The notes under the pieces: generated by a model
What the model saw: only the letters and a program-made list of their open reading frames with translations
What the model was told of the DNA's origin: nothing
The model's database searches: none
Position numbers and translations under genes: made by a program
NCBI GenBank assembly: GCA_949300325.1
Contig: CASGDQ010000043.1
Coordinates: forward strand, 2,221 to 66,220
Direction of reading: 5' to 3'
DNA from: an uncultured Spirochaetales bacterium
GTDB taxonomy: Bacteria > Spirochaetota > Spirochaetia > Sphaerochaetales > Sphaerochaetaceae
DNA length: 64,000 nt
Shown: positions 1 to 64,000 of the stretch, piece by piece
How positions within the stretch are numbered: position 1 is the stretch's first letter
How the letters are laid out: each line of letters opens with the position of its first letter

Positions 1-1
1 A

Positions 2-451
2 AAGATCGCAGAGGAGAAGGCATGCGATCCTTTGGACCTTTTGCTTGATCTGCTTGCCGATGAAACGGGAACGGCCTTGATGGTCGATGTCACGCAGAGT
101 GAAGAGAATGTGGAGCGCATAATGGCTCATCCATTGATGGGCTTCGGCACCGACAGCCTGTTTTCCTCTCCTCATCCGCATATAAGGACAAGGGATTCTT
201 CCATGCATATCATGAGAGAGTATGTTTCAAGACGGAAAACGTTGACGATAGAGGAGGCGGTGAGCAAGATGAGCGGTGTGAATGCAAGACGTCTCAGGCT
301 TAAAGACCGCGGTTTCATCAAGGAAGGCCAGATAGCCGATCTCGTCATCTTCGATCCTGTCGACGGGGTTGTGGATACTGTGATGGTCAACGGCGCTATT
401 TGCGTGGAAGAGAAAAAACTGTGTGGACGTTATGCCGGTCAGATACTTTGA
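2..451 (+). CDS. D-aminoacylase / amidohydrolase-family protein, C-terminal part (5' end lies left of the window)
   Basis: The frame is open from the window edge (KIAEEKACDPLDLLLDLL...), so the TTG at 32 in the ORF track is not the real start. The HPLMGFGTDS and IADLVIFDP motifs resemble the C-terminal half of N-acyl-D-amino-acid deacylases. Confidence 0.6.
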   Translation, partial: KIAEEKACDPLDLLLDLLADETGTALMVDVTQSEENVERIMAHPLMGFGTDSLFSSPHPHIRTRDSSMHIMREYVSRRKTLTIEEAVSKMSGVNARRLRLKDRGFIKEGQIADLVIFDPVDGVVDTVMVNGAICVEEKKLCGRYAGQIL

Positions 452-482
452 AAAACGATGAAGGTAGGTTAATATATTACGT

Positions 483-863
483 ATGTTGAGAGCTGGAGAA
501 GATTATTTGGAAGCTGTATTGCAGCTTGAAGCCAAACAGAAGAATCCTGGAGTCAGGATAACCGATATTGCAAACAAGCTTTCTGTCACCAAGCCGAGCG
601 TCATCAGGGCGATGAAGCAGCTTGGCGCGGAGGGCTATATCACGCAGGAAGCCTATGGTGATATTTATCTTACGGACAAGGGGCGCATGAAAGCCAGCCA
701 GGTATATCACAGGCATTCTGTTCTCACAATGTTCTTTTCCGAAGTGCTTGGGGTGGAGCCAGTCCAAGCCGAACGTGATGCATGCCTTATCGAGCATGAT
801 ATAAGCGCAGAAAGCATGGAAAAGCTTTCCACATTTGTTTTTTCATACCTAAAGAAAGAGTGA
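483..863 (+). CDS. mntR: DtxR/MntR-family metal-dependent transcriptional repressor
   Basis: 126 aa. EDYLEAVLQLE, an HTH (ITDIANKLSVTKPSVIRAMKQL) and HRHSVL...IEH match the small MntR-type repressors along their whole length. Confidence 0.75.
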   Translation: MLRAGEDYLEAVLQLEAKQKNPGVRITDIANKLSVTKPSVIRAMKQLGAEGYITQEAYGDIYLTDKGRMKASQVYHRHSVLTMFFSEVLGVEPVQAERDACLIEHDISAESMEKLSTFVFSYLKKE

Positions 864-866
864 AAG

Positions 867-1445
867 ATGTCCAAACTGTATATTTTCGATATGGGAGAAG
901 TTGTCCTGTTAGGTGTTAAGACACTTAACCAGATGGCTGCGCAATACGGCCTCGATTACGATTCCTTCAGAGCTGATTATGGTCTGTATGACAAGCCGTT
1001 GATGGACGGTTATATGGAGCCTGATAATTATTACCGTCACATGGAAAAGAAATACGGCATCAAAATAGATGAGGATCTGTTTTTGAAGTATTTCAATCCT
1101 TCTTTGAATGAGGAATTGATCTTGATGGTTCAGAAGCTCAGAAAAAGAGGGGATCGTGCGGTGATAGGATCCAATACCTTCGCCCCTCATTGGGAAGTCA
1201 TCTTTGAGCGGTTTAAGGAAATCCCGGAAAATTTTGATGCCCTTTATGCCTCGCATCTCATGCATATCTCAAAGCCGGAGGAGGCTTTCTGGCGCATAAT
1301 ATGCGAGAAAGAGAGAAAATCGTATATTGATACCTTTTTCATAGATGATAGGCAAGACAACATTTCAGCTGCACGCGGACTCGGGATTAATGTGCATAGA
1401 TACCTTGGGGATAACAGGGAGCTGGCTAAGTTCTTGGAAATTTGA
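867..1445 (+). CDS. HAD-superfamily hydrolase-like protein
   Basis: 192 aa. N-terminal IFDMGEVV (variant DxD motif) and C-terminal FIDDRQDNI motif. Starts 4 nt after the mntR-like stop. Confidence 0.55.
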   Translation: MSKLYIFDMGEVVLLGVKTLNQMAAQYGLDYDSFRADYGLYDKPLMDGYMEPDNYYRHMEKKYGIKIDEDLFLKYFNPSLNEELILMVQKLRKRGDRAVIGSNTFAPHWEVIFERFKEIPENFDALYASHLMHISKPEEAFWRIICEKERKSYIDTFFIDDRQDNISAARGLGINVHRYLGDNRELAKFLEI

Positions 1446-1467
1446 AGCTGGCATTGCTTTAAAAAGG

Positions 1468-1493
1468 TTCAACCCGGCTTGCACCGGGTTGAA
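1468..1493. terminator. Bidirectional terminator hairpin between convergent HAD and thrC-like genes
   Basis: Perfect 10-bp stem: ttcaacccgg (1468-1477), loop cttgca, ccgggttgaa (1484-1493). The AAAAA on the left gives a T-run on the minus strand. Confidence 0.75.
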
Positions 1494-1515
1494 ATCGTAT
1501 AGGAGGAATCAATTC

Positions 1516-2736
1516 CTAGAAGCTCAGCTTTCTGACAGCTTCCAAGGAATTTTCTATGGCTTCGGGAAGAGTTGCTCTTCCATCGAAAGCTTTCATATCT
1601 TTGAATCCCGTACCTGTTATCAGTACGACGATGCGGGCATTTTCTCCCAGCGTCTTTTTTATTTTCTCCAGATCTTTTTTGTAGCATGCATATGATGCAG
1701 CCGCGGCAGGTTCTGCAAGGATTCCTGCAGTTCTGGCAAGCTCAAGCTGAGCATCAAGTATTTCCTCATCCTTTGCCCTCACACACCAGCCGTCGCTTTC
1801 TTTTATATACCTTACGGCCATGCGCCCGTTTGCAGGAAGATCGACGGAAATGCTGTCGGCTCTGGTAGTTGCCTCCACAGGAAGGAATTTTCCTGTTTCG
1901 AAAGCTTTTGAGATGGCATCCGATTTTTCGCTTTGGCAGCAGATTATCCGTGGCAGATGCTCAATAAGCCCTGCCTTTTTGAGATCTATGAAACCTTTCA
2001 CCACACCTGCTATTATGCATCCGTCTCCCACCGGCACATATACTGCATCCGGAGCTTTCCTACCCATTTGTTCAAATAGCTCTATTGAAATGCTCTTTTT
2101 GCCTTCTATAGTCATTGGATTGTATGCAGTGTTACGGTTTATTCCCCCGAAAAGCCTGGTATATTCTATTGAAAGCTTGAAGGCATCATCATAACTTCCT
2201 TTTACAGGAACCACATGTGCGCCGTACAGCACAGACTGCATCAGCTTGTTTATCGGAGCGCTTTCGGGGACAAAGAGGACGATATCAAGTCCCAATGCGG
2301 CTCCAACGGCGCTCATCGCCGCCCCTGCGTTGCCTGTGCTTGCGAGGGCGATTCTCTTTTCTCCTACGGCTTTTGCCTGTTCTGCCACCAGATAGCTTGC
2401 CCTGTCCTTGAATGAGCCGGAAATCAGCTGGCTGTCAAGCTTGAAGAACGTGTTTTCCAGCCCGTTGAGACTGTTCAGGCGTTTCGCTTTAACCAGCGGT
2501 GTCACCCCCACGGGGAAGGCGTCTTCCTCCGTGACGGGGTAGGGATAGAAATCGGAAGGCTTGACATGCTTCTTCTCAGCTGCAGATTTAAGCACGCTTT
2601 CATCGAGTTCCACTATAAGGTTGCCCTTGTTGAACGAGCTTCCATCGTTTTGTTTTGCGCATTCGGGGCATAAGTACATCACGTCTTCTGTCTCGTATGT
2701 CCTTTTGCAGTCGGAACAGATATATCTGAATCTCAT
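1516..2736 (-). CDS. Threonine synthase-like PLP enzyme (fold type II) with N-terminal zinc ribbon
   Basis: 406 aa. CSDC...CPEC zinc ribbon, PLP-lysine motif SGSFKDRAS, STGNAGAA glycine-rich loop. Confidence 0.7.
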   Translation of the reverse strand: MRFRYICSDCKRTYETEDVMYLCPECAKQNDGSSFNKGNLIVELDESVLKSAAEKKHVKPSDFYPYPVTEEDAFPVGVTPLVKAKRLNSLNGLENTFFKLDSQLISGSFKDRASYLVAEQAKAVGEKRIALASTGNAGAAMSAVGAALGLDIVLFVPESAPINKLMQSVLYGAHVVPVKGSYDDAFKLSIEYTRLFGGINRNTAYNPMTIEGKKSISIELFEQMGRKAPDAVYVPVGDGCIIAGVVKGFIDLKKAGLIEHLPRIICCQSEKSDAISKAFETGKFLPVEATTRADSISVDLPANGRMAVRYIKESDGWCVRAKDEEILDAQLELARTAGILAEPAAAASYACYKKDLEKIKKTLGENARIVVLITGTGFKDMKAFDGRATLPEAIENSLEAVRKLSF

Positions 2737-2763
2737 TTCGAAACCTTCCTGTTTTGTTTAAAC

Positions 2764-4230
2764 TTATTTTCCGTCGATCATGGAATTGAATTCTTCGATA
2801 AGCTCGTCGATCTGTGCAGTCAGCTTTGGAAGGCTCTTCCAGTAAGAGCGGTCATACCATTGCCTGTTGAGTTCCTCATAGGTCTTGCCCTGCTGTTCAA
2901 CCCATGTGTAATACTTGAGGTTGTGGATTCTGAGCCTGTCATAGTAGTTGAGCTCAAGCGCATTGTCAATTCCCTGATGCCTGAGCGCGGCGGCATGCAC
3001 CTTCGCCGCTTCTGTCTCATTGAACGCTCCTTGCTGTTCAGTGAGTTCCGCAAGGCGGGAAGTATACATGACGGAGCTGTCCGTAAGAATGGTGAATACA
3101 ACGTCGTCTTCTTCGAGCTCATAGTATTTTGCCATTTTGATTGCAGAGAGCAGGTTTCCGATGCCGGAGATTCCAAAGAGCTTGAGGTCATCGAGCTGCT
3201 GGTCTGTAAGCCCTTCCTTCTTTAGATAGGATAGGCCGCTTTCCTCGTTGAACAGCCTGTAGATGTCCATGCAGTCCTGATCGTCTATGGAAAGGACCAT
3301 GTCAGTATTCCTTACATTGTGAATCCAAGGCACATGCTTGTCTCCGATCCCTTCGATCCTGTGGGCTCCGAAGCCGTTTCTCAGCAAAGTCGGACACTGC
3401 AGCGCTTCTCCTGCTCCGATCTTGATTTCCGGATATATATCCTTCAGATGATCTCCTGCCGCAAGGGTTCCGCCTGAACCGGTGGAGGAAGCATAGCATT
3501 TCACGTTCTCAGGCTTTATGCCAAGCTCTTTCAGCACTTCCAAAATCGCAGCACCCGTCACCTCATAGTGCCAGAGATAGTTTTCAAACTGCTCGAACTG
3601 GTTGAATATGACGATGTGCGCTCCCCTCTGCTCATCCAGCTCGTGGCATTTGTCGAAGATTTCCTTGACATTCGATTCGCATCCCGGGGTTGCAATGATT
3701 TCTCCCGCCACGGTCTTGAGCCAATTGAACCTTTCCTGGCTCATATCCTCTGGAAGTATGGCTATGCTCTTGCAGCCGAGAAGGGCCGAATTATATGCGC
3801 CGCCCCTGCAGTAGTTTCCTGTCGAGGGCCATACCGCCTGCTGTTCCACCGCATCGAAATTGCCAGTGACCAATGCTGGTGCAAGACAGGCATAGGTTGC
3901 GCCTACCTTGTGTACGCCGCAGGGGAACCATTTCCCGGCAAGCGCTAAAATGCGCGCTCTTGTCCCTGTGATCTGTTTGGGGATTTCGATGAAATTCACG
4001 CCGCCGAAAAGTCCGCCCGATTCCTTGGGCTCGTTATGCCAGTTTATTCTATATAAGTTTATAGGATCGACATCCCATAGTCCCGTGACCTTGAGCTTGT
4101 CGAGAACATCCTTGCCGATGAGGTTTGGATTGATCATCTGCTTGAAGGTAGGGAGCTTGATATGTTTTTCTCTGCACCTTGCAGCATTCTTTTTGATGAT
4201 GTCGTTTTTCTTTTCAAGATTGATGAGCAT
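2764..4230 (-). CDS. PLP-dependent fold-type II enzyme (CysK/CBS/TrpB-like superfamily) with long C-terminal extension, function unknown
   Basis: I chose the ATG at 4230 (MLINLEKK), which has GGAGG 7 nt upstream, over the ORF-track start at 4290. Candidate PLP lysine in GVHKVGATY; STGNYCRGGAY and SSTGSGGT loops typical of the fold. Confidence 0.55.
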   Translation of the reverse strand: MLINLEKKNDIIKKNAARCREKHIKLPTFKQMINPNLIGKDVLDKLKVTGLWDVDPINLYRINWHNEPKESGGLFGGVNFIEIPKQITGTRARILALAGKWFPCGVHKVGATYACLAPALVTGNFDAVEQQAVWPSTGNYCRGGAYNSALLGCKSIAILPEDMSQERFNWLKTVAGEIIATPGCESNVKEIFDKCHELDEQRGAHIVIFNQFEQFENYLWHYEVTGAAILEVLKELGIKPENVKCYASSTGSGGTLAAGDHLKDIYPEIKIGAGEALQCPTLLRNGFGAHRIEGIGDKHVPWIHNVRNTDMVLSIDDQDCMDIYRLFNEESGLSYLKKEGLTDQQLDDLKLFGISGIGNLLSAIKMAKYYELEEDDVVFTILTDSSVMYTSRLAELTEQQGAFNETEAAKVHAAALRHQGIDNALELNYYDRLRIHNLKYYTWVEQQGKTYEELNRQWYDRSYWKSLPKLTAQIDELIEEFNSMIDGK

Positions 4231-4258
4231 TTGCGCCTCCACTAAAATACTGATTTTA

Positions 4259-4286
4259 AGTATAATGGAGAAAGATAAATTGTAAA
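4259..4286 (-). promoter_or_regulatory. Putative promoter of the PLP-enzyme / thrC-like operon
   Basis: Minus strand reads TTTACA (4286-4281), 16-nt spacer, TATACT (4264-4259), then GGAGG and ATG at 4230. Confidence 0.5.
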
Positions 4287-4319
4287 GCAAAAAGTTAACA
4301 GATTGATTATTTTTAGACG

Positions 4320-4910
4320 CTATTTTGCGTTAAAACTAAATTTTCCGCTGCTTTTTGTGATTATTACACCTCTTTTCTTTGCCTCGGCAAAAGCCTTGTT
4401 GAAGAGGGCTGTGACCTGCGCTCCTTTCCTTAAGTAGCCCATTTCATGGGAAAAACAGTCCAAAAGCTGCTTTTTTGAATAGTTAGCCTTGTCAGAGGTC
4501 TCGAAAATATATTTAAGACAGCATATGGCCTCGGTGACTGGGATTTGGTAGGAGTATCTGATTTCCTCCGGATTGTCAGGAGTAGGGCGGAAATAATAGC
4601 TGTCGCCCTGTTTGTGATAAATTATCTGGCCTTGCATTTCCTCTCTTTCCGTAAGGCCCTGTACCGCCATATTTAAGAGTATTGAGCTTCTGAGATAAAA
4701 ATCGAGAGCTGAGCCCATTCTTTGGATTGAGAAGCTGTTCAACAGACGCTTGCATAGAAGTTCTTCTGTTATCGGCGCCTCTTTGTCTATGATTGCCAAA
4801 ATCCTTTCTTTTGTTTCATTTTCGTAATCACCTTTGAGGTAATCGTCGGATTTCACATCCAAAACTTCCAAATTCATCTTTTCATAGGCTCTTTTTTCTA
4901 TCATGAGCAC
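4320..4910 (-). CDS. Hypothetical protein, resembles the stand-alone C-terminal DUF3320-type domain of large helicase-like proteins
   Basis: 196-aa ORF with a weak resemblance (ILAIIDKEAPITEELLCKRLL...). No other motif recognised. Confidence 0.3.
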   Translation of the reverse strand: MLMIEKRAYEKMNLEVLDVKSDDYLKGDYENETKERILAIIDKEAPITEELLCKRLLNSFSIQRMGSALDFYLRSSILLNMAVQGLTEREEMQGQIIYHKQGDSYYFRPTPDNPEEIRYSYQIPVTEAICCLKYIFETSDKANYSKKQLLDCFSHEMGYLRKGAQVTALFNKAFAEAKKRGVIITKSSGKFSFNAK

Positions 4911-4979
4911 AGTTTATCCCCTAATTTTCTGCCAAGCAAGTTTTTATTGGAATGGGGTGTGGATGAAGGATGATATAGT

Positions 4980-4996
4980 GTTGCACTTTGTTGCAA
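4980..4996 (+). promoter_or_regulatory. 17-bp motif copy 1, GTTGCACTTTGTTGCAA (two GTTGCA half-sites 10 bp apart), upstream of ygfK promoter
   Basis: Ends 6 nt before the ygfK -35. Near-identical inverted copy at 32069-32085. Confidence 0.55.
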
Positions 4997-5002
4997 ATTA
5001 TG

Positions 5003-5030
5003 TTGACACTTCGTTTTTATGGTTTAGAAT
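5003..5030 (+). promoter_or_regulatory. Putative sigma70-type promoter of ygfK-ssnA-ygeY
   Basis: TTGACA (5003-5008), 16-nt spacer, TAGAAT (5025-5030), then AAGGAG and ATG at 5054. Confidence 0.6.
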
Positions 5031-5053
5031 TGGAAGTGTAAAGGAGTGTGCTT

Positions 5054-8000
5054 ATGTCTGATATTATGAGACCGGTACCGTTTTCCGAACTCTTGAACAG
5101 GATGGTGGGGGAGTTGAGGAACCACCACAGCGCTTTCGGGATTTCGGAGGAGTTGTTTTATAGAGGGGATGGCAAAAAGAAGATCAAGGTTTTCTCTCAG
5201 GAATGCGAGATGCCGCTTGGTCCGGCTGCGGGGCCTCATACCCAGCTTGCACAGAACATCATCACCAGCTTTCTTGTCGGTGCGAGATTCATAGAGCTTA
5301 AAACCGTGCAGGTGATGGATACCCTTGATATAGAAAAGCCTTGCATCGATGCAAGAGATGAAGGCTACAATGTGGAATGGTCTACTGAATATACGCTCCC
5401 TAAAGCGTTTGACGAGTATCTTAAAGCCTGGATAATTGTCCATATTTTGGATATGGCGATGAAAGAAAAATGGGAAAAGCCGTCTTTCATCTTCAACATG
5501 TCCGTCGGCTATAACCTTGAAGGCATCAAGACAGAGAAGATGCAAAGATACATCTCTTGCATGATGGATGCCAAAAAAGATGAGAAATTCGCTTCTTATA
5601 TCGCGGAGGCCAAGGCCGCTTTGGAAGAGGATCTTTTTGAAGGGACGATATTCGAAGGCTGCGAGAAAAAGGTTATCTCCAATTTGGATAAGATAAGCGC
5701 TTTCATCAGCCCCTCGGTCACCATATCGACAATGCATGGCTGTCCTCCTCATGAGATAGAAGCCATCTGCACCTACATGCTTGCTGAAAAGAAGCTGGAT
5801 ACATTCGTAAAGCTCAATCCTACGCTGCTGGGCTACGATGAGGTGAGAAAGATATTGGATGACCTCGGTTACGGTTATGTCGGACTGAGAAGAGAATCAT
5901 TCGAGCACGATCTGCAGTATCCGGATGCTGTCGCCATGCTTAAGCGTCTTATAGCCCTTGCCAAAGAGAATAAGAAGGGCTTTGGCGTAAAGCTTACAAA
6001 TACGCTCGGCTCTGTAAACGACCAAGGTGTTCTTCCGGGAGAAGAGATGTATATGTCAGGCCGTGCTCTGCTGCCGATATCGACTACGGTTGCCTACCGG
6101 CTTTCCAAGGAATTTGACGGCTCTCTTCCTGTTTCCTATTCCGGAGGCGCCAATGCGCTTACAGTCAAGGATATCTTTGATACCGGAATCAGGCCGATCA
6201 CGCTTGCAACCGATATGCTTAAGCCGGGCGGATATTCGAGGATGACGCAGATGGTCAAGATCCTTGACAATGATGATAGCTGGGCCATGAAGGCTATAGA
6301 CTGCAAGAAGCTTCAAGAGCTGACGGAAAAGGCAAGAGATAAGAAAAGCTATATTGCTAAGGATTTCCGCGGCACGAACAATACAAAGATCAAGAATCCG
6401 CTTCCGCTTTTTGATTGCTATGTCGCTCCTTGCGTGGAGGCTTGCCCCATACATCAGATGATTCCTGATTATGTTGCACTTGCCGGCGAAGGCAGGCTGG
6501 AGGAGGCTCTGGCTGTCATTTATCTCGATAATGCCTTGCCGAATATGACCGGTTGGATATGCGACCATCAGTGTCAGAACCATTGTACAAGAATGGATTA
6601 TGAGGGACCTGTGAAAATCAGGGAGGTGAAACGGCAGTTGGCCGAAAAAGCCTTCGCTTCTTATAAAAAAGAGATATGGGAGAAGCCAGAGGCTGAGGAT
6701 GTCAAGGCCGCTGTACTCGGTGCGGGACCTGCTGGACTTGCTGCTGCATTCTTCCTTGCACGTGCCGGTTTTGCTGTTGATGTTTTTGAACGTGAAGCAT
6801 GTGCTGGCGGAGTGGTCAGGAATGTGATACCCGATTTCAGGATCCCTTCCGAGGTTGTTGAAAAAGATGTGGCTTTCATAGCCGACAACGGGGTTTCTTT
6901 CCATTTCTCGGCGCAGAAAACCATATCCGGTCTCAAGGAGGAAGGCTTCAACTTCATCTTTGTCGCTATCGGAGCTGAAAAATCAGCAGATGCCAGGATT
7001 GCGGGAAATGGTGTGCGCGAAAGTGCCGTCAGCTATCTCAGGAGAACCAAAAAAGGGGAGAAGACCAATCTTGGAAAGCATGTGGTTGTCCTTGGCGGAG
7101 GAAACACTGCTATGGACGCATGCCGTCAGGCTGTAAGGGCAGAAGGGGTCGAGGATGTGCGCATCGTATATAGGAGGAGCATTTCCGAGATGCCTGCCGA
7201 TCATGAGGAGTATCAGGCAGCTTTATCTGATGGAGTAGGCTTTGATTTCTTGGTGAACCCGTATGAATTCAAAGACGGAACGCTTTATCTTGATAAGATG
7301 AAACTCGGAGAGAAGGATGCCTCAGGAAGAAGAAAGCCTGTGGCGACCGGTGAGAGATTCTCAATCCCCTGCACCTATCTGATAACCGCGATCGGAGAGA
7401 AGGCCGATGATGAGAATCTGAGAGCGCTCGGCTATCTGACCGAAGAGGATGGGGTTTATCTTGTAGGCGATGTATCCACAGGGCCCAGCACTGTCGTCAG
7501 ATGCATTGCGGAAGCCCGAACGGCTGTGGAAGATGCGATCGACAAGGTCTATTCCTCCATGCTCGAAGAGGAGGACGACTGCTGTTCTTCGGAAGATGGA
7601 CATGAAGAAGATCATGAATGCACTTGCGGCCATAACCATGGTGAAGATCATGAATGCACCTGCGGCCATGATCACGATGATGCAGGCGAAGATGAGGATG
7701 AGGAAAGCAGGGAGGAGCTTACCAAGGCGGAGAATGCTTATTTCAAGAATCTTAGAAAGAAGAAGAGCTCAATTACATTCTCTGCTGAGAGGGATTCATC
7801 TTCATTCTTCAAGACCGAAGCTTCAAGGTGCCTTGAATGTTCATATTACTGCAACAAATGTGTGGAGGTTTGTCCGAATAGGGCGAACGTGGCTGTTGAC
7901 ATGAGGGCTTGGGAAGCATTCGAGGATCCGTTCCAGATCGTGCATATCGATGCGTATTGCAACGAGTGCGGCAATTGCGAGACCTTCTGCCCACACGATG

Positions 8001-8245
8001 GCGGTCCTTATAAGAAGAAATTTACGGTTTTCAGCCGTGAGGATGATTTTGAATCCAGCACTAACGATGGCTTCTTTGTCGATGATGACAGGGCTCTTGT
8101 GGTAAGGATTGCAGGAAAGGTTTATAAGGGAGGCTTCGACAAGGATGGTCTTGTCGTGGTCGATGGAGTCGCGCCCGAGGTATGCATGCTGATGGATGAA
8201 CTCTTCTTCAGCTATGATTATCTTCTCGGGGATGTGGAGGAATGA
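5054..8245 (+). CDS. ygfK: YgfK-family multidomain oxidoreductase ('putative selenate reductase subunit YgfK'): DHODH-like TIM barrel + Fe-S + GltD-like FAD/NAD(P) domain + C-terminal ferredoxin
   Basis: ATG at 5054 lies 7 nt after AAGGAG. Cys clusters CYVAPCVEACP and CxxCxxCxxxCP, GAGPAGLAAA and GGGNTAMD dinucleotide folds, about 1060 aa. The stop overlaps the ssnA start, as in the E. coli ygfK-ssnA pair. Confidence 0.85.
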   Translation: MSDIMRPVPFSELLNRMVGELRNHHSAFGISEELFYRGDGKKKIKVFSQECEMPLGPAAGPHTQLAQNIITSFLVGARFIELKTVQVMDTLDIEKPCIDARDEGYNVEWSTEYTLPKAFDEYLKAWIIVHILDMAMKEKWEKPSFIFNMSVGYNLEGIKTEKMQRYISCMMDAKKDEKFASYIAEAKAALEEDLFEGTIFEGCEKKVISNLDKISAFISPSVTISTMHGCPPHEIEAICTYMLAEKKLDTFVKLNPTLLGYDEVRKILDDLGYGYVGLRRESFEHDLQYPDAVAMLKRLIALAKENKKGFGVKLTNTLGSVNDQGVLPGEEMYMSGRALLPISTTVAYRLSKEFDGSLPVSYSGGANALTVKDIFDTGIRPITLATDMLKPGGYSRMTQMVKILDNDDSWAMKAIDCKKLQELTEKARDKKSYIAKDFRGTNNTKIKNPLPLFDCYVAPCVEACPIHQMIPDYVALAGEGRLEEALAVIYLDNALPNMTGWICDHQCQNHCTRMDYEGPVKIREVKRQLAEKAFASYKKEIWEKPEAEDVKAAVLGAGPAGLAAAFFLARAGFAVDVFEREACAGGVVRNVIPDFRIPSEVVEKDVAFIADNGVSFHFSAQKTISGLKEEGFNFIFVAIGAEKSADARIAGNGVRESAVSYLRRTKKGEKTNLGKHVVVLGGGNTAMDACRQAVRAEGVEDVRIVYRRSISEMPADHEEYQAALSDGVGFDFLVNPYEFKDGTLYLDKMKLGEKDASGRRKPVATGERFSIPCTYLITAIGEKADDENLRALGYLTEEDGVYLVGDVSTGPSTVVRCIAEARTAVEDAIDKVYSSMLEEEDDCCSSEDGHEEDHECTCGHNHGEDHECTCGHDHDDAGEDEDEESREELTKAENAYFKNLRKKKSSITFSAERDSSSFFKTEASRCLECSYYCNKCVEVCPNRANVAVDMRAWEAFEDPFQIVHIDAYCNECGNCETFCPHDGGPYKKKFTVFSREDDFESSTNDGFFVDDDRALVVRIAGKVYKGGFDKDGLVVVDGVAPEVCMLMDELFFSYDYLLGDVEE
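7607..7669 (+). repeat. Tandem in-frame coding repeat inside ygfK (EDHECTCGH twice, 36-nt period)
   Basis: gaagatcatgaatgcacTtgcggccat (7607-7633) and gaagatcatgaatgcacCtgcggccat (7643-7669) match at 26/27 nt. Confidence 0.9.
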
Positions 8246-9582
8246 TGGATATACTTATCAGGAATGTCCGTATCATGCAGACGGAACCTCCGTTTGAGGT
8301 CAGCGAGGGCATGGATGTCCTAATAAAGGGCACCGAGATAGCGGAAGTTGGAAAGAATCTGCCTATAGCCGGGTGCAAGGTGATCGAAGGGGAAGGCAAA
8401 ACGCTCATCCCTGGAAACGTATGCTCCCATCACCACTATTATTCCGGCTTGTCACGCGGAATGCTCATCTCCGCGGGACCTCAGACCGATTTTATTCAGG
8501 TCCTGAAGGAATGGTGGTGGCGCCTTGATCGTGGATTGGATGAGGAAGCCTGTTACTATTCCTCCCTCATCTGCAGCATGGATGCGATATTGAGCGGAAC
8601 GACAACCGCAATTGATCATCACGCATCACCTTCTTACATCGAAGGAAGCTTGGATACGATAGCCCGCGGCATGGAGGAAGTCGGAATCCGCGGCGCTACC
8701 TGCTACGAGGTTACCGATCGCAATGAAGGGGAAAAGGAGCTTAGACGGGGTGTAGATGAGAACATTGCCTTTGCCAAAAAAGTGGACTCCAGACTGAAAA
8801 AAGGGGAGGATGTGCTGGTAGAGGCCATGATCGGCGGCCATGCCCCGTTCACCATCCCGGAAAGCGGCATGGAAATGATGAAGGATGCTGTAGATGAAAC
8901 CGGAAGGGGTATGCATTTACATATAGCCGAAGATAAGTATGATGTGGTCCATTCACACCATATTTACAATGAGGATATAATCAGGCGGTTGGACCGCCAT
9001 GGCCTTTTAAGCGGCAAGACGCTTCTTGTCCATGGCATACATATCAGCAGAGAAGAGGTGGATATCCTCAATGAGAGGGGCTGCTTCTTCGCGCATAACC
9101 CGCGAAGCAACATGAACAACCATGTTGGATACAACAGGCATTTGGCCGATATAAAGAAGCTTGTGCTCGGAACCGACGGCTGCGGCGGCAACATGTTCGA
9201 GGAGATAAAGATCGGATTCTTCAAGCATAAGGATGATGGTGGTCCGTGGTGGCCGTCCGATTTCCTTACTGCCCTCAATCGCGGCAACAGCCTGGTCGAG
9301 AGTGTTTTCTCAGGCCGTGGGAAGTGGGGCCGTGTGGAAAAAGGCTGCAAGGCAGACCTCGTGCTTCTTGATTATTATTCTCCGACTCCGCTGGTGAAGG
9401 AAAACGCAGCAACACATTTTGTGTGGGGCATGAGTTCCAATGCGGTCAGGACGGTGATAGTCAATGGAAAAATTGTTCTGGAGGACAGGGTGTTCCCGCA
9501 TCTTGATGCGGATAAGATTTATGCAGAGGCCTCCCGTGTCGCAAAAAGCGTCTGGGAGAAGGTGGATAAAATAAAATCATAG
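8242..9582 (+). CDS. ssnA: SsnA-family aminohydrolase (amidohydrolase superfamily)
   Basis: 446 aa. Metal-binding SHHHYYSGLSRG motif and HIAE / HG..I / GTDG signatures of cytosine/guanine-deaminase-like amidohydrolases. ATGA overlap with ygfK. Confidence 0.8.
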   Translation: MMDILIRNVRIMQTEPPFEVSEGMDVLIKGTEIAEVGKNLPIAGCKVIEGEGKTLIPGNVCSHHHYYSGLSRGMLISAGPQTDFIQVLKEWWWRLDRGLDEEACYYSSLICSMDAILSGTTTAIDHHASPSYIEGSLDTIARGMEEVGIRGATCYEVTDRNEGEKELRRGVDENIAFAKKVDSRLKKGEDVLVEAMIGGHAPFTIPESGMEMMKDAVDETGRGMHLHIAEDKYDVVHSHHIYNEDIIRRLDRHGLLSGKTLLVHGIHISREEVDILNERGCFFAHNPRSNMNNHVGYNRHLADIKKLVLGTDGCGGNMFEEIKIGFFKHKDDGGPWWPSDFLTALNRGNSLVESVFSGRGKWGRVEKGCKADLVLLDYYSPTPLVKENAATHFVWGMSSNAVRTVIVNGKIVLEDRVFPHLDADKIYAEASRVAKSVWEKVDKIKS

Positions 9583-9596
9583 GAGAAGATAGGAGT

Positions 9597-10820
9597 ATGA
9601 GTATCACCAAACAGATTCAGCAGTTGGCGGAGAAGTATCGCGATTACACAGCGGAAAACCTTTCCAAGCTGGTAAAGACGAAGAGCTATTCCTCTAAGGA
9701 AGAGGATGTATGCCGTCTTCTTGTTGAACTTTGCAAGGAAGCGGGATTCGACGACGTCAGGATCGACGGACTTGGATCGGTTATCGGAAGAATTGGAAAC
9801 GGCCCGAAGAAAATCGCATTCGACGCGCATATCGACACCGTCGAGGTCGGAAACATGAAGAACTGGAAGTTTGACCCGTTCTCTGGCGAAATCAAGGATG
9901 GTCTGGTTCTTGGACGCGGCGCGAGCGATCAGAAGGGCGGAGCTGCCTCGATGATTACCGCAGGAAGGATTTTGAAAGAACTCGGATATGGCGGGGAATA
10001 TACGATTTATTTCACATTCACCGTTATGGAAGAGGATTGTGATGGAATGTGCTGGAAATATCTGATCGAGGAAGAGGGATTCAAGCCTGATCTGATCGTT
10101 TCCACAGAGCCTACCAGCTGTAGAATCTATCGTGGCCATAGAGGAAGGATGGAGATCAGGATCATCCTGCGTGGCATATCCTGCCATGGATCTGCTCCAG
10201 AGCGCGGAGTCAGTGCCGCTTACAAGGCCGCACGTGCTGCTCTTGCAATAGAGAAACTCAACCAGGATCTTCAGCCTGATGATGATAATTTCCTTGGCAA
10301 GGGAACCATTACCGTAAGCCAGATGGATGTCAAAGGACCGAGCCAGTGCGCGGTTGCGGATTATGCAATGATCTATTGCGACAGGCGTCTGACATGGGGA
10401 GAGGATGCCGATCTTGCAATTGCTCAGGTCAGAAAATATGTTTCTGAAGCCACAGGTGATGATCCTGATTCGATCATCGTCGAGATGCCTGATTACGAAA
10501 AGGTTGGCTGGACGAATCGTCCTTATTCCCAGGAGCTTTATTTCCCGACATGGAAGATTCCACAGGATCATCCGCTTGTACAGGCTGCGATTGCCGATTA
10601 CAAGGCCCTTTATGCTAAGGATCCAGTGGTCGACAAGTGGACTTTCAGCACAAACTGCGTAGCAACCACTGGAAGACATAAGATTCCTGCTATCGGATTC
10701 GGTCCTGGAGATGAGGCCCAGGCCCATGCTCCGAATGAGATCAACAGGGTTGAGGATCTTGTGATCTGCTCCGGATTCTATGCCTTGCTGCCGTATTCGC
10801 TTGAAAAGAAGATTGATTGA
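9597..10820 (+). CDS. ygeY: YgeY-family M20 peptidase/deacylase ('putative selenium metabolism hydrolase')
   Basis: 407 aa. AHIDTVEVG, GRGASDQKGG and the MEED motif of M20 metallohydrolases. Gene order ssnA-ygeY. Confidence 0.8.
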   Translation: MSITKQIQQLAEKYRDYTAENLSKLVKTKSYSSKEEDVCRLLVELCKEAGFDDVRIDGLGSVIGRIGNGPKKIAFDAHIDTVEVGNMKNWKFDPFSGEIKDGLVLGRGASDQKGGAASMITAGRILKELGYGGEYTIYFTFTVMEEDCDGMCWKYLIEEEGFKPDLIVSTEPTSCRIYRGHRGRMEIRIILRGISCHGSAPERGVSAAYKAARAALAIEKLNQDLQPDDDNFLGKGTITVSQMDVKGPSQCAVADYAMIYCDRRLTWGEDADLAIAQVRKYVSEATGDDPDSIIVEMPDYEKVGWTNRPYSQELYFPTWKIPQDHPLVQAAIADYKALYAKDPVVDKWTFSTNCVATTGRHKIPAIGFGPGDEAQAHAPNEINRVEDLVICSGFYALLPYSLEKKID

Positions 10821-10848
10821 GAACTACGGAAAAGGTCGTCTCATTTCG

Positions 10849-10876
10849 CCCGGCATTTTTTAAGTGCCGGGTTTTT
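10849..10876 (+). terminator. Rho-independent terminator after ygeY
   Basis: cccggca (10849-10855) pairs with tgccggg (10865-10871), followed by a TTTTT run. Confidence 0.75.
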
Positions 10877-10916
10877 ATTTATTGTTTATCTTTTTGCCTT
10901 TTGGTAAGCTTTAGTT

Positions 10917-12143
10917 GTGAATGAACCTGAATGTCGTACAAAAAATGCCAAGGCTGTTGCTTTTCCGCCGGCCATGCGCTTTTTGCTTTTGCCGTTTTAT
11001 GGCAATTATTTGAAATTTAAGTACCATCTGGTGCTCGAGAACCGAGATGAGGTCCTTCCTTTTCAAGGCCCCGCGGTGGTCTTTGCAAACCACGCCCATA
11101 CTCTGGATCCTTTCTTTATTTCCGCCGTCTATCCCTATCATATAAGATGGGTTGCCGGATCCTATCTTTTCAAGATGAGGATGGTCGGCTACCTTTTAAG
11201 AAAATGGGTGGGCTGCATTCCGAAAACCCAGGGCCGCAATGATCTGCAGACCATACGCAATATTTCTGAGGCGCTGAAAAAAGGCGATATAGTCGGAGTT
11301 TTTCCGGAAGGGACAAGAACATGGGATGGGGATATGATGGATATAGCCTCCGGGACTGCCAAGCTCGTGAGATTGTTCAAGGTTCCGGTGGTGTTCATAC
11401 ATATCCGTGGAGGTTTTTCCTCCCGTCCGCGCTGGGCGGCAAGGGAGAGGAAGGGGCCTGTTACTGTCGAGGTTTTCAAGACGTTCACTCCAGAAGAGAT
11501 AAGCTCCATGGACAGGGCTGAGCTGGAAAAAGCCGTCTCGGAGTGCTTGAGCTTCTCGAATGACAGATGGCAGGAGAAAGCTCATGTTCCTTATCGAGGA
11601 AAAAAACGGGCAGAGGGAGTGGAAAGCCTTTTGTATCAGTGTCCGTCATGCAAGGCTTACTCCACCATCAAAGCAGAAGGGGATGTCATATCATGCACGG
11701 CATGTGGCGCTTCTGCGGTATTGGACGATTACGATAGGCTTGTAGACGGCAGGGGAATCGGATTTTCCAAGCTTTCCGAATGGCATGACTTTGAGAAGAA
11801 AAAGCTGGCAAACCTTTTATCTTCTCATAAAAGCGGATTGCTGTTTCCTACAGATCGCGGCATCCTGTTCCAAAAAGGCTCAGCCGGCAGTTTGATCGAC
11901 CTCTCGAAGGCCTTTAGTCTGGAATGCGATGCAAACGGCCTTCATTTTTCCTTTCCAAAGCCTTTATCAGGTTACGGGGATAAAGTCGATTTTGATTTTT
12001 TATCCATTTCCTCCATGGTCATCAATGCAAAACAGACCATTGAATTCTTTTATCAAGGCAATATGTTCCGCTTCCGCCTTAAAAGAGGTTCCAGCCCTTT
12101 GAAGATATGGGAGCTTTATAATCTTGTGCAGGCAAGGGGGTGA
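10917..12143 (+). CDS. PlsC-type acyltransferase with C-terminal zinc-ribbon-containing domain
   Basis: HX4D motif (NHAHTLD) and FPEGTR motif; CPSC...CTAC ribbon. Start is ambiguous between the GTG at 10917 and the ATG at 10974. Confidence 0.6.
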   Translation: MNEPECRTKNAKAVAFPPAMRFLLLPFYGNYLKFKYHLVLENRDEVLPFQGPAVVFANHAHTLDPFFISAVYPYHIRWVAGSYLFKMRMVGYLLRKWVGCIPKTQGRNDLQTIRNISEALKKGDIVGVFPEGTRTWDGDMMDIASGTAKLVRLFKVPVVFIHIRGGFSSRPRWAARERKGPVTVEVFKTFTPEEISSMDRAELEKAVSECLSFSNDRWQEKAHVPYRGKKRAEGVESLLYQCPSCKAYSTIKAEGDVISCTACGASAVLDDYDRLVDGRGIGFSKLSEWHDFEKKKLANLLSSHKSGLLFPTDRGILFQKGSAGSLIDLSKAFSLECDANGLHFSFPKPLSGYGDKVDFDFLSISSMVINAKQTIEFFYQGNMFRFRLKRGSSPLKIWELYNLVQARG

Positions 12144-12147
12144 TGTT

Positions 12148-13557
12148 TTGAATTTCTCTTATATGATCCATTGCGGCATAGTTTCTGCCGCTCTTCTTCT
12201 TGGAGCCTTTTTGAGGGCAAAGGTGCGTATTTTCCAGAAATACCTTATCCCCTCATCGATTCTGGGAGGAATTTTTCTTCTGCTGTTTTATAATTATGTC
12301 TCTCCGCTTTTTAATCTGAGCTCGGATTTCCTGGGGGACCTTGTGTACCATCTGCTGAACATATCGTTCATAGCCATGGCTCTCAGAATCCCTGAGAAGG
12401 TCGAAGGCTCTAAATCGCGCAGAGCGCTAGGTGCGAACGTGATTGCGGTTGTGGCACAGTACGGCCTGCAATGCCTTTTGGCCCTTATTGCGGTCTCTAT
12501 AATGATTGCAACCGTATTTCCCGATCTTTTTCCTGCGATTGCGCTGACGCTTCCTCTTGGGTTTGAGCTGGGCCCAGGTCAGGCCTATTCGATGACGCTG
12601 CCTTGGGAGGCCATGGGCTTTGAGGGCGGCACTTCTGTGGGATTGGCAATGGCCGCAATAGGGTTCATCGTTGGAAGCGTCGGAGGAGTAGCTCTTATAA
12701 ATATCGGTATCCGCCAAGGCTGGGTGAGCGCAGATGATGCGGCAAAACTGGAAAGCGGAGGAGTCCGTTCTGGTTTTCTTCCACGTGCTTTGCAGAAAGA
12801 AGGTGCGAGAAACACAACCGAAGGGGAATCCCTCGACTCCTTCAGCTATCACTTTGCCTTGATATTCTTTACTTATCTTGTAAGCTATGGACTGCTTTCT
12901 TTTATAAGTTTCCTCTTGCATTTTGCAGGGAGCTTGGGCGATGAGCTTGTGCAGAGCCTTTGGGGGATCAATTTCATTTTCAGCATGTTCTGCGCGAATA
13001 TCGTCAGGCTGTTCATGACCAAGATGAACTTGTCCCATACCATCGATAACAAGACATTCAACAGGATCAACGGGGTATCTGTGGATTTCACGGTGATCTC
13101 ATCTCTCGGCTCTATAAGCCTTGCCGCAGTAGCCTCCTATTGGCTTGCTGTGCTTGTGCTTGTGGCAGTTGGAATCTTTATTACCTGCTTCATCTTGCCT
13201 TGGTACTGCTCCCGGCTTTATGATGACCACCAGTTCAAGAGGATGCTGCTTTTGTTCGGAACAGCTACAGGAACGCTTCCGACAGGGCTGTCTCTGCTGC
13301 GTGTCGTTGATCCTGATTTCGAAACTCCTGTCGCCACGGATTATGTTTATGCCTCGGGGGTGGTGTTCTTTTTGGTTATTCCGATAATTTTGTGCGCTAA
13401 TCTGCCTGCGGCAAGTTATGCGCAGTCGAATCCTTTGCTGTATTGGATCATGGTTGCAATCTCGTTTGCATATACTCTGGCGTGCATTGTTTGTTACCGC
13501 ATTTTCTCCGGCAAGAAAGCCTTTGCCAAGCCGAGAACGCTGTTTTATACGGACTAG
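12148..13557 (+). CDS. Sodium/glutamate symporter (GltS/ESS)-family membrane transporter
   Basis: Polytopic membrane protein. N-terminus (IVSAALLLGAFLRAKVRIFQKYLIPSSILGG) and the GTATGTLPTGLS region resemble GltS. Start uncertain: TTG at 12148 after GGGGGTGA, or ATG at 12163. Confidence 0.55.
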   Translation: MNFSYMIHCGIVSAALLLGAFLRAKVRIFQKYLIPSSILGGIFLLLFYNYVSPLFNLSSDFLGDLVYHLLNISFIAMALRIPEKVEGSKSRRALGANVIAVVAQYGLQCLLALIAVSIMIATVFPDLFPAIALTLPLGFELGPGQAYSMTLPWEAMGFEGGTSVGLAMAAIGFIVGSVGGVALINIGIRQGWVSADDAAKLESGGVRSGFLPRALQKEGARNTTEGESLDSFSYHFALIFFTYLVSYGLLSFISFLLHFAGSLGDELVQSLWGINFIFSMFCANIVRLFMTKMNLSHTIDNKTFNRINGVSVDFTVISSLGSISLAAVASYWLAVLVLVAVGIFITCFILPWYCSRLYDDHQFKRMLLLFGTATGTLPTGLSLLRVVDPDFETPVATDYVYASGVVFFLVIPIILCANLPAASYAQSNPLLYWIMVAISFAYTLACIVCYRIFSGKKAFAKPRTLFYTD

Positions 13558-13611
13558 AATCATGGTTTTTCACTTTTTTTAAAAGAAAATTTATTTTTTT
13601 TACTCTTTTTG

Positions 13612-13654
13612 CCACCTGTTTTTATATATACATAAATTTCGCAGGTGGTTTTTC
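13612..13654 (+). terminator. Possible terminator after the GltS-like gene
   Basis: ccacctg (13612-13618) pairs with caggtgg (13642-13648) across a 23-nt AT-rich loop, followed by TTTTT. The large loop makes it weak. Confidence 0.4.
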
Positions 13655-13706
13655 TTTGAATTTTCAAATTGTTGAATACAATGTTTGGGTGTATACTGTT
13701 CTCGGG

Positions 13707-13727
13707 GAATTATTAAGAAGATAATTC
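13707..13727. promoter_or_regulatory. Perfect inverted repeat GAATTAT-N7-ATAATTC upstream of the xdh operon (candidate operator)
   Basis: Read directly. The arms at 13707-13713 and 13721-13727 are exact reverse complements. The repeat lies between a TATACT hexamer (13692-13697) and the SD/ATG at 13764. Confidence 0.5.
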
Positions 13728-13763
13728 TTCATTTTATAAAGAAAAAGATAATGGAGAGCACAA

Positions 13764-15905
13764 ATGGGTGTAACGCACATTGATGACAAGATCAGAAGAA
13801 GCGACGCCATCCAAAAGGCCCGCGGAGAGGCGAAATATGCGTCGGATTATTTCTTCGATGACATGTTGTATGCCAGGATGCTGAGAAGCAGCGTGCCTAG
13901 GGCGGTGATAACGTCCATAACATATCCTCCTCTTCCGGAGGGTTATTATTTCATCAGCGCAAAGGATATTCCCGAGGGGGGAATGAATTCCCTTCATATG
14001 ATAGGAGATGACTGGAGGTGTTTTGCCGATGGAGACGTAAGGTATGTCGGCGAGACGATCGGCCTTTTTGTCGGTCCTTCCAGAGCCGTGCTTGAGAACC
14101 TTGTTGAAAACACCGTGGTTGGCTATGAAGAGAAGGAGCCTGCTGTGACGATCGATGATGCGATAGCAGTCAAGGGCGGGCCGATACTTGAGAACGGAAG
14201 CGATGTGATGTGCCAGCTTTATTGTGAGAAAGGGCGCAGCATGGAAGAGGTTTTCAAGGAAGCCGATGAAATATTCGAGGAGACTTTGGAAACGGGTTTC
14301 CAGGAGCATGTGCACCTTGAAACGAACGGTGCCGTTGTCACAAAAGAAGGAGAGAATTACGTCTTTTATATCTCTGCACAGTGTCCGTTCTATGTAAGGA
14401 AGTCGGTTGCGCAGGTCCTCGGCATACCTTTGGAGCGTGTGGTTGTACGCCAGAGCACCACAGGAGGCGCTTTTGGAGGCAAGGAGCATTTTCCAGATGT
14501 TCTTGCAGGACCGCTGCTTGTGGCAGAGAGCATCATCAACAAGCCGATAAAGCTGATATTCGACAGGAAGGAGGATATGCTTTACTCGGTCAAGAGACAT
14601 CCTTCAAAAACGATATATAAGACGGCGATCAAGGATAAGAAAGTGATAGGCACGCAAGGCTGGGTCTATTACAATTGCGGAGCATACCTATCTGCATCCT
14701 TTGTTGTGCTGCAGCGTGGAGTCTTCCATGCAAATGGAGTTTATGATATTCCGAATACATATGTCGAAGGATTTGGAATGGCCACAAATACGTTCCCTAG
14801 CGATGCGTTCAGAGGCTTCGGAGCACCTCAGACGCTTTATGCGATCGAGATGCATCTCAATCATGTGGCACGCAGGATCGGAGTGGATCCTGTAGAGCTG
14901 AAGAGAAGCATGTTCATCAAGCAGGGCGGAGAGACCATCACCAACGGCCATATAGTTGAGAAAGTCATGCTGGATGAGATGCTTGATACGATTGCAAAGG
15001 CCTCCGATTATTGGAGGAAAAGCAAAGAATACGGGTATGGAAGCGGACGAGGGATCGGCATGAGCTTCTATAATCACGGCGGCGCTTTCACAGGAAATGG
15101 AGAGCAGTCGATAATCAAGGCCCATGCAAGACTGGTCAAGATTGGCGACAAGGTCAAGATCGAGGTCGGGTCCACGGAGATGGGACAAGGGTTCCAAACC
15201 ATTTTGAGAAAGATTGCAGCTGCTGTCCTTGAAATATCGATCGATGATGTGGATTATCCGAATCCGGATACATCGATAGTTCCAGACAGCGGTCCTACCG
15301 CTGCTTCCAGATCGACCATGATAGTCGGAAAGCTTATAGAGCGCTGTGCGCTTGAGATGAAGGAGCGCTGGGACGAAGGTGATTTCTCTGTCGAAAAGGA
15401 ATATGAGCATCCGGATGGACACCCTTGGGACCAGTCGGTTTTCCGTGGGGATGCATATCTCGGCTACGGTTGGGGTGCCTGCTGCGTGGAGCTCGAAGTT
15501 GACAAGCTTACAAACGAGGTGAAGGTGCTTGGCATCTGGTCCAGCCATGAGATAGGAAAGGCTATAGACGAGCTTATCGTCCATGGCCAGATAAACGGAG
15601 GAATCATTCAATCACTTGGATATGCTTCAATGGAGAAGATGGAGAACAAGGGAGGATACTTCCGTCAGGAAAGCATGTCCGACTACGTCGTTCCGACTAG
15701 CATGGACTTCCCAAAACAGGAATACTTCATACAGGAAAACCCATATGAATGGGGACCATTCGGTGCAAAGGGCATGGGAGAGCTTGTTTTCAACGGTGCC
15801 GATGCCGCGTACTGCGATGCGCTTGAGCGCGCATTGGGAGTGGAGACCTACAAGATCCCGCTTCCGCCGGAAGATATCGAGGAGGCTTTGAAGAATGGAC
15901 GCTAA
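13764..15905 (+). CDS. Xanthine dehydrogenase-family molybdopterin-binding large subunit
   Basis: 713 aa with aldehyde oxidase/xanthine dehydrogenase a/b-hammerhead and Mo-binding signatures (GGAFGGKE, FRGFGAPQ, GELV...). SD GGAG lies 7 nt upstream. Confidence 0.85.
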   Translation: MGVTHIDDKIRRSDAIQKARGEAKYASDYFFDDMLYARMLRSSVPRAVITSITYPPLPEGYYFISAKDIPEGGMNSLHMIGDDWRCFADGDVRYVGETIGLFVGPSRAVLENLVENTVVGYEEKEPAVTIDDAIAVKGGPILENGSDVMCQLYCEKGRSMEEVFKEADEIFEETLETGFQEHVHLETNGAVVTKEGENYVFYISAQCPFYVRKSVAQVLGIPLERVVVRQSTTGGAFGGKEHFPDVLAGPLLVAESIINKPIKLIFDRKEDMLYSVKRHPSKTIYKTAIKDKKVIGTQGWVYYNCGAYLSASFVVLQRGVFHANGVYDIPNTYVEGFGMATNTFPSDAFRGFGAPQTLYAIEMHLNHVARRIGVDPVELKRSMFIKQGGETITNGHIVEKVMLDEMLDTIAKASDYWRKSKEYGYGSGRGIGMSFYNHGGAFTGNGEQSIIKAHARLVKIGDKVKIEVGSTEMGQGFQTILRKIAAAVLEISIDDVDYPNPDTSIVPDSGPTAASRSTMIVGKLIERCALEMKERWDEGDFSVEKEYEHPDGHPWDQSVFRGDAYLGYGWGACCVELEVDKLTNEVKVLGIWSSHEIGKAIDELIVHGQINGGIIQSLGYASMEKMENKGGYFRQESMSDYVVPTSMDFPKQEYFIQENPYEWGPFGAKGMGELVFNGADAAYCDALERALGVETYKIPLPPEDIEEALKNGR

Positions 15906-16374
15906 AATCACTTTCAGACTGAACGGAAACCAAGCGGTTTTCGTAGGCAATCCTCTTGCACGCCTTGTCGATGTGCTCAGAGAGGATTATGGCCTGGTTG
16001 GAGTCAAGGAAGGCTGCGGAGAAGGGGAGTGCGGTGCCTGCTCCGTCCTTAAGGATGGCAAGCTTGTCACCAGCTGCATCATCCCCATGGCCAGTGTCGA
16101 CGGCTGTGAAATATACACTATCGAAGGAATAAGGGATACAGACAAGGGACGATGCATAATCGATGCTTTTGCAGATGGAGGAGCTGTGCAGTGCGGCTTC
16201 TGCATTCCAGGCATGGTGCTTGCCTCCTATGCCCTTCTTTCGGAGAATCCTGATCCAAGCGAATCTGATATAAGACTCGCGCTCAGCGGAAATATCTGCC
16301 GTTGTACGGGCTATGATTTGATAATAGAAAGCGTTAAGCTCGCGGCAAAGAGAGGAGGTGGACTATGGCAGTAG
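15895..16374 (+). CDS. Xanthine dehydrogenase-family [2Fe-2S] small subunit
   Basis: 159 aa. Both canonical cysteine sets are present: CGEGECGACSV...SC and QCGFCIPG...CRCTGY. Confidence 0.9.
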   Translation: MDAKITFRLNGNQAVFVGNPLARLVDVLREDYGLVGVKEGCGEGECGACSVLKDGKLVTSCIIPMASVDGCEIYTIEGIRDTDKGRCIIDAFADGGAVQCGFCIPGMVLASYALLSENPDPSESDIRLALSGNICRCTGYDLIIESVKLAAKRGGGLWQ

Positions 16375-17228
16375 AAGCCTGTTACATTCCTAAAACATTG
16401 CAGGAAGCTCTTGAAATAAGAAAGGAAACGGGCGCCAAGCCGCTTGCCGGAGGCACCGATCTCATGGTCCAGGCGGCAAAGGGCACAGGAATTGCCCCTA
16501 CATTCCCATTTCCGGTGATGGTGATTTCAAACATCAAGGAACTTAAAGGGATAAGAGTGGAGGATGGAGAAGTTGTCATAAAGGCGCTTTCAACTCCTGC
16601 AGAGATAGCTTCATGCGATTTTGTCCCTTACCATGTAAGAGCCGCCGCATCCCAGATGGGTGCAGTGGCATTGCGCAACAGCGCAACGATAGGCGGGAAT
16701 ATAGGAAATGCTTCGCCAAAAGGGGATCTTCCCCAGCCCCTCATCTTGTTGGATGCGAAGGTGGAGCTGGCGAGCTTGGAGGGTGTAAGAACAATTCTTC
16801 TTGATGATTTCATCAAAGGAAGCAAAAAGACCGTGCTGCGTGATGATGAGATCATAACAGCGGTAAGGATACCCGAGGTTGCATACACACATCTTTTCTA
16901 TCATAAGATCGGCACTAGGAGAGCAAATGCCATAAGCAAGCTCAGCCTTTCCTGTCTGGCTCTTATAGAAGATGGTGTTGTAAAGGATTTTAGGGCTTCT
17001 ACAGGAGCAGCAGGTCCGAAGGTCAGAAGAAGCCGCGATGCGGAAAAAATCATAATCGGTCTTAAAATCGAGGATATTCCAGATAATATCGGACGTTTTA
17101 CCGATGCATGGAATTCCATATTGAGTCCTCATGCAATGCCCGAATGGAGAAGGGCAAGCACGAGAAGGATGCTTACATATTTTCTGGAGAAGCTTTCTTC
17201 GGGTGCCGAGCCGGGGATCATCGTCTGA
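16365..17228 (+). CDS. Xanthine dehydrogenase-family FAD-binding medium subunit
   Basis: 287 aa with the AGGTDLMVQ and TIGGNIGNASP motifs of the CO dehydrogenase flavoprotein fold. Overlaps the small-subunit stop. Confidence 0.85.
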   Translation: MAVEACYIPKTLQEALEIRKETGAKPLAGGTDLMVQAAKGTGIAPTFPFPVMVISNIKELKGIRVEDGEVVIKALSTPAEIASCDFVPYHVRAAASQMGAVALRNSATIGGNIGNASPKGDLPQPLILLDAKVELASLEGVRTILLDDFIKGSKKTVLRDDEIITAVRIPEVAYTHLFYHKIGTRRANAISKLSLSCLALIEDGVVKDFRASTGAAGPKVRRSRDAEKIIIGLKIEDIPDNIGRFTDAWNSILSPHAMPEWRRASTRRMLTYFLEKLSSGAEPGIIV

Positions 17229-17250
17229 TTTGGATTTGAAAGGAGGTCAT

Positions 17251-17928
17251 GTGAGGGAAATACTGAAACCCGCAACAGCGCAAGATGCTGTGAAAATGGT
17301 TGACAAAGGGGCATATATGCTCGGAGGTACGGAGATTTTGCGGCTGGGCTCCTCTGTGGATGCGGATATTGCAATCATAGATGTGTCGGCTGTCGTTCCT
17401 TCCGGAATATCGGTTTCCTCCAATAAAGTTGAAATCGGAGCTAGCGCAACGTTTTCTGATATTCTTGAAGCCAAAGAGATTCCTTCCTTTTTGAAGGAAG
17501 CGGCATCTGAAATGAAATCGCCGCAGCTTAGGAATGCTGCAACAATAGGCGGAAACATTGCAGCCAAAAGGGATGATTCCTATCTTATTCCTGCTCTTGT
17601 TGCAGCCGATGCTCATCTTGTAGTTGTAAATAAGAAAGGGGAAATCCACGAATGCCCGCTAACAAAGTACATTTTTAAAGATTGTTCATGTCTTATTCTG
17701 AAGGTTGTCTTCAATGCTGATGCTCATGTGTCTGTAAGGAGATTCTCTCTTACTAGCCATTCTCATGCGGTTCTGACATGCGCCTTCGGCAGCAATGAAT
17801 GCTATGCTGTAAAAGGAGGGGGCATCGCCTTATCCATCGAGGATGCGGTTTTTGTCTCCGATATGTACGGTTCTTCGGAATATAAGAGATATCTTGCCGG
17901 TGAGGCAAAGGCCGAAGCGGGGAGGTGA
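17251..17928 (+). CDS. ygfM: YgfM-like FAD-binding subunit (second, shorter flavoprotein paralog)
   Basis: GTG at 17251 lies 4 nt after AGGAGG (17241-17246); the ORF-track start at 17131 overlaps the previous gene. LGGTEIL and TIGGNIAAK motifs. Sits directly before the xdhD-like gene, as in E. coli ygfM-xdhD. Confidence 0.7.
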   Translation: MREILKPATAQDAVKMVDKGAYMLGGTEILRLGSSVDADIAIIDVSAVVPSGISVSSNKVEIGASATFSDILEAKEIPSFLKEAASEMKSPQLRNAATIGGNIAAKRDDSYLIPALVAADAHLVVVNKKGEIHECPLTKYIFKDCSCLILKVVFNADAHVSVRRFSLTSHSHAVLTCAFGSNECYAVKGGGIALSIEDAVFVSDMYGSSEYKRYLAGEAKAEAGR

Positions 17929-17931
17929 TTT

Positions 17932-20808
17932 ATGGAAATCAGGACTGTAATAAACAATAAGAACGTCATCCTGAAAGCAGAAGCCTGGGAGGATCTAAGG
18001 ACTGTGCTTTACAGGAGCGGCTTCACCTCGTTGCGCGACAGCGACGACAGGGAGGGGTTTTGCGGAAGCGATACGATTGTCTTCAACGGAAGGCTCATGT
18101 ATTCGAACCTGATTTTAGCCTATAAGGCTGAGGGTGCAAAAATAAGGACGCCTGAATCCCTTTCCATCGGCAGAAAACCGAATGACGTGCAGAGGGCGAT
18201 GATTGCATCCGGTGTCGTTCAGAGCGCTTACAATGCCCCGGAGGCAGCTCTTATACTCACATATCTGCTTGAAAAGAACCCTCATCCCTCAAAAGAGGAG
18301 ATAAAGGACGCGCTTTCCGGCATTTTCATACGCGATGCAGGCTATGAGCATTATTATCTTGCTGTCCGTCTTGTGGAGGAGGAAAGGCAATACGGCTGCT
18401 ACAAGACTCCCGTATCCCCATCTTTCAGGGACAATCTCAAGTTCGTAGGAAAACCGACTGGAAAAATCGACGGAGAAGCCCTCGTAATGGGTGAGAAGGT
18501 GTTTGTCGAAGATAAAGTGCTTCCCGGCGCGTATGTGCTTCTCGTTCTCAGAAGCCCCTTTGCACATGCATACATAAAGAGCATCGACATATCGAAAGCA
18601 GAGAAGCTTGACGGGGTTGAGACCGTGATAACCTGCGAAAACTGCCCGGATGTATATTACATGCAGGCTGGACAGGGCAATCCCGAACCCAGCCCTCATG
18701 ACAGAAGGCTTTTCAATCGCAAGGTGAGGCATGTCGGCGATCGGGTTGCGGCAGTTGTTGCAAAGGATTACGAAACAGCAGAAAAGGCTCTCAGCCTGAT
18801 TAATGTGGAATACGAGCCCCTTTTGCCTGTATTCACGGTCGAAGAGGCAATGGCTGAAGGCGCTCCTCTTGTTCACAACGGTTTTGTCGAATACCGCTCC
18901 GGGGCTCCTGCCGACCTTGATGAATACAATAAGAAGTATGAGAAGAGGGATGGCAAGGTCATCTACCAATTTCCTCTCCATGGGGATATCCGGCATAACA
19001 TTGCAGCTGGGGCGCATGGCGGGATCGGCGATATAGAAAAAGGATTTGAGCAAGCGGATGCGATAGTCGATGAGACTTATCAGACCAGCCAGGTTCAGTG
19101 CACGCCCCTAGAGCCTCATGTATGCTATTCACGCATCGAAGGCGGACGTCTTGTCATCCACGCATCGACTCAGGTGCCGTATCATGTTAGGCGCATCGTC
19201 TCATGGGTCTGCGAGATACCCGAGCATAAGGTGCATGTCATAAAAGAAAGGGTAGGAGGCGGATATGGAAGCAAGCAGGATGTGCTTGTGGAGGATCTAT
19301 GCGGCTATGCTACATGGATTACGGGAAAACCCATATACTATCGTAATTCCAGAGCCGAGGAGTTTTATGCCAATTCCACACGCCATCCGATGAGGGTCCG
19401 CGTCAAGATGGGTGCTAAGAAGGATGGCACGATAACTGCAATCTACATGGATGTAAGGGCCAATACAGGTCCGTATGGCAACCACTGTCTGACAGTGCCG
19501 ATGAATGCTTCGAGCAAAACGCTGCCGATTTTTGCAGTGGATAACATGTATTACGACCTTACGACGTATTATACGAACATCCCTCCGACAGGCGCATATC
19601 AGGGATATGGGGCTCCAAAGGGTTATTTCGGCATAGTTTCCTGCATGGGACAGCTTGCCATGAAGCTTGGAATTGATCCGCTTGAAATGGCTAAAAAGAA
19701 CATAGTCGATGAAGGCTATATGCTTGAGATCCTGCGCGGGCTTGGAGAAGGAAGGGAAGGTGCGGTGGTCCCTGTTGGTTCCTGCGGCCTTCGTGAAGCC
19801 CTGGACAAGGGTGGAAAGATGATCGATTGGGGAAAGAAGGAAGTATCTGATGATCCCGATTGGAAAATCGGCAAGGGCTTTGCGATGATACAGCAGGGCT
19901 CCGGGCTTCCTGGACTGGATCATTCGAATGCCCAGTGCAAGCTTGTCTCCGATGGCTCGTTCATCGTCTTAAGCGGAGGTGCAGACCTTGGCACCGGCCT
20001 TGATACGATTTCAGCAAAGTGTTGCGCCGAGATCTTGAAGTGCAGCCTTTCGGATGTCTCCGTAGTAAGCGGAGATACCGACAGCTGTCTGTTCGATACA
20101 GGCGCTTATGCTTCAAGCGGAACATATTTCTCTGGCAATGCTTCCTTGAATGCAGCAAAGGATCTTCTTAAAAAGATCATCCATGAAGCTTCATTGGAGC
20201 TTGGTGAGGCGGAGGAGGATCTGTTTGCCGCAGAACCGGGAAAGATAGTTTCCAAGAAGACGAAAAAAGAGCTTACATATGCCCAGATAGCGCATGCTGT
20301 ACTAAGCGGCGACGGTCGTGGAGCGCTCATCGGCACCGGTACGTTTGTCACCCCGAATTTCGCAGTTCCGTATGGAGCGCATTTTGCGCAGGTGGCGGTC
20401 AATGTCAAGACGGGGCAGGTGAAGGTGATGAAATTCTACGCCCTTCAGGATGCGGGCACTCCGATCAATCCTGAGCTTGCGCTCTGCCAGATGTATGGCG
20501 CTGTCCAGAAGAGCATCGGACATACTCTCTATGAGAACATGATCCTTGATAAGGATGGAAGGTGCATAAATGCCAATATGACAGATTATGGCGCGCCGAT
20601 GATAGGCGAGGCACCTGATGATTTCAAGGCTGTCCTGATAGATGTCAATGATCAGTACGGTCCATTCGGTGCAAAGTCGATAAGCGAGATTGCTACAAAC
20701 GGTGCCGCTCCTGCGATTGCCATGGCGATTGCCGATGCAACAGGCGTGTGGGTCAGATCCTGGCCGATAACCCCTGAAAAGATTCTCAAAGGGCTTGGAC
20801 GGTTCTGA
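17932..20808 (+). CDS. xdhD: XdhD-like fused (degenerate Fe-S domain + molybdopterin-binding) hydroxylase subunit
   Basis: 958 aa. The N-terminal ~160 aa align to the 2Fe-2S subunit fold but lack the cysteines. The rest is an aldehyde oxidase/xanthine dehydrogenase Mo-binding domain (GGGYGSKQ, YQGYGAPKG, GPFGAKSISE). Confidence 0.8.
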   Translation: MEIRTVINNKNVILKAEAWEDLRTVLYRSGFTSLRDSDDREGFCGSDTIVFNGRLMYSNLILAYKAEGAKIRTPESLSIGRKPNDVQRAMIASGVVQSAYNAPEAALILTYLLEKNPHPSKEEIKDALSGIFIRDAGYEHYYLAVRLVEEERQYGCYKTPVSPSFRDNLKFVGKPTGKIDGEALVMGEKVFVEDKVLPGAYVLLVLRSPFAHAYIKSIDISKAEKLDGVETVITCENCPDVYYMQAGQGNPEPSPHDRRLFNRKVRHVGDRVAAVVAKDYETAEKALSLINVEYEPLLPVFTVEEAMAEGAPLVHNGFVEYRSGAPADLDEYNKKYEKRDGKVIYQFPLHGDIRHNIAAGAHGGIGDIEKGFEQADAIVDETYQTSQVQCTPLEPHVCYSRIEGGRLVIHASTQVPYHVRRIVSWVCEIPEHKVHVIKERVGGGYGSKQDVLVEDLCGYATWITGKPIYYRNSRAEEFYANSTRHPMRVRVKMGAKKDGTITAIYMDVRANTGPYGNHCLTVPMNASSKTLPIFAVDNMYYDLTTYYTNIPPTGAYQGYGAPKGYFGIVSCMGQLAMKLGIDPLEMAKKNIVDEGYMLEILRGLGEGREGAVVPVGSCGLREALDKGGKMIDWGKKEVSDDPDWKIGKGFAMIQQGSGLPGLDHSNAQCKLVSDGSFIVLSGGADLGTGLDTISAKCCAEILKCSLSDVSVVSGDTDSCLFDTGAYASSGTYFSGNASLNAAKDLLKKIIHEASLELGEAEEDLFAAEPGKIVSKKTKKELTYAQIAHAVLSGDGRGALIGTGTFVTPNFAVPYGAHFAQVAVNVKTGQVKVMKFYALQDAGTPINPELALCQMYGAVQKSIGHTLYENMILDKDGRCINANMTDYGAPMIGEAPDDFKAVLIDVNDQYGPFGAKSISEIATNGAAPAIAMAIADATGVWVRSWPITPEKILKGLGRF

Positions 20809-20816
20809 AAAATATG

Positions 20817-20847
20817 CGGCTGGTTCTTGGAACCGGCCGTTTTTTTT
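20817..20847. terminator. Bidirectional rho-independent terminator between convergent xdhD and tetR
   Basis: cggctggttc (20817-20826) pairs with gaaccggccg (20830-20839), including one G-T pair, followed by 8 T. An A-rich run on the left flank (20808-20812) would serve the opposite strand. Confidence 0.8.
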
Positions 20848-21392
20848 CAGGATAAGAGAGTTTTGCTTTGCTCCAAAAGAAGCGTTATCTTGTCAATGTC
20901 CACGCTCAGTGGATTTGTGATATGCCTTTTCAAGGCTTGGATCAAAAAAAGCGAGTAGAAATCCAAGAGAAGAGGATCTGCATCCTTATCCCCGTTTGCC
21001 AGCCTGGAAAAGAAGATGTAGCGCAGCGCATCCTCAAGCTTTCTTTCAAACCGGATTGATGGACGTTTTGCTAAAAGCATCGAAAGGCTTTTTGACTCGT
21101 CATCTGCAAAATTTATGAGCCCTGCGAGGAATTTCTTCAAATCCTTTTCTTCGTCCAATTTCAGCAAGCGGTATATCAAATCGTCCTCGATTTCCTCATA
21201 AAGGTCCCTTACATTGTCATAGTAGCTATAGAATACGCTTCTCTCCACGCCGGCCCTATCGCTGACCATCCTTGCGCTTATCATATCCTCGTCTTCTGTT
21301 TCGAGAAGTTCTAAAAGGCTGTCCTGCAGCGCGAACTGTGCGCTGGTAAACGTTAGTTTGGATATTTTTGCAATGTATGAGTATGGATTCAT
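20847..21392 (-). CDS. TetR/AcrR-family transcriptional regulator
   Basis: 181 aa with an N-terminal HTH region (ISARMVSDRAGVERSVFYSYYDNVRDLYEEI). Last gene of the csd-xdhC-tetR string. Confidence 0.65.
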   Translation of the reverse strand: MNPYSYIAKISKLTFTSAQFALQDSLLELLETEDEDMISARMVSDRAGVERSVFYSYYDNVRDLYEEIEDDLIYRLLKLDEEKDLKKFLAGLINFADDESKSLSMLLAKRPSIRFERKLEDALRYIFFSRLANGDKDADPLLLDFYSLFLIQALKRHITNPLSVDIDKITLLLEQSKTLLS

Positions 21393-21401
21393 ATTGAGAT
21401 T

Positions 21402-22367
21402 CTACCTTATTGCAGAAGATGGGGAAAGATATTTGAACATCACTGATGCCTTTCCTCCGCAGGCCATGCCCAGCTCGCCTTTGCTTGTTAAATCGAAATC
21501 GCATATCATCGTTTTCCCCTTTGAGGAAAGCAGGCATAAAGCCTTTTTCTTTGCTTCTTCTTCCAGCGCTCCTCCTCCGATGCTTGCTATGCATCCTGAG
21601 GATGCTACGAGCATTTCCGCACCTTTTCTTGCAGGCCCTGAGCCGGTTTTTCTTATTATGCGGCATAGCACCGCTTCTTCTTTCAAATCGGATAAAGCCT
21701 TCAATATTGCCAGATCGGCTTCTATGGAATCCTTTTCTCCGCGGTATGTGCAGATGATCTCTGCCATTATTGCAACAGCGATTTCCTCCGCTGTGGCGGC
21801 TTTGATGTCGAGCCCTATCGGGGAATGAACTTTTTCAAGCTCTTTTCTTGTAAAGCCTTCGTTTTCAAGCTCGTTCCATGTTGCTTCTATCTTTTTTTTC
21901 GATCCTATCATGCCGATGTATGAAGAGCCTTTTTTGAGGGCCTTCCTTATGCAGATCCCATCTGCTTTGTGTCCATGGGTGAATATTATGAAATACGGAT
22001 TGTCGAAATGGTGTTTTTCAAGATCAATATCAGAAAACGGAAGAACATGCCTTTGGGCATTCATAAAACGCTCCTTGCTGCAGTATTCTTTTCTGTCGTC
22101 GAACACCGCAGTCTTGAGGCCGACAATCTCTGCTATTTTGTATAGCGCAGAAGCTATATGCCCGGCTCCGAACATGACAAGCGTAGGCGGCAGGCATATC
22201 GGATCTTCCAGGTTGTCCTCCCTTTTTTCGAATGCACAGGTTGAATCGATCAGCTTTCCATCAAGAAAAAGCGCTTCCTCTCCCGCTATATCAGGTGCCA
22301 CAGCCAAGCTTCTTACGAGCTGCGCCGTACACAGCGTATCCTTCAGTCTTCTATAATAGTCATCCAT
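21402..22367 (-). CDS. xdhC: XdhC/CoxI-family molybdenum-cofactor insertion chaperone (atypical domain order)
   Basis: ATG at 22367 (MDDYYRRL) follows AAGGAGGAG and overlaps the csd stop. Rossmann motif VMFGAGHIA is in the first half. The XdhC_CoxI-like segment (RKTGSGPARKGAEMLV...IGGGALE...GMACGG) is at the C-terminus. Confidence 0.7.
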   Translation of the reverse strand: MDDYYRRLKDTLCTAQLVRSLAVAPDIAGEEALFLDGKLIDSTCAFEKREDNLEDPICLPPTLVMFGAGHIASALYKIAEIVGLKTAVFDDRKEYCSKERFMNAQRHVLPFSDIDLEKHHFDNPYFIIFTHGHKADGICIRKALKKGSSYIGMIGSKKKIEATWNELENEGFTRKELEKVHSPIGLDIKAATAEEIAVAIMAEIICTYRGEKDSIEADLAILKALSDLKEEAVLCRIIRKTGSGPARKGAEMLVASSGCIASIGGGALEEEAKKKALCLLSSKGKTMICDFDLTSKGELGMACGGKASVMFKYLSPSSAIR

Positions 22368-23499
22368 TAATCTCCTCCTTGAGCGCACATATGGTTTTTT
22401 CGATCTCATCTTTTTTCGTGAATGGACCGGGTGAAAGCCTCAGCGTTCCCTGCGGGTATGTGCCAAGACTCATGTGCTCTATCGGCGCGCAGTGCAGGCC
22501 GACCCTGCATTCTATTCCATGATTCCTATAAAGCCTGTTTGCAAGCAATGCCAGATCCATCTTGTCCGTTGAGATCGATACCGCTCCTGTCCTCTTTTCT
22601 CCGCTTTTGGGTCCGATTATCCTGATATTGTCAATGCTTTCCAGCCCTGATACCAGAGAAAAGATGTTCTGCTCGTACTTTTTAAAAAGGTTGCTGGAAT
22701 TTGAATTGATGTAATCAAGTGCGGCTTTCAGGCCGAAAAGCCCTGGAAGATTTCTTGTCCCGGCTTCAAATTTATCAGGAAATATGTCCGGCATTTCGAT
22801 GCTGTCGGAAAAAGAGCCCGTTCCGCCTGCGATCAAAGGGGATGTCTTTTCCGCAATCTCTCTTCTTAAGACCATTCCGCCTGTTCCTTGCGGACCCAGC
22901 AATCCCTTATGCCCGGTGAAGAAAACTCCTGCAAGCTCCATTTCCTTCATGCTTATCCTTACAAATGGCGCAGCTTGGGCAGTATCAAGAAAGAGGGGAA
23001 GAAAGGCTTTCCTGCACAGCTCTGAAAGGACAGCAATATTCTCAATCCTGCCTGAAACATTGCTTGAGGCGTTTGCTATGACGGCTTTGACATTTCTTGA
23101 GACCAGATCCGTAAAGCGGGAGAAATCGGAGAGGCCGTTTTCATCCACCGGTATCCTTACGCTTTTGACGCCATGGCATGTAAGCGCTCTTTCGACGGCG
23201 TTATGCTCGTGCGAGGTCGTTATGACGATATCGTCCTTCTTGAAATATCCATGCACGAATATGTTCACGGCTTCAGTAACATTCTGCGTAAAAAATACCG
23301 TGTCTGCATCATCATATCCGAACAGCGATGCAATATCCTCCCTGAGAGCGCAAATCGCATCCTCCTCCTGGTATGCATTGTCGCTGTGCGTCCTTGATAG
23401 ATTGCAGCCGAGCTCATTCATGAAATATAATACGGCATTTGCCACTCCAGGGGCCTTTGGCCAGCTTGTGGCCGAATTATCCATGTAGATCCTGTCCAT
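22360..23499 (-). CDS. Class V aminotransferase / cysteine desulfurase-family protein (candidate selenocysteine lyase-type Se/S donor)
   Basis: 379 aa with PLP lysine in FTGHKGLLGP and active-site cysteine in GLHCAP. This is the stand-alone desulfurase type reported next to selenium-dependent hydroxylase genes. Confidence 0.75.
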   Translation of the reverse strand: MDRIYMDNSATSWPKAPGVANAVLYFMNELGCNLSRTHSDNAYQEEDAICALREDIASLFGYDDADTVFFTQNVTEAVNIFVHGYFKKDDIVITTSHEHNAVERALTCHGVKSVRIPVDENGLSDFSRFTDLVSRNVKAVIANASSNVSGRIENIAVLSELCRKAFLPLFLDTAQAAPFVRISMKEMELAGVFFTGHKGLLGPQGTGGMVLRREIAEKTSPLIAGGTGSFSDSIEMPDIFPDKFEAGTRNLPGLFGLKAALDYINSNSSNLFKKYEQNIFSLVSGLESIDNIRIIGPKSGEKRTGAVSISTDKMDLALLANRLYRNHGIECRVGLHCAPIEHMSLGTYPQGTLRLSPGPFTKKDEIEKTICALKEEING

Positions 23500-23572
23500 G
23501 TGTTAATTGTATATCTTTTCCATTGCGTATGCAAAAAGATAATGTTACCATCTTATCAATCAGGAGGTTCTG

Positions 23573-24640
23573 ATGATCGGTCAGAGAAAAAAATTGCTTG
23601 TTTCAGGAGCTCTGTTGGGGCTCTCAAGCATAATCCTTGTAGTATTGGGCAATCCCGGCAACATGGGACTTTGCATCGCTTGTTTTTTGAGGGATATCGT
23701 AGGTGCCCTGCATATTCATCCGGCACAGAATGTTTCATACATGCGTCCGGAAATACTTGGCATAGTGCTTGCGGCTTTTATTGTTTCTGTTGTGAAAAAG
23801 GAATTCCGTCCCCGCGGAGGATCTAATCCCGTGCTGAGATTCTTGCTTGGCGCTTTCATGATGATCGGTGCTCTTGTATTCCTCGGCTGTCCTGTAAGGA
23901 TGGTTCTGCGTCTTGCCGCAGGTGATATGAATGCGCTTATTGCTCTCATAGGTTTTGCCCTCGGGGTCGCTGCTGGATCGGCATTTTTGAACCAGGGATT
24001 TTCTCTCGGTCGGAGCAGGAGACTGCATGTGGCCTTCGGCCTTGCTTCTCCGGTGCTGTTTCTGATCTTCTTGTTCATATTGTTCTTTTTCCCAGCTCTT
24101 CTCGTTTTCGGAGATGCCGCTCCTGCAGCAAACCACGCCCCGATCGTCGCATCCCTGTTTTTCGGCGCGGTGGTAGGAATCGCCAGCCAGAGATCGAGGA
24201 TGTGCATGGCCGGAGGAATCAGGGATCTGATCCTTTTAAGGGATCCTGGACTCATAATGGCTCCTATCGCCATGTTTGTTGTGGCTCTTGTAGGAAATCT
24301 CGTGATCGGCAAGTTTAATTTGGGATTTGCTTCGCAGCCCATAGCCCATACCGAAGGCGTGTGGAACTTTTTAGCTATGTTCCTCGTCGGTCTTTGCGCG
24401 GTAATGCTTGGCGGCTGCCCCCTCAGACAGCTCATCCTTTCTTCAGAAGGGGATTTCGATGCATTCATAACGGTCATAGGTCTTATGGCGGGAGCCGCTG
24501 TTTCCCATAATTTCAGCGCGGCAAGCAGCGCGAATGGAACGACCGCAAATGGAAGGATGCTTGTAATAGTCGGACTTGTTTTCGCTTTTGCTGTAGCAGT
24601 GATCGTTACTATGAGAAATAGGAGGAAAGAAAATGGTTGA
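23573..24640 (+). CDS. yedE: YedE-family putative selenium/sulfur-compound transporter
   Basis: 355-aa polytopic membrane protein with duplicated halves carrying GLCIACFLRD and SRMCMAGGIRD motifs. AGGAGG lies 5 nt upstream. Confidence 0.8.
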   Translation: MIGQRKKLLVSGALLGLSSIILVVLGNPGNMGLCIACFLRDIVGALHIHPAQNVSYMRPEILGIVLAAFIVSVVKKEFRPRGGSNPVLRFLLGAFMMIGALVFLGCPVRMVLRLAAGDMNALIALIGFALGVAAGSAFLNQGFSLGRSRRLHVAFGLASPVLFLIFLFILFFFPALLVFGDAAPAANHAPIVASLFFGAVVGIASQRSRMCMAGGIRDLILLRDPGLIMAPIAMFVVALVGNLVIGKFNLGFASQPIAHTEGVWNFLAMFLVGLCAVMLGGCPLRQLILSSEGDFDAFITVIGLMAGAAVSHNFSAASSANGTTANGRMLVIVGLVFAFAVAVIVTMRNRRKENG

Positions 24641-24839
24641 TGCACGTGGACTCAGCTGCCCTGAGCCAGTAATCATGGTAAAAAAGTTTTTGAAATCCAA
24701 TAATAATCCCAAAAGTGTGCATGTGCGCGTGGATAACGTTGCCAGCAAGGAGAATGTTACAAGGTATCTTGAAGCCATGGGGTACAAGGTTGAGATAATC
24801 AAGGAAGATGATGGATGGTCGCTGAAAGCAGGATTGTGA
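24633..24839 (+). CDS. yedF: TusA/SirA-like sulfur(selenium)transferase, short YedF-like
   Basis: 68 aa with the CPxP active-site motif (GLSCPEPV). Overlaps the yedE stop. Confidence 0.75.
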   Translation: MVDARGLSCPEPVIMVKKFLKSNNNPKSVHVRVDNVASKENVTRYLEAMGYKVEIIKEDDGWSLKAGL

Positions 24840-25063
24840 CCCTGACATTTTCTTCCCATTACGAGGCGGTCAAGCTTAAGCGCGCTCTAGCGAAAAAAGG
24901 CATTGGCTGCCGTCTCGTGCCTGTGCCCAGGAGCCTTTCATCTTCCTGCGGCACGGCAATGGAAATAAACGAGAAGGATGCTTTTGCGGCCAAGGAGCTT
25001 GAAATAGCTGAAGGGGCGTTCATTGAGGAGGAAGGAAAATGGTCAAGCTTACGAGGATGGTGA
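24815..25063 (+). CDS. DUF3343-type putative Se/S carrier protein
   Basis: About 80 aa with the typical F.S...A..AE/K..L...GI...L.P.P...S.SCG pattern (VPVPRSLSSSCGTAMEI). An alternative GTG start at 24836 overlaps the yedF stop. Confidence 0.65.
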   Translation: MVAESRIVTLTFSSHYEAVKLKRALAKKGIGCRLVPVPRSLSSSCGTAMEINEKDAFAAKELEIAEGAFIEEEGKWSSLRGW

Positions 25064-26061
25064 AGACAAGCGGATGCGCGGCAAAACTGGCTGCGAAAGA
25101 TCTGCATGAGGTTCTTTCCTCGCTGCCTAAAAAGGCTGATGAGAAACTTCTGGTGGGTTTCGAAGGCTCTGATGATGCGCTGGTCTACGATTTGGGAAAC
25201 GGCGATGTCATGATATCAACGGTGGATTTCTTTCCACCTGTGGCCGACGATCCTTATACCTTCGGTCAGATTGCGGCGGCAAACGCGCTTTCCGATGTGT
25301 ATGCTATGGGCGGGGACCCGAAGGTCTGTATGAACCTTGTGTGCTTCCCGTCATGTCAGGATCTTGATATTTTGAAGCAGATACTCACCGGCGGATGCGA
25401 CAAGGTGCACGAAGCAGGAGCTGTTGTCGCAGGAGGGCATACCATTGCAGATTCGGTGATCAAGTATGGCTTATCTGTAACTGGTTTTGGTAAAAAGAAT
25501 TCATTTTGGACGAATGCCGGAGCAAAGGAAGGGGATGTCATAGTCCTTACGAAGAAGATCGGGGTAGGGATAATCAATACTGCGGCAAAAGCGGACGAAG
25601 TTCCGGAAGCTCTTCTCTCTGAGGCCCTTTCTTCTATGAAAACCCTCAATAAGAGAGCAAAGGAAGCTGCAGAAGGCCTTGATGTGAGAGCTGCAACCGA
25701 CATAACTGGATTTTCTCTTCTCGGCCACCTCTATGAGATGGCATCTTCAAGCGGAGTTTCGATAACCATAGATCACAGCAGTGTTCCGCTTTTTGACGGT
25801 GTTGTCGATCTTGCCCGGTTCGGTTTCCTGAGCGAGGGTGTTTACAACAACAGGGAATACATTGAAGAAAGTGTTCATTTCGAGCCATCTTTGAAAAGGG
25901 AGATATGTGATGTACTCTTCGATCCTCAGACATCTGGAGGACTTGCCCTTGCCATGAGCGAACCAGATGCTGCAGAGTATCTGAAAAGGATGTCTGATAC
26001 ACCTGCGGCTATGATCGCACGAGTTGGTAAGAAAAGAGATTATCCTGTGTATGTGATATGA
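25039..26061 (+). CDS. selD: Selenide, water dikinase (selenophosphate synthetase), Cys form
   Basis: 340 aa. N-terminal TSGCAAKL (Cys-x-x-Lys catalytic loop, Cys rather than Sec), PurM-like fold motifs (DDALV, VDFF.P, DVYAMGG, GGHT). GGAGGAAGG lies upstream. Confidence 0.9.
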   Translation: MVKLTRMVKTSGCAAKLAAKDLHEVLSSLPKKADEKLLVGFEGSDDALVYDLGNGDVMISTVDFFPPVADDPYTFGQIAAANALSDVYAMGGDPKVCMNLVCFPSCQDLDILKQILTGGCDKVHEAGAVVAGGHTIADSVIKYGLSVTGFGKKNSFWTNAGAKEGDVIVLTKKIGVGIINTAAKADEVPEALLSEALSSMKTLNKRAKEAAEGLDVRAATDITGFSLLGHLYEMASSSGVSITIDHSSVPLFDGVVDLARFGFLSEGVYNNREYIEESVHFEPSLKREICDVLFDPQTSGGLALAMSEPDAAEYLKRMSDTPAAMIARVGKKRDYPVYVI

Positions 26062-26066
26062 AACGG

Positions 26067-26092
26067 ATGCCATCGCTGATGGCATTTTTTTT
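26067..26092 (+). terminator. Rho-independent terminator after selD
   Basis: atgccat (26067-26073) pairs with atggcat (26079-26085), followed by an 8-T run. Confidence 0.8.
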
Positions 26093-26170
26093 GCTGTTCA
26101 AGATGCCGGATTGCGTAAATGTGCCAGACTTTCTTTTTGCATGGAAATAGCATAAACTGTTAAGGCATAG

Positions 26171-27268
26171 GTGGATTCCATGATAAACGATACACAACGT
26201 CCTGTCCGTTTGAAGGACATAGCTGAAAATCTCAATCTTTCGATAGGAACGGTGCAGAAAGCGCTTTGCAACCAAGGTGGTTGCAGCGAGCAAACGAAAC
26301 AGCGCATTTTGGATGAAGCAAAAAGGCTTGGCTATAAAGCCAACAAGGCCGCGTCATCCCTTAGGCGTGGAACGATAAACATCGCTGTCGTCCTTCCAAA
26401 AGACGAGGGGATGAACCGTTTCTTCTATAAGAAGGTTTGGGATGGAATAAAAAAAGCGGCACAGGATTTTGCAGTCTACAACATCAATATAATAGAATAT
26501 CCGTCAGATGATGAGATCGCCTGCTTGGTAGAACTTTTGAATGCAAAGGATTTCATGTTTGATGGCATAATCACGGAAGGGTTCGATACACCGGAATTCA
26601 ATAGCATTTCAAATAAGTTCTATTCCATGGGCATACCTCTTTTCTTTATTAATGGATATGTCTATGCAGCGGATAATCTTCGTCTGAAACCTGATTCTTC
26701 CTCGAAATCTGGAGCCATAGCTGCCGATATCTTTAATGCTGTGATTGGCAACAAGCATGGAACAATCCTGCTTGTTGGCGGGGACCGTACCAGCGGAAGG
26801 CAGTACGAAAGGAGTACGGAATTCAGGCAAACAATATCTTCCTATAACCCTGATATCTCCATAATAGAAGCGTATTATGGGGCCAGCCTTTCTCAATATG
26901 AGGATTCCTTAGTGACATATTTCAAGGATATAAGCAACCTTGTCGGAGCCTATGCCGTATCATCAAGAAGCACATTCATTATGTGCCGTGCCATAAAAAA
27001 GGTTGGACAGTCCGGAAAAATCATAGCAGTCGGTACGGACATGTTCGAAGAGCTAATCCCATACTTCGAAGATGGCACGCTCACAGCAACGATCTATCAA
27101 TATCCTGTACATAGAGGATATCTTGCAGTTCAGGCCATATGCCGCACGATAATGGGGCAGGTAGTCGGAGATGACAGCCTTCCTATGGCTGCAGTTTTCC
27201 GCCATAATGCGAGAGAATTCAGTAATTATGGGTCGAGTTTGAGTATAGCAAACGGAACTTTACAATAA
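26171..27268 (+). CDS. LacI/GalR-family transcriptional regulator
   Basis: N-terminal HTH (RLKDIAENLNLSIGTVQKAL) plus a periplasmic-binding-protein-like sugar-binding core. Start is either the GTG at 26171 or the ATG at 26180. Confidence 0.8.
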   Translation: MDSMINDTQRPVRLKDIAENLNLSIGTVQKALCNQGGCSEQTKQRILDEAKRLGYKANKAASSLRRGTINIAVVLPKDEGMNRFFYKKVWDGIKKAAQDFAVYNINIIEYPSDDEIACLVELLNAKDFMFDGIITEGFDTPEFNSISNKFYSMGIPLFFINGYVYAADNLRLKPDSSSKSGAIAADIFNAVIGNKHGTILLVGGDRTSGRQYERSTEFRQTISSYNPDISIIEAYYGASLSQYEDSLVTYFKDISNLVGAYAVSSRSTFIMCRAIKKVGQSGKIIAVGTDMFEELIPYFEDGTLTATIYQYPVHRGYLAVQAICRTIMGQVVGDDSLPMAAVFRHNAREFSNYGSSLSIANGTLQ

Positions 27269-27275
27269 CGTTATT
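27264..27275. promoter_or_regulatory. LacI-type operator O1, perfect 12-bp palindrome AATAACGTTATT
   Basis: Self-complementary with a central CG, as in LacI/GalR-family operators. Overlaps the lacI-family stop codon (27266-27268). Part of a 17-nt exact repeat (27262-27278 = 27391-27407). Confidence 0.7.
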
Positions 27276-27387
27276 TCTATTTTTTATTAAATTTATATAT
27301 CAAAAATAACGGTTTTAATAGTTTTTATGCTAAAATTTACTGCATATAGAAATTTTTGTAATTACTTACAGTGAGATTCTTTTTTTC

Positions 27388-27415
27388 TTGACAATAACGT
27401 TATTTCTGGTAACCT
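27388..27415 (+). promoter_or_regulatory. Putative promoter of tctB-tctC-tctA-sulfatase operon
   Basis: -35 TTGACA (27388-27393), 16-nt spacer, weak -10 TAACCT (27410-27415). Operator O2 fills the spacer. Confidence 0.5.
27393..27404. promoter_or_regulatory. LacI-type operator O2, perfect 12-bp palindrome AATAACGTTATT
   Basis: Identical to O1. Begins at the last base of the TTGACA -35 and occupies the spacer. A degenerate third copy, AATAACGGTTTT, is at 27305-27316. Confidence 0.7.
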
Positions 27416-27432
27416 AATTATCAGGAGGTCAT

Positions 27433-27906
27433 ATGAAATCAAAATCATCTGTCTTAAGTGCTGATTTCTGGTTTGGTATCGTATCTCTTGTTGTTCTGAT
27501 AGCTTTTTGGACGCAAACGGGAAAGCTAAGTGCTCAGGTGAAGATCATGCCGAGAGTTGTTCTTGCAATCGGAATTGTTTCTGACCTGCTTGTAATTGCA
27601 AAAGCGCTTAAGAATCCTGTAACCAAGGAAGAATGTGCATACAACAAGATGAGATATATCCTTACCGGATTCGTGGTTTTTGCAATTGTTGCCTTGCTTT
27701 TGGCTTTTTCTAGCGCCATAGGCATGTATTTGAGCTTGTTTCTTTCCCTTGTTGTCATATCAGGGACCATATGCGTGAAAGAAAACGGATGGAATTGGAA
27801 AAAAATTGGATTTTTTATCATGTACGACTTTATTGTTACGGCAATCCTGTTTTTGTTTTTCCGTGTTTTTCTTTCCATCAATACACCAACTGGAATCTTA
27901 ATTTGA
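27433..27906 (+). CDS. tctB: Tripartite tricarboxylate transporter small membrane subunit (TctB-like)
   Basis: 157 aa with four hydrophobic segments. Calling it tctB relies on its position next to tctC and tctA. SD AGGAGG upstream. Confidence 0.65.
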   Translation: MKSKSSVLSADFWFGIVSLVVLIAFWTQTGKLSAQVKIMPRVVLAIGIVSDLLVIAKALKNPVTKEECAYNKMRYILTGFVVFAIVALLLAFSSAIGMYLSLFLSLVVISGTICVKENGWNWKKIGFFIMYDFIVTAILFLFFRVFLSINTPTGILI

Positions 27907-27921
27907 AAAGGAGATAAAAAA

Positions 27922-28896
27922 ATGAAAAAATTATTTATTGTTGCTATTGTGCTTTTAAGCGTGTTTTCGCCTGTTTTCGCAGCTGGCAGCACCGAGTCAT
28001 CTGGAACATCCAGCAATTATCCTTCAAGGCCTATAACCTTCATCGTAAACAGGGCAGCCGGCGGCGCCACCGATGCTGTAGCTCGTGTGATAGCTACCGC
28101 CATGCAGAAAAATCTCGGATATACGACTGTTGTGCAGAATCTTGAAGGAGGGGACGGACTGATCGGAGCTAATACAGCAATAACCTCTAATCCTGATGGA
28201 TACACATTCATGATAGTAGGTTCCACCGAGATTCCGAACATGCTTGTCAATTTCCCTGAAGCTTCTTTCACCAAGGAAGATCTGGTTCCTATCTGCGAAG
28301 TCACAAGCAAATCTAAAATCCTTGCCGTAAAACCGAACAGCCAGATAAAGACGCTGGATGATTTCATTGCATATGCAAAAGCAAATCCTGGAAAGCTGAC
28401 CGTTTCTGTAAGTGGAAGCAACCATTTTTATGGTGTGATCCTTCTCGAGGAAGCTCTTGGAATAGATTTGACGATCGTCAATGCAGGAAGTGGGAGTTCT
28501 GCTTATACTATGCTTCTTGGAGGACATGTCGAATGCGGTCTCCTCGATTCGAATTATTATGAGAACTGTGAACTCGAAGGAATGACGATCCTTGCCGACA
28601 CCACGGATAACAGCGACGTCGTACCGGAAGGGTATCATACATTCACCGAGCTTGGTTACAACATGGTAGATACCAATTTCAATTACATTCTTGCTCCAAA
28701 GGGTACTCCTGCTGAAATCTGCCAGTTCATATCTGATGCTGTTGCAAAGCTCAATGATGAATATGACCTCAAGACTGCATTGGAAGCTACAGGTCAGAAT
28801 GCGGTTTATGTCGGATATGAAGAATTCCCGGCTGAATATTTTGAGTATATCGATAAGATGGTGGACCTCTACAATCAGACCAATAGCCTTGTATAA
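27922..28896 (+). CDS. tctC: Tripartite tricarboxylate transporter substrate-binding protein (TctC/Bug family)
   Basis: 324 aa with a signal peptide (VFSPVFA-AG) and Bug-family motifs (YPSRPITFIV...AGGATD, PNMLV). Confidence 0.8.
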   Translation: MKKLFIVAIVLLSVFSPVFAAGSTESSGTSSNYPSRPITFIVNRAAGGATDAVARVIATAMQKNLGYTTVVQNLEGGDGLIGANTAITSNPDGYTFMIVGSTEIPNMLVNFPEASFTKEDLVPICEVTSKSKILAVKPNSQIKTLDDFIAYAKANPGKLTVSVSGSNHFYGVILLEEALGIDLTIVNAGSGSSAYTMLLGGHVECGLLDSNYYENCELEGMTILADTTDNSDVVPEGYHTFTELGYNMVDTNFNYILAPKGTPAEICQFISDAVAKLNDEYDLKTALEATGQNAVYVGYEEFPAEYFEYIDKMVDLYNQTNSLV

Positions 28897-28908
28897 CAGG
28901 GGGTGTTT

Positions 28909-30453
28909 ATGGAGATTTTAAGCAGTTTTGCTGCTATTTTCACAACAGACGCCATTTTGATGCTTGCTTTGGGGACGGTATTCGGTATTTTCATCGGAGC
29001 CATCCCCGGGCTCGGCAATGCCATAGGTATTGCCGTGATGCTTCCTTTCACATATACCATGGCTCCTCTGAGTGCAATATGCCTTCTTTCCGGAATATAC
29101 ATGGGATGTGCCGTCGGAGGTTCGATTTCAGGAATACTGTTGAATATTCCTGGAACAGCAGAAAGCGTCTGCACCACCATAGAAGGATATCCGATGACTT
29201 TGAAGGGAAGGGGAATGGAAGCCCTGTATCTTTCCGGAATTTCCAGCACCTTCGGCGGGATTGTCGGTTGCATATTGATGATATTCTTTGCGCCTTTCCT
29301 CGCCCGGGTGGCATTGAAGTTCGGACCTGCCGAGATGGCTGTCGTTGCAATCATAGGATTGACGATCATCGCTAGCCTTTCTGCAGGAAACATCTGGAAG
29401 GGATTGCTCGGTGCAAGCTTCGGAATGGTTGTTGCAATGATAGGAATAGATCCGATCATCGGCAGGTCCAGGCTGACATTCGGTTTCACTTCGCTCACCA
29501 TCGGCTTCAAGCAGGTTGCCATTGCTCTTGGACTTATTGCTGGAAGACAGGTTATTGTTGAGACGATGAAGATATTCAAGGCCTGTGAAATGAAGAGGAG
29601 CGGATTGGATGAATCGGGCAATGTGAAGGAAATCGCATTGGAAAAGACGTCTCTGATACGTGTCCTCAAGGAAATAAAATCCAGAGGCGAGCTTTGGGTC
29701 ATGATCAAATCTGCGTTCTTAGGCACAGGTATAGGCATCCTTCCTGGCGCTGGTGTTGATATTGCCGCATATGTTGCATACGATTCGGCAAAACATGGTT
29801 CTAAAGAGAAATTCAAGACGGGGGTTCCCCGCGGCATAATCGCTGCAGAGACCGCAAACAATGCTGCAATCGGAGGCGCGTTTGTTCCGATGCTGGCTCT
29901 CGGCATTCCCGGCTCCAATGCTTCGGCACTGATTTTCGGTGCACTCACAATCCATGGAATCGTTGTCGGTCCGACAATGTTCACCGATCATGCCGAACTC
30001 AGTTATGGTTTCATGGTAGGCCTTTTGTTGAGCGCAATCATTATGGGAATCGCTTATTTCCTTTTTACTCCGGCTTTTGCAAAGATAGTCAAGGTTCATA
30101 TGAGATACCTGATCCCGCCGATTGTCGGATGTGTGCTTCTTGGAGCATACAGCATCAGAAACAGCATGTTTGATGTCTTTGTCATGATTGTTTTCACAGC
30201 TGTAGGATTCATCTTCTATTTAACGGAAGTTCCCATTGCTCCTGTTTTCCTTGGATTCATACTGCAGCCGATAGTGGAGAAAAACCTCAGCCAGGCGGCA
30301 ACGATATCCAATGCGCAGAACATAAGCCTGTTAAGGTACATTTTTTCAAGCCCGTTGTGCCTTGTGATCATCGCAGTCGGTGCCTTGCTGATGTTCCTTA
30401 ATGTCAGGGCATTGAGTGTCCAAAAGAAATCTTCAGGAGAGATCGGAGGCTGA
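28909..30453 (+). CDS. tctA: Tripartite tricarboxylate transporter large permease (TctA family)
   Basis: About 514-aa polytopic protein with typical TctA motifs (GAIPGLG, LPGAGVDIAAYVAY, GIPGS). I preferred the ATG at 28909 (5 nt after GGGGG) to the GTG at 28903. Confidence 0.85.
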   Translation: MEILSSFAAIFTTDAILMLALGTVFGIFIGAIPGLGNAIGIAVMLPFTYTMAPLSAICLLSGIYMGCAVGGSISGILLNIPGTAESVCTTIEGYPMTLKGRGMEALYLSGISSTFGGIVGCILMIFFAPFLARVALKFGPAEMAVVAIIGLTIIASLSAGNIWKGLLGASFGMVVAMIGIDPIIGRSRLTFGFTSLTIGFKQVAIALGLIAGRQVIVETMKIFKACEMKRSGLDESGNVKEIALEKTSLIRVLKEIKSRGELWVMIKSAFLGTGIGILPGAGVDIAAYVAYDSAKHGSKEKFKTGVPRGIIAAETANNAAIGGAFVPMLALGIPGSNASALIFGALTIHGIVVGPTMFTDHAELSYGFMVGLLLSAIIMGIAYFLFTPAFAKIVKVHMRYLIPPIVGCVLLGAYSIRNSMFDVFVMIVFTAVGFIFYLTEVPIAPVFLGFILQPIVEKNLSQAATISNAQNISLLRYIFSSPLCLVIIAVGALLMFLNVRALSVQKKSSGEIGG

Positions 30454-30454
30454 T

Positions 30455-31891
30455 ATGGAAAAAAAGAATATCATTTTCCTTATAAGCGATCAGATGCAGA
30501 AGCGTGCTGTGATAGATGATCCGCGTTGCATCATGCCAAACCTGCGTGAACTTGAAAAAGATTCGGTCCTCATGGAAAATGCGCATTCTGTGAACGCGAT
30601 CTGCTCTCCGTCCCGTGCTTCCTTGATTTCAGGTCTTCTGCCTCATAATCATGGAATGGTAGACTGTACCCATACAGTGCCGGAGTACCGTTCGAATTTC
30701 TCAACATCCATTTCCACTCTTCCGGAAGAATTGAAAGCAAACGGATACCGCCTTGCATATTACGGCAAATGGCATATAGAGAGATCTTATGATCTTTCAA
30801 AATATGGCTTTGAGGATTATGAGACCGAGAAGACGATTGCAAGCAGCAAGCTCACCTCGGTCAAAAAGGTCCAGATAAGCACCATGGGCTATAAGGACCA
30901 TACGCTTTGCGGCGTCTATAAGGAAGGACAGGAGGCATCGGAGGAACATTTTGTCTATTCCAAGGCAATGGATTTCATCGAAAAAGTCAAAGGGGGACAG
31001 GAGCCATTCTGCGTCTTCATCTCGACTTACGCTCCTCATGATCCGTATTTTGTGCCAGAGGAGATTTTTAATCTGTATAACAATGATGACTTTGCATTGC
31101 CATCGGATTGGAATGAAGAGAGAAGCGATGCCCCAAAAATCTATTCCAGGCTGCATGAGGTATGGAAAGATCTGACAGAGGAGCAGGTCAGGGATGCGAT
31201 CATGTGCTACTATGGCTGCTGCACTCTAGTCGACCGGCAGATAGGCAAGCTTATTGGATATCTTAAGGAAAATGATCTTTATGATGATACCATGATTGTG
31301 TTCTTATCAGATCATGGGGATATGTGCGGCTCGCATGGGCTATTTTGCAAGGGTGTTCCTGCTTATGAGGAGGCCTATGCCATACCTTTGGTTGTTAAGT
31401 TCCCGCAAAATGCTTATTCCGGGCGGAAAGAAAAGGCATATGTCGATACATGCGATATACTGCCGACCGTTTTTGAAGCTTGTAATGTCCGATGGAGCGG
31501 AAATGCCATCGATGGCTCGTCTTTCGTGCCTTATCTGAAAGGTGTGCGGGATTCAAAGGATTCTTATTCTGTAGCGGAATTCTTCGGACAGAGATTTTCT
31601 TATACCCAGAGGATAGTATGGCATGGCGGCATGAAGTATATTTTCAATGCATTTGACGATGATGAACTGTACGATCTGGAAAAGGATCCTTTTGAGAAAT
31701 GCAATCTTGCAGATGATCCGAATTATCAGGAAAAGAAAGAGGATCTGTGCCGGTTGCTTTGGAAGAGGGTCATTGAAACTGACGATTGGTCGTTCAGGGA
31801 TGCGCAGTATTGCATGCACAGGATTCTTCCCTGCGGGCCGGGACTAAAGAGTGTTGGAAGTGATTTCTCCCTCTATAATAAAACAATATGA
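30455..31891 (+). CDS. Cys-type sulfatase (arylsulfatase family), no signal peptide
   Basis: ATG at 30455 follows GGAGG and the tctA stop. Formylglycine target motif CSPSRASLISG and metal ligands (ISDQ..., SDHGD). The N-terminus MEKKNIIFLISDQ has no export signal. Confidence 0.85.
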   Translation: MEKKNIIFLISDQMQKRAVIDDPRCIMPNLRELEKDSVLMENAHSVNAICSPSRASLISGLLPHNHGMVDCTHTVPEYRSNFSTSISTLPEELKANGYRLAYYGKWHIERSYDLSKYGFEDYETEKTIASSKLTSVKKVQISTMGYKDHTLCGVYKEGQEASEEHFVYSKAMDFIEKVKGGQEPFCVFISTYAPHDPYFVPEEIFNLYNNDDFALPSDWNEERSDAPKIYSRLHEVWKDLTEEQVRDAIMCYYGCCTLVDRQIGKLIGYLKENDLYDDTMIVFLSDHGDMCGSHGLFCKGVPAYEEAYAIPLVVKFPQNAYSGRKEKAYVDTCDILPTVFEACNVRWSGNAIDGSSFVPYLKGVRDSKDSYSVAEFFGQRFSYTQRIVWHGGMKYIFNAFDDDELYDLEKDPFEKCNLADDPNYQEKKEDLCRLLWKRVIETDDWSFRDAQYCMHRILPCGPGLKSVGSDFSLYNKTI

Positions 31892-31899
31892 TTGTTTTT

Positions 31900-31925
31900 T
31901 GCTGCCGTCTGGCAGCATTTTTTTT
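31900..31925 (+). terminator. Rho-independent terminator after the sulfatase gene
   Basis: tgctgcc (31900-31906) pairs with ggcagca (31911-31917), followed by 8 T. Confidence 0.8.
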
Positions 31926-32068
31926 CTTAATAATCAAGCTTGGAAAATCGGCCTATAAAAAGGTTACAGTGTCTCTGTTGATAAAAAAATGCCGCTTCAG
32001 GCAACCTTGAAATTCGCTTTTTGTGAGTTTTGTAATCCTGAGGGCAGAATGAAAAGCTTGTATGCATA

Positions 32069-32085
32069 TTGCAACAAAATGCAAC
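32069..32085 (-). promoter_or_regulatory. 17-bp motif copy 2 (reverse complement GTTGCATTTTGTTGCAA) upstream of ygeW promoter
   Basis: Matches 4980-4996 at 16/17 positions when read on the minus strand. Ends 7 nt before the ygeW -35. Confidence 0.55.
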
Positions 32086-32092
32086 ATTTTTC

Positions 32093-32121
32093 TTGCCTTA
32101 TCCATACTTCCATGATATGCT
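32093..32121 (+). promoter_or_regulatory. Putative ygeW promoter with extended -10
   Basis: -35 TTGCCT (32093-32098), 17-nt spacer, TGaTATGCT (32113-32121), then SD AGGAGG and ATG at 32151. Confidence 0.55.
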
Positions 32122-32150
32122 TAGCAAAGTATAGGATAGGAGGACCTGTA

Positions 32151-33353
32151 ATGGCCAAAGATAAAGCAGAAATCAAAGCTCTGATTGAAGAACTTAAGAA
32201 GCTTAAGACGGATAACATGTATCTCAACGATTTCTATCATACCTGGAAGGAAACCGATGATGAGATCATGGCTGTGTTCAAGGTTGCTGAAATACTGCGC
32301 GGAATGAGGGAGAACAACATCAGCACGAAGGTTTTCGATTCCGGACTGGGAATCAGCATCTTCCGCGACAATTCCACCAGGACGCGTTTTTCATTCGCAT
32401 CCGCATGTAATCTCTTAGGTCTTGAGGTCCAGGATCTTGATGAGAAGCTTTCCCAGATTGCTCATGGCGAGACTGTCAGGGAAACTGCAAATATGATTTC
32501 CTTCATGGCCGATGTGATCGGAATCCGCGATGACATGTACATCGGAAAAGGGCATACATACATGAAGACCGTCAGCGAGGCGGTTCAGGAAGGTTTCAGG
32601 GACGGAGTTCTCGAGCAGAGGCCGACTCTGGTCAATCTCCAGTGCGATATCGACCATCCGACACAGTCGATGGCAGACCTTCTCCATGTGATCAATTATT
32701 TTGGCGGTGTGGAGAATCTCAAAGGCAAGAAGGTTGCAATGACCTGGGCATATAGCCCGTCATATGGAAAGCCTCTTTCCGTTCCTCAGGGCATCATCGG
32801 ACTTTTCACAAGATTCGGAATGGATGTTGTACTTGCTCATCCGGAAGGCTACAACGTGATGGAGGATGTGGAGAAGGTTGCAAGCGAGAATGCCAAGAAG
32901 TCGGGAGGCTCCTATAAGAGAGTCAATTCCATGGCCGAGGCTTTCAAGGATGCCGATATCGTATATCCGAAGTCCTGGGCTCCGTTTGCCGTGATGGAAG
33001 AAAGGACCAAGCTTGTGGAAGAAGGCAAGTTCGACGAGCTCAAGGAGCTTGAGAAGAGATGTCTGGCAAATAACGCAAAGTTCAAGGATTGGACATGCAC
33101 AGAAGAGCTTATGAAAACAACCAAGGACGGAAAAGCTCTTTATATGCACTGCCTGCCTGCTGATATAACCGGTGTTTCCTGCAAGGAAGGCGAGGTCGAG
33201 GCTTCCGTGTTCGACCGCTATCTCGTACCGCTTTATAAAGAAGCAAGCTTCAAGCCGTATATCATTGCAGCAATGATTTTCCTTGCAAAATTCAAGGATC
33301 CTTCCAAGAAGCTTACCGAGCTTCTTGAGGCAGAGGTGAAGAGGATCAAGTAA
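32151..33353 (+). CDS. ygeW: YgeW-type knotted carbamoyltransferase (ATCase/OTCase superfamily)
   Basis: ATG at 32151 follows AGGAGG; the ORF-track extension back to 31989 has no support. Carbamoyl-phosphate motifs STRTRFSF, HPTQ and HCLP. About 400 aa, with insertions typical of YgeW rather than ArgF or PyrB. Confidence 0.8.
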   Translation: MAKDKAEIKALIEELKKLKTDNMYLNDFYHTWKETDDEIMAVFKVAEILRGMRENNISTKVFDSGLGISIFRDNSTRTRFSFASACNLLGLEVQDLDEKLSQIAHGETVRETANMISFMADVIGIRDDMYIGKGHTYMKTVSEAVQEGFRDGVLEQRPTLVNLQCDIDHPTQSMADLLHVINYFGGVENLKGKKVAMTWAYSPSYGKPLSVPQGIIGLFTRFGMDVVLAHPEGYNVMEDVEKVASENAKKSGGSYKRVNSMAEAFKDADIVYPKSWAPFAVMEERTKLVEEGKFDELKELEKRCLANNAKFKDWTCTEELMKTTKDGKALYMHCLPADITGVSCKEGEVEASVFDRYLVPLYKEASFKPYIIAAMIFLAKFKDPSKKLTELLEAEVKRIK

Positions 33354-33374
33354 CCTCAGACCCATAATAATGTT

Positions 33375-33400
33375 TCCCAGGGCTTGACCCTGGGATTTTT
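33375..33400 (+). terminator. Rho-independent terminator after ygeW
   Basis: tcccaggg (33375-33382) pairs with ccctggga (33388-33395), followed by TTTTT. Confidence 0.8.
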
Positions 33401-33485
33401 ATTGTCCACCATTAGCTTTCTTTTCAACAGTGAATTAACCGAGGTTAGAATCCCTTTGCAAAGCCCATGCGCTATCGGCGCTACA

Positions 33486-34265
33486 TCATCCAAGTGCTAC
33501 ATCGAGTATCATCATCACCACGAAGCCGAGCATTGTGGAAACTGCTCCTGCATGCGGATGCTCTTCAAGCTTGCTGTCTGGGATGAGATCCTCTGCAACG
33601 ACAAAGATCATCGCACCCGCGCTGAAGGAAAGCAGATAAGGCTGAAGGAGCGCGATGTGGTTTGCAAGCATGAACCCGATCAGTGCGGCAACAGGCTCGA
33701 CAGCGCCGCTGAACGATCCGTACAAAAACGCTTTCGTCCTTGACATGCCGCTTCTCATCGGAAGGCTCACAGCAGCCCCCTCCGGGAAATTCTGTATTGC
33801 TATTCCGATCGCAAGCCCAAGTGCCGAATAAAAGGAGACTGTGGGATTCAGAGAGGCTGCCGCACCGAGTGCGAATCCGACGGCAAGCCCTTCAGGAACA
33901 TTGTGTATTGTTACAGCAAGAAACAGCCTTGTAGTTTTTTTCAATGTGCTGCGCGGCCCTTCCTCCTCGCCGTTTTTATGGATGTGCGGAACAGTGTGGT
34001 CGATGATGATGAGAAAGAGTCCTCCCAATAGAAATCCTACAGATGCCGGGATGAAGGATAATTTTCCAAGATGCTCCGACTGTTCTATGGCAGGGATTAT
34101 CAGCGACCAGACGGAGGCCGCAATCATTATGCCTGAAGCGAAACCCAGAAATAGCGTCTGGGTACGTTCCTTTATCTCGTTCTTAAAAAGGAATACGAGT
34201 GCTGAGCCGAGGGTGGTTGCAAAAAAAACGATCAGCATCGCAAGCGTTAATGACAGTTTGCTCAT
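33486..34265 (-). CDS. zupT: ZIP-family divalent metal (zinc) transporter
   Basis: 259 aa with 8 predicted helices and the HNVPEGLAVG / QNFPEGAAV motifs characteristic of ZupT/ZIP. Confidence 0.8.
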   Translation of the reverse strand: MSKLSLTLAMLIVFFATTLGSALVFLFKNEIKERTQTLFLGFASGIMIAASVWSLIIPAIEQSEHLGKLSFIPASVGFLLGGLFLIIIDHTVPHIHKNGEEEGPRSTLKKTTRLFLAVTIHNVPEGLAVGFALGAAASLNPTVSFYSALGLAIGIAIQNFPEGAAVSLPMRSGMSRTKAFLYGSFSGAVEPVAALIGFMLANHIALLQPYLLSFSAGAMIFVVAEDLIPDSKLEEHPHAGAVSTMLGFVVMMILDVALG

Positions 34266-34296
34266 GCATTAAGCTTATCTGTTTTGTCATAAATGG

Positions 34297-34322
34297 AAAA
34301 GAGCCGGAGCCCGGCTCTTTTT
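34297..34322 (-). terminator. Rho-independent terminator after the ABC substrate-binding protein gene
   Basis: gagccgg (34301-34307) pairs with ccggctc (34311-34317), flanked by A and T runs. Read on the minus strand, the stem is followed by TTTT. Confidence 0.7.
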
Positions 34323-34326
34323 CTGT

Positions 34327-35400
34327 TCAAGGTCTTGTATTAAGCAGTTCTGAAAGCTCCTCGCTGCTCAAGCTGTAGCTGTAGAAAAGATCGTAGAAGG
34401 TTGTAACCTCCTTCTCAAGATCGATATCGGAATAAAGCTCTGGATAAAGAATGCTGCCAAGCCAGTATATTCCTATGATCCTGTTTACCCCAGGGGGTGT
34501 GTCGATGAAAGAATAGGGGCTGGAAGGTATCAGATAAACCTTGTTGTTCTTCACAGCAGAGAGCTCTGCCCATCTTGGATCCGTTGTTGCTGTTTTATAT
34601 GCAGATTCCTCTGCTAGCAGAATGACATCCGGATCCCAGATGAAAAGCTGCTCGAGAGAGATTATGTTTCCTCCGCCGGAGTAGGTGGAAGGCACGACAT
34701 TCTCAGCTCCGATAAGCTCGATCACCTCTCCATGGAAATTTCCGGTAGGAATCCCGTCCAGCCCTTCTGGAGAGGATGAATAGTATACGCTCACCGGTTT
34801 TTCAATCTGCTTTTTCGCCTCCTCTGCCTTGGCAAGGGCCTTTTCAGAGTATTGGGCGAGCTTTTCTGTTTTCTCCTCCTCTCCGATAAGCTTGCCAAGA
34901 TTTCTATATGCTTCCGCAGTGTTTGTCAGGTAAGACTCTATGAACACCACCGGGATGCCGATCTGATCCTCCAGCACGTCAAGATCCGTATCGATCCCTT
35001 CTTTTATCTCGCCCATGTCGATTACGACTTCCGGTGCGGCGAAAATCAGCGCTTCTTTGTTGAGGTTTGCCTTCTTGCCATAGAAGGTGCCGAACTGAGG
35101 GAGATCCTGCATGCACTCAGGCATATAGAACATCGCCTTATCGTTTATGGTTGACGAAAGTCCCACCATCTTTTCAGGAGCTACGGTCGCGATGATCATT
35201 TGCGCAAGATTTCCAGAAGGGGCTATTTTTGTGATTTCTTTCTCAAATGTATGGCTTCTGCCCAGAGAATCGGTAAAACTGAATGAAGACAAGGCTTCAT
35301 TTTGGCTGCTTACTGCAGCTGTTTCTTTTGCCCCTTGGGAAAATACTGGGCAGAGTACAGCTAAGAGGACAGCCAGGATTGTCAGTGCTCTTTTCAACAT
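34327..35400 (-). CDS. ABC transporter substrate-binding lipoprotein, FecB/BtuF (iron-siderophore/cobalamin) class
   Basis: 357 aa. Signal peptide with a Cys (LLAVLC), and a bilobed periplasmic-binding-protein type 2 pattern (PEVVIDMG..., DPDVILL...). Confidence 0.7.
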   Translation of the reverse strand: MLKRALTILAVLLAVLCPVFSQGAKETAAVSSQNEALSSFSFTDSLGRSHTFEKEITKIAPSGNLAQMIIATVAPEKMVGLSSTINDKAMFYMPECMQDLPQFGTFYGKKANLNKEALIFAAPEVVIDMGEIKEGIDTDLDVLEDQIGIPVVFIESYLTNTAEAYRNLGKLIGEEEKTEKLAQYSEKALAKAEEAKKQIEKPVSVYYSSSPEGLDGIPTGNFHGEVIELIGAENVVPSTYSGGGNIISLEQLFIWDPDVILLAEESAYKTATTDPRWAELSAVKNNKVYLIPSSPYSFIDTPPGVNRIIGIYWLGSILYPELYSDIDLEKEVTTFYDLFYSYSLSSEELSELLNTRP

Positions 35401-36068
35401 TGCTCTTTTCTCCTTTTAATTGTATACATGTAGATTTTCTTCCTGTTTCTGAAAAGCAGGGGATAATCCTTATCTTTGCTTTCTTCCAAAATAGGAAGCA
35501 ATGTGCTGTTATAGCTTATTTGGAAAAACCTTTTTGCATCTTGCAGATTTCTCAGAGGCTGGTTGAATTCGCAAAATATGACGGCCTTCTCGTAGTCAAG
35601 TCCCAATGAGGTGAAAAGTTCCTCGGTCTTTCTGCTTTTATCCTCTCTTTTTGATCCTTCATAGCCTGTATGCGCGCTTATTACGTAGATGATTTTGTAT
35701 GAGAGGCTGAGATAATGCTCAAGGCTTTCCTTTTTTGAAAGGCCTCCGAAAAAAAGCATCAGAAGAACGTCTGCTTTTTCATCGATAGCCAAGGCATCGG
35801 CATATCCGATCAGATCGAACCCAACTCTTTTATTGGCGCTTTTTACTGCAGCCATGCAATTATCGTAGGCCTTTATGTTGTAACCCTCTTTCTTGAGGAT
35901 GGCTGTTACATATCCAAGCCCGGCTCCCAGTTCGAGTATTTTCTCATCCTTTGACAGGTGCTTTACTATTTCGGAGGCAATCAGCGTATGGAAGGAGAGA
36001 TCGCGTGATGCCCTGTCATAATATGCTATTTTCTCCTCATCCCAGAAACCGTTTATTTGGGTATGCAT
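35394..36068 (-). CDS. Class I SAM-dependent methyltransferase
   Basis: 224 aa with motif I ILELGAGLGYVT. Overlaps both neighbours, by 16 nt with the ATPase gene and by 7 nt with the binding-protein gene. Confidence 0.65.
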   Translation of the reverse strand: MHTQINGFWDEEKIAYYDRASRDLSFHTLIASEIVKHLSKDEKILELGAGLGYVTAILKKEGYNIKAYDNCMAAVKSANKRVGFDLIGYADALAIDEKADVLLMLFFGGLSKKESLEHYLSLSYKIIYVISAHTGYEGSKREDKSRKTEELFTSLGLDYEKAVIFCEFNQPLRNLQDAKRFFQISYNSTLLPILEESKDKDYPLLFRNRKKIYMYTIKRRKEQC

Positions 36069-36829
36069 ATGTACCTCCTGTTTGCTCCGGTATCCACCTG
36101 GTCTATGAAAAGATTTCTTCCATAAAGGCTTTCAAGGAGATGGGATGATACAAGATCTTCCTTGCTGCCAGAAAAGACTATCGTGCTGTCATCCATCAAA
36201 AGTATTCTTGTCGCATACATCAGCGCCTGTTCCGGGTTATGGGTTGAGAACAATAATCCTGCTCCTCCTTCTCTCAGCTTCTCAAGCGTCTCGAGCACCA
36301 GTATCTGGTTGCCGTAATCCAAGCTTGCCGTGGGCTCGTCGAGGATGATGAAATCTGTATCCTGCATCAGTGCACGTGCGATGAGCGCCATCTGCCTTTC
36401 TCCACCGGAGAGCTCTGTCATATTCCTATCCCTTAAGCCCTCCATATTGAATATCTGCAAAATTTCCAACGCTTTTTTCTTTTCCCTCTCTCCTGGGGCG
36501 CTGAAAAGAGGGATGTAATGGGCAGATCCCATAAGCACCGTCTCCAGCACCGTATAGCTGAATTCCTGCTTAGACATCTGCGGTATGTACGATATGTGCT
36601 TTGCCATATCATTCTTCTTGAGGCTTTCAATATCCTCGCCGTTTATAAAAAATTTTCCCTTACCGCTTTTCAAAATGCCGAGCATGAGGCGGAATAGGGT
36701 GGTTTTTCCTGCTCCGTTTCTTCCTAAAAGCGCCACTGTCTCTCCGCCTTCTATCTTGAAAGAAACGTTTTTGAGCACTGGACGGTTCTGTCTGTATCTG
36801 AATTCAAGATCCTGAGCTTCAAGAATCAT
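36053..36829 (-). CDS. ABC transporter ATP-binding protein (FecE/BtuD class)
   Basis: Walker A GRNGAGKTT, signature LSGGERQ, Walker B FIILDEPT. Confidence 0.85.
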   Translation of the reverse strand: MILEAQDLEFRYRQNRPVLKNVSFKIEGGETVALLGRNGAGKTTLFRLMLGILKSGKGKFFINGEDIESLKKNDMAKHISYIPQMSKQEFSYTVLETVLMGSAHYIPLFSAPGEREKKKALEILQIFNMEGLRDRNMTELSGGERQMALIARALMQDTDFIILDEPTASLDYGNQILVLETLEKLREGGAGLLFSTHNPEQALMYATRILLMDDSTIVFSGSKEDLVSSHLLESLYGRNLFIDQVDTGANRRYICIPK

Positions 36830-37835
36830 GCTTTTTCGCCTCCCTTGAAATCAAAAACAAAAAGAACGGAGCTCCTACGAAGCTCGTGAGGATTCCCAAA
36901 GGAATCTCTGTTGTCGTTGCAATTCTGCTTATGGTATCCACGATTGTTAAAAATGAGGCCCCCAGAAGCATCGACAGCGGGATCGTTGTCCTTGTATCGT
37001 TTCCGACCATCATCCTTGTAAAATGCGGTATCACAAGTCCTATCCATCCTATCTGTCCGGAAACGGCTACCGCAGCTGCGGTAAGCAGCGTCGAAGAAAG
37101 GATGCAGATGATCCTCAGTTTTTTTGTATCGACTCCCAGTGAGACCGCTTCCTCTTCCTCCAAGCTCAAAAGGTTTATCCTCCATGAAAGCAGCAATAGG
37201 GGAATGAATGCGATCAGCGAGGCCGTTGAAAGCAGGTAAAGATCCGAGTTCCTATATGAGGAGAGGGAGCCCATCAGCCAGTATGTGATTGTTGGAAGCG
37301 TGTTTTCTGTATCTGCCACAAGCTTTACAAAACTTGTTGCGGAGGAAAACAGGCTGCTTATCATGATGCCTCCAAGCACCAGGGCGAGCATGCGGTTGTA
37401 GCGGATGTTGCGCGCAATAAGCATCACAAGAAAGACTGCAAGAAGGCCTGAAAGAAATGCTGCAAAGGAAACCTCGAAATAATTTGCGTTGTAAAGCAAT
37501 GCAAGAGATGCTCCGAAAGCCGCTCCCGATGAGGTTCCCAGCACATCGGGGCTGACCAGCGGGTTTTTGAACACGGTCTGCATCACAAGCCCGGAAAGTG
37601 CAAGGCCTGCACCTATCAAAGATGAAAGAAACAGCCTTGGAAGCCTTATCTTGAAGACTATGGTCTCCTCCTGCGCGCTCCAGGTCTGCGTGATGTCGAA
37701 AACTCTGGATAATAGGATTTTTATCAGGTTCACCGGCCCTATCGCATAGCGCCCTACTGAGAAAGAGAACAGGATCGAGAGGATGAATATTATGAAAAAT
37801 ACGAAAACTGCATTCCTTTTGTTCAGTTTGTCCAT
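36819..37835 (-). CDS. ABC transporter permease, FecCD/BtuC family
   Basis: 338-aa polytopic protein with a FecCD-type conserved region (GQIGWIGLVIPH, PLGILTSFVGAPFFLFLI). Confidence 0.8.
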   Translation of the reverse strand: MDKLNKRNAVFVFFIIFILSILFSFSVGRYAIGPVNLIKILLSRVFDITQTWSAQEETIVFKIRLPRLFLSSLIGAGLALSGLVMQTVFKNPLVSPDVLGTSSGAAFGASLALLYNANYFEVSFAAFLSGLLAVFLVMLIARNIRYNRMLALVLGGIMISSLFSSATSFVKLVADTENTLPTITYWLMGSLSSYRNSDLYLLSTASLIAFIPLLLLSWRINLLSLEEEEAVSLGVDTKKLRIICILSSTLLTAAAVAVSGQIGWIGLVIPHFTRMMVGNDTRTTIPLSMLLGASFLTIVDTISRIATTTEIPLGILTSFVGAPFFLFLISREAKKHDS

Positions 37836-37898
37836 GACCTGCCCTTTATCGAATCATGTCTATTTTACATTATATTTTCAAAAATGCAATGGGATTTC

Positions 37899-39014
37899 TC
37901 AGGAATAGTCGGGGTCTATGTTGAACTGGAAGGTATAGGTTGGAAACTCCTTTTCCAGCGCGCTTTGGGCATTTTGCCTGAATTTTGCAACATCCTTCAC
38001 AGAAAAGCCGATCACAACATCAAAGTGCACTCTTGAATCCTCGAAATGGACATGGAACGCATGTATTTCAACTATATCCTGCTCAACGGATTTCAGTACC
38101 TTCATCACCTCGCTTTTCATCAGAAGCACGGTGGGGTTCGAATCGTTGACTGCATACATGCCGAATGTGAAATAGATTCCGAGCTTGTCCATTATCTCAT
38201 TCTGGGCCCCGGTCATCGCATCGAATATCTCTTCTCCTTTTGCCGCGGCCGGCACCTCGACGTTGATCGTGCCGATGCTCCTTGAGGGGCCGTAGTTATG
38301 GATCTGGACCTCGTAGCCTCCTTTGAGAGGAGGATGCTTTGAGATGATGCTCCTGATTTCCAATACGGTCTCTTTTTCAGGACGCTCGCCGACTATGGCG
38401 GAAACAGTTTCCAAAACAGCCTTTGTGCCTGCATATAAAACGAATATGGAGACGAAGATGCCTGCATATGCATCCACATTGAATTTCGTGAAAGAGGAGA
38501 GTATGACGGCTAAAACCGTCACGCTTGAGGAAAGCGCATCCGAAAGCGCATCGGTTCCGCTGATTTTCAGCGCGTCGCTATCGATCTCGATGCCGTTTTT
38601 CCTGTTCAGACGCCATAATGCAAGCTTGACCAGGATGGTGCAGAAAAGAGTGATGATCATAAGCGGGCTAGCCGAAACAATTGCGGGGGAGAATATCTTC
38701 TCGATGCTGACTTTGAGAAAGTTCAATCCAGCAAAAAGGACAATGAAGGAAACCAGCAGTGCGGAAATGTATTCAATCCTTCCGAAGCCGAGAGGATGCG
38801 AATGGGTAGGTTTCCTTTTGGAAAGCCTGTAGCCAAGCATCGTCACAAGGCTTGAAAGCATATCCGAGGCGTTATTAAAAGCATCGAATATGACTGCAAC
38901 AGAGCCGGAGGCAAGGCCGACAAGCGCTTTTGCTGTGGCCAATACGGCATTTGCAGCTATGCCGATGATGGAATTCCTCTGGATTATCCGGCTTCTGTTC
39001 TTTTCTTTGTCCAT
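37899..39014 (-). CDS. Cation diffusion facilitator (CDF) family metal efflux transporter
   Basis: 371 aa. TM domain with a DAFNNASD motif and HPLGFGRIEY, plus a C-terminal cytoplasmic dimerisation domain. Confidence 0.8.
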   Translation of the reverse strand: MDKEKNRSRIIQRNSIIGIAANAVLATAKALVGLASGSVAVIFDAFNNASDMLSSLVTMLGYRLSKRKPTHSHPLGFGRIEYISALLVSFIVLFAGLNFLKVSIEKIFSPAIVSASPLMIITLFCTILVKLALWRLNRKNGIEIDSDALKISGTDALSDALSSSVTVLAVILSSFTKFNVDAYAGIFVSIFVLYAGTKAVLETVSAIVGERPEKETVLEIRSIISKHPPLKGGYEVQIHNYGPSRSIGTINVEVPAAAKGEEIFDAMTGAQNEIMDKLGIYFTFGMYAVNDSNPTVLLMKSEVMKVLKSVEQDIVEIHAFHVHFEDSRVHFDVVIGFSVKDVAKFRQNAQSALEKEFPTYTFQFNIDPDYS

Positions 39015-39183
39015 ATGACGATATTAGCTGAATCGCGTACTTGTTTGCAACAGGCGCTGTTTGCATATGCTATTGCATTAATCTTTATATTGCAAAATGT
39101 TATTACAAATCAAAAGATTGATATGGCAAACATGGGAATAAAAAAACTGAAATTGATGCATTTTTTTTCCTTTTCTTCAGTTT

Positions 39184-40095
39184 TTACTTTTCCTCATCGA
39201 AAAGAAAGGCTCTTATGCTCTTGTATGTCTCGTCATTGGTTTCCCTGCTGCTGTTGAGACACTCGTGCCGGGAAAGCGGAACATCGACGATTTTCAGAAA
39301 CCGGTTGTCCAAGGTCTCAAACACTTTCTTGTCCACATAATTATCATCTTCGGCCCTGAGCAGCAATATCGGGATGTTTATCAGATTGAAGTTGTCCCTT
39401 GCCCGGCGGCTGGCCTTTATTCCCTCGTTGAGCCATTTCCAGGTAGCTCCGGACTTCTGGTATTCCTTATGCTGTTCCCTGTATGAGAGGTTTTCCTCGA
39501 ACCGTCCGCGGTCAAAGCCTGCTGAGCTTTGGAACGTGTCGTTTGTCTTCTCCCAGATTCCCTGGCCGAATACGAAATTATCCTTTCTCCTATGGCGTAC
39601 CATGATATCGGAGAGCCTGAATGCCGTATTTTCATTGACCCCATGGGTATTTATTTTCAGCATCGGGGAGGACAATACAGCCTTCTTAAAAGGGTTGTCT
39701 GGATTCTCTTCCAGATACAGCGAGGCGGCGCATCCACCCATAGAGTGGGCAAACAGAAAACAATTTCCATCCTGTTTTATCTCTGCAGCGAAGCTTTTTA
39801 TCGTTTCCACATATTCGTTGAAATCCTCTATGTGGATGCGGTCGAAAAAAGCTGATCTGCTCATTCCATGCCCCGGCAGTTCGAATATGGTGCAGCTTAT
39901 GCCCATTTTCAGGAAGTTGAAGATTATCTCCCTATATTTGTAAATCCCTTCGCTGAAGCCGTGGACGATAAGCATTGAAGCCCTCTGCTCATCCGCTTCA
40001 TAAAGGCATGCATTGATCCCTTCCCGGCTGATATCCTTTTCCCTTTTCAGGATGTAGGGGATTATATTTTCGGCCATGTAATTTGAAAAGCTCAT
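39184..40095 (-). CDS. Alpha/beta hydrolase (lysophospholipase / monoacylglycerol lipase-like)
   Basis: 303 aa with HGFSEG and a nucleophile elbow AHSMGG. ATGA overlap with the upstream MFS gene. Confidence 0.7.
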   Translation of the reverse strand: MSFSNYMAENIIPYILKREKDISREGINACLYEADEQRASMLIVHGFSEGIYKYREIIFNFLKMGISCTIFELPGHGMSRSAFFDRIHIEDFNEYVETIKSFAAEIKQDGNCFLFAHSMGGCAASLYLEENPDNPFKKAVLSSPMLKINTHGVNENTAFRLSDIMVRHRRKDNFVFGQGIWEKTNDTFQSSAGFDRGRFEENLSYREQHKEYQKSGATWKWLNEGIKASRRARDNFNLINIPILLLRAEDDNYVDKKVFETLDNRFLKIVDVPLSRHECLNSSRETNDETYKSIRAFLFDEEK

Positions 40096-41432
40096 TTTTC
40101 CTCCCCGATTTCAGAAATGATTTTCTTTTCATCATAAAATAAGAATAAGATCATTCCAAGCAGACAAAAAAGACTTGAAACTATTGCGACCGCGCGATAG
40201 CCGAAGGCTGTCGAAATCGAAGTGAAAAGCAGCATAGCAAGGGATTGTCCGAGCTTGAAGGCGAAGGTTCTGGAGGCGAAGAACATGCCCTCCCTGTTTA
40301 TTCCTGTCTTCCTGCTGTCTGCTTTTGCTATATCTGCCACCACAGCCTGCGGAAGGATTCCGAATATGGCCATGGCTCCTGAGGCGATAATTGAAAGAAG
40401 GAATCCCTGCGCGACAGCAGATATCCCGATAAGCCCTAATACAGATGTGAAAAGATATGCTGCAAGGAAGATGACAAATCCTGATACTATGAGCTTTTTC
40501 TTTCCTATTTTTCCTGCAACCCTGTTTATCGGGATATAAAAGAGCAGGGATAATGCGGTCATGAATACAAAAAACACGGTTGTCATCGATTCATCAAGAT
40601 GCAGAAGCGAAGTGATGAAGAACGAAAGCCCGGTCTGGAACATCGTGATTGCAATCCAATATGCAATATCGGAAAAGACAAACAGCCTGAAATCCCTGTT
40701 TTTGTATGTAGCAGCAAGGGAAGAAAGGGATGATGGATCGCTTTTGGTTTTTTTGACATAATCCTTTTCCTTGATGGTGAACACCGGCACCAGAAGGCAG
40801 AAGAATGCGATCAGGGAAAGGACTATGAATGTGATGCGCATCGAAGAGATCCTTTCTATGCCATTTTTTTCGATCAAGCCCCAGATGACAGGAGCAGCAT
40901 ATGCCGTGGCGGTCCCCAATATGAATGTGAGGCTTATCGCGGTGGAAATGTCCAGCCTCTGCTTGTCCGTATGCCCGAGTTCGGGAATAAGGGCATTGAA
41001 AGGCGTGCAGTAGCAGGTTATGGCCAGATAATAGCATAAAAGAGCAAAGAGAAGGAAAAGTGCATTTATATTGCTTATCCCGTCTACAGGAGAAAAGAAT
41101 ACTGCGATGGTTGATAGCGCCAGGGGCAGGGACGACCATTTCAAGAAAGGTATCCTTCTTCCTGCTTTGCTTTTCAGCTTGTCCGACATGCCTGCAACAA
41201 GAGGATCCGTTATGGCATCAAAAATCCTGCTTACGGCGGTTATCGCCCCCACTACGGTGGCGATTCCAAGAATTGCGAGCCCCTGTGGGATGAACAGTTT
41301 ATGCCCTTGATCAATCAGCTCCTGCGTGGGCTGGTAGTAATAGACCAGCCAGTTTGAAATGAGTCCGGAGAGCATTGCCCATCCGAACTGTCCTGTTGCA
41401 TAGCACCAGATCTTGCCTTGCGATATTTCCAT
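40092..41432 (-). CDS. MFS/GPH-family (glycoside-pentoside-hexuronide-like) transporter
   Basis: 12-TM-type protein whose N-terminus (IWCYATGQFGWAMLSGL) and DPLVAGMSD motif are typical of MelB/YihO-like symporters. Start set at MEISQGK (41432); the upstream ORF extension is unsupported. Confidence 0.65.
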   Translation of the reverse strand: MEISQGKIWCYATGQFGWAMLSGLISNWLVYYYQPTQELIDQGHKLFIPQGLAILGIATVVGAITAVSRIFDAITDPLVAGMSDKLKSKAGRRIPFLKWSSLPLALSTIAVFFSPVDGISNINALFLLFALLCYYLAITCYCTPFNALIPELGHTDKQRLDISTAISLTFILGTATAYAAPVIWGLIEKNGIERISSMRITFIVLSLIAFFCLLVPVFTIKEKDYVKKTKSDPSSLSSLAATYKNRDFRLFVFSDIAYWIAITMFQTGLSFFITSLLHLDESMTTVFFVFMTALSLLFYIPINRVAGKIGKKKLIVSGFVIFLAAYLFTSVLGLIGISAVAQGFLLSIIASGAMAIFGILPQAVVADIAKADSRKTGINREGMFFASRTFAFKLGQSLAMLLFTSISTAFGYRAVAIVSSLFCLLGMILFLFYDEKKIISEIGEEK

Positions 41433-41514
41433 ATTTCCATTGAACCACGCAAAAAAGGGAATTTGCAATAAATTAAGGTTAATTTGAAAGAAAAACAATG
41501 TATAATTTGCCTTG

Positions 41515-42222
41515 ATGCTTTATAAGACTTTAGAAGAAATGTTCATAAAGGATAGGAGATGCAATTTCATCTCCATTACAGGGGCAGGGGGGAAGACCAC
41601 ATTGCTTTCCTCCTTCGGACAATATCTTAAGGATACGGGACGCTCCGTACTTTTGACTACGACCACCAAGGTGCAGGCACCGCTATATTATGATTATATG
41701 GCCGATCATGTTTTTCAAAGCGAGTCCTCGATCCTTTCTTATGAGGTGGAAAGGGGGAAGATGGTGTTTTATGCGGAGAAAAACAGCCTGGATGTAAAAA
41801 AAGCTTTTGCACCAAGGCAGGAGATCCTTGATGTCCTTGCAGGCCGTTTCGACTGCATACTCTGTGAAGCCGATGGGTCGAGGGGCTTGCCGATGAAGAT
41901 ACATTCATCCCGTGATCCGGTCATACATCCAAAAACCACTTCTGTTATCGCTGTAATGGGCTCAAGTGCGCTTTTTGGCAAGATCTGTTTTTCTGTCTTC
42001 GGTGATGAAGGTGAGGCTTTGGTGGATGAAAAGTACCTCAAAGGTTATTTTAATGACCCTGAGGCTATTTTAAAAGGCATGGACGGTCATGAGGGGGCTG
42101 TGCTTGTAAATGCAGCCGAGAATATGGATGAAAAAGGCTATGCTCTTTTTTCCTCGATATCGATACCTTATCCGATAATTTTCTGCTCGGAGAAGAAGGA
42201 TGAGATTTATGCCCGGATATGA
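41515..42222 (+). CDS. yqeC: YqeC-family selenium-dependent hydroxylase accessory protein (P-loop)
   Basis: About 235 aa with P-loop ITGAGGKTTLL and an EADGSRG motif. Directly followed by, and overlapping, yqeB as in E. coli. TATAAT (41501-41506) lies 8 nt before the ATG and no SD is visible. Confidence 0.7.
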   Translation: MLYKTLEEMFIKDRRCNFISITGAGGKTTLLSSFGQYLKDTGRSVLLTTTTKVQAPLYYDYMADHVFQSESSILSYEVERGKMVFYAEKNSLDVKKAFAPRQEILDVLAGRFDCILCEADGSRGLPMKIHSSRDPVIHPKTTSVIAVMGSSALFGKICFSVFGDEGEALVDEKYLKGYFNDPEAILKGMDGHEGAVLVNAAENMDEKGYALFSSISIPYPIIFCSEKKDEIYARI

Positions 42223-43699
42223 AAAACTTTTGGACCTTTTCGAGAAGAACAAGGCTTATGCGATAGTCTCCATAATTTCCACTTCAGGCAGGACGAGCAG
42301 GAAGACCGGGCGCATGGTGGTGTCTTTATCCGGACTTGAGATGGGGACGATCGGCGGAGGCGCTCTTGAGCAGAAGGCGATTCTGCTTGCGCAAAAGCAT
42401 ATTGTGCTCGGCAGGAATATCGAGATGGAAATCGAAAATGAAGCAGGAGGGAGGGTAAGGATATTGGTAGATGTTGTAAAAAAGGAAAGAAGGGTTGTTA
42501 TTTTCGGTTCGGGCCATGTCGGAATCAATACGGCAAGGATATTATCCTACCTGTCCTTTGAGGTTTTTGTCATCGACGAAAGGATCAGCTATGAGAAGGA
42601 AGCTGGAATTACTTTTTTGAGGGCCTTAGACAGCAACGTAGTTCTCGATGAGAGGACTGCAGTGCTGATTTTCAGTCCGAGGGAAGCTGAAAGGATATAT
42701 TCGGATATCAAGGATACCCCGGTATTCTTTATCGGAATAATGGGCTCCCGCGGATTTGACAGATGCTATGATCCGAGAGTGCGCTCCCCACTGGGTCTTG
42801 AGCTCGGTGGAGAAAGCCCTGAGGAGATTGCCATATCCGTTTCTTCCCAATTGCTTGCCGCCTTTAATGGAGCCGATGCCTCTTCTTGTTCCTCATACCT
42901 TGATGATGTTGTCGTTGTGAGGGGGGCAGGTGATCTTGCAAGCGGAGTGATCCTTCGTCTTTTCAATGCCGGCTATCGTGTGATAGCGCTTGAATGCGCC
43001 AAGCCTCTTGTAATCAGGCGCACTGTTTCGTTTGCAGAGGCGGTCTATGAGAATAAGGCGGTTGTGGAAGGAGTGCAGGCGCAGCTTGTGGAAGATAAGG
43101 CGGAAATCTGGCGTACTCTCGATTCTGGCATCGTCCCCATCCTCATCGATCCTGATGCGTCAATACTTGATTCGATACGTCCGCTTGCGCTTGTGGATGC
43201 AATAATGGCTAAAAAGAATCTTGGAACAAAAAAGGGCAGGGCTGGAATTACTATAGCCCTGGGTCCTGGATTCTCTGCCCCGGATGATGTGGATGCCGTG
43301 ATAGAGACTAGAAGAGGCCACAATCTGGGAAGAATAATAAAAGAAGGAAGCGCAGAGGAGAATACCGGAATTCCCGGACTTGTTATGGGGTATGGCAAGG
43401 AGAGGGTGATACATAGCCCTGGGCCGGGGGTGGTGCATCATGTCCATTCCATCGGAGATATAGTCAAAAAGGGCGAAATCATCTGTTATGTCGGCTCATC
43501 TGCTGTCCTTGCCCCTATTGATGGGATGCTCCGCGGACTTATCAGGCAGGATCTGGAGGTGGAAGAGGGTTTGAAGATTGCGGACATAGACCCCAGAGGA
43601 AAGGATGCGAGCTTCATGACCGTCTCTGACAAGGCCATGGCTATTGCCGGAGGTGTGCTGGAGGCTGTCGATTGCTATAAAAAACTGCTTGGAAGATGA
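42209..43699 (+). CDS. yqeB: YqeB-family selenium-dependent molybdenum hydroxylase maturation protein (XdhC-like N-terminal half fused to EF2563-type C-terminal domain)
   Basis: The N-terminal XdhC_CoxI-like segment (IISTSGRTSRKTGRMVV...IGGGALE) is followed by Rossmann VIFGSGHVG. The C-terminal half begins VVVVRGAGDLASGVILRL. ATG at 42209 has AAGGA 7 nt upstream. Confidence 0.75.
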   Translation: MPGYEKLLDLFEKNKAYAIVSIISTSGRTSRKTGRMVVSLSGLEMGTIGGGALEQKAILLAQKHIVLGRNIEMEIENEAGGRVRILVDVVKKERRVVIFGSGHVGINTARILSYLSFEVFVIDERISYEKEAGITFLRALDSNVVLDERTAVLIFSPREAERIYSDIKDTPVFFIGIMGSRGFDRCYDPRVRSPLGLELGGESPEEIAISVSSQLLAAFNGADASSCSSYLDDVVVVRGAGDLASGVILRLFNAGYRVIALECAKPLVIRRTVSFAEAVYENKAVVEGVQAQLVEDKAEIWRTLDSGIVPILIDPDASILDSIRPLALVDAIMAKKNLGTKKGRAGITIALGPGFSAPDDVDAVIETRRGHNLGRIIKEGSAEENTGIPGLVMGYGKERVIHSPGPGVVHHVHSIGDIVKKGEIICYVGSSAVLAPIDGMLRGLIRQDLEVEEGLKIADIDPRGKDASFMTVSDKAMAIAGGVLEAVDCYKKLLGR

Positions 43700-43776
43700 A
43701 ATGCGCCCTCTTTCAGGTTTGGCGATGTTGCCCGTGGCTTCTTAAAGAATTATAATGCCGTTGAATTGGTGGTTTT

Positions 43777-45069
43777 ATGAGTGTTTTAGATAATCTGGAT
43801 ATTCAGCTCGGATATTTGAAGGAAAGCAGAAGCATCCTGGCTTCCTCCAGCCTTGAAGAGAGGAACGATGCTTTGAGGCTCATAGCGGATGCGCTTGAGA
43901 AGAACAAGCAGTTCTTATTTGATGAGAACAATAAGGACCTTGAGGAAGCGGAAGGAAAAATTTCTGCTCAGATCCTTCATAGGCTTGCCTTCACCCAGGA
44001 TAAGCTTGATTCTGTTGTCAGCGGCTTGATGGATCTCATCAAGCTTCCGGATCCGGTTGCAAAGACGTTGGAAAAGAGACAGCTTGATGATGGCTTTATC
44101 TTAGAGCGCAGGAGTTTTCCGATCGGAACGATCGCAATGATCTTCGAGGCCCGTCCTGATGCTCTTGTCCAGATGGTCGGCTTGGCTCTTAAAAGCGGGA
44201 ATGCCATCGTCTTGAAAGGAGGCAGCGAAGCGAAGAATTCCAACCGCGCATTGGTTCGTGTAATTAAAGAGGCATTGAAGGACTCTGCTGTGCAAAACGG
44301 ATGGATACTGCAGATAGAGAGCCATGGGGATGTTGAAGCGATTCTTAAAAAGGATGATTACATAGATCTTATAATCCCCCGAGGGTCCAACGCTTTTGTG
44401 CGCCATGTCATGGATAATACCACGATACCCGTTTTAGGACATGCTGACGGACTTTGCTCGGTATATGTGGATGAGGATGCAGATATCGATCTGGCTGTGA
44501 AAGTATGCGTGGATTCCAAAATGCAGTATCCAGCAGCCTGTAATGCCGCAGAGACGATTCTGGTGAACAGCCGCATCGCCGATGCATTTTTGCCTGGATT
44601 CAAGAAAGCTCTCGAACCTTATTCGGTAGTAATCCATGGGGATGAGAGGACAAAAGGCATTATTTCATGCATCAAGGTTGAAGAAAAGGATTATTATACG
44701 GAATTTCTTGCTTTGGAGCTTGCTATAAAGGTTGTGGATTCTCTTGATGAGGCGATCGAGCATATCCGCATTCATGGCTCCGGACATACGGATTGCATAA
44801 TCACTGAAAACCCGGATGCACGTGACAAGTTCTTCAAGCTGGTCGACAGTGCAGATGTATTCTGCAACTGCTCCACGCGTTTTGCCGATGGCTTCAGGTT
44901 CGGCCTTGGAGCGGAGGTAGGCATTTCAACAGGAAAAATCCACGCCAGAGGTCCTGTCGGTCTTGCCGGATTGATGAGTTACAAGTGGCTCCTGACCGGC
45001 CATGGAGAGACTGTTGCAGAGTATTCTGGGAAAAACGGAAAGAAATTCAAGCATAAGGATATTCTATGA
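43777..45069 (+). CDS. proA: Gamma-glutamyl phosphate reductase
   Basis: 430 aa with aldehyde-dehydrogenase-fold ProA motifs (IFEARPD, LKGGSEA, ACNAAETILV catalytic Cys). Confidence 0.9.
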   Translation: MSVLDNLDIQLGYLKESRSILASSSLEERNDALRLIADALEKNKQFLFDENNKDLEEAEGKISAQILHRLAFTQDKLDSVVSGLMDLIKLPDPVAKTLEKRQLDDGFILERRSFPIGTIAMIFEARPDALVQMVGLALKSGNAIVLKGGSEAKNSNRALVRVIKEALKDSAVQNGWILQIESHGDVEAILKKDDYIDLIIPRGSNAFVRHVMDNTTIPVLGHADGLCSVYVDEDADIDLAVKVCVDSKMQYPAACNAAETILVNSRIADAFLPGFKKALEPYSVVIHGDERTKGIISCIKVEEKDYYTEFLALELAIKVVDSLDEAIEHIRIHGSGHTDCIITENPDARDKFFKLVDSADVFCNCSTRFADGFRFGLGAEVGISTGKIHARGPVGLAGLMSYKWLLTGHGETVAEYSGKNGKKFKHKDIL

Positions 45070-46187
45070 GGGACTTTTCCAAAATCAAGAGGATCGTTAT
45101 AAAAGTCGGAACGAATCTCCTTACAAAGGACAACGGAATAGATGAGGAACGCATAGGAGATATTGCACGCCAGATTGCCGAATTGAAGAACAGGGGCATG
45201 CAGGTCCTTCTGGTTTCATCCGGAGCCATAGGGATGGGAGCAAAGCAGCTTAAGCATTTTTCTCCTGTCGTGCATATCGCAATGAGGCAGGCATGCGCTG
45301 CAATCGGCCAGCCTATGCTGATGAGCGCATATCAGAAGGAATTCGAGAAGCATAATCTTCTTTCTGCCCAGGTGCTGATAACCCGGAGCGTTCTTAATAA
45401 CAGGAAAAGCTATAACAACCTTCGCTCGAGCGTGTCCACATTGCTTGCGCTAGGAGTGGTTCCCATTTTCAACGAGAACGACGTTGTGTCCACAAGCGAG
45501 ATTGGCAATGTGTTCGGGGATAATGACAGGATGAGCGCGCTTGTCGCCTCAAAGATCGATGCGGGGCTTCTGATCCTTTTAACGGATATCGACGGGGTAT
45601 ATACCGGCAATCCCAAAAAGGACAAGGATGTGGTTATGCTTAAAACCATCGAGAAGCTTACCCCCGAGATCTTTTCATATGCCAGAGGAAAGGGATCGAT
45701 GTTCTCTACAGGCGGAATGAAGACCAAGCTTCTGGCAGCTCAGATTGCAAAGGATGGCGGCTGCGGCACAGTGATCGCCTCAGGTTATGAAGAGGATTCC
45801 CTCATTCGGATCATCGAAGGAGAGGAGCTTGGGTCATACATCCTTCCTGATAGGCGTTTGAGCCAAAGGGAGAGATGGATCATGAACACATCGACAGAGG
45901 GCGTGATCGTTGTGGATGACGGAGCGGCTGCGGCCTTGATGAACCATAAGTCCCTTCTGCCCTCAGGCATTGTTGCAATCAAGGGAACTTTTGAAAAAGG
46001 AGAGGTCGTACTTGTAACAAACAAAGCGGGAACCGGTTTATTAAAAGCGGTGCCGAATTTCGATTCAACCGAACTTAAGGCTCTTATCGGCCATAGGAGC
46101 TGCGATATAGATAAGATTCTGGGAAAAGGTAGGAGGGATGTTGTCTTCAGGCCGGAAGACACGAGCCCCGTGGAGCACAATGTCTGA
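45066..46187 (+). CDS. proB: Glutamate 5-kinase with PUA domain
   Basis: 373 aa with VIKVGTNLLT, SSGAIGMG and FGDNDRMSALVA motifs. ATGA overlap with proA. Confidence 0.9.
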   Translation: MRDFSKIKRIVIKVGTNLLTKDNGIDEERIGDIARQIAELKNRGMQVLLVSSGAIGMGAKQLKHFSPVVHIAMRQACAAIGQPMLMSAYQKEFEKHNLLSAQVLITRSVLNNRKSYNNLRSSVSTLLALGVVPIFNENDVVSTSEIGNVFGDNDRMSALVASKIDAGLLILLTDIDGVYTGNPKKDKDVVMLKTIEKLTPEIFSYARGKGSMFSTGGMKTKLLAAQIAKDGGCGTVIASGYEEDSLIRIIEGEELGSYILPDRRLSQRERWIMNTSTEGVIVVDDGAAAALMNHKSLLPSGIVAIKGTFEKGEVVLVTNKAGTGLLKAVPNFDSTELKALIGHRSCDIDKILGKGRRDVVFRPEDTSPVEHNV

Positions 46188-47100
46188 TTACAGGACCATA
46201 CATAGAAAACAGGATCTGGAGATGAAGATCTCCTCTCTGTACCGTCAGGTGCAGCTTGCCATCGGACTGTTGGATGTTTCCAGCAAGGAGGATCTCATAT
46301 CCTCGCTGAACTGGTTCAGGGAGAACATGAATTTCTGCCTCCATCTTGTGACAACCCAGGACCGGGCGGAGGAGATGGACCTGATGGATAAATATCCTGA
46401 GGTCACTTTCATACTTTTCAAGAATCCGACTACCACCGGAGAATACATAAATGCCTTTGCAGATGAATGCTATACCACATATTTTCTGGTTCTCAGGACC
46501 GATACTGTGCTGATAGAGTATCAGGGACAGGCTTTGATGGAGGTGATGCAGGAGAAAAATCATCCGGCCCTCATAACCCCTGTGATGATATCCAGCGAAG
46601 CCGAGATCCTTCCTACCTTGAGAGCTCCTCACTTGAGCGGCAAGGATTTCGATCCTTTAAGCTTCACCCCTTCAATAGAGGAGGCGGGGCTCGAGGAGAA
46701 TCTTTATCCTGTCATGGGGCTTGGGCTGTATGACAGGGCGCTTTTTCAGCGGCTCAGGGCGTATGACGAGCTGATTACCGGAGAATTTTATCAGATGGCG
46801 GATTTCGGCCTTAGATGCTATCTGCTCGGCTATTCGATATATACCACCCGAAGCCTTGCGATCCAGTTTCCACAGAGAATGACCGTCGTCGAGGACAGAA
46901 GCGCTTGCGAAGGGATGAACAGGTTCTATACCAAGGCCATGAGCATCAGAAGGATTGCAGGAAAGAATGTGGTGGAGAAATGGAAGCCCTATGTCGATAA
47001 GCCTCTTTTGAATGATGAGATAAAAAGGAAGCAGGTTGTCATACAAAAGACTGATTTCTTTTCTCTGATGGAGAACTGGAAGGTCGGCAAGGAAGGCTGA
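46180..47100 (+). CDS. Hypothetical protein with weak GT-A (glycosyltransferase family 2-like) resemblance
   Basis: ATG at 46180 overlaps the proB stop by 8 nt. FLVLRTD and MADFGLRCYLLGY loosely resemble the GT2 DxD and ED-loop regions. Confidence 0.35.
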   Translation: MSDYRTIHRKQDLEMKISSLYRQVQLAIGLLDVSSKEDLISSLNWFRENMNFCLHLVTTQDRAEEMDLMDKYPEVTFILFKNPTTTGEYINAFADECYTTYFLVLRTDTVLIEYQGQALMEVMQEKNHPALITPVMISSEAEILPTLRAPHLSGKDFDPLSFTPSIEEAGLEENLYPVMGLGLYDRALFQRLRAYDELITGEFYQMADFGLRCYLLGYSIYTTRSLAIQFPQRMTVVEDRSACEGMNRFYTKAMSIRRIAGKNVVEKWKPYVDKPLLNDEIKRKQVVIQKTDFFSLMENWKVGKEG

Positions 47101-47122
47101 AGCCTTTTGAAAGGAGAATCGG

Positions 47123-47524
47123 ATGTGGCAATGCCCCATATGCGGCAGAAGCTTTAAGAGAAAGGATCAGTCGCATTATTGCTCTGATAAGATCTGCAAT
47201 GTCGACGAATATATCGGCAGAACGTCAGAAAAGGCTCAAAAATATTTGATCATCGTGCGCCGTATACTTTCTGATGCGCTTACCTCTGCCGATGAGACGA
47301 TTTCATGGTCTATGCCTACTTTTAAAGAAAAACGGATAATAATCCAGTATGCCGCATTCAAGGACCATTTGAGCCTTTTTCCCGGCCCGGATGCGGTAAA
47401 AGCGTTCGAAACAAGGCTTTCTCCTTATAAATGCAGCAAAGGAACCATACAGTTTCCTTTTGATGTGCCTTTGGATGAGGATTTGATAAGGGATATCGCA
47501 CTCTGGTGCCATGATCATCGATGA
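47123..47524 (+). CDS. DUF1801 (YdhG-like) domain protein with N-terminal CxxC...HxC zinc-ribbon-like motif
   Basis: 133 aa with a WSMPTF...AAFKDHLSLFPG pattern typical of DUF1801. SD AGGAG upstream. Confidence 0.5.
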   Translation: MWQCPICGRSFKRKDQSHYCSDKICNVDEYIGRTSEKAQKYLIIVRRILSDALTSADETISWSMPTFKEKRIIIQYAAFKDHLSLFPGPDAVKAFETRLSPYKCSKGTIQFPFDVPLDEDLIRDIALWCHDHR

Positions 47525-47531
47525 ATGAAAA

Positions 47532-47549
47532 AGGGAGGATGCCCTCCCT
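47532..47549 (+). terminator. GC-rich hairpin after the DUF1801 gene (possible terminator)
   Basis: agggagg (47532-47538) pairs with cctccct (47543-47549) across a 4-nt loop. The A-run is upstream and there is no T-run downstream on the plus strand. Confidence 0.35.
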
Positions 47550-47646
47550 CTGCCGGACTCTTTGCCAAATGGGAGATGAAAAGCCGGGTGAATGTAATGA
47601 ATAACGGATGAGTGAACCTGATTTGTGAATGGTCGGTATCGTTTTT

Positions 47647-47714
47647 CCGGCTTTAAATCGGCTTAAGTCCAGCTTCATGTATCATAACCGTATCCGGCCT
47701 TAATTCGGCATTAA
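47647..47714. repeat. Four copies of a ~10-nt unit nnCGGCnTTAA arranged as two tandem pairs
   Basis: CCGGCTTTAA (47647-56), ATCGGCTTAA (47657-66), CCGGCCTTAA (47694-703), TTCGGCATTAA (47704-14), inside a 284-nt non-coding gap. Confidence 0.6.
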
Positions 47715-47808
47715 CAAATCTTAAGAATTCTTAATCGAAACGCACATTCTTTGTTATTTCTTCCTTTTTGCGGTGTTTATGTTTTTAAACTGTTTCTGGA
47801 GGTATTGC

Positions 47809-48630
47809 ATGGATGATTCATGCATAGAAAAGCTTGAAAGCCTAAAAAGAGATTCCCTGATGCTTGAGATAGGAGATCCCGCTGTTTACGAAAAAGGGGG
47901 AACAAGGTTTGGAGGAAATCCTGATGTTCCAGAGGATTTTGAATGGCCGTTTGGCAAAAATAGGAACAAGAGCGGCACTCATCCCCTGAGCTTCATAGCC
48001 CAGTTCGATTGTTCTGATTTATCACGATATGAATCGGCTGAGGTTTTACCCAAAAAAGGAGTGCTGTCGTTCTTTTATGACAAGCAGGATCAGCCCTGGG
48101 GAATTTCTCCAGATGAATTCTCGGGGGCCAGGGTATATTGGTTTCCTGATAAGAGCATTCTCAATCCTGCGCCATTTCCATCCTGCCTCGATGATTGCTT
48201 CAGGTTCCCTTCTTTAAAGATAAAAGCAGAAGAGCATTCCTCCTATCCGTCTTTAGAAGATTTCTTGACGCTATTTCCTGGCGAAAGCGAGAATGGATAT
48301 TTCGAGGCCCTGGCAAAGCTTAGAAAAGGATGCAGCTCGCTTTCCTCAAAACTGCTGGGCTGGCCTGATGTAATACAGGATTCTATGGCTGTCAGCTGCG
48401 AACTGGTCAGGAATGGCCTTTCTCTGAGAGACATACCTGATAAAAAGCGCAAAAAGTTCATCGATTCGGCTCTCGGATCCTGGCTGTTGCTGTTTCAGCT
48501 GGATATGGTGGAAAGCGGTGATTTTTCTTTCATGCTGGGCGATTGCGGAATGCTTTATTATCTCATAAGAAAAGAGGATCTGCTTTCATTTCGCTTTGAA
48601 AATGCTCATGCCATGGTACAATGCTATTGA
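47809..48630 (+). CDS. DUF1963 (YwqG-like) family protein
   Basis: ATG at 47809 lies 6 nt after GGAGG. GGTRFGGNPDVPEDFEWP and LLFQLD...GDCGMLYY motifs are typical of DUF1963. Confidence 0.65.
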   Translation: MDDSCIEKLESLKRDSLMLEIGDPAVYEKGGTRFGGNPDVPEDFEWPFGKNRNKSGTHPLSFIAQFDCSDLSRYESAEVLPKKGVLSFFYDKQDQPWGISPDEFSGARVYWFPDKSILNPAPFPSCLDDCFRFPSLKIKAEEHSSYPSLEDFLTLFPGESENGYFEALAKLRKGCSSLSSKLLGWPDVIQDSMAVSCELVRNGLSLRDIPDKKRKKFIDSALGSWLLLFQLDMVESGDFSFMLGDCGMLYYLIRKEDLLSFRFENAHAMVQCY

Positions 48631-49115
48631 TGGAAGATTCATTCGATTTTGCTTTAAAACGGTTTTATGAGGATTTCGGCACATCACGGCATATGGTGCT
48701 CTCCACAGCTTTATCCAACAAGCCTTCCTCAAGAATGATGAGCATTGTCCGCATCGGAGATGTTTTCTATTTTCAGACGGATATGAATTTCAGGAAATAC
48801 GCTTGTCTTATTGAAAATCCGTATTGCTCCCTTTGCATCGATAACATGCAGATGGAAGGCCTCTGTATGGAAAAAGGGCATCCTTTTGATAATCCGGATT
48901 TCATGAGGGTATATGAAAAGAGCTTTCCCTCTTCCTTTTCTAGGTATAGCTCTTTGAAGTGCGAGCGGGTTTTCTCATTTATTCCAAGCTTTTTGGAGCT
49001 TTATTCATACTTGGATGGAAAACCCTATATCGAAGTGTTCTGCATAAAAAAGAAACTTTATAGGAAAATACCTTATGATGGCGCAATAGGATTTTCCTAT
49101 GGTGATGTTCTATGA
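48621..49115 (+). CDS. Pyridoxamine 5'-phosphate oxidase-like (split-barrel FMN-binding) family protein
   Basis: 164 aa with weak fold-level resemblance (MVLSTA...PSSRMMS...FYFQTD). Confidence 0.4.
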   Translation: MLLMEDSFDFALKRFYEDFGTSRHMVLSTALSNKPSSRMMSIVRIGDVFYFQTDMNFRKYACLIENPYCSLCIDNMQMEGLCMEKGHPFDNPDFMRVYEKSFPSSFSRYSSLKCERVFSFIPSFLELYSYLDGKPYIEVFCIKKKLYRKIPYDGAIGFSYGDVL

Positions 49116-49663
49116 AGGATTTTTCGCGCAGCATCACGATGTTTTCCCTATGCGGCCTGAATTGCGGGCTATGTCCCATGAACATTGGAAAATATTGTCC
49201 TGGATGCGGAGGCGGAAGTGGAAACCAAAGCTGTGCCATCGCGCGGTGCAGCCTTTTGCATGGAAAGATTGAATTCTGTTTCCTCTGCAGCGATTATCCC
49301 TGTTTGAAACTTGAGGAATTCGATTCTGCTGATTCCTTCATTCCACATTGCCGGAGAAAGGAGGATATCAGCAAGGCGATTGAAATCGGTGTTGATAATT
49401 ACGTAGAGGAGATCAGGCAGAAGAGGGCGCTGCTTGAACTTCTCATAGCTGAATATGATGATGGGAGAAATAAGACATTGTTCTCTCTTGCCGCATACCT
49501 TTTGGATATGAATGAGCTTGAAGCGGCGTTGAAGGAAGCTAAAAAAGAGGAAAGTCCCGGTGAAGATAAGAAGAATAGGGCGAAACGGATCTGCCGCATA
49601 TTGAAGGAAAAAGCCGATAACAAGGGTATTGTCCTGAAATTGAGGAAAAAGAGCGGCTCATAG
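49112..49663 (+). CDS. DUF3795-type cysteine-rich protein
   Basis: CGLNCGLCPM...YCPGCGGG...CAIARC pattern at the N-terminus. ATGA overlap with the previous gene. Confidence 0.55.
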   Translation: MKDFSRSITMFSLCGLNCGLCPMNIGKYCPGCGGGSGNQSCAIARCSLLHGKIEFCFLCSDYPCLKLEEFDSADSFIPHCRRKEDISKAIEIGVDNYVEEIRQKRALLELLIAEYDDGRNKTLFSLAAYLLDMNELEAALKEAKKEESPGEDKKNRAKRICRILKEKADNKGIVLKLRKKSGS

Positions 49664-49697
49664 TGACAATCCTTTGCGATTATCTTAATCTTTTTTT

Positions 49698-50396
49698 ATG
49701 AAATTCATACTTTTTGATCTCGATGGAACCCTCCTTCCTATGGACCAGGAGGTTTTTATAAAGACATACTTCTCACTCTTATGCAAAAAGCTGGCACCTT
49801 TCGGCTATGAGCCGGATGCTCTGATTAAGGCGCTTTGGCTCGGGACTTCCAAGATGGTGCAGAATGATGGAAGGATGAGCAACAAGGAGGTTTTCTGGGC
49901 TAGCTTTTCATCCGTTTTCGGAGAAAGGGTTTTTTCCGATATGCCGATAATCGATTCTTTCTACGAAAACGAGTTTAACCAGGCCTCATCCGTCTGCCAT
50001 GAAAATCCGCAGGTTCCAAAGCTTATAAAAAGACTGAAGGATGCAGGATATTCCCTTTTCCTTGCAACAAATCCGGTCTTTCCAAAGGTTGCCACGCTTT
50101 CGAGAATGAGGTGGGCAGGCTTGGAGGAATCCGATTTCATAGGGATAACCACATATGAGGATTCATTTTTCTGCAAGCCATGCCTGAAGTATTACGAGCA
50201 GATACTTGAAAAGCTAGGCGCCAGAGCATCTGATTGCCTTATGGTCGGTAACGATACTGCAGAGGACATGGTTGCAAAGAATCTTGGGATGGATGTTTTC
50301 CTGCTTACAGATTGTCTTATCAATCAAGCAGGAGAGGACATCTCAAAATATCCGAATGGCGGGTTTGCTTTGCTTGAAGAGCATATTTTCAGATGA
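49698..50396 (+). CDS. HAD-superfamily hydrolase
   Basis: Canonical motif I FDLDGTLL and motif IV GNDTAEDM. Confidence 0.75.
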   Translation: MKFILFDLDGTLLPMDQEVFIKTYFSLLCKKLAPFGYEPDALIKALWLGTSKMVQNDGRMSNKEVFWASFSSVFGERVFSDMPIIDSFYENEFNQASSVCHENPQVPKLIKRLKDAGYSLFLATNPVFPKVATLSRMRWAGLEESDFIGITTYEDSFFCKPCLKYYEQILEKLGARASDCLMVGNDTAEDMVAKNLGMDVFLLTDCLINQAGEDISKYPNGGFALLEEHIFR

Positions 50397-50414
50397 AAGC
50401 TGATGAAATTGAAA

Positions 50415-50450
50415 AACCCTCCATTTTCTCTGATCTGGAGGGTTTGTTTT
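50415..50450. terminator. Terminator hairpin between convergent HAD and pncB genes
   Basis: aaccctcca (50415-50423) pairs with tggagggtt (50436-50444), followed by TGTTTT. An A-run on the left serves the minus strand. Confidence 0.7.
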
Positions 50451-50460
50451 ATGCTCCTTA

Positions 50461-51909
50461 TCAACCGTTCTGGTCGTCCCTTGCTTTCGTTTCCATTATG
50501 AGCCTTGTCTTCAGTTCCCTGAGCCTGCTTGAAAGGGAGACTTTATAGATGTGCGGGTTGATCTGCCTCTTGTAGCTCTTGTCGAATTCTGTCAGCATCT
50601 CCATGCTCCGGCGCTGGATCTCATGGATATTGATTTCAGGATACAGCCTCTTTCCCTGTTCCATCTTCTTAGAAAGAAGCGGCTTGAAAGTGGCGTAGTT
50701 CTTCTTTTTCATCATGAAGAAATCCTGTGTGCTGAACGGATGATAGAACGGGATGTTTGTTCCCATTTCCAGATCCTCGTCTGCAAGCGTGATGAGGTCT
50801 GCAAGCGCCGAACCGTACATGTCGAAGAATCTCCAGACCTGCTTGATGCCGGGATTTGTGGTCTTCTCATAGCTGTTTGATACCTTCAGCGTAGGAACGA
50901 ACACTCCGTCCTCCTCCTTTGCAGCAAGCTTGTAGACTCCGTTGAGCGAGCTTTGGGTGCCTCCTGTGACAAGATGGGTTCCGATGCCCCAGCTGTCTAT
51001 AGGTGCGTTGTCGTTTACGAGGTTGAGTATGATCTCCTCGGTAAGGTCGTTTGATATTGTGATCGTTGCATCGGTCAGGCCAGCTTCATCAAGCCTTCTC
51101 CTGATCACCTTCGGCAGGTACGACAGGTCTCCCGAATCGATTCTTACTCCGATTTTCTTTCCTTTCTTCTTCTGCTCGAGCCCGACTGTGATCGCAGCAT
51201 CGATGCCGCTTCCTAATGTGTCATAGGTATCGATCAAAAGGATTGCGTTATCTGGATAGATTTCTGCAAACGCCCTGAATGCCTCAACCTCGCTGTCAAA
51301 GCTCATGATCCACGAATGCGCCATCGTCCCTGCAACCGGAATGCCGTATTTTTTTCCCGCATATGCGTTGCTTGTGACCTTGGTCCCACCGATGAAGGAG
51401 GCCCTGGATGCCGAATGTGCGCCATCCTCGCCCTGGGCTCTTCTAAGTCCGAATTCCATGATCGCTCCGCGTCCCTTGGTCGCAAGGGTCATCCTTGAAG
51501 CCTTTGTAGCGATAAGGGACTGGAAGTTTACTGTATTGAGCAAAAGGGATTCTACAATCTGGGCATCTATGAGATCTGTTTCGACCCTTATAAGCGGCTC
51601 TCCGGGAAATGCAGGAGTGCCTTCGTCGAAGGCATATATGTCTCCATGGAAGTGATAGTCCTTCAAAAAATCAAGGAAAGGCTTTTTAAAAGACCCCAGT
51701 CCGGCCAGGTATTCGATATCCTCCTGGCTGAAGCGGAAATTCTCAAGCTTTGTCAAAAGCTCCTCGATCCCGGTAAAGATGATATATCCTCCGTTGAAAG
51801 GATTTGTGCGGTAAAACATGTCGAATACCACACGGGGGTTATGCTTTTTCAGATAATACCCCTGAGCCATGGTCAATTCGTAAAAATCGGTTATGAGCGC
51901 ACTTTTCAT
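50461..51909 (-). CDS. pncB: Nicotinate phosphoribosyltransferase
   Basis: 482 aa with N-terminal LITDFYELTMAQGY and the central GTMAHSW and RIDSGDL motifs. Confidence 0.9.
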   Translation of the reverse strand: MKSALITDFYELTMAQGYYLKKHNPRVVFDMFYRTNPFNGGYIIFTGIEELLTKLENFRFSQEDIEYLAGLGSFKKPFLDFLKDYHFHGDIYAFDEGTPAFPGEPLIRVETDLIDAQIVESLLLNTVNFQSLIATKASRMTLATKGRGAIMEFGLRRAQGEDGAHSASRASFIGGTKVTSNAYAGKKYGIPVAGTMAHSWIMSFDSEVEAFRAFAEIYPDNAILLIDTYDTLGSGIDAAITVGLEQKKKGKKIGVRIDSGDLSYLPKVIRRRLDEAGLTDATITISNDLTEEIILNLVNDNAPIDSWGIGTHLVTGGTQSSLNGVYKLAAKEEDGVFVPTLKVSNSYEKTTNPGIKQVWRFFDMYGSALADLITLADEDLEMGTNIPFYHPFSTQDFFMMKKKNYATFKPLLSKKMEQGKRLYPEINIHEIQRRSMEMLTEFDKSYKRQINPHIYKVSLSSRLRELKTRLIMETKARDDQNG

Positions 51910-53180
51910 TTCTCTATCCTGTCAAAGCCGCAGTAGGGGATCAAAGCCTTTGGAATATCGATGGAACCGTCCTCCCTCTGGTAGTTCTCCATGATGGCGA
52001 CCATTGCTCTTGAAAGCGCGACCGCAGTTCCGTTGAGCATGTGCACAAAACGTGTCTTGCCATCATCGTCCTTGTATCTGATATTCAGGCTGCGCGCCTG
52101 ATAATCGGTGCAGTTGCTGGTGCTTGTGACTTCCCCATACTCTCCGTTCTCTCCTCTGCCAGGCATCCATGCCTCAATGTCGAATTTTCTGTAAGCGGGT
52201 GCCCCGAGATCCCCTGTTGCGGTGTCGACGATGCGGTATGCGATGTTAAGACCGGAAAATATCTCTTCCTCGATGGAAAGGATTTCCTTGTGGAATTTCT
52301 CGCTCTCTTCAGGGGTGCAGTAGATGAACATCTCCAGTTTTGAGAACTGATGCACGCGGTAAAGCCCCTTGGAGTATTGTCCAGCTCCTCCTGCTTCCCT
52401 TCTGAAGCAGTGGGAAAGTCCTGTCATTTTTATAGGAAGCTTTTCCTTGGGGATTATCATGTTGGAGTAGTATCCGCCGAGCGTGATTTCTGCAGTTCCA
52501 ACAAGGCATGTGCCTGTTCCCTCGATGGTGTAGATGTTGGATTCCTCTCCTCTGGGATTGAATCCGATGCCGTTCAAGATCTCCTCCTTTGCTATATCGG
52601 GGGTGATGAACGGCGTGAAGCCATGCTTTACGACGATATCCATGGCATAGCGCTCAAGGGCCATCTGAAGTATGACAGCCTTGTTCTTGATATAATAGAA
52701 CTTCTGTCCGCTAACCTTGGCTCCACTGTCGAAATCGAGCAGATCAAGCGATTCTCCAAGCTCCACATGGTCTTTCGCCTTGAAATTGAATTTCGGAGGT
52801 TCTCCGACGAATTTTATGGCAAGGCTATCCTTGTCCTCTTTTCCAACTGGAGCATCCGGGCTGGCATAGTTTGGGATCGTTCTGGCCGCTTCATTGAATT
52901 CTTGGTCCAGCGTGCTCAGCCGGGCTTCTTTTTCGGCCAACTCTGTCTTTATGCTCTTTCCTTCCTCGATAAGAGCTGCTCTAGCATCAGCATCGAGCTT
53001 GCCCTTCATCTTTGCTGCAGTCTCGTTCCTTTTGGCCCTGAGGGCTTCCGTCTCCTGCAGCACCTTGTATCTTTCGTCCTGGATTGCGATTATTGCATCC
53101 AAGTCGACGTTCATATAGCGGTCGGCGATGTTTTTCTTTATTTCGTCGTATCTGCTTTTAAGCTCTTTCGTATCTATCAT
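51906..53180 (-). CDS. serS: Seryl-tRNA synthetase
   Basis: 424 aa with an N-terminal coiled-coil arm and class II motifs (FRREAG, GTAVA...R). Confidence 0.95.
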   Translation of the reverse strand: MIDTKELKSRYDEIKKNIADRYMNVDLDAIIAIQDERYKVLQETEALRAKRNETAAKMKGKLDADARAALIEEGKSIKTELAEKEARLSTLDQEFNEAARTIPNYASPDAPVGKEDKDSLAIKFVGEPPKFNFKAKDHVELGESLDLLDFDSGAKVSGQKFYYIKNKAVILQMALERYAMDIVVKHGFTPFITPDIAKEEILNGIGFNPRGEESNIYTIEGTGTCLVGTAEITLGGYYSNMIIPKEKLPIKMTGLSHCFRREAGGAGQYSKGLYRVHQFSKLEMFIYCTPEESEKFHKEILSIEEEIFSGLNIAYRIVDTATGDLGAPAYRKFDIEAWMPGRGENGEYGEVTSTSNCTDYQARSLNIRYKDDDGKTRFVHMLNGTAVALSRAMVAIMENYQREDGSIDIPKALIPYCGFDRIEK

Positions 53181-53974
53181 CCGAGTCTCTCCTTAGCATT
53201 TTCTTCCAATTCTTGTGATCTGTCGCTTGCAGCTTTCACTGCTTTATATAACGAGTTTGCAAATCCATTTTCTGCCAGCGCTTCCATTGCCCTGATTGTT
53301 GTCCCCGATGCCGAGCATATCGAAGGGATCAGTTCAGCCGGGCTTTTCTGCGTGATATCCAAAAGCGCGCATGATGAAATAAGCGTATCCTTTACAATCT
53401 GTGAGCTGACAGGATAGGGGATGCCGACGTTCGTCCCTGCCATAGCCGAGGCATTGATGAATTCGAGCGCATAGGCAATCAGCGATCCGGAAATCCCTAT
53501 GAACGCAGAGAAATTGCTTTCATCAAGCTCGAAGGCCGAGCCGAAGGATGAGGCGATTTTCAGTGCTGTCTTTTTGAAATCGTCATCTGCACCAAAAGGG
53601 AATGCGACGGCTGTAACGGCCTTTTTGGCCTTTGCAGCCATATTCGGCATGAATCTGGCTATGTTGTCCGTTGCAAGATTGCCGCAGAGGGAAGAAAGCG
53701 GAATGCCAGCAGCAATCGAGATATACTTCAATCCCGGTCTCTTGATCGAGGAAAGGAAATCCTTTGTCAGATATTGGGGTTTGATTGCAATTAAGAGAAT
53801 GTCTGCAGAATCCCGGGCCTCTTCAAGGCTTTTTGCCGCAGCTGCTCCAAGCACATTGCATTTTTCAGGAACGTTGTCATAAACAGCAACCTTGAAATCC
53901 TTGTTCTCGGCAAGAGCCGAGGCGATCGAGGAGCCCATGTTGCCACAGCCGATAATGGAAATTCTGATCATCAT
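53177..53974 (-). CDS. proC: Pyrroline-5-carboxylate reductase
   Basis: N-terminal IGCGNMGSSIA Rossmann motif and a C-terminal dimerisation domain (SASGTTIRAMEAL). Start set at MMIRISIIG, after GGGAGGG. Confidence 0.85.
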   Translation of the reverse strand: MMIRISIIGCGNMGSSIASALAENKDFKVAVYDNVPEKCNVLGAAAAKSLEEARDSADILLIAIKPQYLTKDFLSSIKRPGLKYISIAAGIPLSSLCGNLATDNIARFMPNMAAKAKKAVTAVAFPFGADDDFKKTALKIASSFGSAFELDESNFSAFIGISGSLIAYALEFINASAMAGTNVGIPYPVSSQIVKDTLISSCALLDITQKSPAELIPSICSASGTTIRAMEALAENGFANSLYKAVKAASDRSQELEENAKERLG

Positions 53975-54474
53975 CCCTCCCATGTAAGACGGTGCAGGTT
54001 TCCGGAGAGCCTGAAATTCGGAAATCCGGTCTGCCTGAGCGCTTCATATACGGCGATAGCCACAGAATTGGAAAGGTTGAGGCTTCTTATGTCATTGAGC
54101 ATGGGGATGCGCACGACATCCTCCTTGTATCTGACAAGAATCTCTTCCTCGATTCCGCGGCTTTCCTTGCCGAAGATCAGATATATCTCCTGATCTCTTG
54201 GATATTCTACATCAGTGTAGACTTTTTGTCCTTTGGTTGAAAAGAAAAAGAGCCTGTCTTTGCCGTGTTTTTCAAGAAAACTGCCGACATTGTCATATTC
54301 GGTTATTTCTACGTCCTTCCAATAGTCCAATCCTGCATGCCGTACGGCTTTTTCAGATATGTCGAAACCCAAAGGATGCACGAGATGGAGCTTTGCCCCT
54401 GTGGCCGCGCAGGTCCTGGCGATGTTGCCGGTGTTCTGGGGAATTTCCGGTTCGAAAAGACAGACATTCAGCAT
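53971..54474 (-). CDS. trmL: tRNA (cytidine/uridine-2'-O)-methyltransferase TrmL (SpoU/TrmH family)
   Basis: 167 aa. LFEPEIPQNTGNIARTCAATG and IPM...RSLNLSNSVAIAVYEALRQ match TrmL/YibK over the full length. Confidence 0.9.
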   Translation of the reverse strand: MLNVCLFEPEIPQNTGNIARTCAATGAKLHLVHPLGFDISEKAVRHAGLDYWKDVEITEYDNVGSFLEKHGKDRLFFFSTKGQKVYTDVEYPRDQEIYLIFGKESRGIEEEILVRYKEDVVRIPMLNDIRSLNLSNSVAIAVYEALRQTGFPNFRLSGNLHRLTWEG

Positions 54475-54480
54475 GTGGAC

Positions 54481-54509
54481 AATATACTACTTTAAGCCCT
54501 CTTGCTCAA
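54481..54509 (-). promoter_or_regulatory. Putative promoter of trmL-proC-serS-pncB; -10 only 6 nt from the ATG (leaderless candidate)
   Basis: Minus strand reads TTGAGC (54509-54504), 17-nt spacer, TATATT (54486-54481), GTCCAC, ATG. No SD. Confidence 0.5.
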
Positions 54510-54530
54510 GTTTCGCACCTCTGATAGATT
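54502..54530 (+). promoter_or_regulatory. Putative uppP promoter with extended -10, 6 nt from the ATG (leaderless candidate)
   Basis: TTGCTC (54502-54507), 17-nt spacer, TGaTAGATT (54522-54530), TTTATC, ATG at 54537. No SD. Confidence 0.5.
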
Positions 54531-54536
54531 TTTATC

Positions 54537-55340
54537 ATGGAATTTCTGAAAGTAGCGGTATTAGGTTTGATCCAAGGGATCACGGAATGGCTGCCGATAA
54601 GCAGCACCGGACATCTGCTTCTTGCCGATGAATTCATACACCTTGCAGGAAGCGAGGATTTCAAGTCGGTTTTCTGGGTTGTCGTCCAGCTTGGTTCCGT
54701 TTTGGCCGTCCTGGTCCTTTACTGGGATGTCTTGAGCCCTTTCAAGCAGGATAGGATCGAGAGAAATAGGGCCTTTTCCTTATGGGCTAAAGTCCTGGTT
54801 GCCACAATACCGGCAGGAATTGCAGGCCTTTTCTTGGATGATCTGATCGATTCCAAGCTGTCGGTTTGGCCTGTCATTTCCGCAGCTCTTTTCATTTATG
54901 GCATCCTATATATCGTGGTAGAAAGGAAAATAAGGATAAAGACGAGGATAAAAGATATCGATGCGGTAGGATATAAGGATGCATTGAAGCTTGGACTATT
55001 TCAGATGCTTGCCTTGATTCCAGGAACAAGCCGCAGCGGCTCGACAATTCTTGGAGGAATGCTTTTGGGCTTTGATAGGACTGTGGCTGCCAAGTTTTCT
55101 TTTTTCATGGCATTGCCGGTCATGGCAGGAGCCTCGCTGCTACGCCTTTTGAAGCATGGCCTCGGCTTTTCCTCATACGAATGGACTTTGATCGGCTTTG
55201 GAACCCTGGTTTCCTTCATCGTTTCCCTCGTGGTCATCAAGAAGCTTGTCGATTACGTAAGAAAGCATGATTTTGCACCGTTCGGCGTTTACAGGATCGT
55301 CCTCTCAGCTCTTGTCGTCCTTTATTTCGGAATCCTCTAG
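54537..55340 (+). CDS. uppP: Undecaprenyl-diphosphate phosphatase
   Basis: 267 aa with GITEWLPISSTGHL and PGTSRSGSTI motifs (BacA/UppP). Confidence 0.9.
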   Translation: MEFLKVAVLGLIQGITEWLPISSTGHLLLADEFIHLAGSEDFKSVFWVVVQLGSVLAVLVLYWDVLSPFKQDRIERNRAFSLWAKVLVATIPAGIAGLFLDDLIDSKLSVWPVISAALFIYGILYIVVERKIRIKTRIKDIDAVGYKDALKLGLFQMLALIPGTSRSGSTILGGMLLGFDRTVAAKFSFFMALPVMAGASLLRLLKHGLGFSSYEWTLIGFGTLVSFIVSLVVIKKLVDYVRKHDFAPFGVYRIVLSALVVLYFGIL

Positions 55341-56483
55341 ACTTCTTGCCTTGATAAGGCGGGAGCCTTTCTTATTGAGCTCCAAAATCGTTTTTTCGAG
55401 TTTTCTTTCCTTTTCCTTCTTTTGTGCAAAAAGCTCCGGCTGTTCCACTTCTTCTGCTTCGTAAACGCTTGAGAGCACCAGGCCAAGAAGGCGGACTCCG
55501 TTATTGTTGTATTTTTCCCTTAAAAGCTTTTTTGCTATTTTAAAGATGTCGTTGGAGCTGTAGATCGCTTCTTCAGGGGTTGTCTGGTAAGTGAATGTCG
55601 AGAAATCGCCGTATCTGAGCTTTATTCCGATCGTCCTGGGAATGACCTTTTCCTCCAAAGCCCTGAAAGAGAGTTCCTGGGACATTTCAAAAAGGAAATC
55701 CTCGAGAGCGTCTATGCTGTATAAATCAGGATAGTACGTGCTTTCCGTAGATATGGAATGGCTTTTTGCTTCTCCCTGGTAGATGCCGGGATCCTTTGCT
55801 CTTGCAACGGAATAAAGATATTCTGATAGGCTTTCCCCGAACAGCTGCCTCAATTTTTCTTTCGGCACCTGCCTTAACAGGCTCGTACTTGTTATTCCTT
55901 TATTCATGAGCCTGCTGTAGGTCCTGTCCCCGATTCCCCAAAGCTTTTTCAGTCCTACTTTGTCTATGAATTCGATTTCCCTTGCAGGCGGGACGATCGT
56001 AAGCCCGTCCGGTTTATGATAGTCTGAGGCCATTTTTGCAAGAAAACGGGAGGATGCGACGCCGATCGATACTGTAAGCCCGGTTTTATCGAATATTTCC
56101 GTTTTTAATTTCCTTGCACCTTTTCCCGGAAGCCCATGGATGATCTCCATTCCGCTTATGTCCAAAAACGCCTCATCGATGGAAACCTGCAGAAAACCGG
56201 GAGCAAAAGCCCTGATTATATTCATCACCTCGACGCTTTTCTCATGGTATCGTCTGCCTCTCGGAGTAACGACTATGGCGTTCGGACAGAGCTTGAGCGC
56301 CGTTACCATGGGCATCGCCGAATGAACGCCGTATTTTCTGGCTTCATAAGAACAGGTGGAAACTACGCTTCTCGGGCCCTCGTGCCCGATTATGAGAGGC
56401 TTGCCGGCATAGCTTGGATTGTCAAGGATTTCCACGGAAGCGAAAAAAGCATCTAGATCTATGTGGAGGAATACCTGTGACAT
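55305..56483 (-). CDS. dinB: DNA polymerase IV (Y-family)
   Basis: FLHIDLDAFFASVE, SIDEAFLD and the little-finger region. I preferred the ATG at 56483 (MSQVFLHIDLD) to the TTG at 56501. Confidence 0.9.
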   Translation of the reverse strand: MSQVFLHIDLDAFFASVEILDNPSYAGKPLIIGHEGPRSVVSTCSYEARKYGVHSAMPMVTALKLCPNAIVVTPRGRRYHEKSVEVMNIIRAFAPGFLQVSIDEAFLDISGMEIIHGLPGKGARKLKTEIFDKTGLTVSIGVASSRFLAKMASDYHKPDGLTIVPPAREIEFIDKVGLKKLWGIGDRTYSRLMNKGITSTSLLRQVPKEKLRQLFGESLSEYLYSVARAKDPGIYQGEAKSHSISTESTYYPDLYSIDALEDFLFEMSQELSFRALEEKVIPRTIGIKLRYGDFSTFTYQTTPEEAIYSSNDIFKIAKKLLREKYNNNGVRLLGLVLSSVYEAEEVEQPELFAQKKEKERKLEKTILELNKKGSRLIKARSLEDSEIKDDKS

Positions 56484-56489
56484 GGCATA

Positions 56490-56498
56490 ATGATACCA
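56490..56498 (-). promoter_or_regulatory. Extended -10 element TGGTATCAT 6 nt upstream of the dinB ATG
   Basis: Minus strand reads TGGTATCAT-TATGCC-ATG. No SD. Confidence 0.45.
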
Positions 56499-56513
56499 CA
56501 AAGGCGCTTTTTC

Positions 56514-56522
56514 TGTTATATT
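56514..56522 (+). promoter_or_regulatory. Extended -10 element TGTTATATT 7 nt upstream of the ATG at 56530
   Basis: TGtTATATT-CTTTCAT-ATG. No SD. Confidence 0.45.
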
Positions 56523-56529
56523 CTTTCAT

Positions 56530-57552
56530 ATGAGGAAGATTCTTGCACTAGCCGTCCTATCTTTCGTTTTCCTGTCAACCCTTCCTGCGAAGGCGTATGG
56601 ATACGATAATTTTTCCAACTCGGCTTTGTATGTTCCTTCCTATTCGGACAGATTTTTCGATTCCCTGATAAATCCCGCTGCCTTGAGCCGGGTCGAGAGC
56701 GATAACATCTTCTATTTCACAACCATAATCTCCGAGGACTGGGATACAAAGGAGATCAAATCAGGCGGCCCGCTTTCCTATCTTCAGAACCTGAATACGG
56801 AGATGATCGTCTCATTTGTCGGAAACAACCTCAGCTTGAGTGCTATCGCCAATACCTATTTTGGCTCCCGCAATGTCGAGGATGGCAAGCTGAGCATGAA
56901 CGTCTACAACACATTTGGTATAGATCTGAACTGGTCTTATGGGTTTCCTTATGTTTCTTTGGGCATGAGAATCAAAGGCGGAAACACCCTCATAAGACGC
57001 AACAAAAGCATAAGCAGCATCTTCAATGCTATCGAGAACGCCTATTTTTCCCAATTTGAGAACACCAGCGGCATGGAGTATTTCTCGATAGGCGCTTCTG
57101 TTTCAGTCGAGGTAGGTTTTTTTGAATCGGCAATAATGTTCGATGACATCGTTTCTTTAAAGGATTCGGATCTCTATTTCGGCTGGGATTCCTTTTTGGA
57201 TTCCATGGTTCTGTCTTTCTCCCTGCGCTATCCTGAATTCACCAAGCGCGGCAATCTCAATTTCTGCCGCCCAAGGATCGGATTTGCCGTTAAGGGAAAT
57301 CCTATTGGAAAGATGGAGATCACAGCAAATGCGGAGCTGCAGTTCCAGATGCTTCCTGACTTTGATTTCAATGTCGCCTTCGGCTACAAGGAGATAGATC
57401 ACGATCTTTTCGACTTCGATGCCTCCAACGGCCTTATGATGTTCGCTTTGGAGCTGCAGGGCGCCTCCTATTCGATAAGAGCCATGTGCAACGTGGATAC
57501 CGCCACGTTCAGCCGCGTGTTCCCGACCATATCATTCACTCTTGCAAGATGA
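56530..57552 (+). CDS. Hypothetical secreted / outer-membrane-type protein
   Basis: Signal peptide MRKILALAVLSFVFLSTLPAKA-YG. Aromatic-rich alternating pattern and a C-terminal ...ISFTLAR. No family recognised. Confidence 0.4.
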   Translation: MRKILALAVLSFVFLSTLPAKAYGYDNFSNSALYVPSYSDRFFDSLINPAALSRVESDNIFYFTTIISEDWDTKEIKSGGPLSYLQNLNTEMIVSFVGNNLSLSAIANTYFGSRNVEDGKLSMNVYNTFGIDLNWSYGFPYVSLGMRIKGGNTLIRRNKSISSIFNAIENAYFSQFENTSGMEYFSIGASVSVEVGFFESAIMFDDIVSLKDSDLYFGWDSFLDSMVLSFSLRYPEFTKRGNLNFCRPRIGFAVKGNPIGKMEITANAELQFQMLPDFDFNVAFGYKEIDHDLFDFDASNGLMMFALELQGASYSIRAMCNVDTATFSRVFPTISFTLAR

Positions 57553-58584
57553 TCATTTAAGAGGCAGCCTGAGCGTGAATACCGCGCCTTTGCCAAGCTC
57601 GCTTTCGACCGTTATGGTCCCTCCGTGCAGTATGGCGATATGCCTTACGATCGCTAAGCCCAGCCCTGTGCCTCCGCTTGCACGGCTTCTGGCCTTGTCG
57701 ACCCTGTAGAACCGTTCGAAGATCCTCACCTGGTCCTCATGGGCTATTCCGCATCCCTGGTCGCGTACGCTTATATATACGTTCGCATCCTTTTTCCATG
57801 TTACAATCTCTACTTTCGAGTTCTCGTTCGAATAGTTTATTGCGTTGACTACAAGGTTGATCAGAGCCTGCACGATCAAAGAGCTGTTGCAGAGCACCTC
57901 CAGCTGGTCGCTTTGCATCTCGATTGTTATGTTCTTGCTTTGCGCTTTATAAAGGGTGTAGCTTATCACTTCGCTTATGATCTTCCTTATATCTGTCTTC
58001 TCCATTGTTGGAAGCACTTCGGACCTGTCAAGGCTTGTAAGCAGCAGGAGATCGGAAAGTATATGCTCCATGTGGGTGCTGTTCTTGTGGATGATCTTTG
58101 CAAAATATTTCATTTCCTCTTCGCTCAGCTTCTCTTCGCTGATCGTCTCGGAAAATCCTACGATCGCAGTCAGCGGGGTCTTCAGCTCGTGCGAGGCGTT
58201 TGAGATGAAATCCTGACGGACCATCGCCAGACGCTCTTCTTTTGTGACGTTCCTGAGCATGACTAATGTTTCGTTTGACGAGTTTCTTACAAGGTGGATG
58301 TTGTAGTTGAGCTCCCTGCCTTTTCCATGAAGGTATGCATCGTTGCCTATGTACTGCTTGTAGATCACTAGGCGGAAATCCTCGGCCTCCTTCTTTTCAA
58401 ATATGTCATCCAGGGCTTTCTTCATTCTTGAGGATGGGATCGCCTTTTCGATGTTTATTCCCAAAAGCGAGGATTTGAATATCTTTCTCGCACTGTCGTT
58501 CTCAAAAGTAACGTCCCTCTTCTTGTTTACGAGCAATATCCCGTCATCCAGGGAGTTTATTATCCTTAAAAGCTTTTTATCCAC
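57553..58584 (-). CDS. Cytoplasmic PAS-domain sensor histidine kinase (PhoR-like core)
   Basis: No TM segment. PAS-like N-terminus, H-box SNASHELKTPLTAI, N box (LVVNAINYS) and G boxes (DQGCGI, GGTGLGLAI). Confidence 0.85.
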   Translation of the reverse strand: MDKKLLRIINSLDDGILLVNKKRDVTFENDSARKIFKSSLLGINIEKAIPSSRMKKALDDIFEKKEAEDFRLVIYKQYIGNDAYLHGKGRELNYNIHLVRNSSNETLVMLRNVTKEERLAMVRQDFISNASHELKTPLTAIVGFSETISEEKLSEEEMKYFAKIIHKNSTHMEHILSDLLLLTSLDRSEVLPTMEKTDIRKIISEVISYTLYKAQSKNITIEMQSDQLEVLCNSSLIVQALINLVVNAINYSNENSKVEIVTWKKDANVYISVRDQGCGIAHEDQVRIFERFYRVDKARSRASGGTGLGLAIVRHIAILHGGTITVESELGKGAVFTLRLPLK

Positions 58585-59268
58585 TTATATTTCCGTCCAC
58601 TTGTATCCAACACCCCATACAGTCTGGATGTTCTGTCCCAGGTGTACGAGCTTTTTTCTGATGCTTGTTATCTGTACGTCGATGCTTCTTTCTGTTACCG
58701 CATAATCCTGCCCCCGCACGCTTTCTATGAGCTCTTTTCTGGTGAACACCTTCTCCGGAGAGGAAAGCAGGGTAAAGAGGATGTCGAACTCGGTCACTTT
58801 CAAGTCGATCCTTGCTCCCAGCAGCGTGCAGGTCCTTGTTTTCTGATCCAATTCCAATCCGCTCGGGCTCGATGCATTCATGTTCGCATTGTCCGTGGTA
58901 TCTACTCTCCTGAGCACCGATTTGATCTTGGCAAGCAGCACCCTCGGGCTGAAAGGCTTGGTCATATAATCATCCGCTCCAAGCTCGAGTGCCGTGATTA
59001 TGTCCACATCCTCTGTAAGGGCGCTGGTGATTATAACCGGAAGTTTCTTGTTGCGGGATTCGTAACGTATGTATTTCAAGATGTCGATGCCGTTTGTTCC
59101 TGGAAGCATTATATCAAGGATGATAAGATCGTATTTGTTGTTTCTCAGCTTATCCAGCGCTTCATCGCCGTTTTCGGCGCTTTCGGTTTCAAATCCTCCG
59201 TTTTTCAAATGGAAAAGGATCAATGTCCTGATGTCCGTTTCATCTTCAACGACAAGTATTTTCATCAT
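58585..59268 (-). CDS. OmpR/PhoB-family response regulator
   Basis: Start at MMKILVVEDE (59268); the 113-codon ORF-track extension is not protein-like. Receiver (DLIILDIMLPG, K in MTKPF) plus a winged-helix output domain (VWGVGYKW). Confidence 0.85.
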   Translation of the reverse strand: MMKILVVEDETDIRTLILFHLKNGGFETESAENGDEALDKLRNNKYDLIILDIMLPGTNGIDILKYIRYESRNKKLPVIITSALTEDVDIITALELGADDYMTKPFSPRVLLAKIKSVLRRVDTTDNANMNASSPSGLELDQKTRTCTLLGARIDLKVTEFDILFTLLSSPEKVFTRKELIESVRGQDYAVTERSIDVQITSIRKKLVHLGQNIQTVWGVGYKWTEI

Positions 59269-59273
59269 CAGAA

Positions 59274-59282
59274 ATGATACCA
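59274..59282 (-). promoter_or_regulatory. Extended -10 element TGGTATCAT 5 nt upstream of the response-regulator ATG
   Basis: Minus strand reads TGGTATCAT-TTCTG-ATGATG. The 9-mer is identical to the one before dinB. No SD. Confidence 0.45.
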
Positions 59283-59328
59283 TAACTTGACGTGGAAAAA
59301 AACCGCATGATGATGTAAATTCTATATC

Positions 59329-60441
59329 ATGCTGGCTGTGATAGGTTTTGATTACAAGGATGATGTTTCTCTCATACGGGAAATCTATAATTTGGAATAT
59401 GAGCAGAGGATTGCTGTTGAAAAGAGAATCTACAAGGAAAACAGGCCGGAAGCTCTTGCAATGCTGATCACCTGCACCAGAGTTGAATTCTATTTTGTCT
59501 CCGATAGGATGCTCTCCTTTGAAAGCGCAGAGCGTGCTCTCGGACTGAATCACCTTGAGGCCGCAAAGCATAGGTATCAGCTGGAGGAGAGGGAGGCTGC
59601 AATCCATCTGTATGAGCTTTCCTCCGGAATACTTTCTCCTCTTTTCGGTGAGGATACGATAGTATCTCAGATTTCTGAAGCTCTTGAACGCTCCATTTTT
59701 GTCGGACAGGGCTCAGGAGCGCTCAATCGCCTCCTTTCCTCAGCAATCTCCTTTTCACGCAATCTGAGAAAGGATAGGAAAATCAGGGTATTCGATTCTT
59801 CGATATCCTCTGCCGTCCTTCAGAAACTGGAAAAAGCCTCGTCTGTGCTGGTGATCGGAAGCGGGGAGCTTGCAAGACTTGTAACATCGGCTCTTTTGAA
59901 GGAAGGGAAAAAAGTGTTCATGACGCTGAGGGATATGGATAAGACCTTTCTCCTTGTGCCGGGTGCTGTTGCCGTCAGCTACAGCGAGCGCAGGATGTGG
60001 TTTGAGAAAGCCGATGCCGTAATAAGCGCTTCAAGCGGTTTATATTATACAATTGAAGAATCTGATATTCCGAGTTTGGAAGGTAAAGTATTAATAGACC
60101 TTGCTATTCCATATGATATTCCCACCGCTCTTGATCCAATAAGGCTTGAAGATCTGGATATCGACACTCCTGGACGCAATGAAGTTGTAAAGTATGTATC
60201 CTCCTATGCAAAAAACGCAAGTGACGACTTTTTTTCCAATCTCGATTTTCTTGATATCGATTTAAGGGCTCAGGATGTCTCCTTGGAGGTTGTGCGCCGC
60301 ATGCATGGGCATGTGGAAAAGCTTGATGCCCTTTCTGCGGCGCAGAAGAAAAGCCTTCTTGAGAGCATAGGAGACTCGGTCAAGAAGGCCTACATAGCCA
60401 AGCAGAGGCAATTTCAGAAAACAAGGAAGTCGTTGGAATAG
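59329..60441 (+). CDS. hemA: Glutamyl-tRNA reductase-like protein (divergent HemA homolog)
   Basis: Co-linear with HemA: ITCTRVEFY (vs STCNRxELY, catalytic Cys kept), HLYELSSGILSPLFGEDTIVSQI, NADPH loop VIGSGELA, ADAVISASSG, LIDLAIPYDI. The N-terminal HKTAP-type motif is not conserved (DYKDD). Confidence 0.6.
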   Translation: MLAVIGFDYKDDVSLIREIYNLEYEQRIAVEKRIYKENRPEALAMLITCTRVEFYFVSDRMLSFESAERALGLNHLEAAKHRYQLEEREAAIHLYELSSGILSPLFGEDTIVSQISEALERSIFVGQGSGALNRLLSSAISFSRNLRKDRKIRVFDSSISSAVLQKLEKASSVLVIGSGELARLVTSALLKEGKKVFMTLRDMDKTFLLVPGAVAVSYSERRMWFEKADAVISASSGLYYTIEESDIPSLEGKVLIDLAIPYDIPTALDPIRLEDLDIDTPGRNEVVKYVSSYAKNASDDFFSNLDFLDIDLRAQDVSLEVVRRMHGHVEKLDALSAAQKKSLLESIGDSVKKAYIAKQRQFQKTRKSLE

Positions 60442-61274
60442 ACTGCTTTTTCTCCTTTTTTAAGTTTTCTTGTCTCTTTCATCTTTTCTATATTCTTTTC
60501 CCTCTTCGTATCTCCGAATGAAAGCATGGGTTCAAGACATAGGAACTGGGCATGCTTGTTAAGAGTTGTCCAAAGGGTAAATGTAGTCATATCCCCAAGG
60601 CATGCCGTAACGCCGTGTTCTCCAGCAGAGGAGGTGAGCGTCACCTCGCGGCTTTTAACATTGTCAAGCACGATCGGACCTTTGTCTGTCTCGCTTCTTT
60701 TAAGATCGATGGAGTCTCCTGTAAGGAAATCCTTCTCGAAAACGAATACTCCGTCCTTTGCATATTTGCGGTCAAGATGTTCCTCAAGCTCGAAGCTTGC
60801 AGTATAAGTTTCAAGATCGCATCCCTTGCCGTTGATATCAAGACTGAATGCAGGGTGCCAGCCAAAAGTGTAATAAAGGTCGTCCTTCGCATCAATTTCA
60901 GCTCTTGCGTTATATCCGTTTTCTAAAAGCGTGTAGCGCACCGTTAAAATAAAGCCATAGGGATAGTATTCTGTTCTCGTTTTTTCAGAGTCCTCCAATC
61001 TGAACTCGGCCCAGTCCTTTCCTTTGTCTAGCAAAGTGAATTCCGTATCGCGGGCAAATCCGTTGTTAGGCATACTGTATTCCTTTTCTCCAACCCATAT
61101 CTTGTCATTAAGAGTTGGTCCGATCATCGGAAAGAGAAGGGGAGCACGGCGGAACCAGTATTCCTTGTCTCCCTGCCAGAGGTATTCGCGCCCTTCGAAT
61201 TTCAGGCTCTGAGGTTCTGCCCCGAGCGTTGAGATAATCATCTCGATCTTTTCATTGCTGATTGTAATGTTCAT
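60414..61274 (-). CDS. Aldose 1-epimerase (galactose mutarotase-like) family protein
   Basis: 286 aa with a LGAEPQSL...YLWQGD...W.RRAPLLFPMIG pattern and GWHPAF. A perfect extended -10 TGTTATAAT lies on the minus strand at 61297-61305, with SD AAGGA. Confidence 0.7.
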   Translation of the reverse strand: MNITISNEKIEMIISTLGAEPQSLKFEGREYLWQGDKEYWFRRAPLLFPMIGPTLNDKIWVGEKEYSMPNNGFARDTEFTLLDKGKDWAEFRLEDSEKTRTEYYPYGFILTVRYTLLENGYNARAEIDAKDDLYYTFGWHPAFSLDINGKGCDLETYTASFELEEHLDRKYAKDGVFVFEKDFLTGDSIDLKRSETDKGPIVLDNVKSREVTLTSSAGEHGVTACLGDMTTFTLWTTLNKHAQFLCLEPMLSFGDTKREKNIEKMKETRKLKKGEKAVYSNDFLVF

Positions 61275-61349
61275 CTTTTTTTCCTTACAGCAAGGATTAT
61301 AACATAAAGATGCTGGGATTGCTTTTAAAATCAGGTTATTATCTTTTTC

Positions 61350-61808
61350 ATGGCTGAAGTGAAAATAATATCGGGAGAGCGCAACAGCGGAAAGACTGCT
61401 TTTATTAAAAAACTGCTTGAATCCGGCTTACCTGCCGAAGGCTTTATTACTGTGGCCTTGGATGAGAAAAAGGATGTATTATACCTTCAGGACATAGCTT
61501 CAGGAGAAAGACGTCTTTTGATGGAGGCATCCTGCTGGAAGAAAAATAAAATAGGGCGGTACAGGTTCTACCCATCGACATTCAAATGGGCTGAAAAAAA
61601 GCTCTCGCAAGCTGTATCCGGAATAGTCGTCCTTGACGAGGTCGGACGTCTGGAGCTGTCAGGAAGAGGTTTTGACAGCCTTATGAGGAAACTGCTTTGT
61701 AAGGACGTCGAACTATATGTTTCAGTCAGAAAAGACTATATTGAGAGCGTAGTTGGGCACTATGGCCTATCTTCCTATCAATTAATTGAAATAAAAAGAG
61801 ATGCTTGA
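61350..61808 (+). CDS. Small P-loop NTPase (THEP1/DUF2478-like)
   Basis: 152 aa with Walker A GERNSGKT and Walker B VVLDEVG. TATTAT lies 7 nt before the ATG and there is no SD. Confidence 0.55.
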   Translation: MAEVKIISGERNSGKTAFIKKLLESGLPAEGFITVALDEKKDVLYLQDIASGERRLLMEASCWKKNKIGRYRFYPSTFKWAEKKLSQAVSGIVVLDEVGRLELSGRGFDSLMRKLLCKDVELYVSVRKDYIESVVGHYGLSSYQLIEIKRDA

Positions 61809-61840
61809 TTTGTTATCCATCATAATAAACTGTTTGGTCC

Positions 61841-64000
61841 TTAGAATGGATAATAGAACATGATGCCGCAGTAAAATCTGAGAATGAAGGAAGTAGAAAG
61901 TATTGCAATCATCACAAATATGGCAAAGTAATCTGCAGGCCGCATCCTGCGGCTCATGTACCAGGTTCTTTTCTTGCGGTTCTTTCCGAATCCTCTGAGC
62001 ACCATTGCATTTGATATTGTATCTATCCTGTCCAAAGAGGAAAGAAGAAGCGGCCCCAGGACTTTTGAAACATTCGATATCCTTTTTCCCAGTCCGACAT
62101 TCTTTGATATATCCACTCCGCGGGCCATCTGAGCATTCATGATGTGTCTGAAATCGTCCGTAATCTCTGGGATGTATCTGAGAGTGAGAGCTACGGCATA
62201 GCTCACACGGTATGACAGCTTTAGCCTGTTAAGGGATGAGGCGAATTCAGAAGGGTGGGTTGCAAAAACGAATACAAGCGCAATAGGGAATATGGTGAAA
62301 TACTTAAGGCACACCGTAATCAGATATATGAGCGTCTCCAAGGACAAAGCATAATGCATGTCGGGATTCCCCAATATTATTGTCCTGCTTCCTATATAAT
62401 ATGTTCCCTGGTCAGGGGAGAATAGAAAGATTGCAAGGGCATTGACGGTTATCATGAAAAGCATGATGCACATCAATGGAACGAACCGCCTGAACGGAAT
62501 CTTGGAAAGAAGCATGACACAAATTGCAAGCGCAAAGGATCCAAGCAGCATCCTCAGATCGAATGTGGTCAGGCAGAGGATGAGCCATACTACGAGAGAA
62601 AGGAATTTCGTGACTCCATTAAGGCGATGGATCGGAGAGTCCACATCGATATAGGATAAGCCGAAGCCGTATTTCTTCTTTTCCTTATCCTTTTGCCGGC
62701 TCTTTTCCCTCCTTTCCTTCTTTTTATGGTTTTCTTCGAGCTTAGGGGACGCTTTTAACTTAAATTCAGGGCTGATGCTTTCTTTTTCCTGCTCTCCCTC
62801 ATCTTCCCTGTGGATAAATGTTCTGATGAAGGACGGCGCATCGTTTTGCAAAGACAGCATGCTGCAAAGGCTATAGAGGCTTGTGACTTTCAGATTTGCC
62901 TTTTTCATCAGATCCCTATCTGCAAAAACCTGAGAAATCTCACCGTCCCTGAGCAGCTCTCCGTCCGATATCACAATGGCCCGGCTGGTGTATTCAAGCG
63001 CAAGATGCATATCATGGGTGACAAAGATTATCGTGATCCCAAGCTTTTTGTTCAGGCTGTCAATGAATTTCATCAGTGCGGTGTAATGCCTGTAGTCCTG
63101 TCCCGCTGTCGGCTCGTCCAATATCAGCACCTCAGGATCGGAAACAAGGATTGATGCTATCGTGACCCTTTTCTTCTGTCCGTAGCTGAGTGCGCTGATC
63201 GGCCACTTATAATGCTTGCGAAGCCCGCAGAGCTCGAGGGTGGAAAGAACCTTTTTCCTGATCTCTTCCTCATCTATGCCTTTCTGCCGTAATGCAAAGG
63301 CCACCTCATCATATATCAGCGAATGGCTGATCATATGGTTCGGGTTCTGCATCACATAGCCGATCTTGCTGCTGAGATCAGTAATCCCAAGGCCGTCTGT
63401 ATCAACCCCGTCAACGGTTATATTGCCGCTGTCGGGTTTCAAAATACCTGTCAATAGCTGGGCAATGGTGCTTTTTCCGGCCCCGTTCTTTCCCAGAAGA
63501 GCACACATTTCTCCCTTTCTTATAGTGAAGCTGATATCCTTAAGCACATCTTTTTGACCATCATATGAGAAGAAAACGTTATTAAAGGATATTATCGCAT
63601 CATTTTCATTTTTGACCTCTTCGATTTTATGGGTCTGAAAAAATGATGCCATATCATCCTTGAATTGATCTACTTCCATATCTTCGATCGGACTGAGTTT
63701 TCCTTTTGCTTCAGAGAGATTGCAGCCGGCCATTTTGAGTGCGCTTATATAAAGAGGCTCCCGTATTCCAGCCTCTTTCAGCGCATTGCTCCTCAAAAGG
63801 GTCTCAGTATCTGTATTCAGTGTGATTTTTCCGTTTTCGATGAGGATAATCCTGTCCACAGGGCAGATCAGCACGTCTTCCAACCTGTGCTCGATGATTA
63901 TTATCGTCTTTCCAGTTTGGCGATGCAGCCGGTCGATAAGCCTTATTGCTGTCTCTCCTGTTGCAGGATCGAGATTGGCAAGAGGCTCATCGAATAAGAG
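61841..64000 (-). CDS. Fused ECF-type transporter: tandem ABC ATPase domains + EcfT/CbiQ-like transmembrane domain (5' end beyond window)
   Basis: The frame stays open to the window edge (LLFDEPLANLDPATGETAIRLIDRLHRQTGKTIIIIEHRLEDVL...), which is the end of a first ATPase domain. A second complete ATPase follows (GKNGAGKST, LSYGQKKR, LILDEPT), then a K/E-rich linker, then an EcfT-like membrane domain (ARGVD motif). Confidence 0.8.
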   Translation of the reverse strand, partial: LLFDEPLANLDPATGETAIRLIDRLHRQTGKTIIIIEHRLEDVLICPVDRIILIENGKITLNTDTETLLRSNALKEAGIREPLYISALKMAGCNLSEAKGKLSPIEDMEVDQFKDDMASFFQTHKIEEVKNENDAIISFNNVFFSYDGQKDVLKDISFTIRKGEMCALLGKNGAGKSTIAQLLTGILKPDSGNITVDGVDTDGLGITDLSSKIGYVMQNPNHMISHSLIYDEVAFALRQKGIDEEEIRKKVLSTLELCGLRKHYKWPISALSYGQKKRVTIASILVSDPEVLILDEPTAGQDYRHYTALMKFIDSLNKKLGITIIFVTHDMHLALEYTSRAIVISDGELLRDGEISQVFADRDLMKKANLKVTSLYSLCSMLSLQNDAPSFIRTFIHREDEGEQEKESISPEFKLKASPKLEENHKKKERREKSRQKDKEKKKYGFGLSYIDVDSPIHRLNGVTKFLSLVVWLILCLTTFDLRMLLGSFALAICVMLLSKIPFRRFVPLMCIMLFMITVNALAIFLFSPDQGTYYIGSRTIILGNPDMHYALSLETLIYLITVCLKYFTIFPIALVFVFATHPSEFASSLNRLKLSYRVSYAVALTLRYIPEITDDFRHIMNAQMARGVDISKNVGLGKRISNVSKVLGPLLLSSLDRIDTISNAMVLRGFGKNRKKRTWYMSRRMRPADYFAIFVMIAILSTSFILRFYCGIMFYYPF

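Follow-up and report, generated by a model that had tools for sequence, protein, structure and literature searches.

Anaerobic urate breakdown through the reductive urate, or 2,8-dioxopurine, pathway was reconstituted in 2025 by two studies (PMC12507026; bioRxiv 10.1101/2025.04.24.650524; commentary in PMC12990295). In the reconstituted order, XdhD-YgfM converts urate to 2,8-dioxopurine, followed by reduction by YgfK, ring opening by SsnA, and the steps of HyuA, YgeW, YgeY, and YgeX (PMC12507026; bioRxiv 10.1101/2025.04.24.650524). E. coli and Clostridium orthologues have been shown to carry out the steps from XdhD-YgfM through YgeW/YgeY. Selenium is linked to this chemistry by clostridial work. 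DOPDH purified from a C. sporogenes selD mutant is inactive (bioRxiv 10.1101/2025.04.24.650524), and growth of C. difficile on xanthine and urate requires selD and yqeB (PMC11448449). The preliminary description of the present locus tied its genes to anaerobic urate degradation in the gut, correctly, and to the orphan-SelD/selenium-dependent molybdenum hydroxylase (SDMH) analysis of Haft and Self, in whose Table 1 the same families are indeed found (PMC2276186). It also listed the substrates of YgfK, SsnA, YgeY, and YgeW as unresolved and called for selD, yqeB, and yqeC deletion and selenium-dependence tests. Both points are outdated, since these substrates and that of XdhD were solved in 2025 (PMC12507026; bioRxiv 10.1101/2025.04.24.650524) and such tests have been carried out on C. 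sporogenes and C. difficile (bioRxiv 10.1101/2025.04.24.650524; PMC11448449).

Genes for urate breakdown

The window, the whole 64-kb stretch of DNA analysed here, contains most genes of anaerobic urate breakdown together with selenium-handling genes for its molybdenum enzymes. The region is very likely a supercluster for purine/urate catabolism and the selenium cofactor, from an uncultured spirochete of the gut (Sphaerochaetaceae- or Candidatus Ornithospirochaeta-like). All genes named in the preliminary description are present, exactly where it placed them or a few bases off, and profile searches (NCBIfam and Pfam) agree with its gene identities. Its family-level assignments were confirmed in part: nine curated NCBIfam models score above their cut-offs (YgfK, SsnA, YgeY, XdhD, YedE, SelD, YgeW, YqeC, and YqeB), as do the Pfam models for DUF3343 (PF11823) and TusA (PF01206), but YgfM, YedF, the XdhC-like protein, the cysteine desulfurase-like protein, and L-S-M fall below, yet are best matches and syntenic. 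In tblastn searches with E. coli proteins, full-length identity to characterised proteins was 36-66%. Dozens of MAGs share the gene order ygfK-ssnA-(ygeY)-L-S-M-ygfM-xdhD, xdhC-sclA, yedE-tusA-DUF3343-selD-ygeW.

The first unit on the plus strand encodes the Fe-S flavoenzyme YgfK (5054..8245; TIGR03315, 1288 bits against a cut-off of 835; 49% identity to E. coli YgfK over the full length), whose function as a 2,8-dioxopurine reductase is taken from E. coli work (PMC12507026). It is followed by the ring-opening amidohydrolase SsnA (8242..9582, plus strand; TIGR03314, 539/455; 51% identity to E. coli SsnA) and the M20 ureido-group hydrolase YgeY (9597..10820, plus strand; NF009555, 505/321; 49% identity to E. 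coli YgeY). A sigma-70-like promoter (5003..5030, plus strand; TTGACA-16-TAGAAT), the best in the region, matches 11 of 12 consensus positions, and the ribosome-binding site AAAGGAG precedes the ygfK ATG at 5054. An intrinsic terminator with an 11-bp stem and a T run closes the unit (10848..10872, plus strand).

Downstream on the same strand lies a three-subunit purine hydroxylase of the XDH type, with a molybdopterin subunit L (13764..15905), a 2Fe-2S subunit S (15895..16374; XdhC/PucE-type iron-sulfur models, E 1e-45 to 1e-48, sub-cut-off), and an FAD subunit M (16365..17228; XdhB-type models, 138/310). The enzyme had been called canonical. It misses all named XDH equivalog cut-offs, however, with best scores of 336/780 (XdhA) and 313/830 (Se_dep_XDH) for L-S-M (13764-17228), L itself being below every one of them. 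What stands is the purine site: L, whose nearest solved structure is bovine XDH (225 bits), keeps seven of seven purine-site and catalytic residues (equivalents of Q767, E802, R880, F914, F1009, T1010, and E1261). Because this site is intact, L-S-M would oxidize hypoxanthine and xanthine to urate. L is located upstream of ygfM-xdhD in 58/80 loci, and ygfM precedes xdhD in all 80.

YgfM (17251..17928, plus strand), the FAD subunit partnering XdhD, has TIGR03312 as its best family (82/241, sub-cut-off) and is 26% identical to E. coli YgfM in an alignment that begins at residue 2; its true start is the GTG at 17251, with an AAGGAGG ribosome-binding site. XdhD (17932..20808, plus strand; TIGR03313, 1213/1102), the Mo/Fe-S subunit of the urate to 2,8-dioxopurine reductase, is 52% identical to E. 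coli XdhD and conserves Glu606. The gene is followed by an intrinsic terminator (20816..20840, plus strand) with an 11-bp stem of seven GC pairs and then T8. YgeW, a knotted carbamoyltransferase (32151..33353, plus strand; TIGR03316, 773/500; 66% identity to E. coli YgeW), is encoded further downstream. By orthology, XdhD-YgfM would convert urate to 2,8-dioxopurine, YgfK would reduce the ring, and SsnA would then open it. One ureido group would be removed by YgeW through phosphorolysis to carbamoyl phosphate, and the other would be hydrolysed by YgeY, yielding 2,3-diaminopropionate.

To call this set near-complete is an overstatement. HyuA, YgeX, and YqeA, three of the eight catabolic enzymes, are missing, and the window also lacks MocA and a purine permease. 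When the 64 kb were searched by tblastn with E. coli sequences, no hyuA, yqeA, mocA, xanQ, ghxQ, or uacT was found, and for ygeX there was nothing beyond a 23% partial match. The same holds within 10 kb of xdhD/PALP406 in 138 related loci, where hyuA, ygeX, yqeA, mocA, and a purine permease were absent save for one 33% hyuA-like match (locus L089). HyuA, YqeA (carbamate kinase), and YgeX (diaminopropionate ammonia-lyase) are therefore either encoded elsewhere or replaced by other enzymes.

An operator-like repeat and a divergent PLP-enzyme pair

An operator-like direct repeat, TGTTGCACTTTGTTGCAA, lies at 4979..4996 (plus strand) between ygfK and a divergent PLP operon, and a second copy with one mismatch is found at 32069..32086 (minus strand), 65 nt upstream of ygeW. 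The motif TGTTGC-N4-TGTTGC occurs at these two sites in the window versus 0.07 expected, and their PWM scores are 33.8 and 30.1 bits, respectively, against a shuffle maximum of 19.7. Among related loci, it is present upstream of ygfK in 28/42 and upstream of ygeW in 19/23, each in constant orientation and, for ygeW, in that of the window. Of the 61 sites in 136 related loci, 60 precede ygfK, ygeW, L, or PALP508. Relatives also carry a site upstream of L-S-M; the PWM scan of the window detected none upstream of L-S-M, yedE/sclA, or yqeC. The ygfK operon and ygeW probably come under the common control of a predicted regulator binding this motif. Collinearity with one related locus (L003) restarts at 32067, two bases before the second site.

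The divergent operon, on the minus strand, begins with a gene for a DUF3320-containing protein (4320..4910; PF11784, 36 bits) that is present in only eight related loci. It continues with two fold-II PLP enzymes, PALP508 and PALP406, which are candidate accessory enzymes of the cluster, their membership being uncertain. PALP508 (2764..4227; 487 aa, as in its homologues) is CysK/CBS-like: the cysK model gives 109/351, the best PDB match is CysK, and the top Foldseek matches are CysK, beta-cyanoalanine synthase, and CBS (model pLDDT 70.5). It shares 23% identity with E. coli YgeX over 148 aa. Its public name is merely 'pyridoxal-phosphate dependent enzyme'. PALP406 (1516..2736; PF00291, 234 bits) is threonine-synthase-like, with scores under both thrC cut-offs (150/167 and 210/303). 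At the positions that we take to be the ThrC phosphate site, 56 of 56 homologues have A, A, T, and D, which suggests a family-wide loss of the phosphate-site residues.

These enzymes might replace part of the missing set, with the pair acting on albizziin or 2,3-diaminopropionate in place of YgeX and a non-HyuA enzyme opening the hydantoin. We regard this variant as unlikely, although it is compatible with the supercluster reading and refines its last steps. The absence of ygeX and hyuA from the window and the related loci is in its favour, as are the beta-substituted-alanine synthase fold of PALP508 and the altered phosphate site of PALP406. Among roughly 33 metagenome loci with enough flank, some 27 also have the pair divergent from ygfK (YgfK identity 49-74%), sharing the operator-containing intergenic region, and a Chloroflexi MAG has both PLP genes 7 kb from xdhD. 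However, trpFCD, gdhA, and cbiK intervene in that locus, and the synteny could reflect shared ancestry. The pair does not neighbour ygfK in other lineages. In 11 other ygfK loci the same operator is present but the pair is not adjacent, the upstream neighbour being a flavodoxin-like or ndk-like gene, and loci that have the pair but lack ygfK (L087, L088, L089, L132, and L133) show no operator, with unrelated genes flanking the pair. The operator may serve ygfK alone, and ygeX, hyuA, and arcC may sit elsewhere in the genome.

Proposed selenium and Moco supply

Two minus-strand genes follow xdhD. The first encodes an XdhC-family Moco-insertion chaperone (21402..22409) in which the PF13478 (136 bits) and PF02625 (46 bits) domains are permuted and whose NF045664 score is sub-cut-off (242/350); it is kept downstream of xdhD in 35 loci. 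The second encodes a class V aminotransferase of the TIGR01977/SclA (selenocysteine lyase) type (22360..23499; TIGR01977, 347/377; SclA model NF040779, 271/525). The stand-alone class V cysteine desulfurase that had been proposed is thus present, with best matches of that type, but remains below both curated cut-offs. E. faecalis SclA is Sec-specific, and TIGR01977 and TIGR03527 are both among the selD-linked families in Table 1 of Haft and Self (PMC2276186).

On the plus strand, YedE, a putative selenium transporter (23573..24640; TIGR04112, 449/200), is followed by a putative TusA/SirA-like small sulfur/selenium carrier (24633..24839; PF01206, 66/29), DUF3343 (Se_S_carrier; 24815..25063; PF11823, 58/25), and the selenophosphate synthetase SelD (25039..26061; TIGR00476, 365/125). 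Of the suggested TusA/YedF-like protein, the TusA domain is above its cut-off but full YedF was rejected: TIGR03527 (61/110) matches only profile positions 1-60 of 194, the TusA-like N-terminal domain. The N-terminus of SelD, MVKTSGCAAK, makes it a Cys rather than a Sec type, as previously read from TSGCAAK. YqeC, a putative selenium-cofactor accessory P-loop protein (41515..42222; TIGR03172, 110/73; PF19842, 105 bits; Walker A motif GAGGKTT), and YqeB, a selenium-dependent Moco maturation protein (42200..43699; TIGR03309, 360/220; 40% identity to E. coli YqeB), are also on this strand. YqeB combines an XdhC-like N-terminus with the YqeB domain. From these assignments, YedE would import selenium, the SclA-like lyase would mobilise it, the TusA-like and DUF3343 proteins may carry it, and SelD would make selenophosphate. 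YqeB, YqeC, and the XdhC-like chaperone would then load selenium and Moco onto both hydroxylases. By analogy with the SelD/YqeB dependence known from clostridia, the spirochete hydroxylases are predicted to be selenium-dependent.

The same genes can be read in terms of sulfur. The pairing of XdhC with a NifS-like protein is the classical Moco sulfuration module, as in Rhodobacter XdhC/NifS4, and here it may carry out ordinary sulfuration of both hydroxylases, with SelD, YedE, TusA, and DUF3343 serving Sec or selenouridine systems elsewhere and being adjacent incidentally. As stated before, no selA, selB, selU, or tRNA-Sec is present in the 64-kb window: 60 ORFs against NCBIfam gave none, ARAGORN found only a doubtful tRNA-Pro, Rfam had no match, and scanning for TGA read-through revealed no candidate selenoprotein. 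The scan for selA, selB, selC, and ybbB was limited to this window, and in other bacteria YedE, SirA-like, and DUF3343 proteins are found alongside Sec genes as well (PMC5322559). Nevertheless, selD lies directly 3' of the hydroxylase cluster and before ygeW in 18 related loci, and the two proteins that specifically mark the selenium-cofactor trait, YqeB and YqeC, score above cut-off. Together with the inactive DOPDH of the C. sporogenes selD mutant and the selD and yqeB requirement of C. difficile described above, these points make the sulfur reading improbable.

Comparison with the described pathway

Older annotation proposed that YgfK-YgfM-XdhD (YgfN) form a putative selenate reductase, a name that TIGR03315 still bears ('putative selenate reductase subunit YgfK' in NCBIfam) and that also labels these genes in the table of Haft and Self (PMC2276186). 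This is hardly credible here, given that urate and 2,8-dioxopurine are the substrates of the purified E. coli enzymes XdhD-YgfM and YgfK (PMC12507026) and that the context is one of purine catabolism (SsnA, YgeY, YgeW, and the XDH-type enzyme). XdhD is nearest in solved structures to 4-hydroxybenzoyl-CoA reductase alpha (285 bits) rather than bovine XDH (157 bits), a resemblance that points to a reductive dehydroxylase. The supercluster is real and well organised, and it is largely accounted for by a known pathway: since anaerobic urate breakdown was worked out between 2023 and 2025, most of the cluster is already explained. What is new here, relative to that pathway, is the TGTTGC-N4-TGTTGC operator and the conserved PLP-enzyme pair divergent from ygfK.

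The gene set and the published urate pathway

The system in the window is correctly identified, is now largely described and has gut spirochetes as its setting. The gene set named in the preliminary description is borne out by the listing of window ORFs and by matches in an NCBIfam scan of 60 ORFs and a Pfam scan of 20 (scores are bits over the curated cut-off). The family models accept YgfK (5054-8245, 1288/835), SsnA (8242-9582, 539/455), YgeY (9597-10820, 505/321), XdhD (17932-20808, TIGR03313 1213/1102), YgeW (32151-33353, 773/500), YqeB (42200-43699, TIGR03309 360/220), YqeC (41515-42222, TIGR03172 110/73), YedE (23573-24640, 449/200) and SelD (25039-26061, TIGR00476 365/125). In contrast, YgfM, the YedF model and L-S-M, the three-subunit xanthine dehydrogenase (XDH)-type enzyme at 13764-17228, fall short. 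The ygfK and ssnA genes overlap by 4 nt, and yqeC and yqeB are adjacent and overlapping. YgfM scores 82/241 against TIGR03312, which is below the cut-off yet is its best family, and it shares 26% identity with E. coli YgfM. The true start of ygfM is GTG 17251, preceded by an AAGGAGG ribosome-binding site. A scan for XdhD in one genome per GTDB species gave 80 loci, and ygfM lies immediately 5' of xdhD in all 80.

The substrates of YgfK, SsnA, YgeY and YgeW had been described as unresolved. This is outdated, as two studies of 2025 have solved the catabolic chemistry. XdhD-YgfM, or the clostridial XdhAC, converts urate to 2,8-dioxopurine (PMC12507026; bioRxiv 10.1101/2025.04.24.650524; commentary PMC12990295), which is then reduced by YgfK. 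SsnA opens the ring, HyuA opens the hydantoin, and YgeW and YgeY take off the two ureido groups. YgeX finally converts 2,3-diaminopropionate to pyruvate, and YqeA yields ATP (PMC12507026; bioRxiv 10.1101/2025.04.24.650524). Dependence on SelD and YqeB has also been shown in clostridia: DOPDH purified from a C. sporogenes selD mutant is inactive (bioRxiv 10.1101/2025.04.24.650524), and growth of C. difficile on xanthine and urate requires selD and yqeB, and not obviously yqeC (PMC11448449). Several of the experiments that the preliminary description proposed are thus already published, in other organisms.

The set had also been called near-complete. This is too strong, since the window holds five of the eight catabolic enzymes. 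When the E. coli K-12 region proteins were used as tblastn queries against the 64-kb window, hyuA, yqeA, mocA, xanQ, ghxQ, uacT and ygeV gave no match. The NCBIfam scan of 60 ORFs likewise detected no hydantoinase, no YqeA carbamate kinase, no YgfJ/MocA (TIGR03310) and no match to the DpaL models at E <= 1e-5. For YgeX, the window yields nothing beyond partial alignments of 23-24% identity to two other PALP proteins. The same holds more widely: in 138 related loci, hyuA, ygeX and yqeA do not occur less than 10 kb from the gene used as query (xdhD or PALP406, a ThrC-like PLP enzyme of the window), except for one hyuA-like match of 33% in L089. At the left window edge, 2-451 (+) encodes the last 149 aa of a D-aminoacylase-type Amidohydro_3 protein, the rest of which lies beyond the window. 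Amidohydro_3 is also the Pfam family of C. difficile UacY; the protein has no relative in a collection of 5.8 billion proteins and is missing from the related loci.

Two molybdenum hydroxylases and the selenium module

Two molybdenum hydroxylases, L-S-M and XdhD-YgfM, are encoded 4-12 kb from selD. The molybdopterin subunit L fails all of the named XDH equivalog models (336/780, 332/784 and, for Se_dep_XDH TIGR03311, 313/830), and the S (2Fe-2S) and M (FAD) subunits are likewise under the equivalog cut-offs of the XdhABC, PucCDE and Se_dep_XDH models. L shares only 25% identity with E. coli XdhA; among solved structures, bovine XDH comes closest to it (225 bits). In an alignment with bovine xanthine oxidase chain C, the equivalents of Gln767, Glu802, Arg880, Phe914, Phe1009, Thr1010 and Glu1261 are kept, seven of seven; we take these to be the purine-site residues of the xanthine oxidoreductase literature. 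Glu802 and Arg880 jointly distinguish purine-oxidising enzymes from aldehyde oxidases. From this intact purine site we infer that L-S-M is an oxidative xanthine/hypoxanthine dehydrogenase, which would supply urate to the pathway.

XdhD, by comparison, is closest among solved structures to the alpha subunit of 4-hydroxybenzoyl-CoA reductase, a reductive dehydroxylase (285 bits, versus 157 for bovine XDH). It conserves Glu606 of the E. coli protein, which Li et al. proposed to orient urate (PMC12507026). The L-S-M genes lie directly 5' of ygfM-xdhD in 58 of the 80 loci, and this form of the enzyme is common among gut anaerobes without having a named model. In L118-L121, L125, L126, L129 and L136, a 462-aa guanine-deaminase-like amidohydrolase takes the position of L-S-M between ygeY and ygfM, suggesting that purine entry points differ by lineage.

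The overlapping or abutting arrangement of the yedE, tusA, DUF3343 and selD genes suggests that they form one operon. The TusA domain (PF01206, 24633-24839, 66/29) and DUF3343 (PF11823, 24815-25063, 58/25) are both above their cut-offs. The TusA-like product reaches only 61/110 with the YedF model TIGR03527 and covers profile positions 1-60 of 194, the N-terminal domain; it is a stand-alone TusA/SirA-like protein and not a full YedF. Divergent from this operon, across a gap of 73 bp, are the SclA-like gene (22360-23499, -) and xdhC (21402-22409, -). The SclA-like protein fails the SclA model NF040779 (271/525) and is slightly short of TIGR01977 (347/377), with a full-length alignment. The XdhC-like protein is also below its cut-off (242/350), and its Pfam order is reversed, with the XdhC_C Rossmann domain (residues 77-218) ahead of XdhC_CoxI (243-300). 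The xdhC ORF as called begins 50 nt inside the 3' end of the SclA-like gene upstream of it, so translation probably starts at the Met of residue 15 instead. YqeC keeps its P-loop. Haft and Self linked precisely this set of families with orphan selD, TIGR01977 and a SirA-like protein among them (PMC2276186), and Lin et al. added YedE and DUF3343 to the selenium associations (PMC5322559). The selenium module of the window shows these same associations. Of the markers of the selenium-cofactor (SDMH) trait of Haft and Self and of Zhang, the window has SelD, YqeB, YqeC and nearby molybdenum hydroxylase genes, and it lacks YgfJ/MocA.

SelD is of the Cys type (N-terminus MVKTSGCAAK), as first read from the sequence. 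The reported lack of selA, selB, selU and tRNA-Sec in the 64 kb was also upheld: selA, selB, ybbB/selU and tRNA-Sec were absent from the window by NCBIfam (60 ORFs), ARAGORN and Rfam. A scan of the window for TGA read-through gave no credible selenoprotein gene, and Rfam found no riboswitch in it. An 83-nt tRNA-Pro(tgg) called by ARAGORN at 26353-26435 (-), within a LacI-family ORF, is probably a false positive because Rfam sees no tRNA there.

Conserved gene order, a putative operator and the PLP pair

The closest loci, from 92% down to 73% identity, are in MAGs of uncultured gut Spirochaetales, Candidatus Ornithospirochaeta and Sphaerochaetaceae. Dozens of MAGs repeat the order ygfK-ssnA-(ygeY)-L-S-M-ygfM-xdhD, followed by xdhC and sclA in reverse orientation and by yedE-tusA-DUF3343-selD-ygeW; some bins that carry other taxonomic labels have it too. 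Of 18 loci with both selD and ygeW, 13 have ygeW no more than 500 nt after selD. In the window, a block of about 6 kb (~26025-32066) parts the two and encodes a LacI-type regulator, a TctB-TctC-TctA tricarboxylate transporter and a sulfatase, with GC down to 0.40. The closest relative, L003, has ygeW directly after selD, and its collinearity with the window is restored at 32067. The recurrent order and the resumed collinearity argue that the gene set is a real, selected unit in which selD is physically tied to the hydroxylases. Other relatives carry AmmeMemoRadiSam-like genes or a MATE-like transporter at the selD-ygeW junction. The insertions there differ by genome, and no conserved regulator gene was found among them.

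A strong promoter-like site is present 5' of ygfK (5003-5030), and clear terminators follow ygeY (10848-10872) and xdhD (20816-20840). Between the ygeY terminator and L-S-M, 10917-13557 (+) encodes two proteins, a PlsC-type acyltransferase whose C-terminus carries a zinc ribbon and a membrane protein of 477 aa that is GltS-like. This pair was rejected as a part of the system: it comes after a strong terminator, is missing from most relatives and has the look of a lipid-metabolism insertion. An acyltransferase/GltS-like pair of 30-34% identity occurs after xdhD in an Oscillospiraceae MAG (L048).

Just 5' of the ygfK -35 box is an 18-nt direct repeat, TGTTGCACTTTGTTGCAA, at 4979-4996 (+). A second copy, inverted and with one mismatch, is at 32069-32086 (-), 65 nt 5' of ygeW and two bases after the collinearity with L003 resumes. 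Two matches in the window compare with 0.07 expected. With a PWM built from related sites, the ygfK and ygeW sites score 33.8 and 30.1 bits, whereas the rest of the window stays below 9 and the shuffled maximum is 19.7; there is no site in the window 5' of L, yedE/sclA or yqeC. A search of 136 related loci allowing up to three mismatches returned 61 sites, against an estimated 1.5 or so by chance, and 60 of the 61 are within 300 nt 5' of ygfK, ygeW, L or PALP508, a CysK/CBS-like PLP enzyme. Counting the loci that include the 5' end of the gene, a site precedes ygfK in 28 of 42, ygeW in 19 of 23, L in 10 of 69 and PALP508 in 19 of 41, the last in the region common with ygfK. Operon-internal genes in the 136 loci have no site ahead of any of them. 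Together, these counts make a good case for a common regulator acting at a putative operator, TGTTGC-N4-TGTTGC. The presence of the operator at both genes indicates that ygeW and the ygfK block go together in spite of the insertion. Just 3' of xdhD, 20847-21392 (-) encodes a 181-aa protein with no family match, whose N-terminus resembles a TetR-type helix-turn-helix by eye. It could be a local regulator; its conservation in no more than the seven closest loci makes its distribution too narrow for the operator-binding factor.

An operon of three genes at 1516-4910 (-) is divergent from ygfK and encodes a DUF3320 protein (4320-4910), PALP508 (2764-4227, 487 aa) and PALP406 (1516-2736). Neither of the two PLP proteins is a DpaL orthologue. 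PALP406 fails the thrC models (150/167 and 210/303), and it has A, A, T and D at the positions of Thr88, Ser155, Arg160 and Asn188 of T. thermophilus threonine synthase, which we take to be the phosphate site of that enzyme; the same residues are found in 56 of 56 homologues. The AlphaFold model of PALP508 (pLDDT 70.5, from a shallow alignment) matches only a generic CysK/CBS fold in Foldseek. This moderately confident model points to a fold of the beta-substituted-alanine synthase type. In the neighbourhood maps of Li et al., PF00291 was the proxy for YgeX (PMC12507026), so proteins like this PLP pair may have been counted as YgeX.

It is conceivable, though in our view unlikely, that gut Sphaerochaetaceae-type spirochetes have a variant of the urate pathway in which non-orthologous enzymes stand in for YgeX and perhaps also for HyuA and YqeA, with the whole regulon under a factor that binds TGTTGC-N4-TGTTGC. 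The chief candidates would be the PLP pair, with its ThrC-like member devoid of the phosphate site. A role in the last step is chemically plausible because the intermediates albizziin and 2,3-diaminopropionate are beta-substituted alanines. The pair is also kept divergent from ygfK in many metagenome contigs: a metagenome scan with PALP406 gave 58 loci, and the pair is divergent from ygfK-ssnA in about 27 of the roughly 33 with enough flank, at YgfK identities of 49-74%. However, this synteny may be inherited. Eleven further ygfK loci have the same operator with unrelated genes upstream and no PLP genes. In loci that have the pair but no ygfK, the operator is missing, a hydantoinase-like gene is found in one locus only, and the neighbours are unrelated (sugar metabolism, transporters and nucleases), which argues that the pair is not a universal component. 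The sole cross-phylum case, a Chloroflexi MAG (L046), is a weak independent link between the pair and xdhD: tryptophan-synthesis genes intervene, with trpF, trpC, trpD, gdhA and cbiK in between. The case for the PLP pair as a stand-in for YgeX is thus weak.

Significance and comparison with known systems

Gut bacteria that degrade urate influence gout and the urate levels of the host. Both the pathway and its need for selenium were worked out between 2023 and 2025, in E. coli and clostridia only; the window shows the same system in an uncultured lineage of gut spirochetes. Our findings leave the accepted view of the urate pathway as it was, and the additions made here, a conserved candidate operator and a candidate replacement module in the PLP pair, are modest. 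If confirmed, the operator would give a handle on the regulator and on further members of the regulon, and the PLP pair could be tested as a candidate for the terminal step that is missing. The genes for selenium delivery (those for YedE, TusA, DUF3343, the Sec-lyase-type enzyme, SelD and XdhC) are nearly all beside both hydroxylases, so that the cluster offers a compact template on which selenium insertion could be reconstituted.

At about 78, 31 and 17 kDa, the L, M and S subunits presumably follow the pattern of the three-subunit selenium-dependent XDHs of the Eubacterium barkeri and Veillonella type, a likeness by description only. The purine-site residues kept in L are a further likeness to these enzymes, also by description only. 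The window enzyme differs in being under the Se_dep_XDH cut-off (TIGR03311, 313/830).

The window shares with C. sporogenes and C. difficile the pathway logic, the presence of SelD and YqeB/YqeC alongside the urate genes, and two molybdenum hydroxylases, an XDH and a urate reductase (bioRxiv 10.1101/2025.04.24.650524; PMC11448449). Unlike in the Clostridium clusters, its XdhD-YgfM, YgfK and YgeW are of the E. coli type, and selenium dependence is known for the clostridial form only. In the EF2563-EF2582 region of E. faecalis (PMC2276186), as in the window, the genes that flank selD encode a SirA/TusA-like protein, a Sec-lyase-type enzyme of TIGR01977, YqeB, YqeC, a molybdenum hydroxylase, YgfK, SsnA, YgeY and YgeW. 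That region also has ygeX, hyuA, yqeA and ygfJ. The SirA-like protein there has the longer TIGR03527 form, whereas TusA and DUF3343 of the window are separate small genes. The orphan status of SelD is established in E. faecalis; for the window, the search for Sec and selenouridine genes covered the 64 kb only.

The catabolic proteins resemble those of E. coli K-12 (PMC12507026), with identities of 49% for YgfK, 51% for SsnA, 49% for YgeY, 52% for XdhD, 26% for YgfM, 66% for YgeW, 40% for YqeB and 36% for YqeC, and in both ygfK adjoins ssnA and ygfM adjoins xdhD. E. coli differs in having ygeX, hyuA, yqeA, mocA, xanQ, ghxQ, uacT and ygeV, which the window lacks, and in having selD elsewhere, whereas the window cluster itself includes selD, yedE, tusA, DUF3343, xdhC and the SclA-like gene. 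The XDH-type enzyme of the window, 25% identical to XdhA, is encoded between ygeY and ygfM. The candidate operator also sets the window apart from E. coli, where control is by sigma-54/YgeV.

Follow-up and report, generated by a model that had tools for sequence, protein, structure and literature searches.

Seven genes around a divergent control region

The window, the whole 64-kb stretch of DNA analysed here, contains seven genes on two divergent strands centred on a 73-bp control region (23500..23572, read directly). The minus strand carries genes for an SclA-like lyase (csd), an XdhC-family protein (xdhC), and a TetR-like protein, and the plus strand carries yedE, a TusA-type yedF, a DUF3343 gene, and selD. 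All seven reading frames, their junctions, and their arrangement as two compact operons agree with an earlier sequence-only reading, except that the interval it gave for the module (21402-26061) covers six genes and leaves out the seventh, the TetR-like gene (20847-21392). Read base by base, csd and xdhC overlap by 8 nt (csd stop 22360, xdhC ATG 22367; ATGGATGA), as do yedE and yedF (yedF ATG 24633, yedE stop 24640; ATGGTTGA), and overlaps of 25 nt join yedF to the DUF3343 gene (ATG 24815, yedF stop 24839) and the latter to selD (ATG 25039, DUF3343 stop 25063). The xdhC ATG has AAGGAGGAG 5 nt upstream, AGGAGGA precedes that of yedF, and GAGGAGGAAGGA precedes that of selD. An alternative GTG start for DUF3343 is present at 24836. 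The overlaps of 8, 8, 25, and 25 nt are identical in relatives with 68-86% XdhC identity and are therefore not chance features of a single sequence. Translational coupling might fix the stoichiometry of the products. According to a terminator scan, the right operon ends at a terminator-like hairpin (26065..26087, plus strand), and a second hairpin (20816..20840), with a T-run after the stem on both strands, is common to the TetR-like gene (minus strand) and a convergent Mo/Fe-S hydroxylase gene (plus strand).

Family profiles and motifs bear out the gene identities proposed earlier. YedE, a membrane protein and putative selenium importer (355 aa; 23573..24640, plus strand), scores 448.6 bits on TIGR04112 (cut-off 200) and only 36-39 bits, versus 400-645, on TsuA thiosulfate models. 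It is followed by a 68-aa TusA/SirA-type carrier resembling E. coli YedF (24633..24839, plus strand), with a CPEP motif and 65.9 bits on Pfam TusA (cut-off 28.6). A TIGR03527-type YedF identity was rejected for this protein, which scores 61 against a cut-off of 110 and covers only positions 1-60 of that 194-position profile; it is a stand-alone TusA-type domain. The DUF3343 protein (Pfam Se_S_carrier; 82 aa; 24815..25063, plus strand) scores 57.8 bits on PF11823 (cut-off 25), its SSSCG cysteine is probably the family's conserved one, and a structure search found no solved relative. SelD, selenophosphate synthetase (25039..26061, plus strand), scores 364.8 bits on TIGR00476 (cut-off 125) and is of the Cys form, with the N-terminal motif TSGCAAK.

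The left operon begins with an EF2568/SclA-type PLP lyase of class V, 379 aa long and either a selenocysteine lyase or a cysteine desulfurase (22360..23499, minus strand), whose start was set at 23499 because an in-frame TAA lies upstream. It carries an RVGLHCAP motif and an HK pair within FTGHKG, the lysine of which is taken to be the PLP lysine. Because its scores on TIGR01977 (346.6 bits, cut-off 377) and on the SclA model (270.7, cut-off 525) fall under both trusted cut-offs (SufS, 175), a preference of this enzyme for selenium rather than sulfur is putative. A promoter scan located a csd promoter-like site (TTTGCA, 18 nt, TACAAT; 23506..23535, minus strand), the spacing of which is kept in three related loci (L082, L084, and L085), and found no consensus-grade promoter for yedE. 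With only 6 nt between the -10 hexamer and the ATG, the csd mRNA is probably leaderless; direct reading of the intergenic region revealed no Shine-Dalgarno sequence before that ATG.

The permuted XdhC, the intergenic core, and synteny

The 321-aa XdhC-family molybdenum cofactor (Moco) chaperone (21402..22367, minus strand) is circularly permuted, with a small beta domain followed by the Rossmann domain and the CoxI-type domain last. It matches both Pfam domains, with XdhC_C (aa 77-218) preceding XdhC_CoxI (aa 243-300; numbering of the longer ORF). Against PDB 3on5, query residues 217-311 align with chain residues 21-119 and residues 61-214 with 200-347. The two segments are exchanged in the same way relative to YqeB from this window, whose XdhC-like N-terminal half has the canonical domain order. 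The AF2 model (pLDDT 93) has the XdhC-family structures 2we8 and 3on5 as its best Foldseek matches, and Cys303, within MxCGG, is invariant. Loci with titles of three phyla likewise have a permuted xdhC gene next to yqeB/yqeC or the selD module; in Clostridia, yqeC, yqeB, and permuted xdhC form a tight operon in that order. YqeB, YqeC, SelD, or csd lies within 10 kb in 19 of 30 permuted-XdhC loci versus 10 of 50 others (Fisher p=2e-4), a comparison confounded by phylogeny: the 50 loci, in which either the domain order is canonical or the Rossmann domain alone was detected, do not match the permuted set as a control, because many are titled Acidobacteriota, Terriglobia, etc.

Within the control region, a 45-nt core (23504..23548) is identical in the window, L082, L084, and L085; no longer run of identical columns occurs in the 5.3-kb alignment of the module from these four loci, in which 68% of columns are identical and ~2e-4 runs of this length are expected. 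This candidate operator and promoter region includes an inverted repeat identified by repeat search, TATCTTTT-N14-AAAAGATA, which forms a 30-bp palindrome (23512..23541) and has its sole exact copy in the window here. All four diverged loci with the invariant core have either the TetR-like gene or, at its place, a 182-aa gene, which is present in L082-L086 and is its putative counterpart. The TetR-like protein (181 aa; 20847..21392, minus strand), encoded by the last gene of the left operon, is a near-orphan, with only 4 homologues among 5.8 billion proteins. Pfam supports its assignment weakly (TetR_N, E=0.0078; TetR_C_8, E=0.099; correctly ordered, both under threshold), and the assignment is rescued by a match of aa 17-131 to the TetR-family regulator 3kkc_A in the PDB (E=8.9e-8). 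Because only a 9-nt gap separates this gene from xdhC and the palindrome core is invariant in gene-bearing loci, it is a plausible local regulator, as had been proposed from the sequence; its product may use the palindrome as operator and repress both divergent promoters, its own operon included.

The whole module is syntenic across Sphaerochaetaceae and Spirochaetales relatives. Comparison of gene neighbourhoods, suggested by the sequence-only reading, found the linkage conserved in L082-L085, which keep the entire divergent module, and in L005 (Sphaerochaetaceae) and L007 (Spirochaetales), in which XdhC is about 36% and SelD 56-58% identical. L086, truncated within the lyase gene, retains xdhC, the 182-aa gene, and the hydroxylase. 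L005 additionally keeps both hydroxylases, ssnA, ygfK, and ygeW, and ygeW is the only pathway or hydroxylase gene detected near the module in L007. An Alistipes locus (L022) has, on one strand, selD, yedF, csd, DUF3343, and then two unassigned reading frames, FeS, and Mo, with yqeC, yqeB, and permuted xdhC on the same strand as selD; it has one hydroxylase.

A probable selenium-supply arm for molybdenum hydroxylases

Two xanthine-oxidase-family hydroxylases are encoded in the window. The one directly adjoining the module is a fused 2Fe-2S and Mo-binding enzyme of the YgfN/XdhD type (958 aa; 17932..20808, plus strand; TIGR03313, 1213.5 bits, cut-off 1101.9) and is a candidate counterpart of C. 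sporogenes XdhAC, 2,8-dioxopurine dehydrogenase, from which its pathway role would follow by homology (bioRxiv 10.1101/2025.04.24.650524). A profile search identified the second as a three-subunit XDH-like hydroxylase (Mo, 2Fe-2S, FAD) with a YgfM-like FAD subunit (13764..17928, plus strand). Genes of the 2,8-dioxopurine/uric-acid pathway are also present on the plus strand: ygfK, ssnA, and ygeY (5048..10820; TIGR03315, 1287.7 bits; TIGR03314, 539.2; TIGR03526, 493.6; all above cut-offs) and ygeW, for a knotted carbamoyltransferase (31989..33353; TIGR03316, 773.4, cut-off 500). Finally, the selenium-cofactor trait markers yqeC (41512-42222; TIGR03172, 110.1 versus a curated cut-off of 73.05) and yqeB (42200-43699; TIGR03309, 360.4 versus 220) lie 16 kb downstream of the module (41512..43699, plus strand). 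The module is tied to Moco maturation, as had been suggested; the description of it as self-contained fails, because yqeC and yqeB lie outside it and C. difficile has a genetic requirement for yqeB (PMC11448449).

With a probability of about 0.75, the seven genes supply selenium and load the cofactor within a selenium-dependent molybdenum hydroxylase (SDMH) locus, an instance of the 'third selenium utilisation trait' that serves anaerobic purine/uric-acid degradation in a Sphaerochaetaceae-like, gut-type spirochaete. YedE would bring a selenium species across the membrane, the TusA-type CPxP protein and DUF3343 would carry it bound to protein, as a perselenide or selenotrisulfide, and SelD would convert the carried selenium and ATP to selenophosphate. 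SelD chemistry is established in other organisms. YedE orthologues are reported in selenium-utilising organisms only, and DUF3343 has no selenium-specific subfamily or clade (PMC5322559); a yedE deletion in Methanococcus maripaludis had no clear selenium-transport phenotype (PMC11097638). The lyase would move selenium from free selenocysteine to its GLHCAP cysteine, and XdhC would hold Moco while the terminal chalcogen ligand is installed and then insert it into the neighbouring hydroxylases, a step modelled on Moco sulfuration by the NifS4-XdhC pair of Rhodobacter capsulatus (PMC2997495, PMC13653126). YqeB and YqeC may act in the selenium step. In C. difficile and C. sporogenes, purine use needs selD and yqeB (PMC11448449; bioRxiv 10.1101/2025.04.24.650524), and the 2,8-dioxopurine dehydrogenase of a selD mutant is inactive when purified (bioRxiv 10.1101/2025.04.24.650524). 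The need for SelD is unexplained if the lyase gives selenium directly to XdhC-bound Moco; with SelD as donor, the lyase may serve for selenium recycling only. We infer this order of transfer; that none has been established, as the sequence-only reading held, accords with Johnstone & Self 2024 (PMC11448449), who call the insertion mechanism unknown, as well as whether cofactor selenium derives from selenophosphate at all.

The lyase and XdhC might instead constitute an ordinary Moco sulfurase (Mo=S) resembling NifS4-XdhC, with selenium entering only via SelD and YqeB/YqeC, so that adjacency reflects shared clients and not shared chemistry. The only biochemically defined desulfurase-XdhC pair moves sulfur (PMC2997495, PMC13653126), a second XdhC-like module is already present in the window as a fusion with YqeB, and C. 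difficile can still use hypoxanthine independently of selD (PMC11448449). The lyase scores are sub-threshold, and an SclA-like lyase lies within 10 kb in only 4 of 30 loci with permuted XdhC. However, the lyase's best families are the EF2568/SclA group, well above SufS, CsdA, and IscS, and E. faecalis SclA is a lyase specific for selenocysteine and inhibited by cysteine (bioRxiv 10.1101/2020.02.07.939272). Furthermore, the lyase and selD operons have the control region and its invariant core in common, and both C. sporogenes hydroxylases need selD (bioRxiv 10.1101/2025.04.24.650524). A sulfurase is unlikely, and selenium would be the element moved at the lyase-XdhC step.

It is less probable still that the right operon provides general selenium uptake and activation, mainly for selenocysteine or selenouridine synthesis, beside the hydroxylases by chance. 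SelD, YedE, SirA-like, and DUF3343 proteins are found across organisms with all three selenium traits (PMC5322559, PMC2432076), and, because the genome is seen only as a 64-kb window, SelD may also serve those syntheses. Yet selA, selB, and selU families were not named among the long reading frames scanned in the window, tRNA-Sec was not found there, and adjacency to hydroxylase and pathway genes is kept in L082-L085 and L005 (in L007, ygeW only; in L022, one hydroxylase). Sulfur handling, in which a YeeE/TsuA-like protein and TusA would take up thiosulfate or zero-valent sulfur for thiolation, is very improbable: YedE is distantly homologous to TsuA/YeeE, TusA-type proteins carry sulfur (PMC11582611), and DUF3343 has no clade specific to selenium (PMC5322559), but YedE scores far higher on the selenium-linked TIGR04112 than on TsuA models, its orthologues are reported only from selenium users (PMC5322559), and the operon's last gene, overlapping DUF3343 by 25 nt, is selD.

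Comparison with known systems

The cluster type has already been described, contrary to the novelty implied earlier. Linkage of selD, SirA-like, CsdB (EF2568), XdhC (EF2571), and Mo hydroxylase genes was tabulated by Zhang et al. 2008 (PMC2432076) and Haft & Self 2008 (PMC2276186), and that of YedE, YedF, DUF3343, and Sec lyase by Lin et al. 2015 (PMC5322559). The additions here are the XdhC permutation, the invariant 45-nt core, and the leaderless-looking lyase gene.

The Enterococcus faecalis locus EF2563-EF2582 (Haft & Self 2008; Zhang et al. 2008; Srivastava/Self work) comprises yqeB, yqeC, SirA-like EF2566, selD (EF2567), sclA (EF2568), a mobA-like gene, XDH (EF2570), xdhC (EF2571), ygeW, ygeY, ygfK, and ssnA. 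It shares with the present locus SelD, a SirA/TusA-type carrier, an EF2568-type lyase, XdhC, YqeB, YqeC, a xanthine-oxidase-family hydroxylase, the four pathway genes, and the inferred purpose. Here, in contrast, yedE and DUF3343 lie within the selD operon, a 68-aa TusA domain standing alone replaces the TIGR03527 form as carrier, the lyase, XdhC, and TetR-like genes form a separate divergent operon, yqeC/yqeB are 16 kb off, and the host is related to Spirochaetota genomes. In Slackia heliotrinireducens (PMC5322559), Shel_25110-25130 encode DUF3343, SirA-like, and YedE proteins and Shel_25430-25450 encode DUF3343, Sec lyase, and YedF, so that the YedE, SirA-like, DUF3343 triplet and the association of DUF3343 with Sec lyase and SelD recur; unlike in this selenocysteine-decoding organism, the triplet here overlaps selD by 25 nt and adjoins Mo hydroxylases.

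The R. capsulatus NifS4-XdhC system likewise pairs a PLP desulfurase-family enzyme with an XdhC bearing the family's conserved cysteine and is the model for terminal chalcogen loading onto chaperone-bound Moco prior to insertion. In the cited sources (PMC2997495, PMC13653126), that pairing is based on two-hybrid and SPR assays, not gene adjacency; it transfers sulfur and involves an XdhC of canonical domain order, whereas here an 8-nt overlap joins the two genes, the domains of XdhC are permuted, and the lyase is SclA-type. Finally, purine catabolism in C. difficile and C. sporogenes and the E. coli ygeV-ygfT region share the XdhAC/YgfN-type hydroxylase, ygfK, ssnA, ygeY, ygeW, yqeB, and yqeC with this locus; selD, yqeB, and yqeC are scattered in C. 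difficile, whereas here supply genes, clients, and markers lie within about 40 kb.

Divergent operons and their control region

All seven reading frames proposed in the sequence-only reading are present in the window, and its coordinates for the genes hold, except that the range it assigned to the module left the seventh gene outside. The left operon, on the reverse strand, consists of csd, encoding a class-V PLP lyase (22360-23499), an XdhC-family gene (21402-22367) and that seventh gene, which encodes a TetR-like protein of 181 aa (20847-21392). The right operon, on the forward strand, consists of yedE (23573-24640), the TusA-type gene yedF (24633-24839; 68 aa), the DUF3343 gene (24815-25063) and selD (25039-26061), and the intergenic region between the two operons is exactly 73 bp, as had been claimed. 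Read in the sequence, the csd/xdhC junction (ATGGATGA) and the yedE/yedF junction (ATGGTTGA) are both 8-nt overlaps; yedF/DUF3343 and DUF3343/selD overlap by 25 nt each, and 9 nt separate xdhC from the TetR-like gene. AAGGAGGAG lies 5 nt 5' of the xdhC ATG at 22367, a start preferred to that of a longer ORF from 22409 because close homologues are 321 aa long, and GAGGAGGAAGGA lies just before the selD ATG. Hairpin terminators end the right operon (26065-26087) and the left operon (20816-20840), the latter being common to the convergent hydroxylase gene.

Near relatives preserve the linkage of these genes, and distant relatives have it in rearranged form. Five contigs encode XdhC proteins 68-86% identical to that of the window. 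Four of them (L082-L085) carry the whole module with the same gene order and overlaps and with a gene of 182 aa where the window has its TetR-like gene, and the fifth (L086) is truncated within the lyase gene and retains what follows. The flanks vary. In L082 (4861-7327), a ygeW-like carbamoyltransferase gene directly follows selD; in the window, the stretch from selD to ygeW (26171-31891) encodes a LacI-type regulator, a TctB/TctC/TctA tripartite transporter and a sulfatase, a block that seems to have been inserted into the purine locus. A tRNA-Pro(TGG) called by ARAGORN inside the LacI-type ORF (26353-26435, reverse strand, 83 nt) is probably a false positive without an Rfam tRNA match, and no tRNA or other RNA family reached the Rfam gathering score anywhere in the window. 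A genome collection was scanned with an XdhC alignment and then by tblastn with the window's proteins, yielding 80 loci. No close relative of the window's XdhC was found in this collection (best identity 39%). The divergent module is also present in L005 (Sphaerochaetaceae), which further has both hydroxylases, ssnA, ygfK and ygeW, and in L007 (Spirochaetales), while in the Alistipes locus L022 a single strand carries selD, yedF, csd, DUF3343, two unassigned reading frames, the FeS and Mo genes, yqeC, yqeB and xdhC.

When the 5.3-kb module of the window is aligned with those of L082, L084 and L085, all four sequences agree in 68% of the columns. The longest stretch without a difference spans 45 nt between the two operons (23504-23548), against a chance expectation of about 2e-4 runs of that kind. 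This core contains an inverted repeat, TATCTTTT-N14-AAAAGATA, and a promoter-like site for csd (TTTGCA, 18 nt, TACAAT). Because the -10 hexamer of this site ends only 6 nt ahead of the csd ATG, and a Shine-Dalgarno sequence is absent before that ATG, the csd mRNA is probably leaderless. A longer csd start (387 aa), as chosen by gene callers in relatives, was rejected for the window, where an in-frame TAA separates the upstream ATG from 23499. For yedE, a promoter scan returned no sigma-70 consensus promoter; inspection by eye found only GATAAT (23538-23543) with a poor -35, and this hexamer, which the palindrome overlaps with its right arm, is a possible yedE -10. An RNA element was dismissed, as the control region has no Rfam match and the palindrome lies outside both mRNAs according to their predicted starts, and a DNA operator is favored instead. 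The only exact copy of the palindrome in the window is at 23512-23541; four matches with 3 mismatches, in or at coding sequence, make an unconvincing case for a wider regulon there.

The core accompanies the TetR-like gene, which is present in each of the four core-bearing loci; in L005 and L007, where the gene was undetected, the core is absent and partial, respectively. The TetR-like protein scores 16.4 against PF00440 (TetR_N; gathering score 24, E=0.0078), matches the TetR-family structure 3kkc_A over aa 17-131 (E=8.9e-8) and has three further weak PDB matches annotated as TetR. It is a nearly orphan, lineage-specific protein, with four homologues among 5.8 billion proteins, the distant one of which (P0124, 29% identity) is in an unrelated context, and with no match in any of the 80 genome loci; these homologues were therefore set aside as a guide to its function. 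Because it is without cysteine and has only four detectable homologues, its ligand is unlikely to be sensed via thiol-selenium chemistry; our guess is that the effector is a purine or a urate-type compound. The simplest reading of the control region is that a single autoregulated repressor may act on both divergent promoters through the candidate operator.

Probable selenium supply and the hydroxylase locus

The sequence-only reading described the module as self-contained. Because hydroxylases, purine pathway genes and yqeC/yqeB share its window, the module is not self-contained, nor is its selD unexplained. By gene content, the window is a full locus for the selenium-dependent molybdenum hydroxylase (SDMH) trait, whose enzymes carry a labile, non-selenocysteine selenium: in the terms of Haft and Self (2008) and Zhang et al. 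(2008), it encodes SelD, YqeB together with YqeC, and a nearby xanthine-oxidase-family molybdenum hydroxylase. A fused Fe-S/Mo hydroxylase of 958 aa adjoins the TetR-like gene (17932-20808; TIGR03313 1213.5 vs. cut-off 1101.9), and a second, XdhA-like enzyme is encoded at 13764-15905. Upstream of the 958-aa hydroxylase are genes for a YgfM-like FAD subunit and a three-subunit XDH-like enzyme, ygeY, ssnA and ygfK; ygeW is at 31989-33353, and the two trait markers yqeC (41512-42222; TIGR03172 110.1 vs. 73.05) and yqeB (42200-43699; TIGR03309 360.4 vs. 220) follow 16 kb downstream of selD. The hydroxylase, ygeY, ssnA, ygfK and ygeW genes are those of the 2,8-dioxopurine/uric-acid pathway; the scanned ORFs of the window include no hyuA, ygeX or yqeA. 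In Clostridium sporogenes, selD is needed by both hydroxylases, and a selD mutant yielded inactive 2,8-dioxopurine dehydrogenase on purification (bioRxiv 10.1101/2025.04.24.650524), while growth of C. difficile on xanthine and urate requires selD and yqeB (PMC11448449).

Several further features of the hydroxylase region were observed. The YgfM-like FAD-subunit ORF (17131-17928) shares 98 nt with the FAD-subunit gene before it (16365-17228), and its start is probably 3' of 17131, since the equivalent gene of relatives is called at 203-225 aa. Between ygeY and the XDH-like operon (10917-13557) are genes for an acyltransferase-domain protein and for a 477-aa protein without an NCBIfam match; because the L082 counterpart of the latter weakly matches Glt_symporter, this protein may be a transporter of a pathway substrate. 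Upstream of ygfK (1516-4290, reverse strand) are genes for two PLP fold-type II enzymes, both well below equivalog cut-offs, one threonine-synthase-like (406 aa) and the other cysteine-synthase-like and unusually long (508 aa).

Of the products of the right operon, YedE is a member of the putative selenium transporter family (TIGR04112, 448.6 bits vs. cut-off 200) and is set apart from the TsuA/YeeE thiosulfate transporters, with scores of 36-39 vs. 400-645 against TsuA models; a yedE deletion in Methanococcus maripaludis had no clear phenotype in selenium transport (PMC11097638). SelD is the cysteine form (TIGR00476, 364.8 bits vs. 125). The DUF3343 protein matches the Se_S_carrier family (PF11823, 57.8 vs. 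25) and has a cysteine within SSSCG; one cysteine is conserved in DUF3343 (Lin 2015; PMC5322559). The 68-aa protein belongs to the Pfam TusA family (65.9 vs. 28.6), with its CPxP motif as CPEP, and falls below the TIGR03527 'YedF' cut-off (61.2 vs. 110), consisting of the N-terminal domain only (profile positions 1-60 of 194).

The lyase of the left operon is below curated cut-offs (TIGR01977, 346.6 vs. 377; SclA model NF040779, 270.7 vs. 525), and these two best matches, both of the EF2568/SclA group, rank above SufS at 175. It has RVGLHCAP, fitting the group II motif RxGxHCA with catalytic cysteine, as defined in a study in which selenocysteine was the substrate and cysteine an inhibitor of Enterococcus faecalis SclA (bioRxiv 10.1101/2020.02.07.939272). 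From its sequence, the PLP lysine is taken to be that of the HK pair in FTGHKG.

A circularly permuted XdhC and its association with YqeB

In canonical XdhC proteins, the CoxI-type domain is N-terminal and the Rossmann domain is C-terminal. The XdhC of the window is a circular permutant: both Pfam domains are present (XdhC_C, 136.1 bits; XdhC_CoxI, 46.2 bits), and their canonical order is reversed, with the Rossmann domain ahead of the CoxI-type domain. Two segments align in swapped order both with the N-terminal half of the window's YqeB and with BH1974, the XdhC-family protein of PDB 3on5, where residues 217-311 align to chain positions 21-119 and residues 61-214 to positions 200-347. A confident AlphaFold2 model (pLDDT 93) confirmed the fold: it had the XdhC-family structures 2we8 and 3on5 as its best PDB matches in Foldseek (E ~1e-14), with partial TM-scores that fit a permutation. 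The protein is below the equivalog cut-offs (TIGR02964, 124.7 vs. 161.6; NF045664, 241.9 vs. 350) and keeps the family's conserved cysteine as an invariant Cys303, aligned to the cysteine of GSGCNG in BH1974, which we infer to be the equivalent of Cys82 in Rhodobacter capsulatus XdhC. A full-text literature search found nothing on circular permutation of XdhC; EF2571, an XdhC, was already listed in 2008 as a neighbor of the trait genes (PMC2432076).

The permuted order was found in 30 of the 80 genome loci. YqeB, YqeC, SelD or an SclA-like lyase was encoded within 10 kb at 19 of these 30 loci vs. 10 of the 50 others, which have the canonical order or only a detected Rossmann domain (Fisher p=2e-4, confounded by phylogeny). 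The window's YqeB is a 'long' form with an N-terminal XdhC-like half in canonical order, and the permuted XdhC thus makes two XdhC-type modules in the window, perhaps one for each hydroxylase. In seven loci of Clostridia and Bacteroidota (L009, L010, L012, L014, L022, L023, L076), the TIGR03309 domain stands alone as a 'short' YqeB of ~260 aa. Three of these (L010, L012 and L014, around 8500-10800) have a permuted XdhC without the N-terminal beta domain (251-293 aa in L012 and L014), 23-66 nt after short yqeB; in L009, L022, L023 and L076 the two genes are 0.7-1.1 kb apart, and the copy of L022 has 341 aa. A separate permuted XdhC thus seems to stand in for the fused XdhC-like half of long YqeB. 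In Clostridia, yqeC, short yqeB and permuted xdhC form a tight operon of separate genes; a yqeB-xdhC fusion, which abutting tblastn matches had indicated, was rejected when ORF maps placed the genes adjacent and separate.

Proposed roles and comparison with known loci

In the best-supported scheme, YedE would import selenium, the TusA-type protein and DUF3343 would carry it and SelD would activate it, while the SclA-like lyase of the left operon would release the chalcogen and XdhC would load and insert the cofactor, with YqeB and YqeC involved in the selenium step. A more specific proposal, to which we give about one chance in four, is that the SclA-like lyase and permuted XdhC form a dedicated 'Moco selenurase' that would install the terminal Mo=Se on the chaperone-bound cofactor; that permuted XdhC would be a third, so far unrecognized marker of the trait and, in most Clostridia and Bacteroidota, a partner that works with short YqeB as a separate protein; and that the lineage-specific, cysteine-free TetR-like repressor would couple selenium supply to demand via a single operator.

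Selenium-dependent molybdenum hydroxylases drive the anaerobic breakdown of purines and uric acid in gut bacteria, which affects host urate balance, and how selenium enters these enzymes is, to our knowledge, less well understood than any other way in which organisms use selenium. The locus reveals no new principle, but it is unusually complete and tidy: ~40 kb holds uptake, carriers, activation, lyase, chaperone, regulator, both client enzymes and yqeBC, with the module in two discrete transcription units and with one candidate operator, and it is therefore well suited as a template for reconstitution. Modestly new are the permuted XdhC subfamily with its yqeB/yqeC association, the invariant operator-like core, which occurs with a lineage-specific TetR-like gene, and, likely, a leaderless lyase gene. 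Should the permuted subfamily prove a trait marker, the annotation of selenium-cofactor genomes would be improved.

The linkage itself was already described (PMC2276186; PMC2432076; PMC5322559). The component list and inferred purpose of the E. faecalis EF2563-EF2582 locus match those of the window's locus (PMC2276186; PMC2432076), as do the published associations of YedE, SirA-like proteins, DUF3343 and Sec lyase (PMC5322559), and the module is therefore a correct rediscovery. The window's locus is a very complete example of this known type, in a relative of Sphaerochaetaceae.
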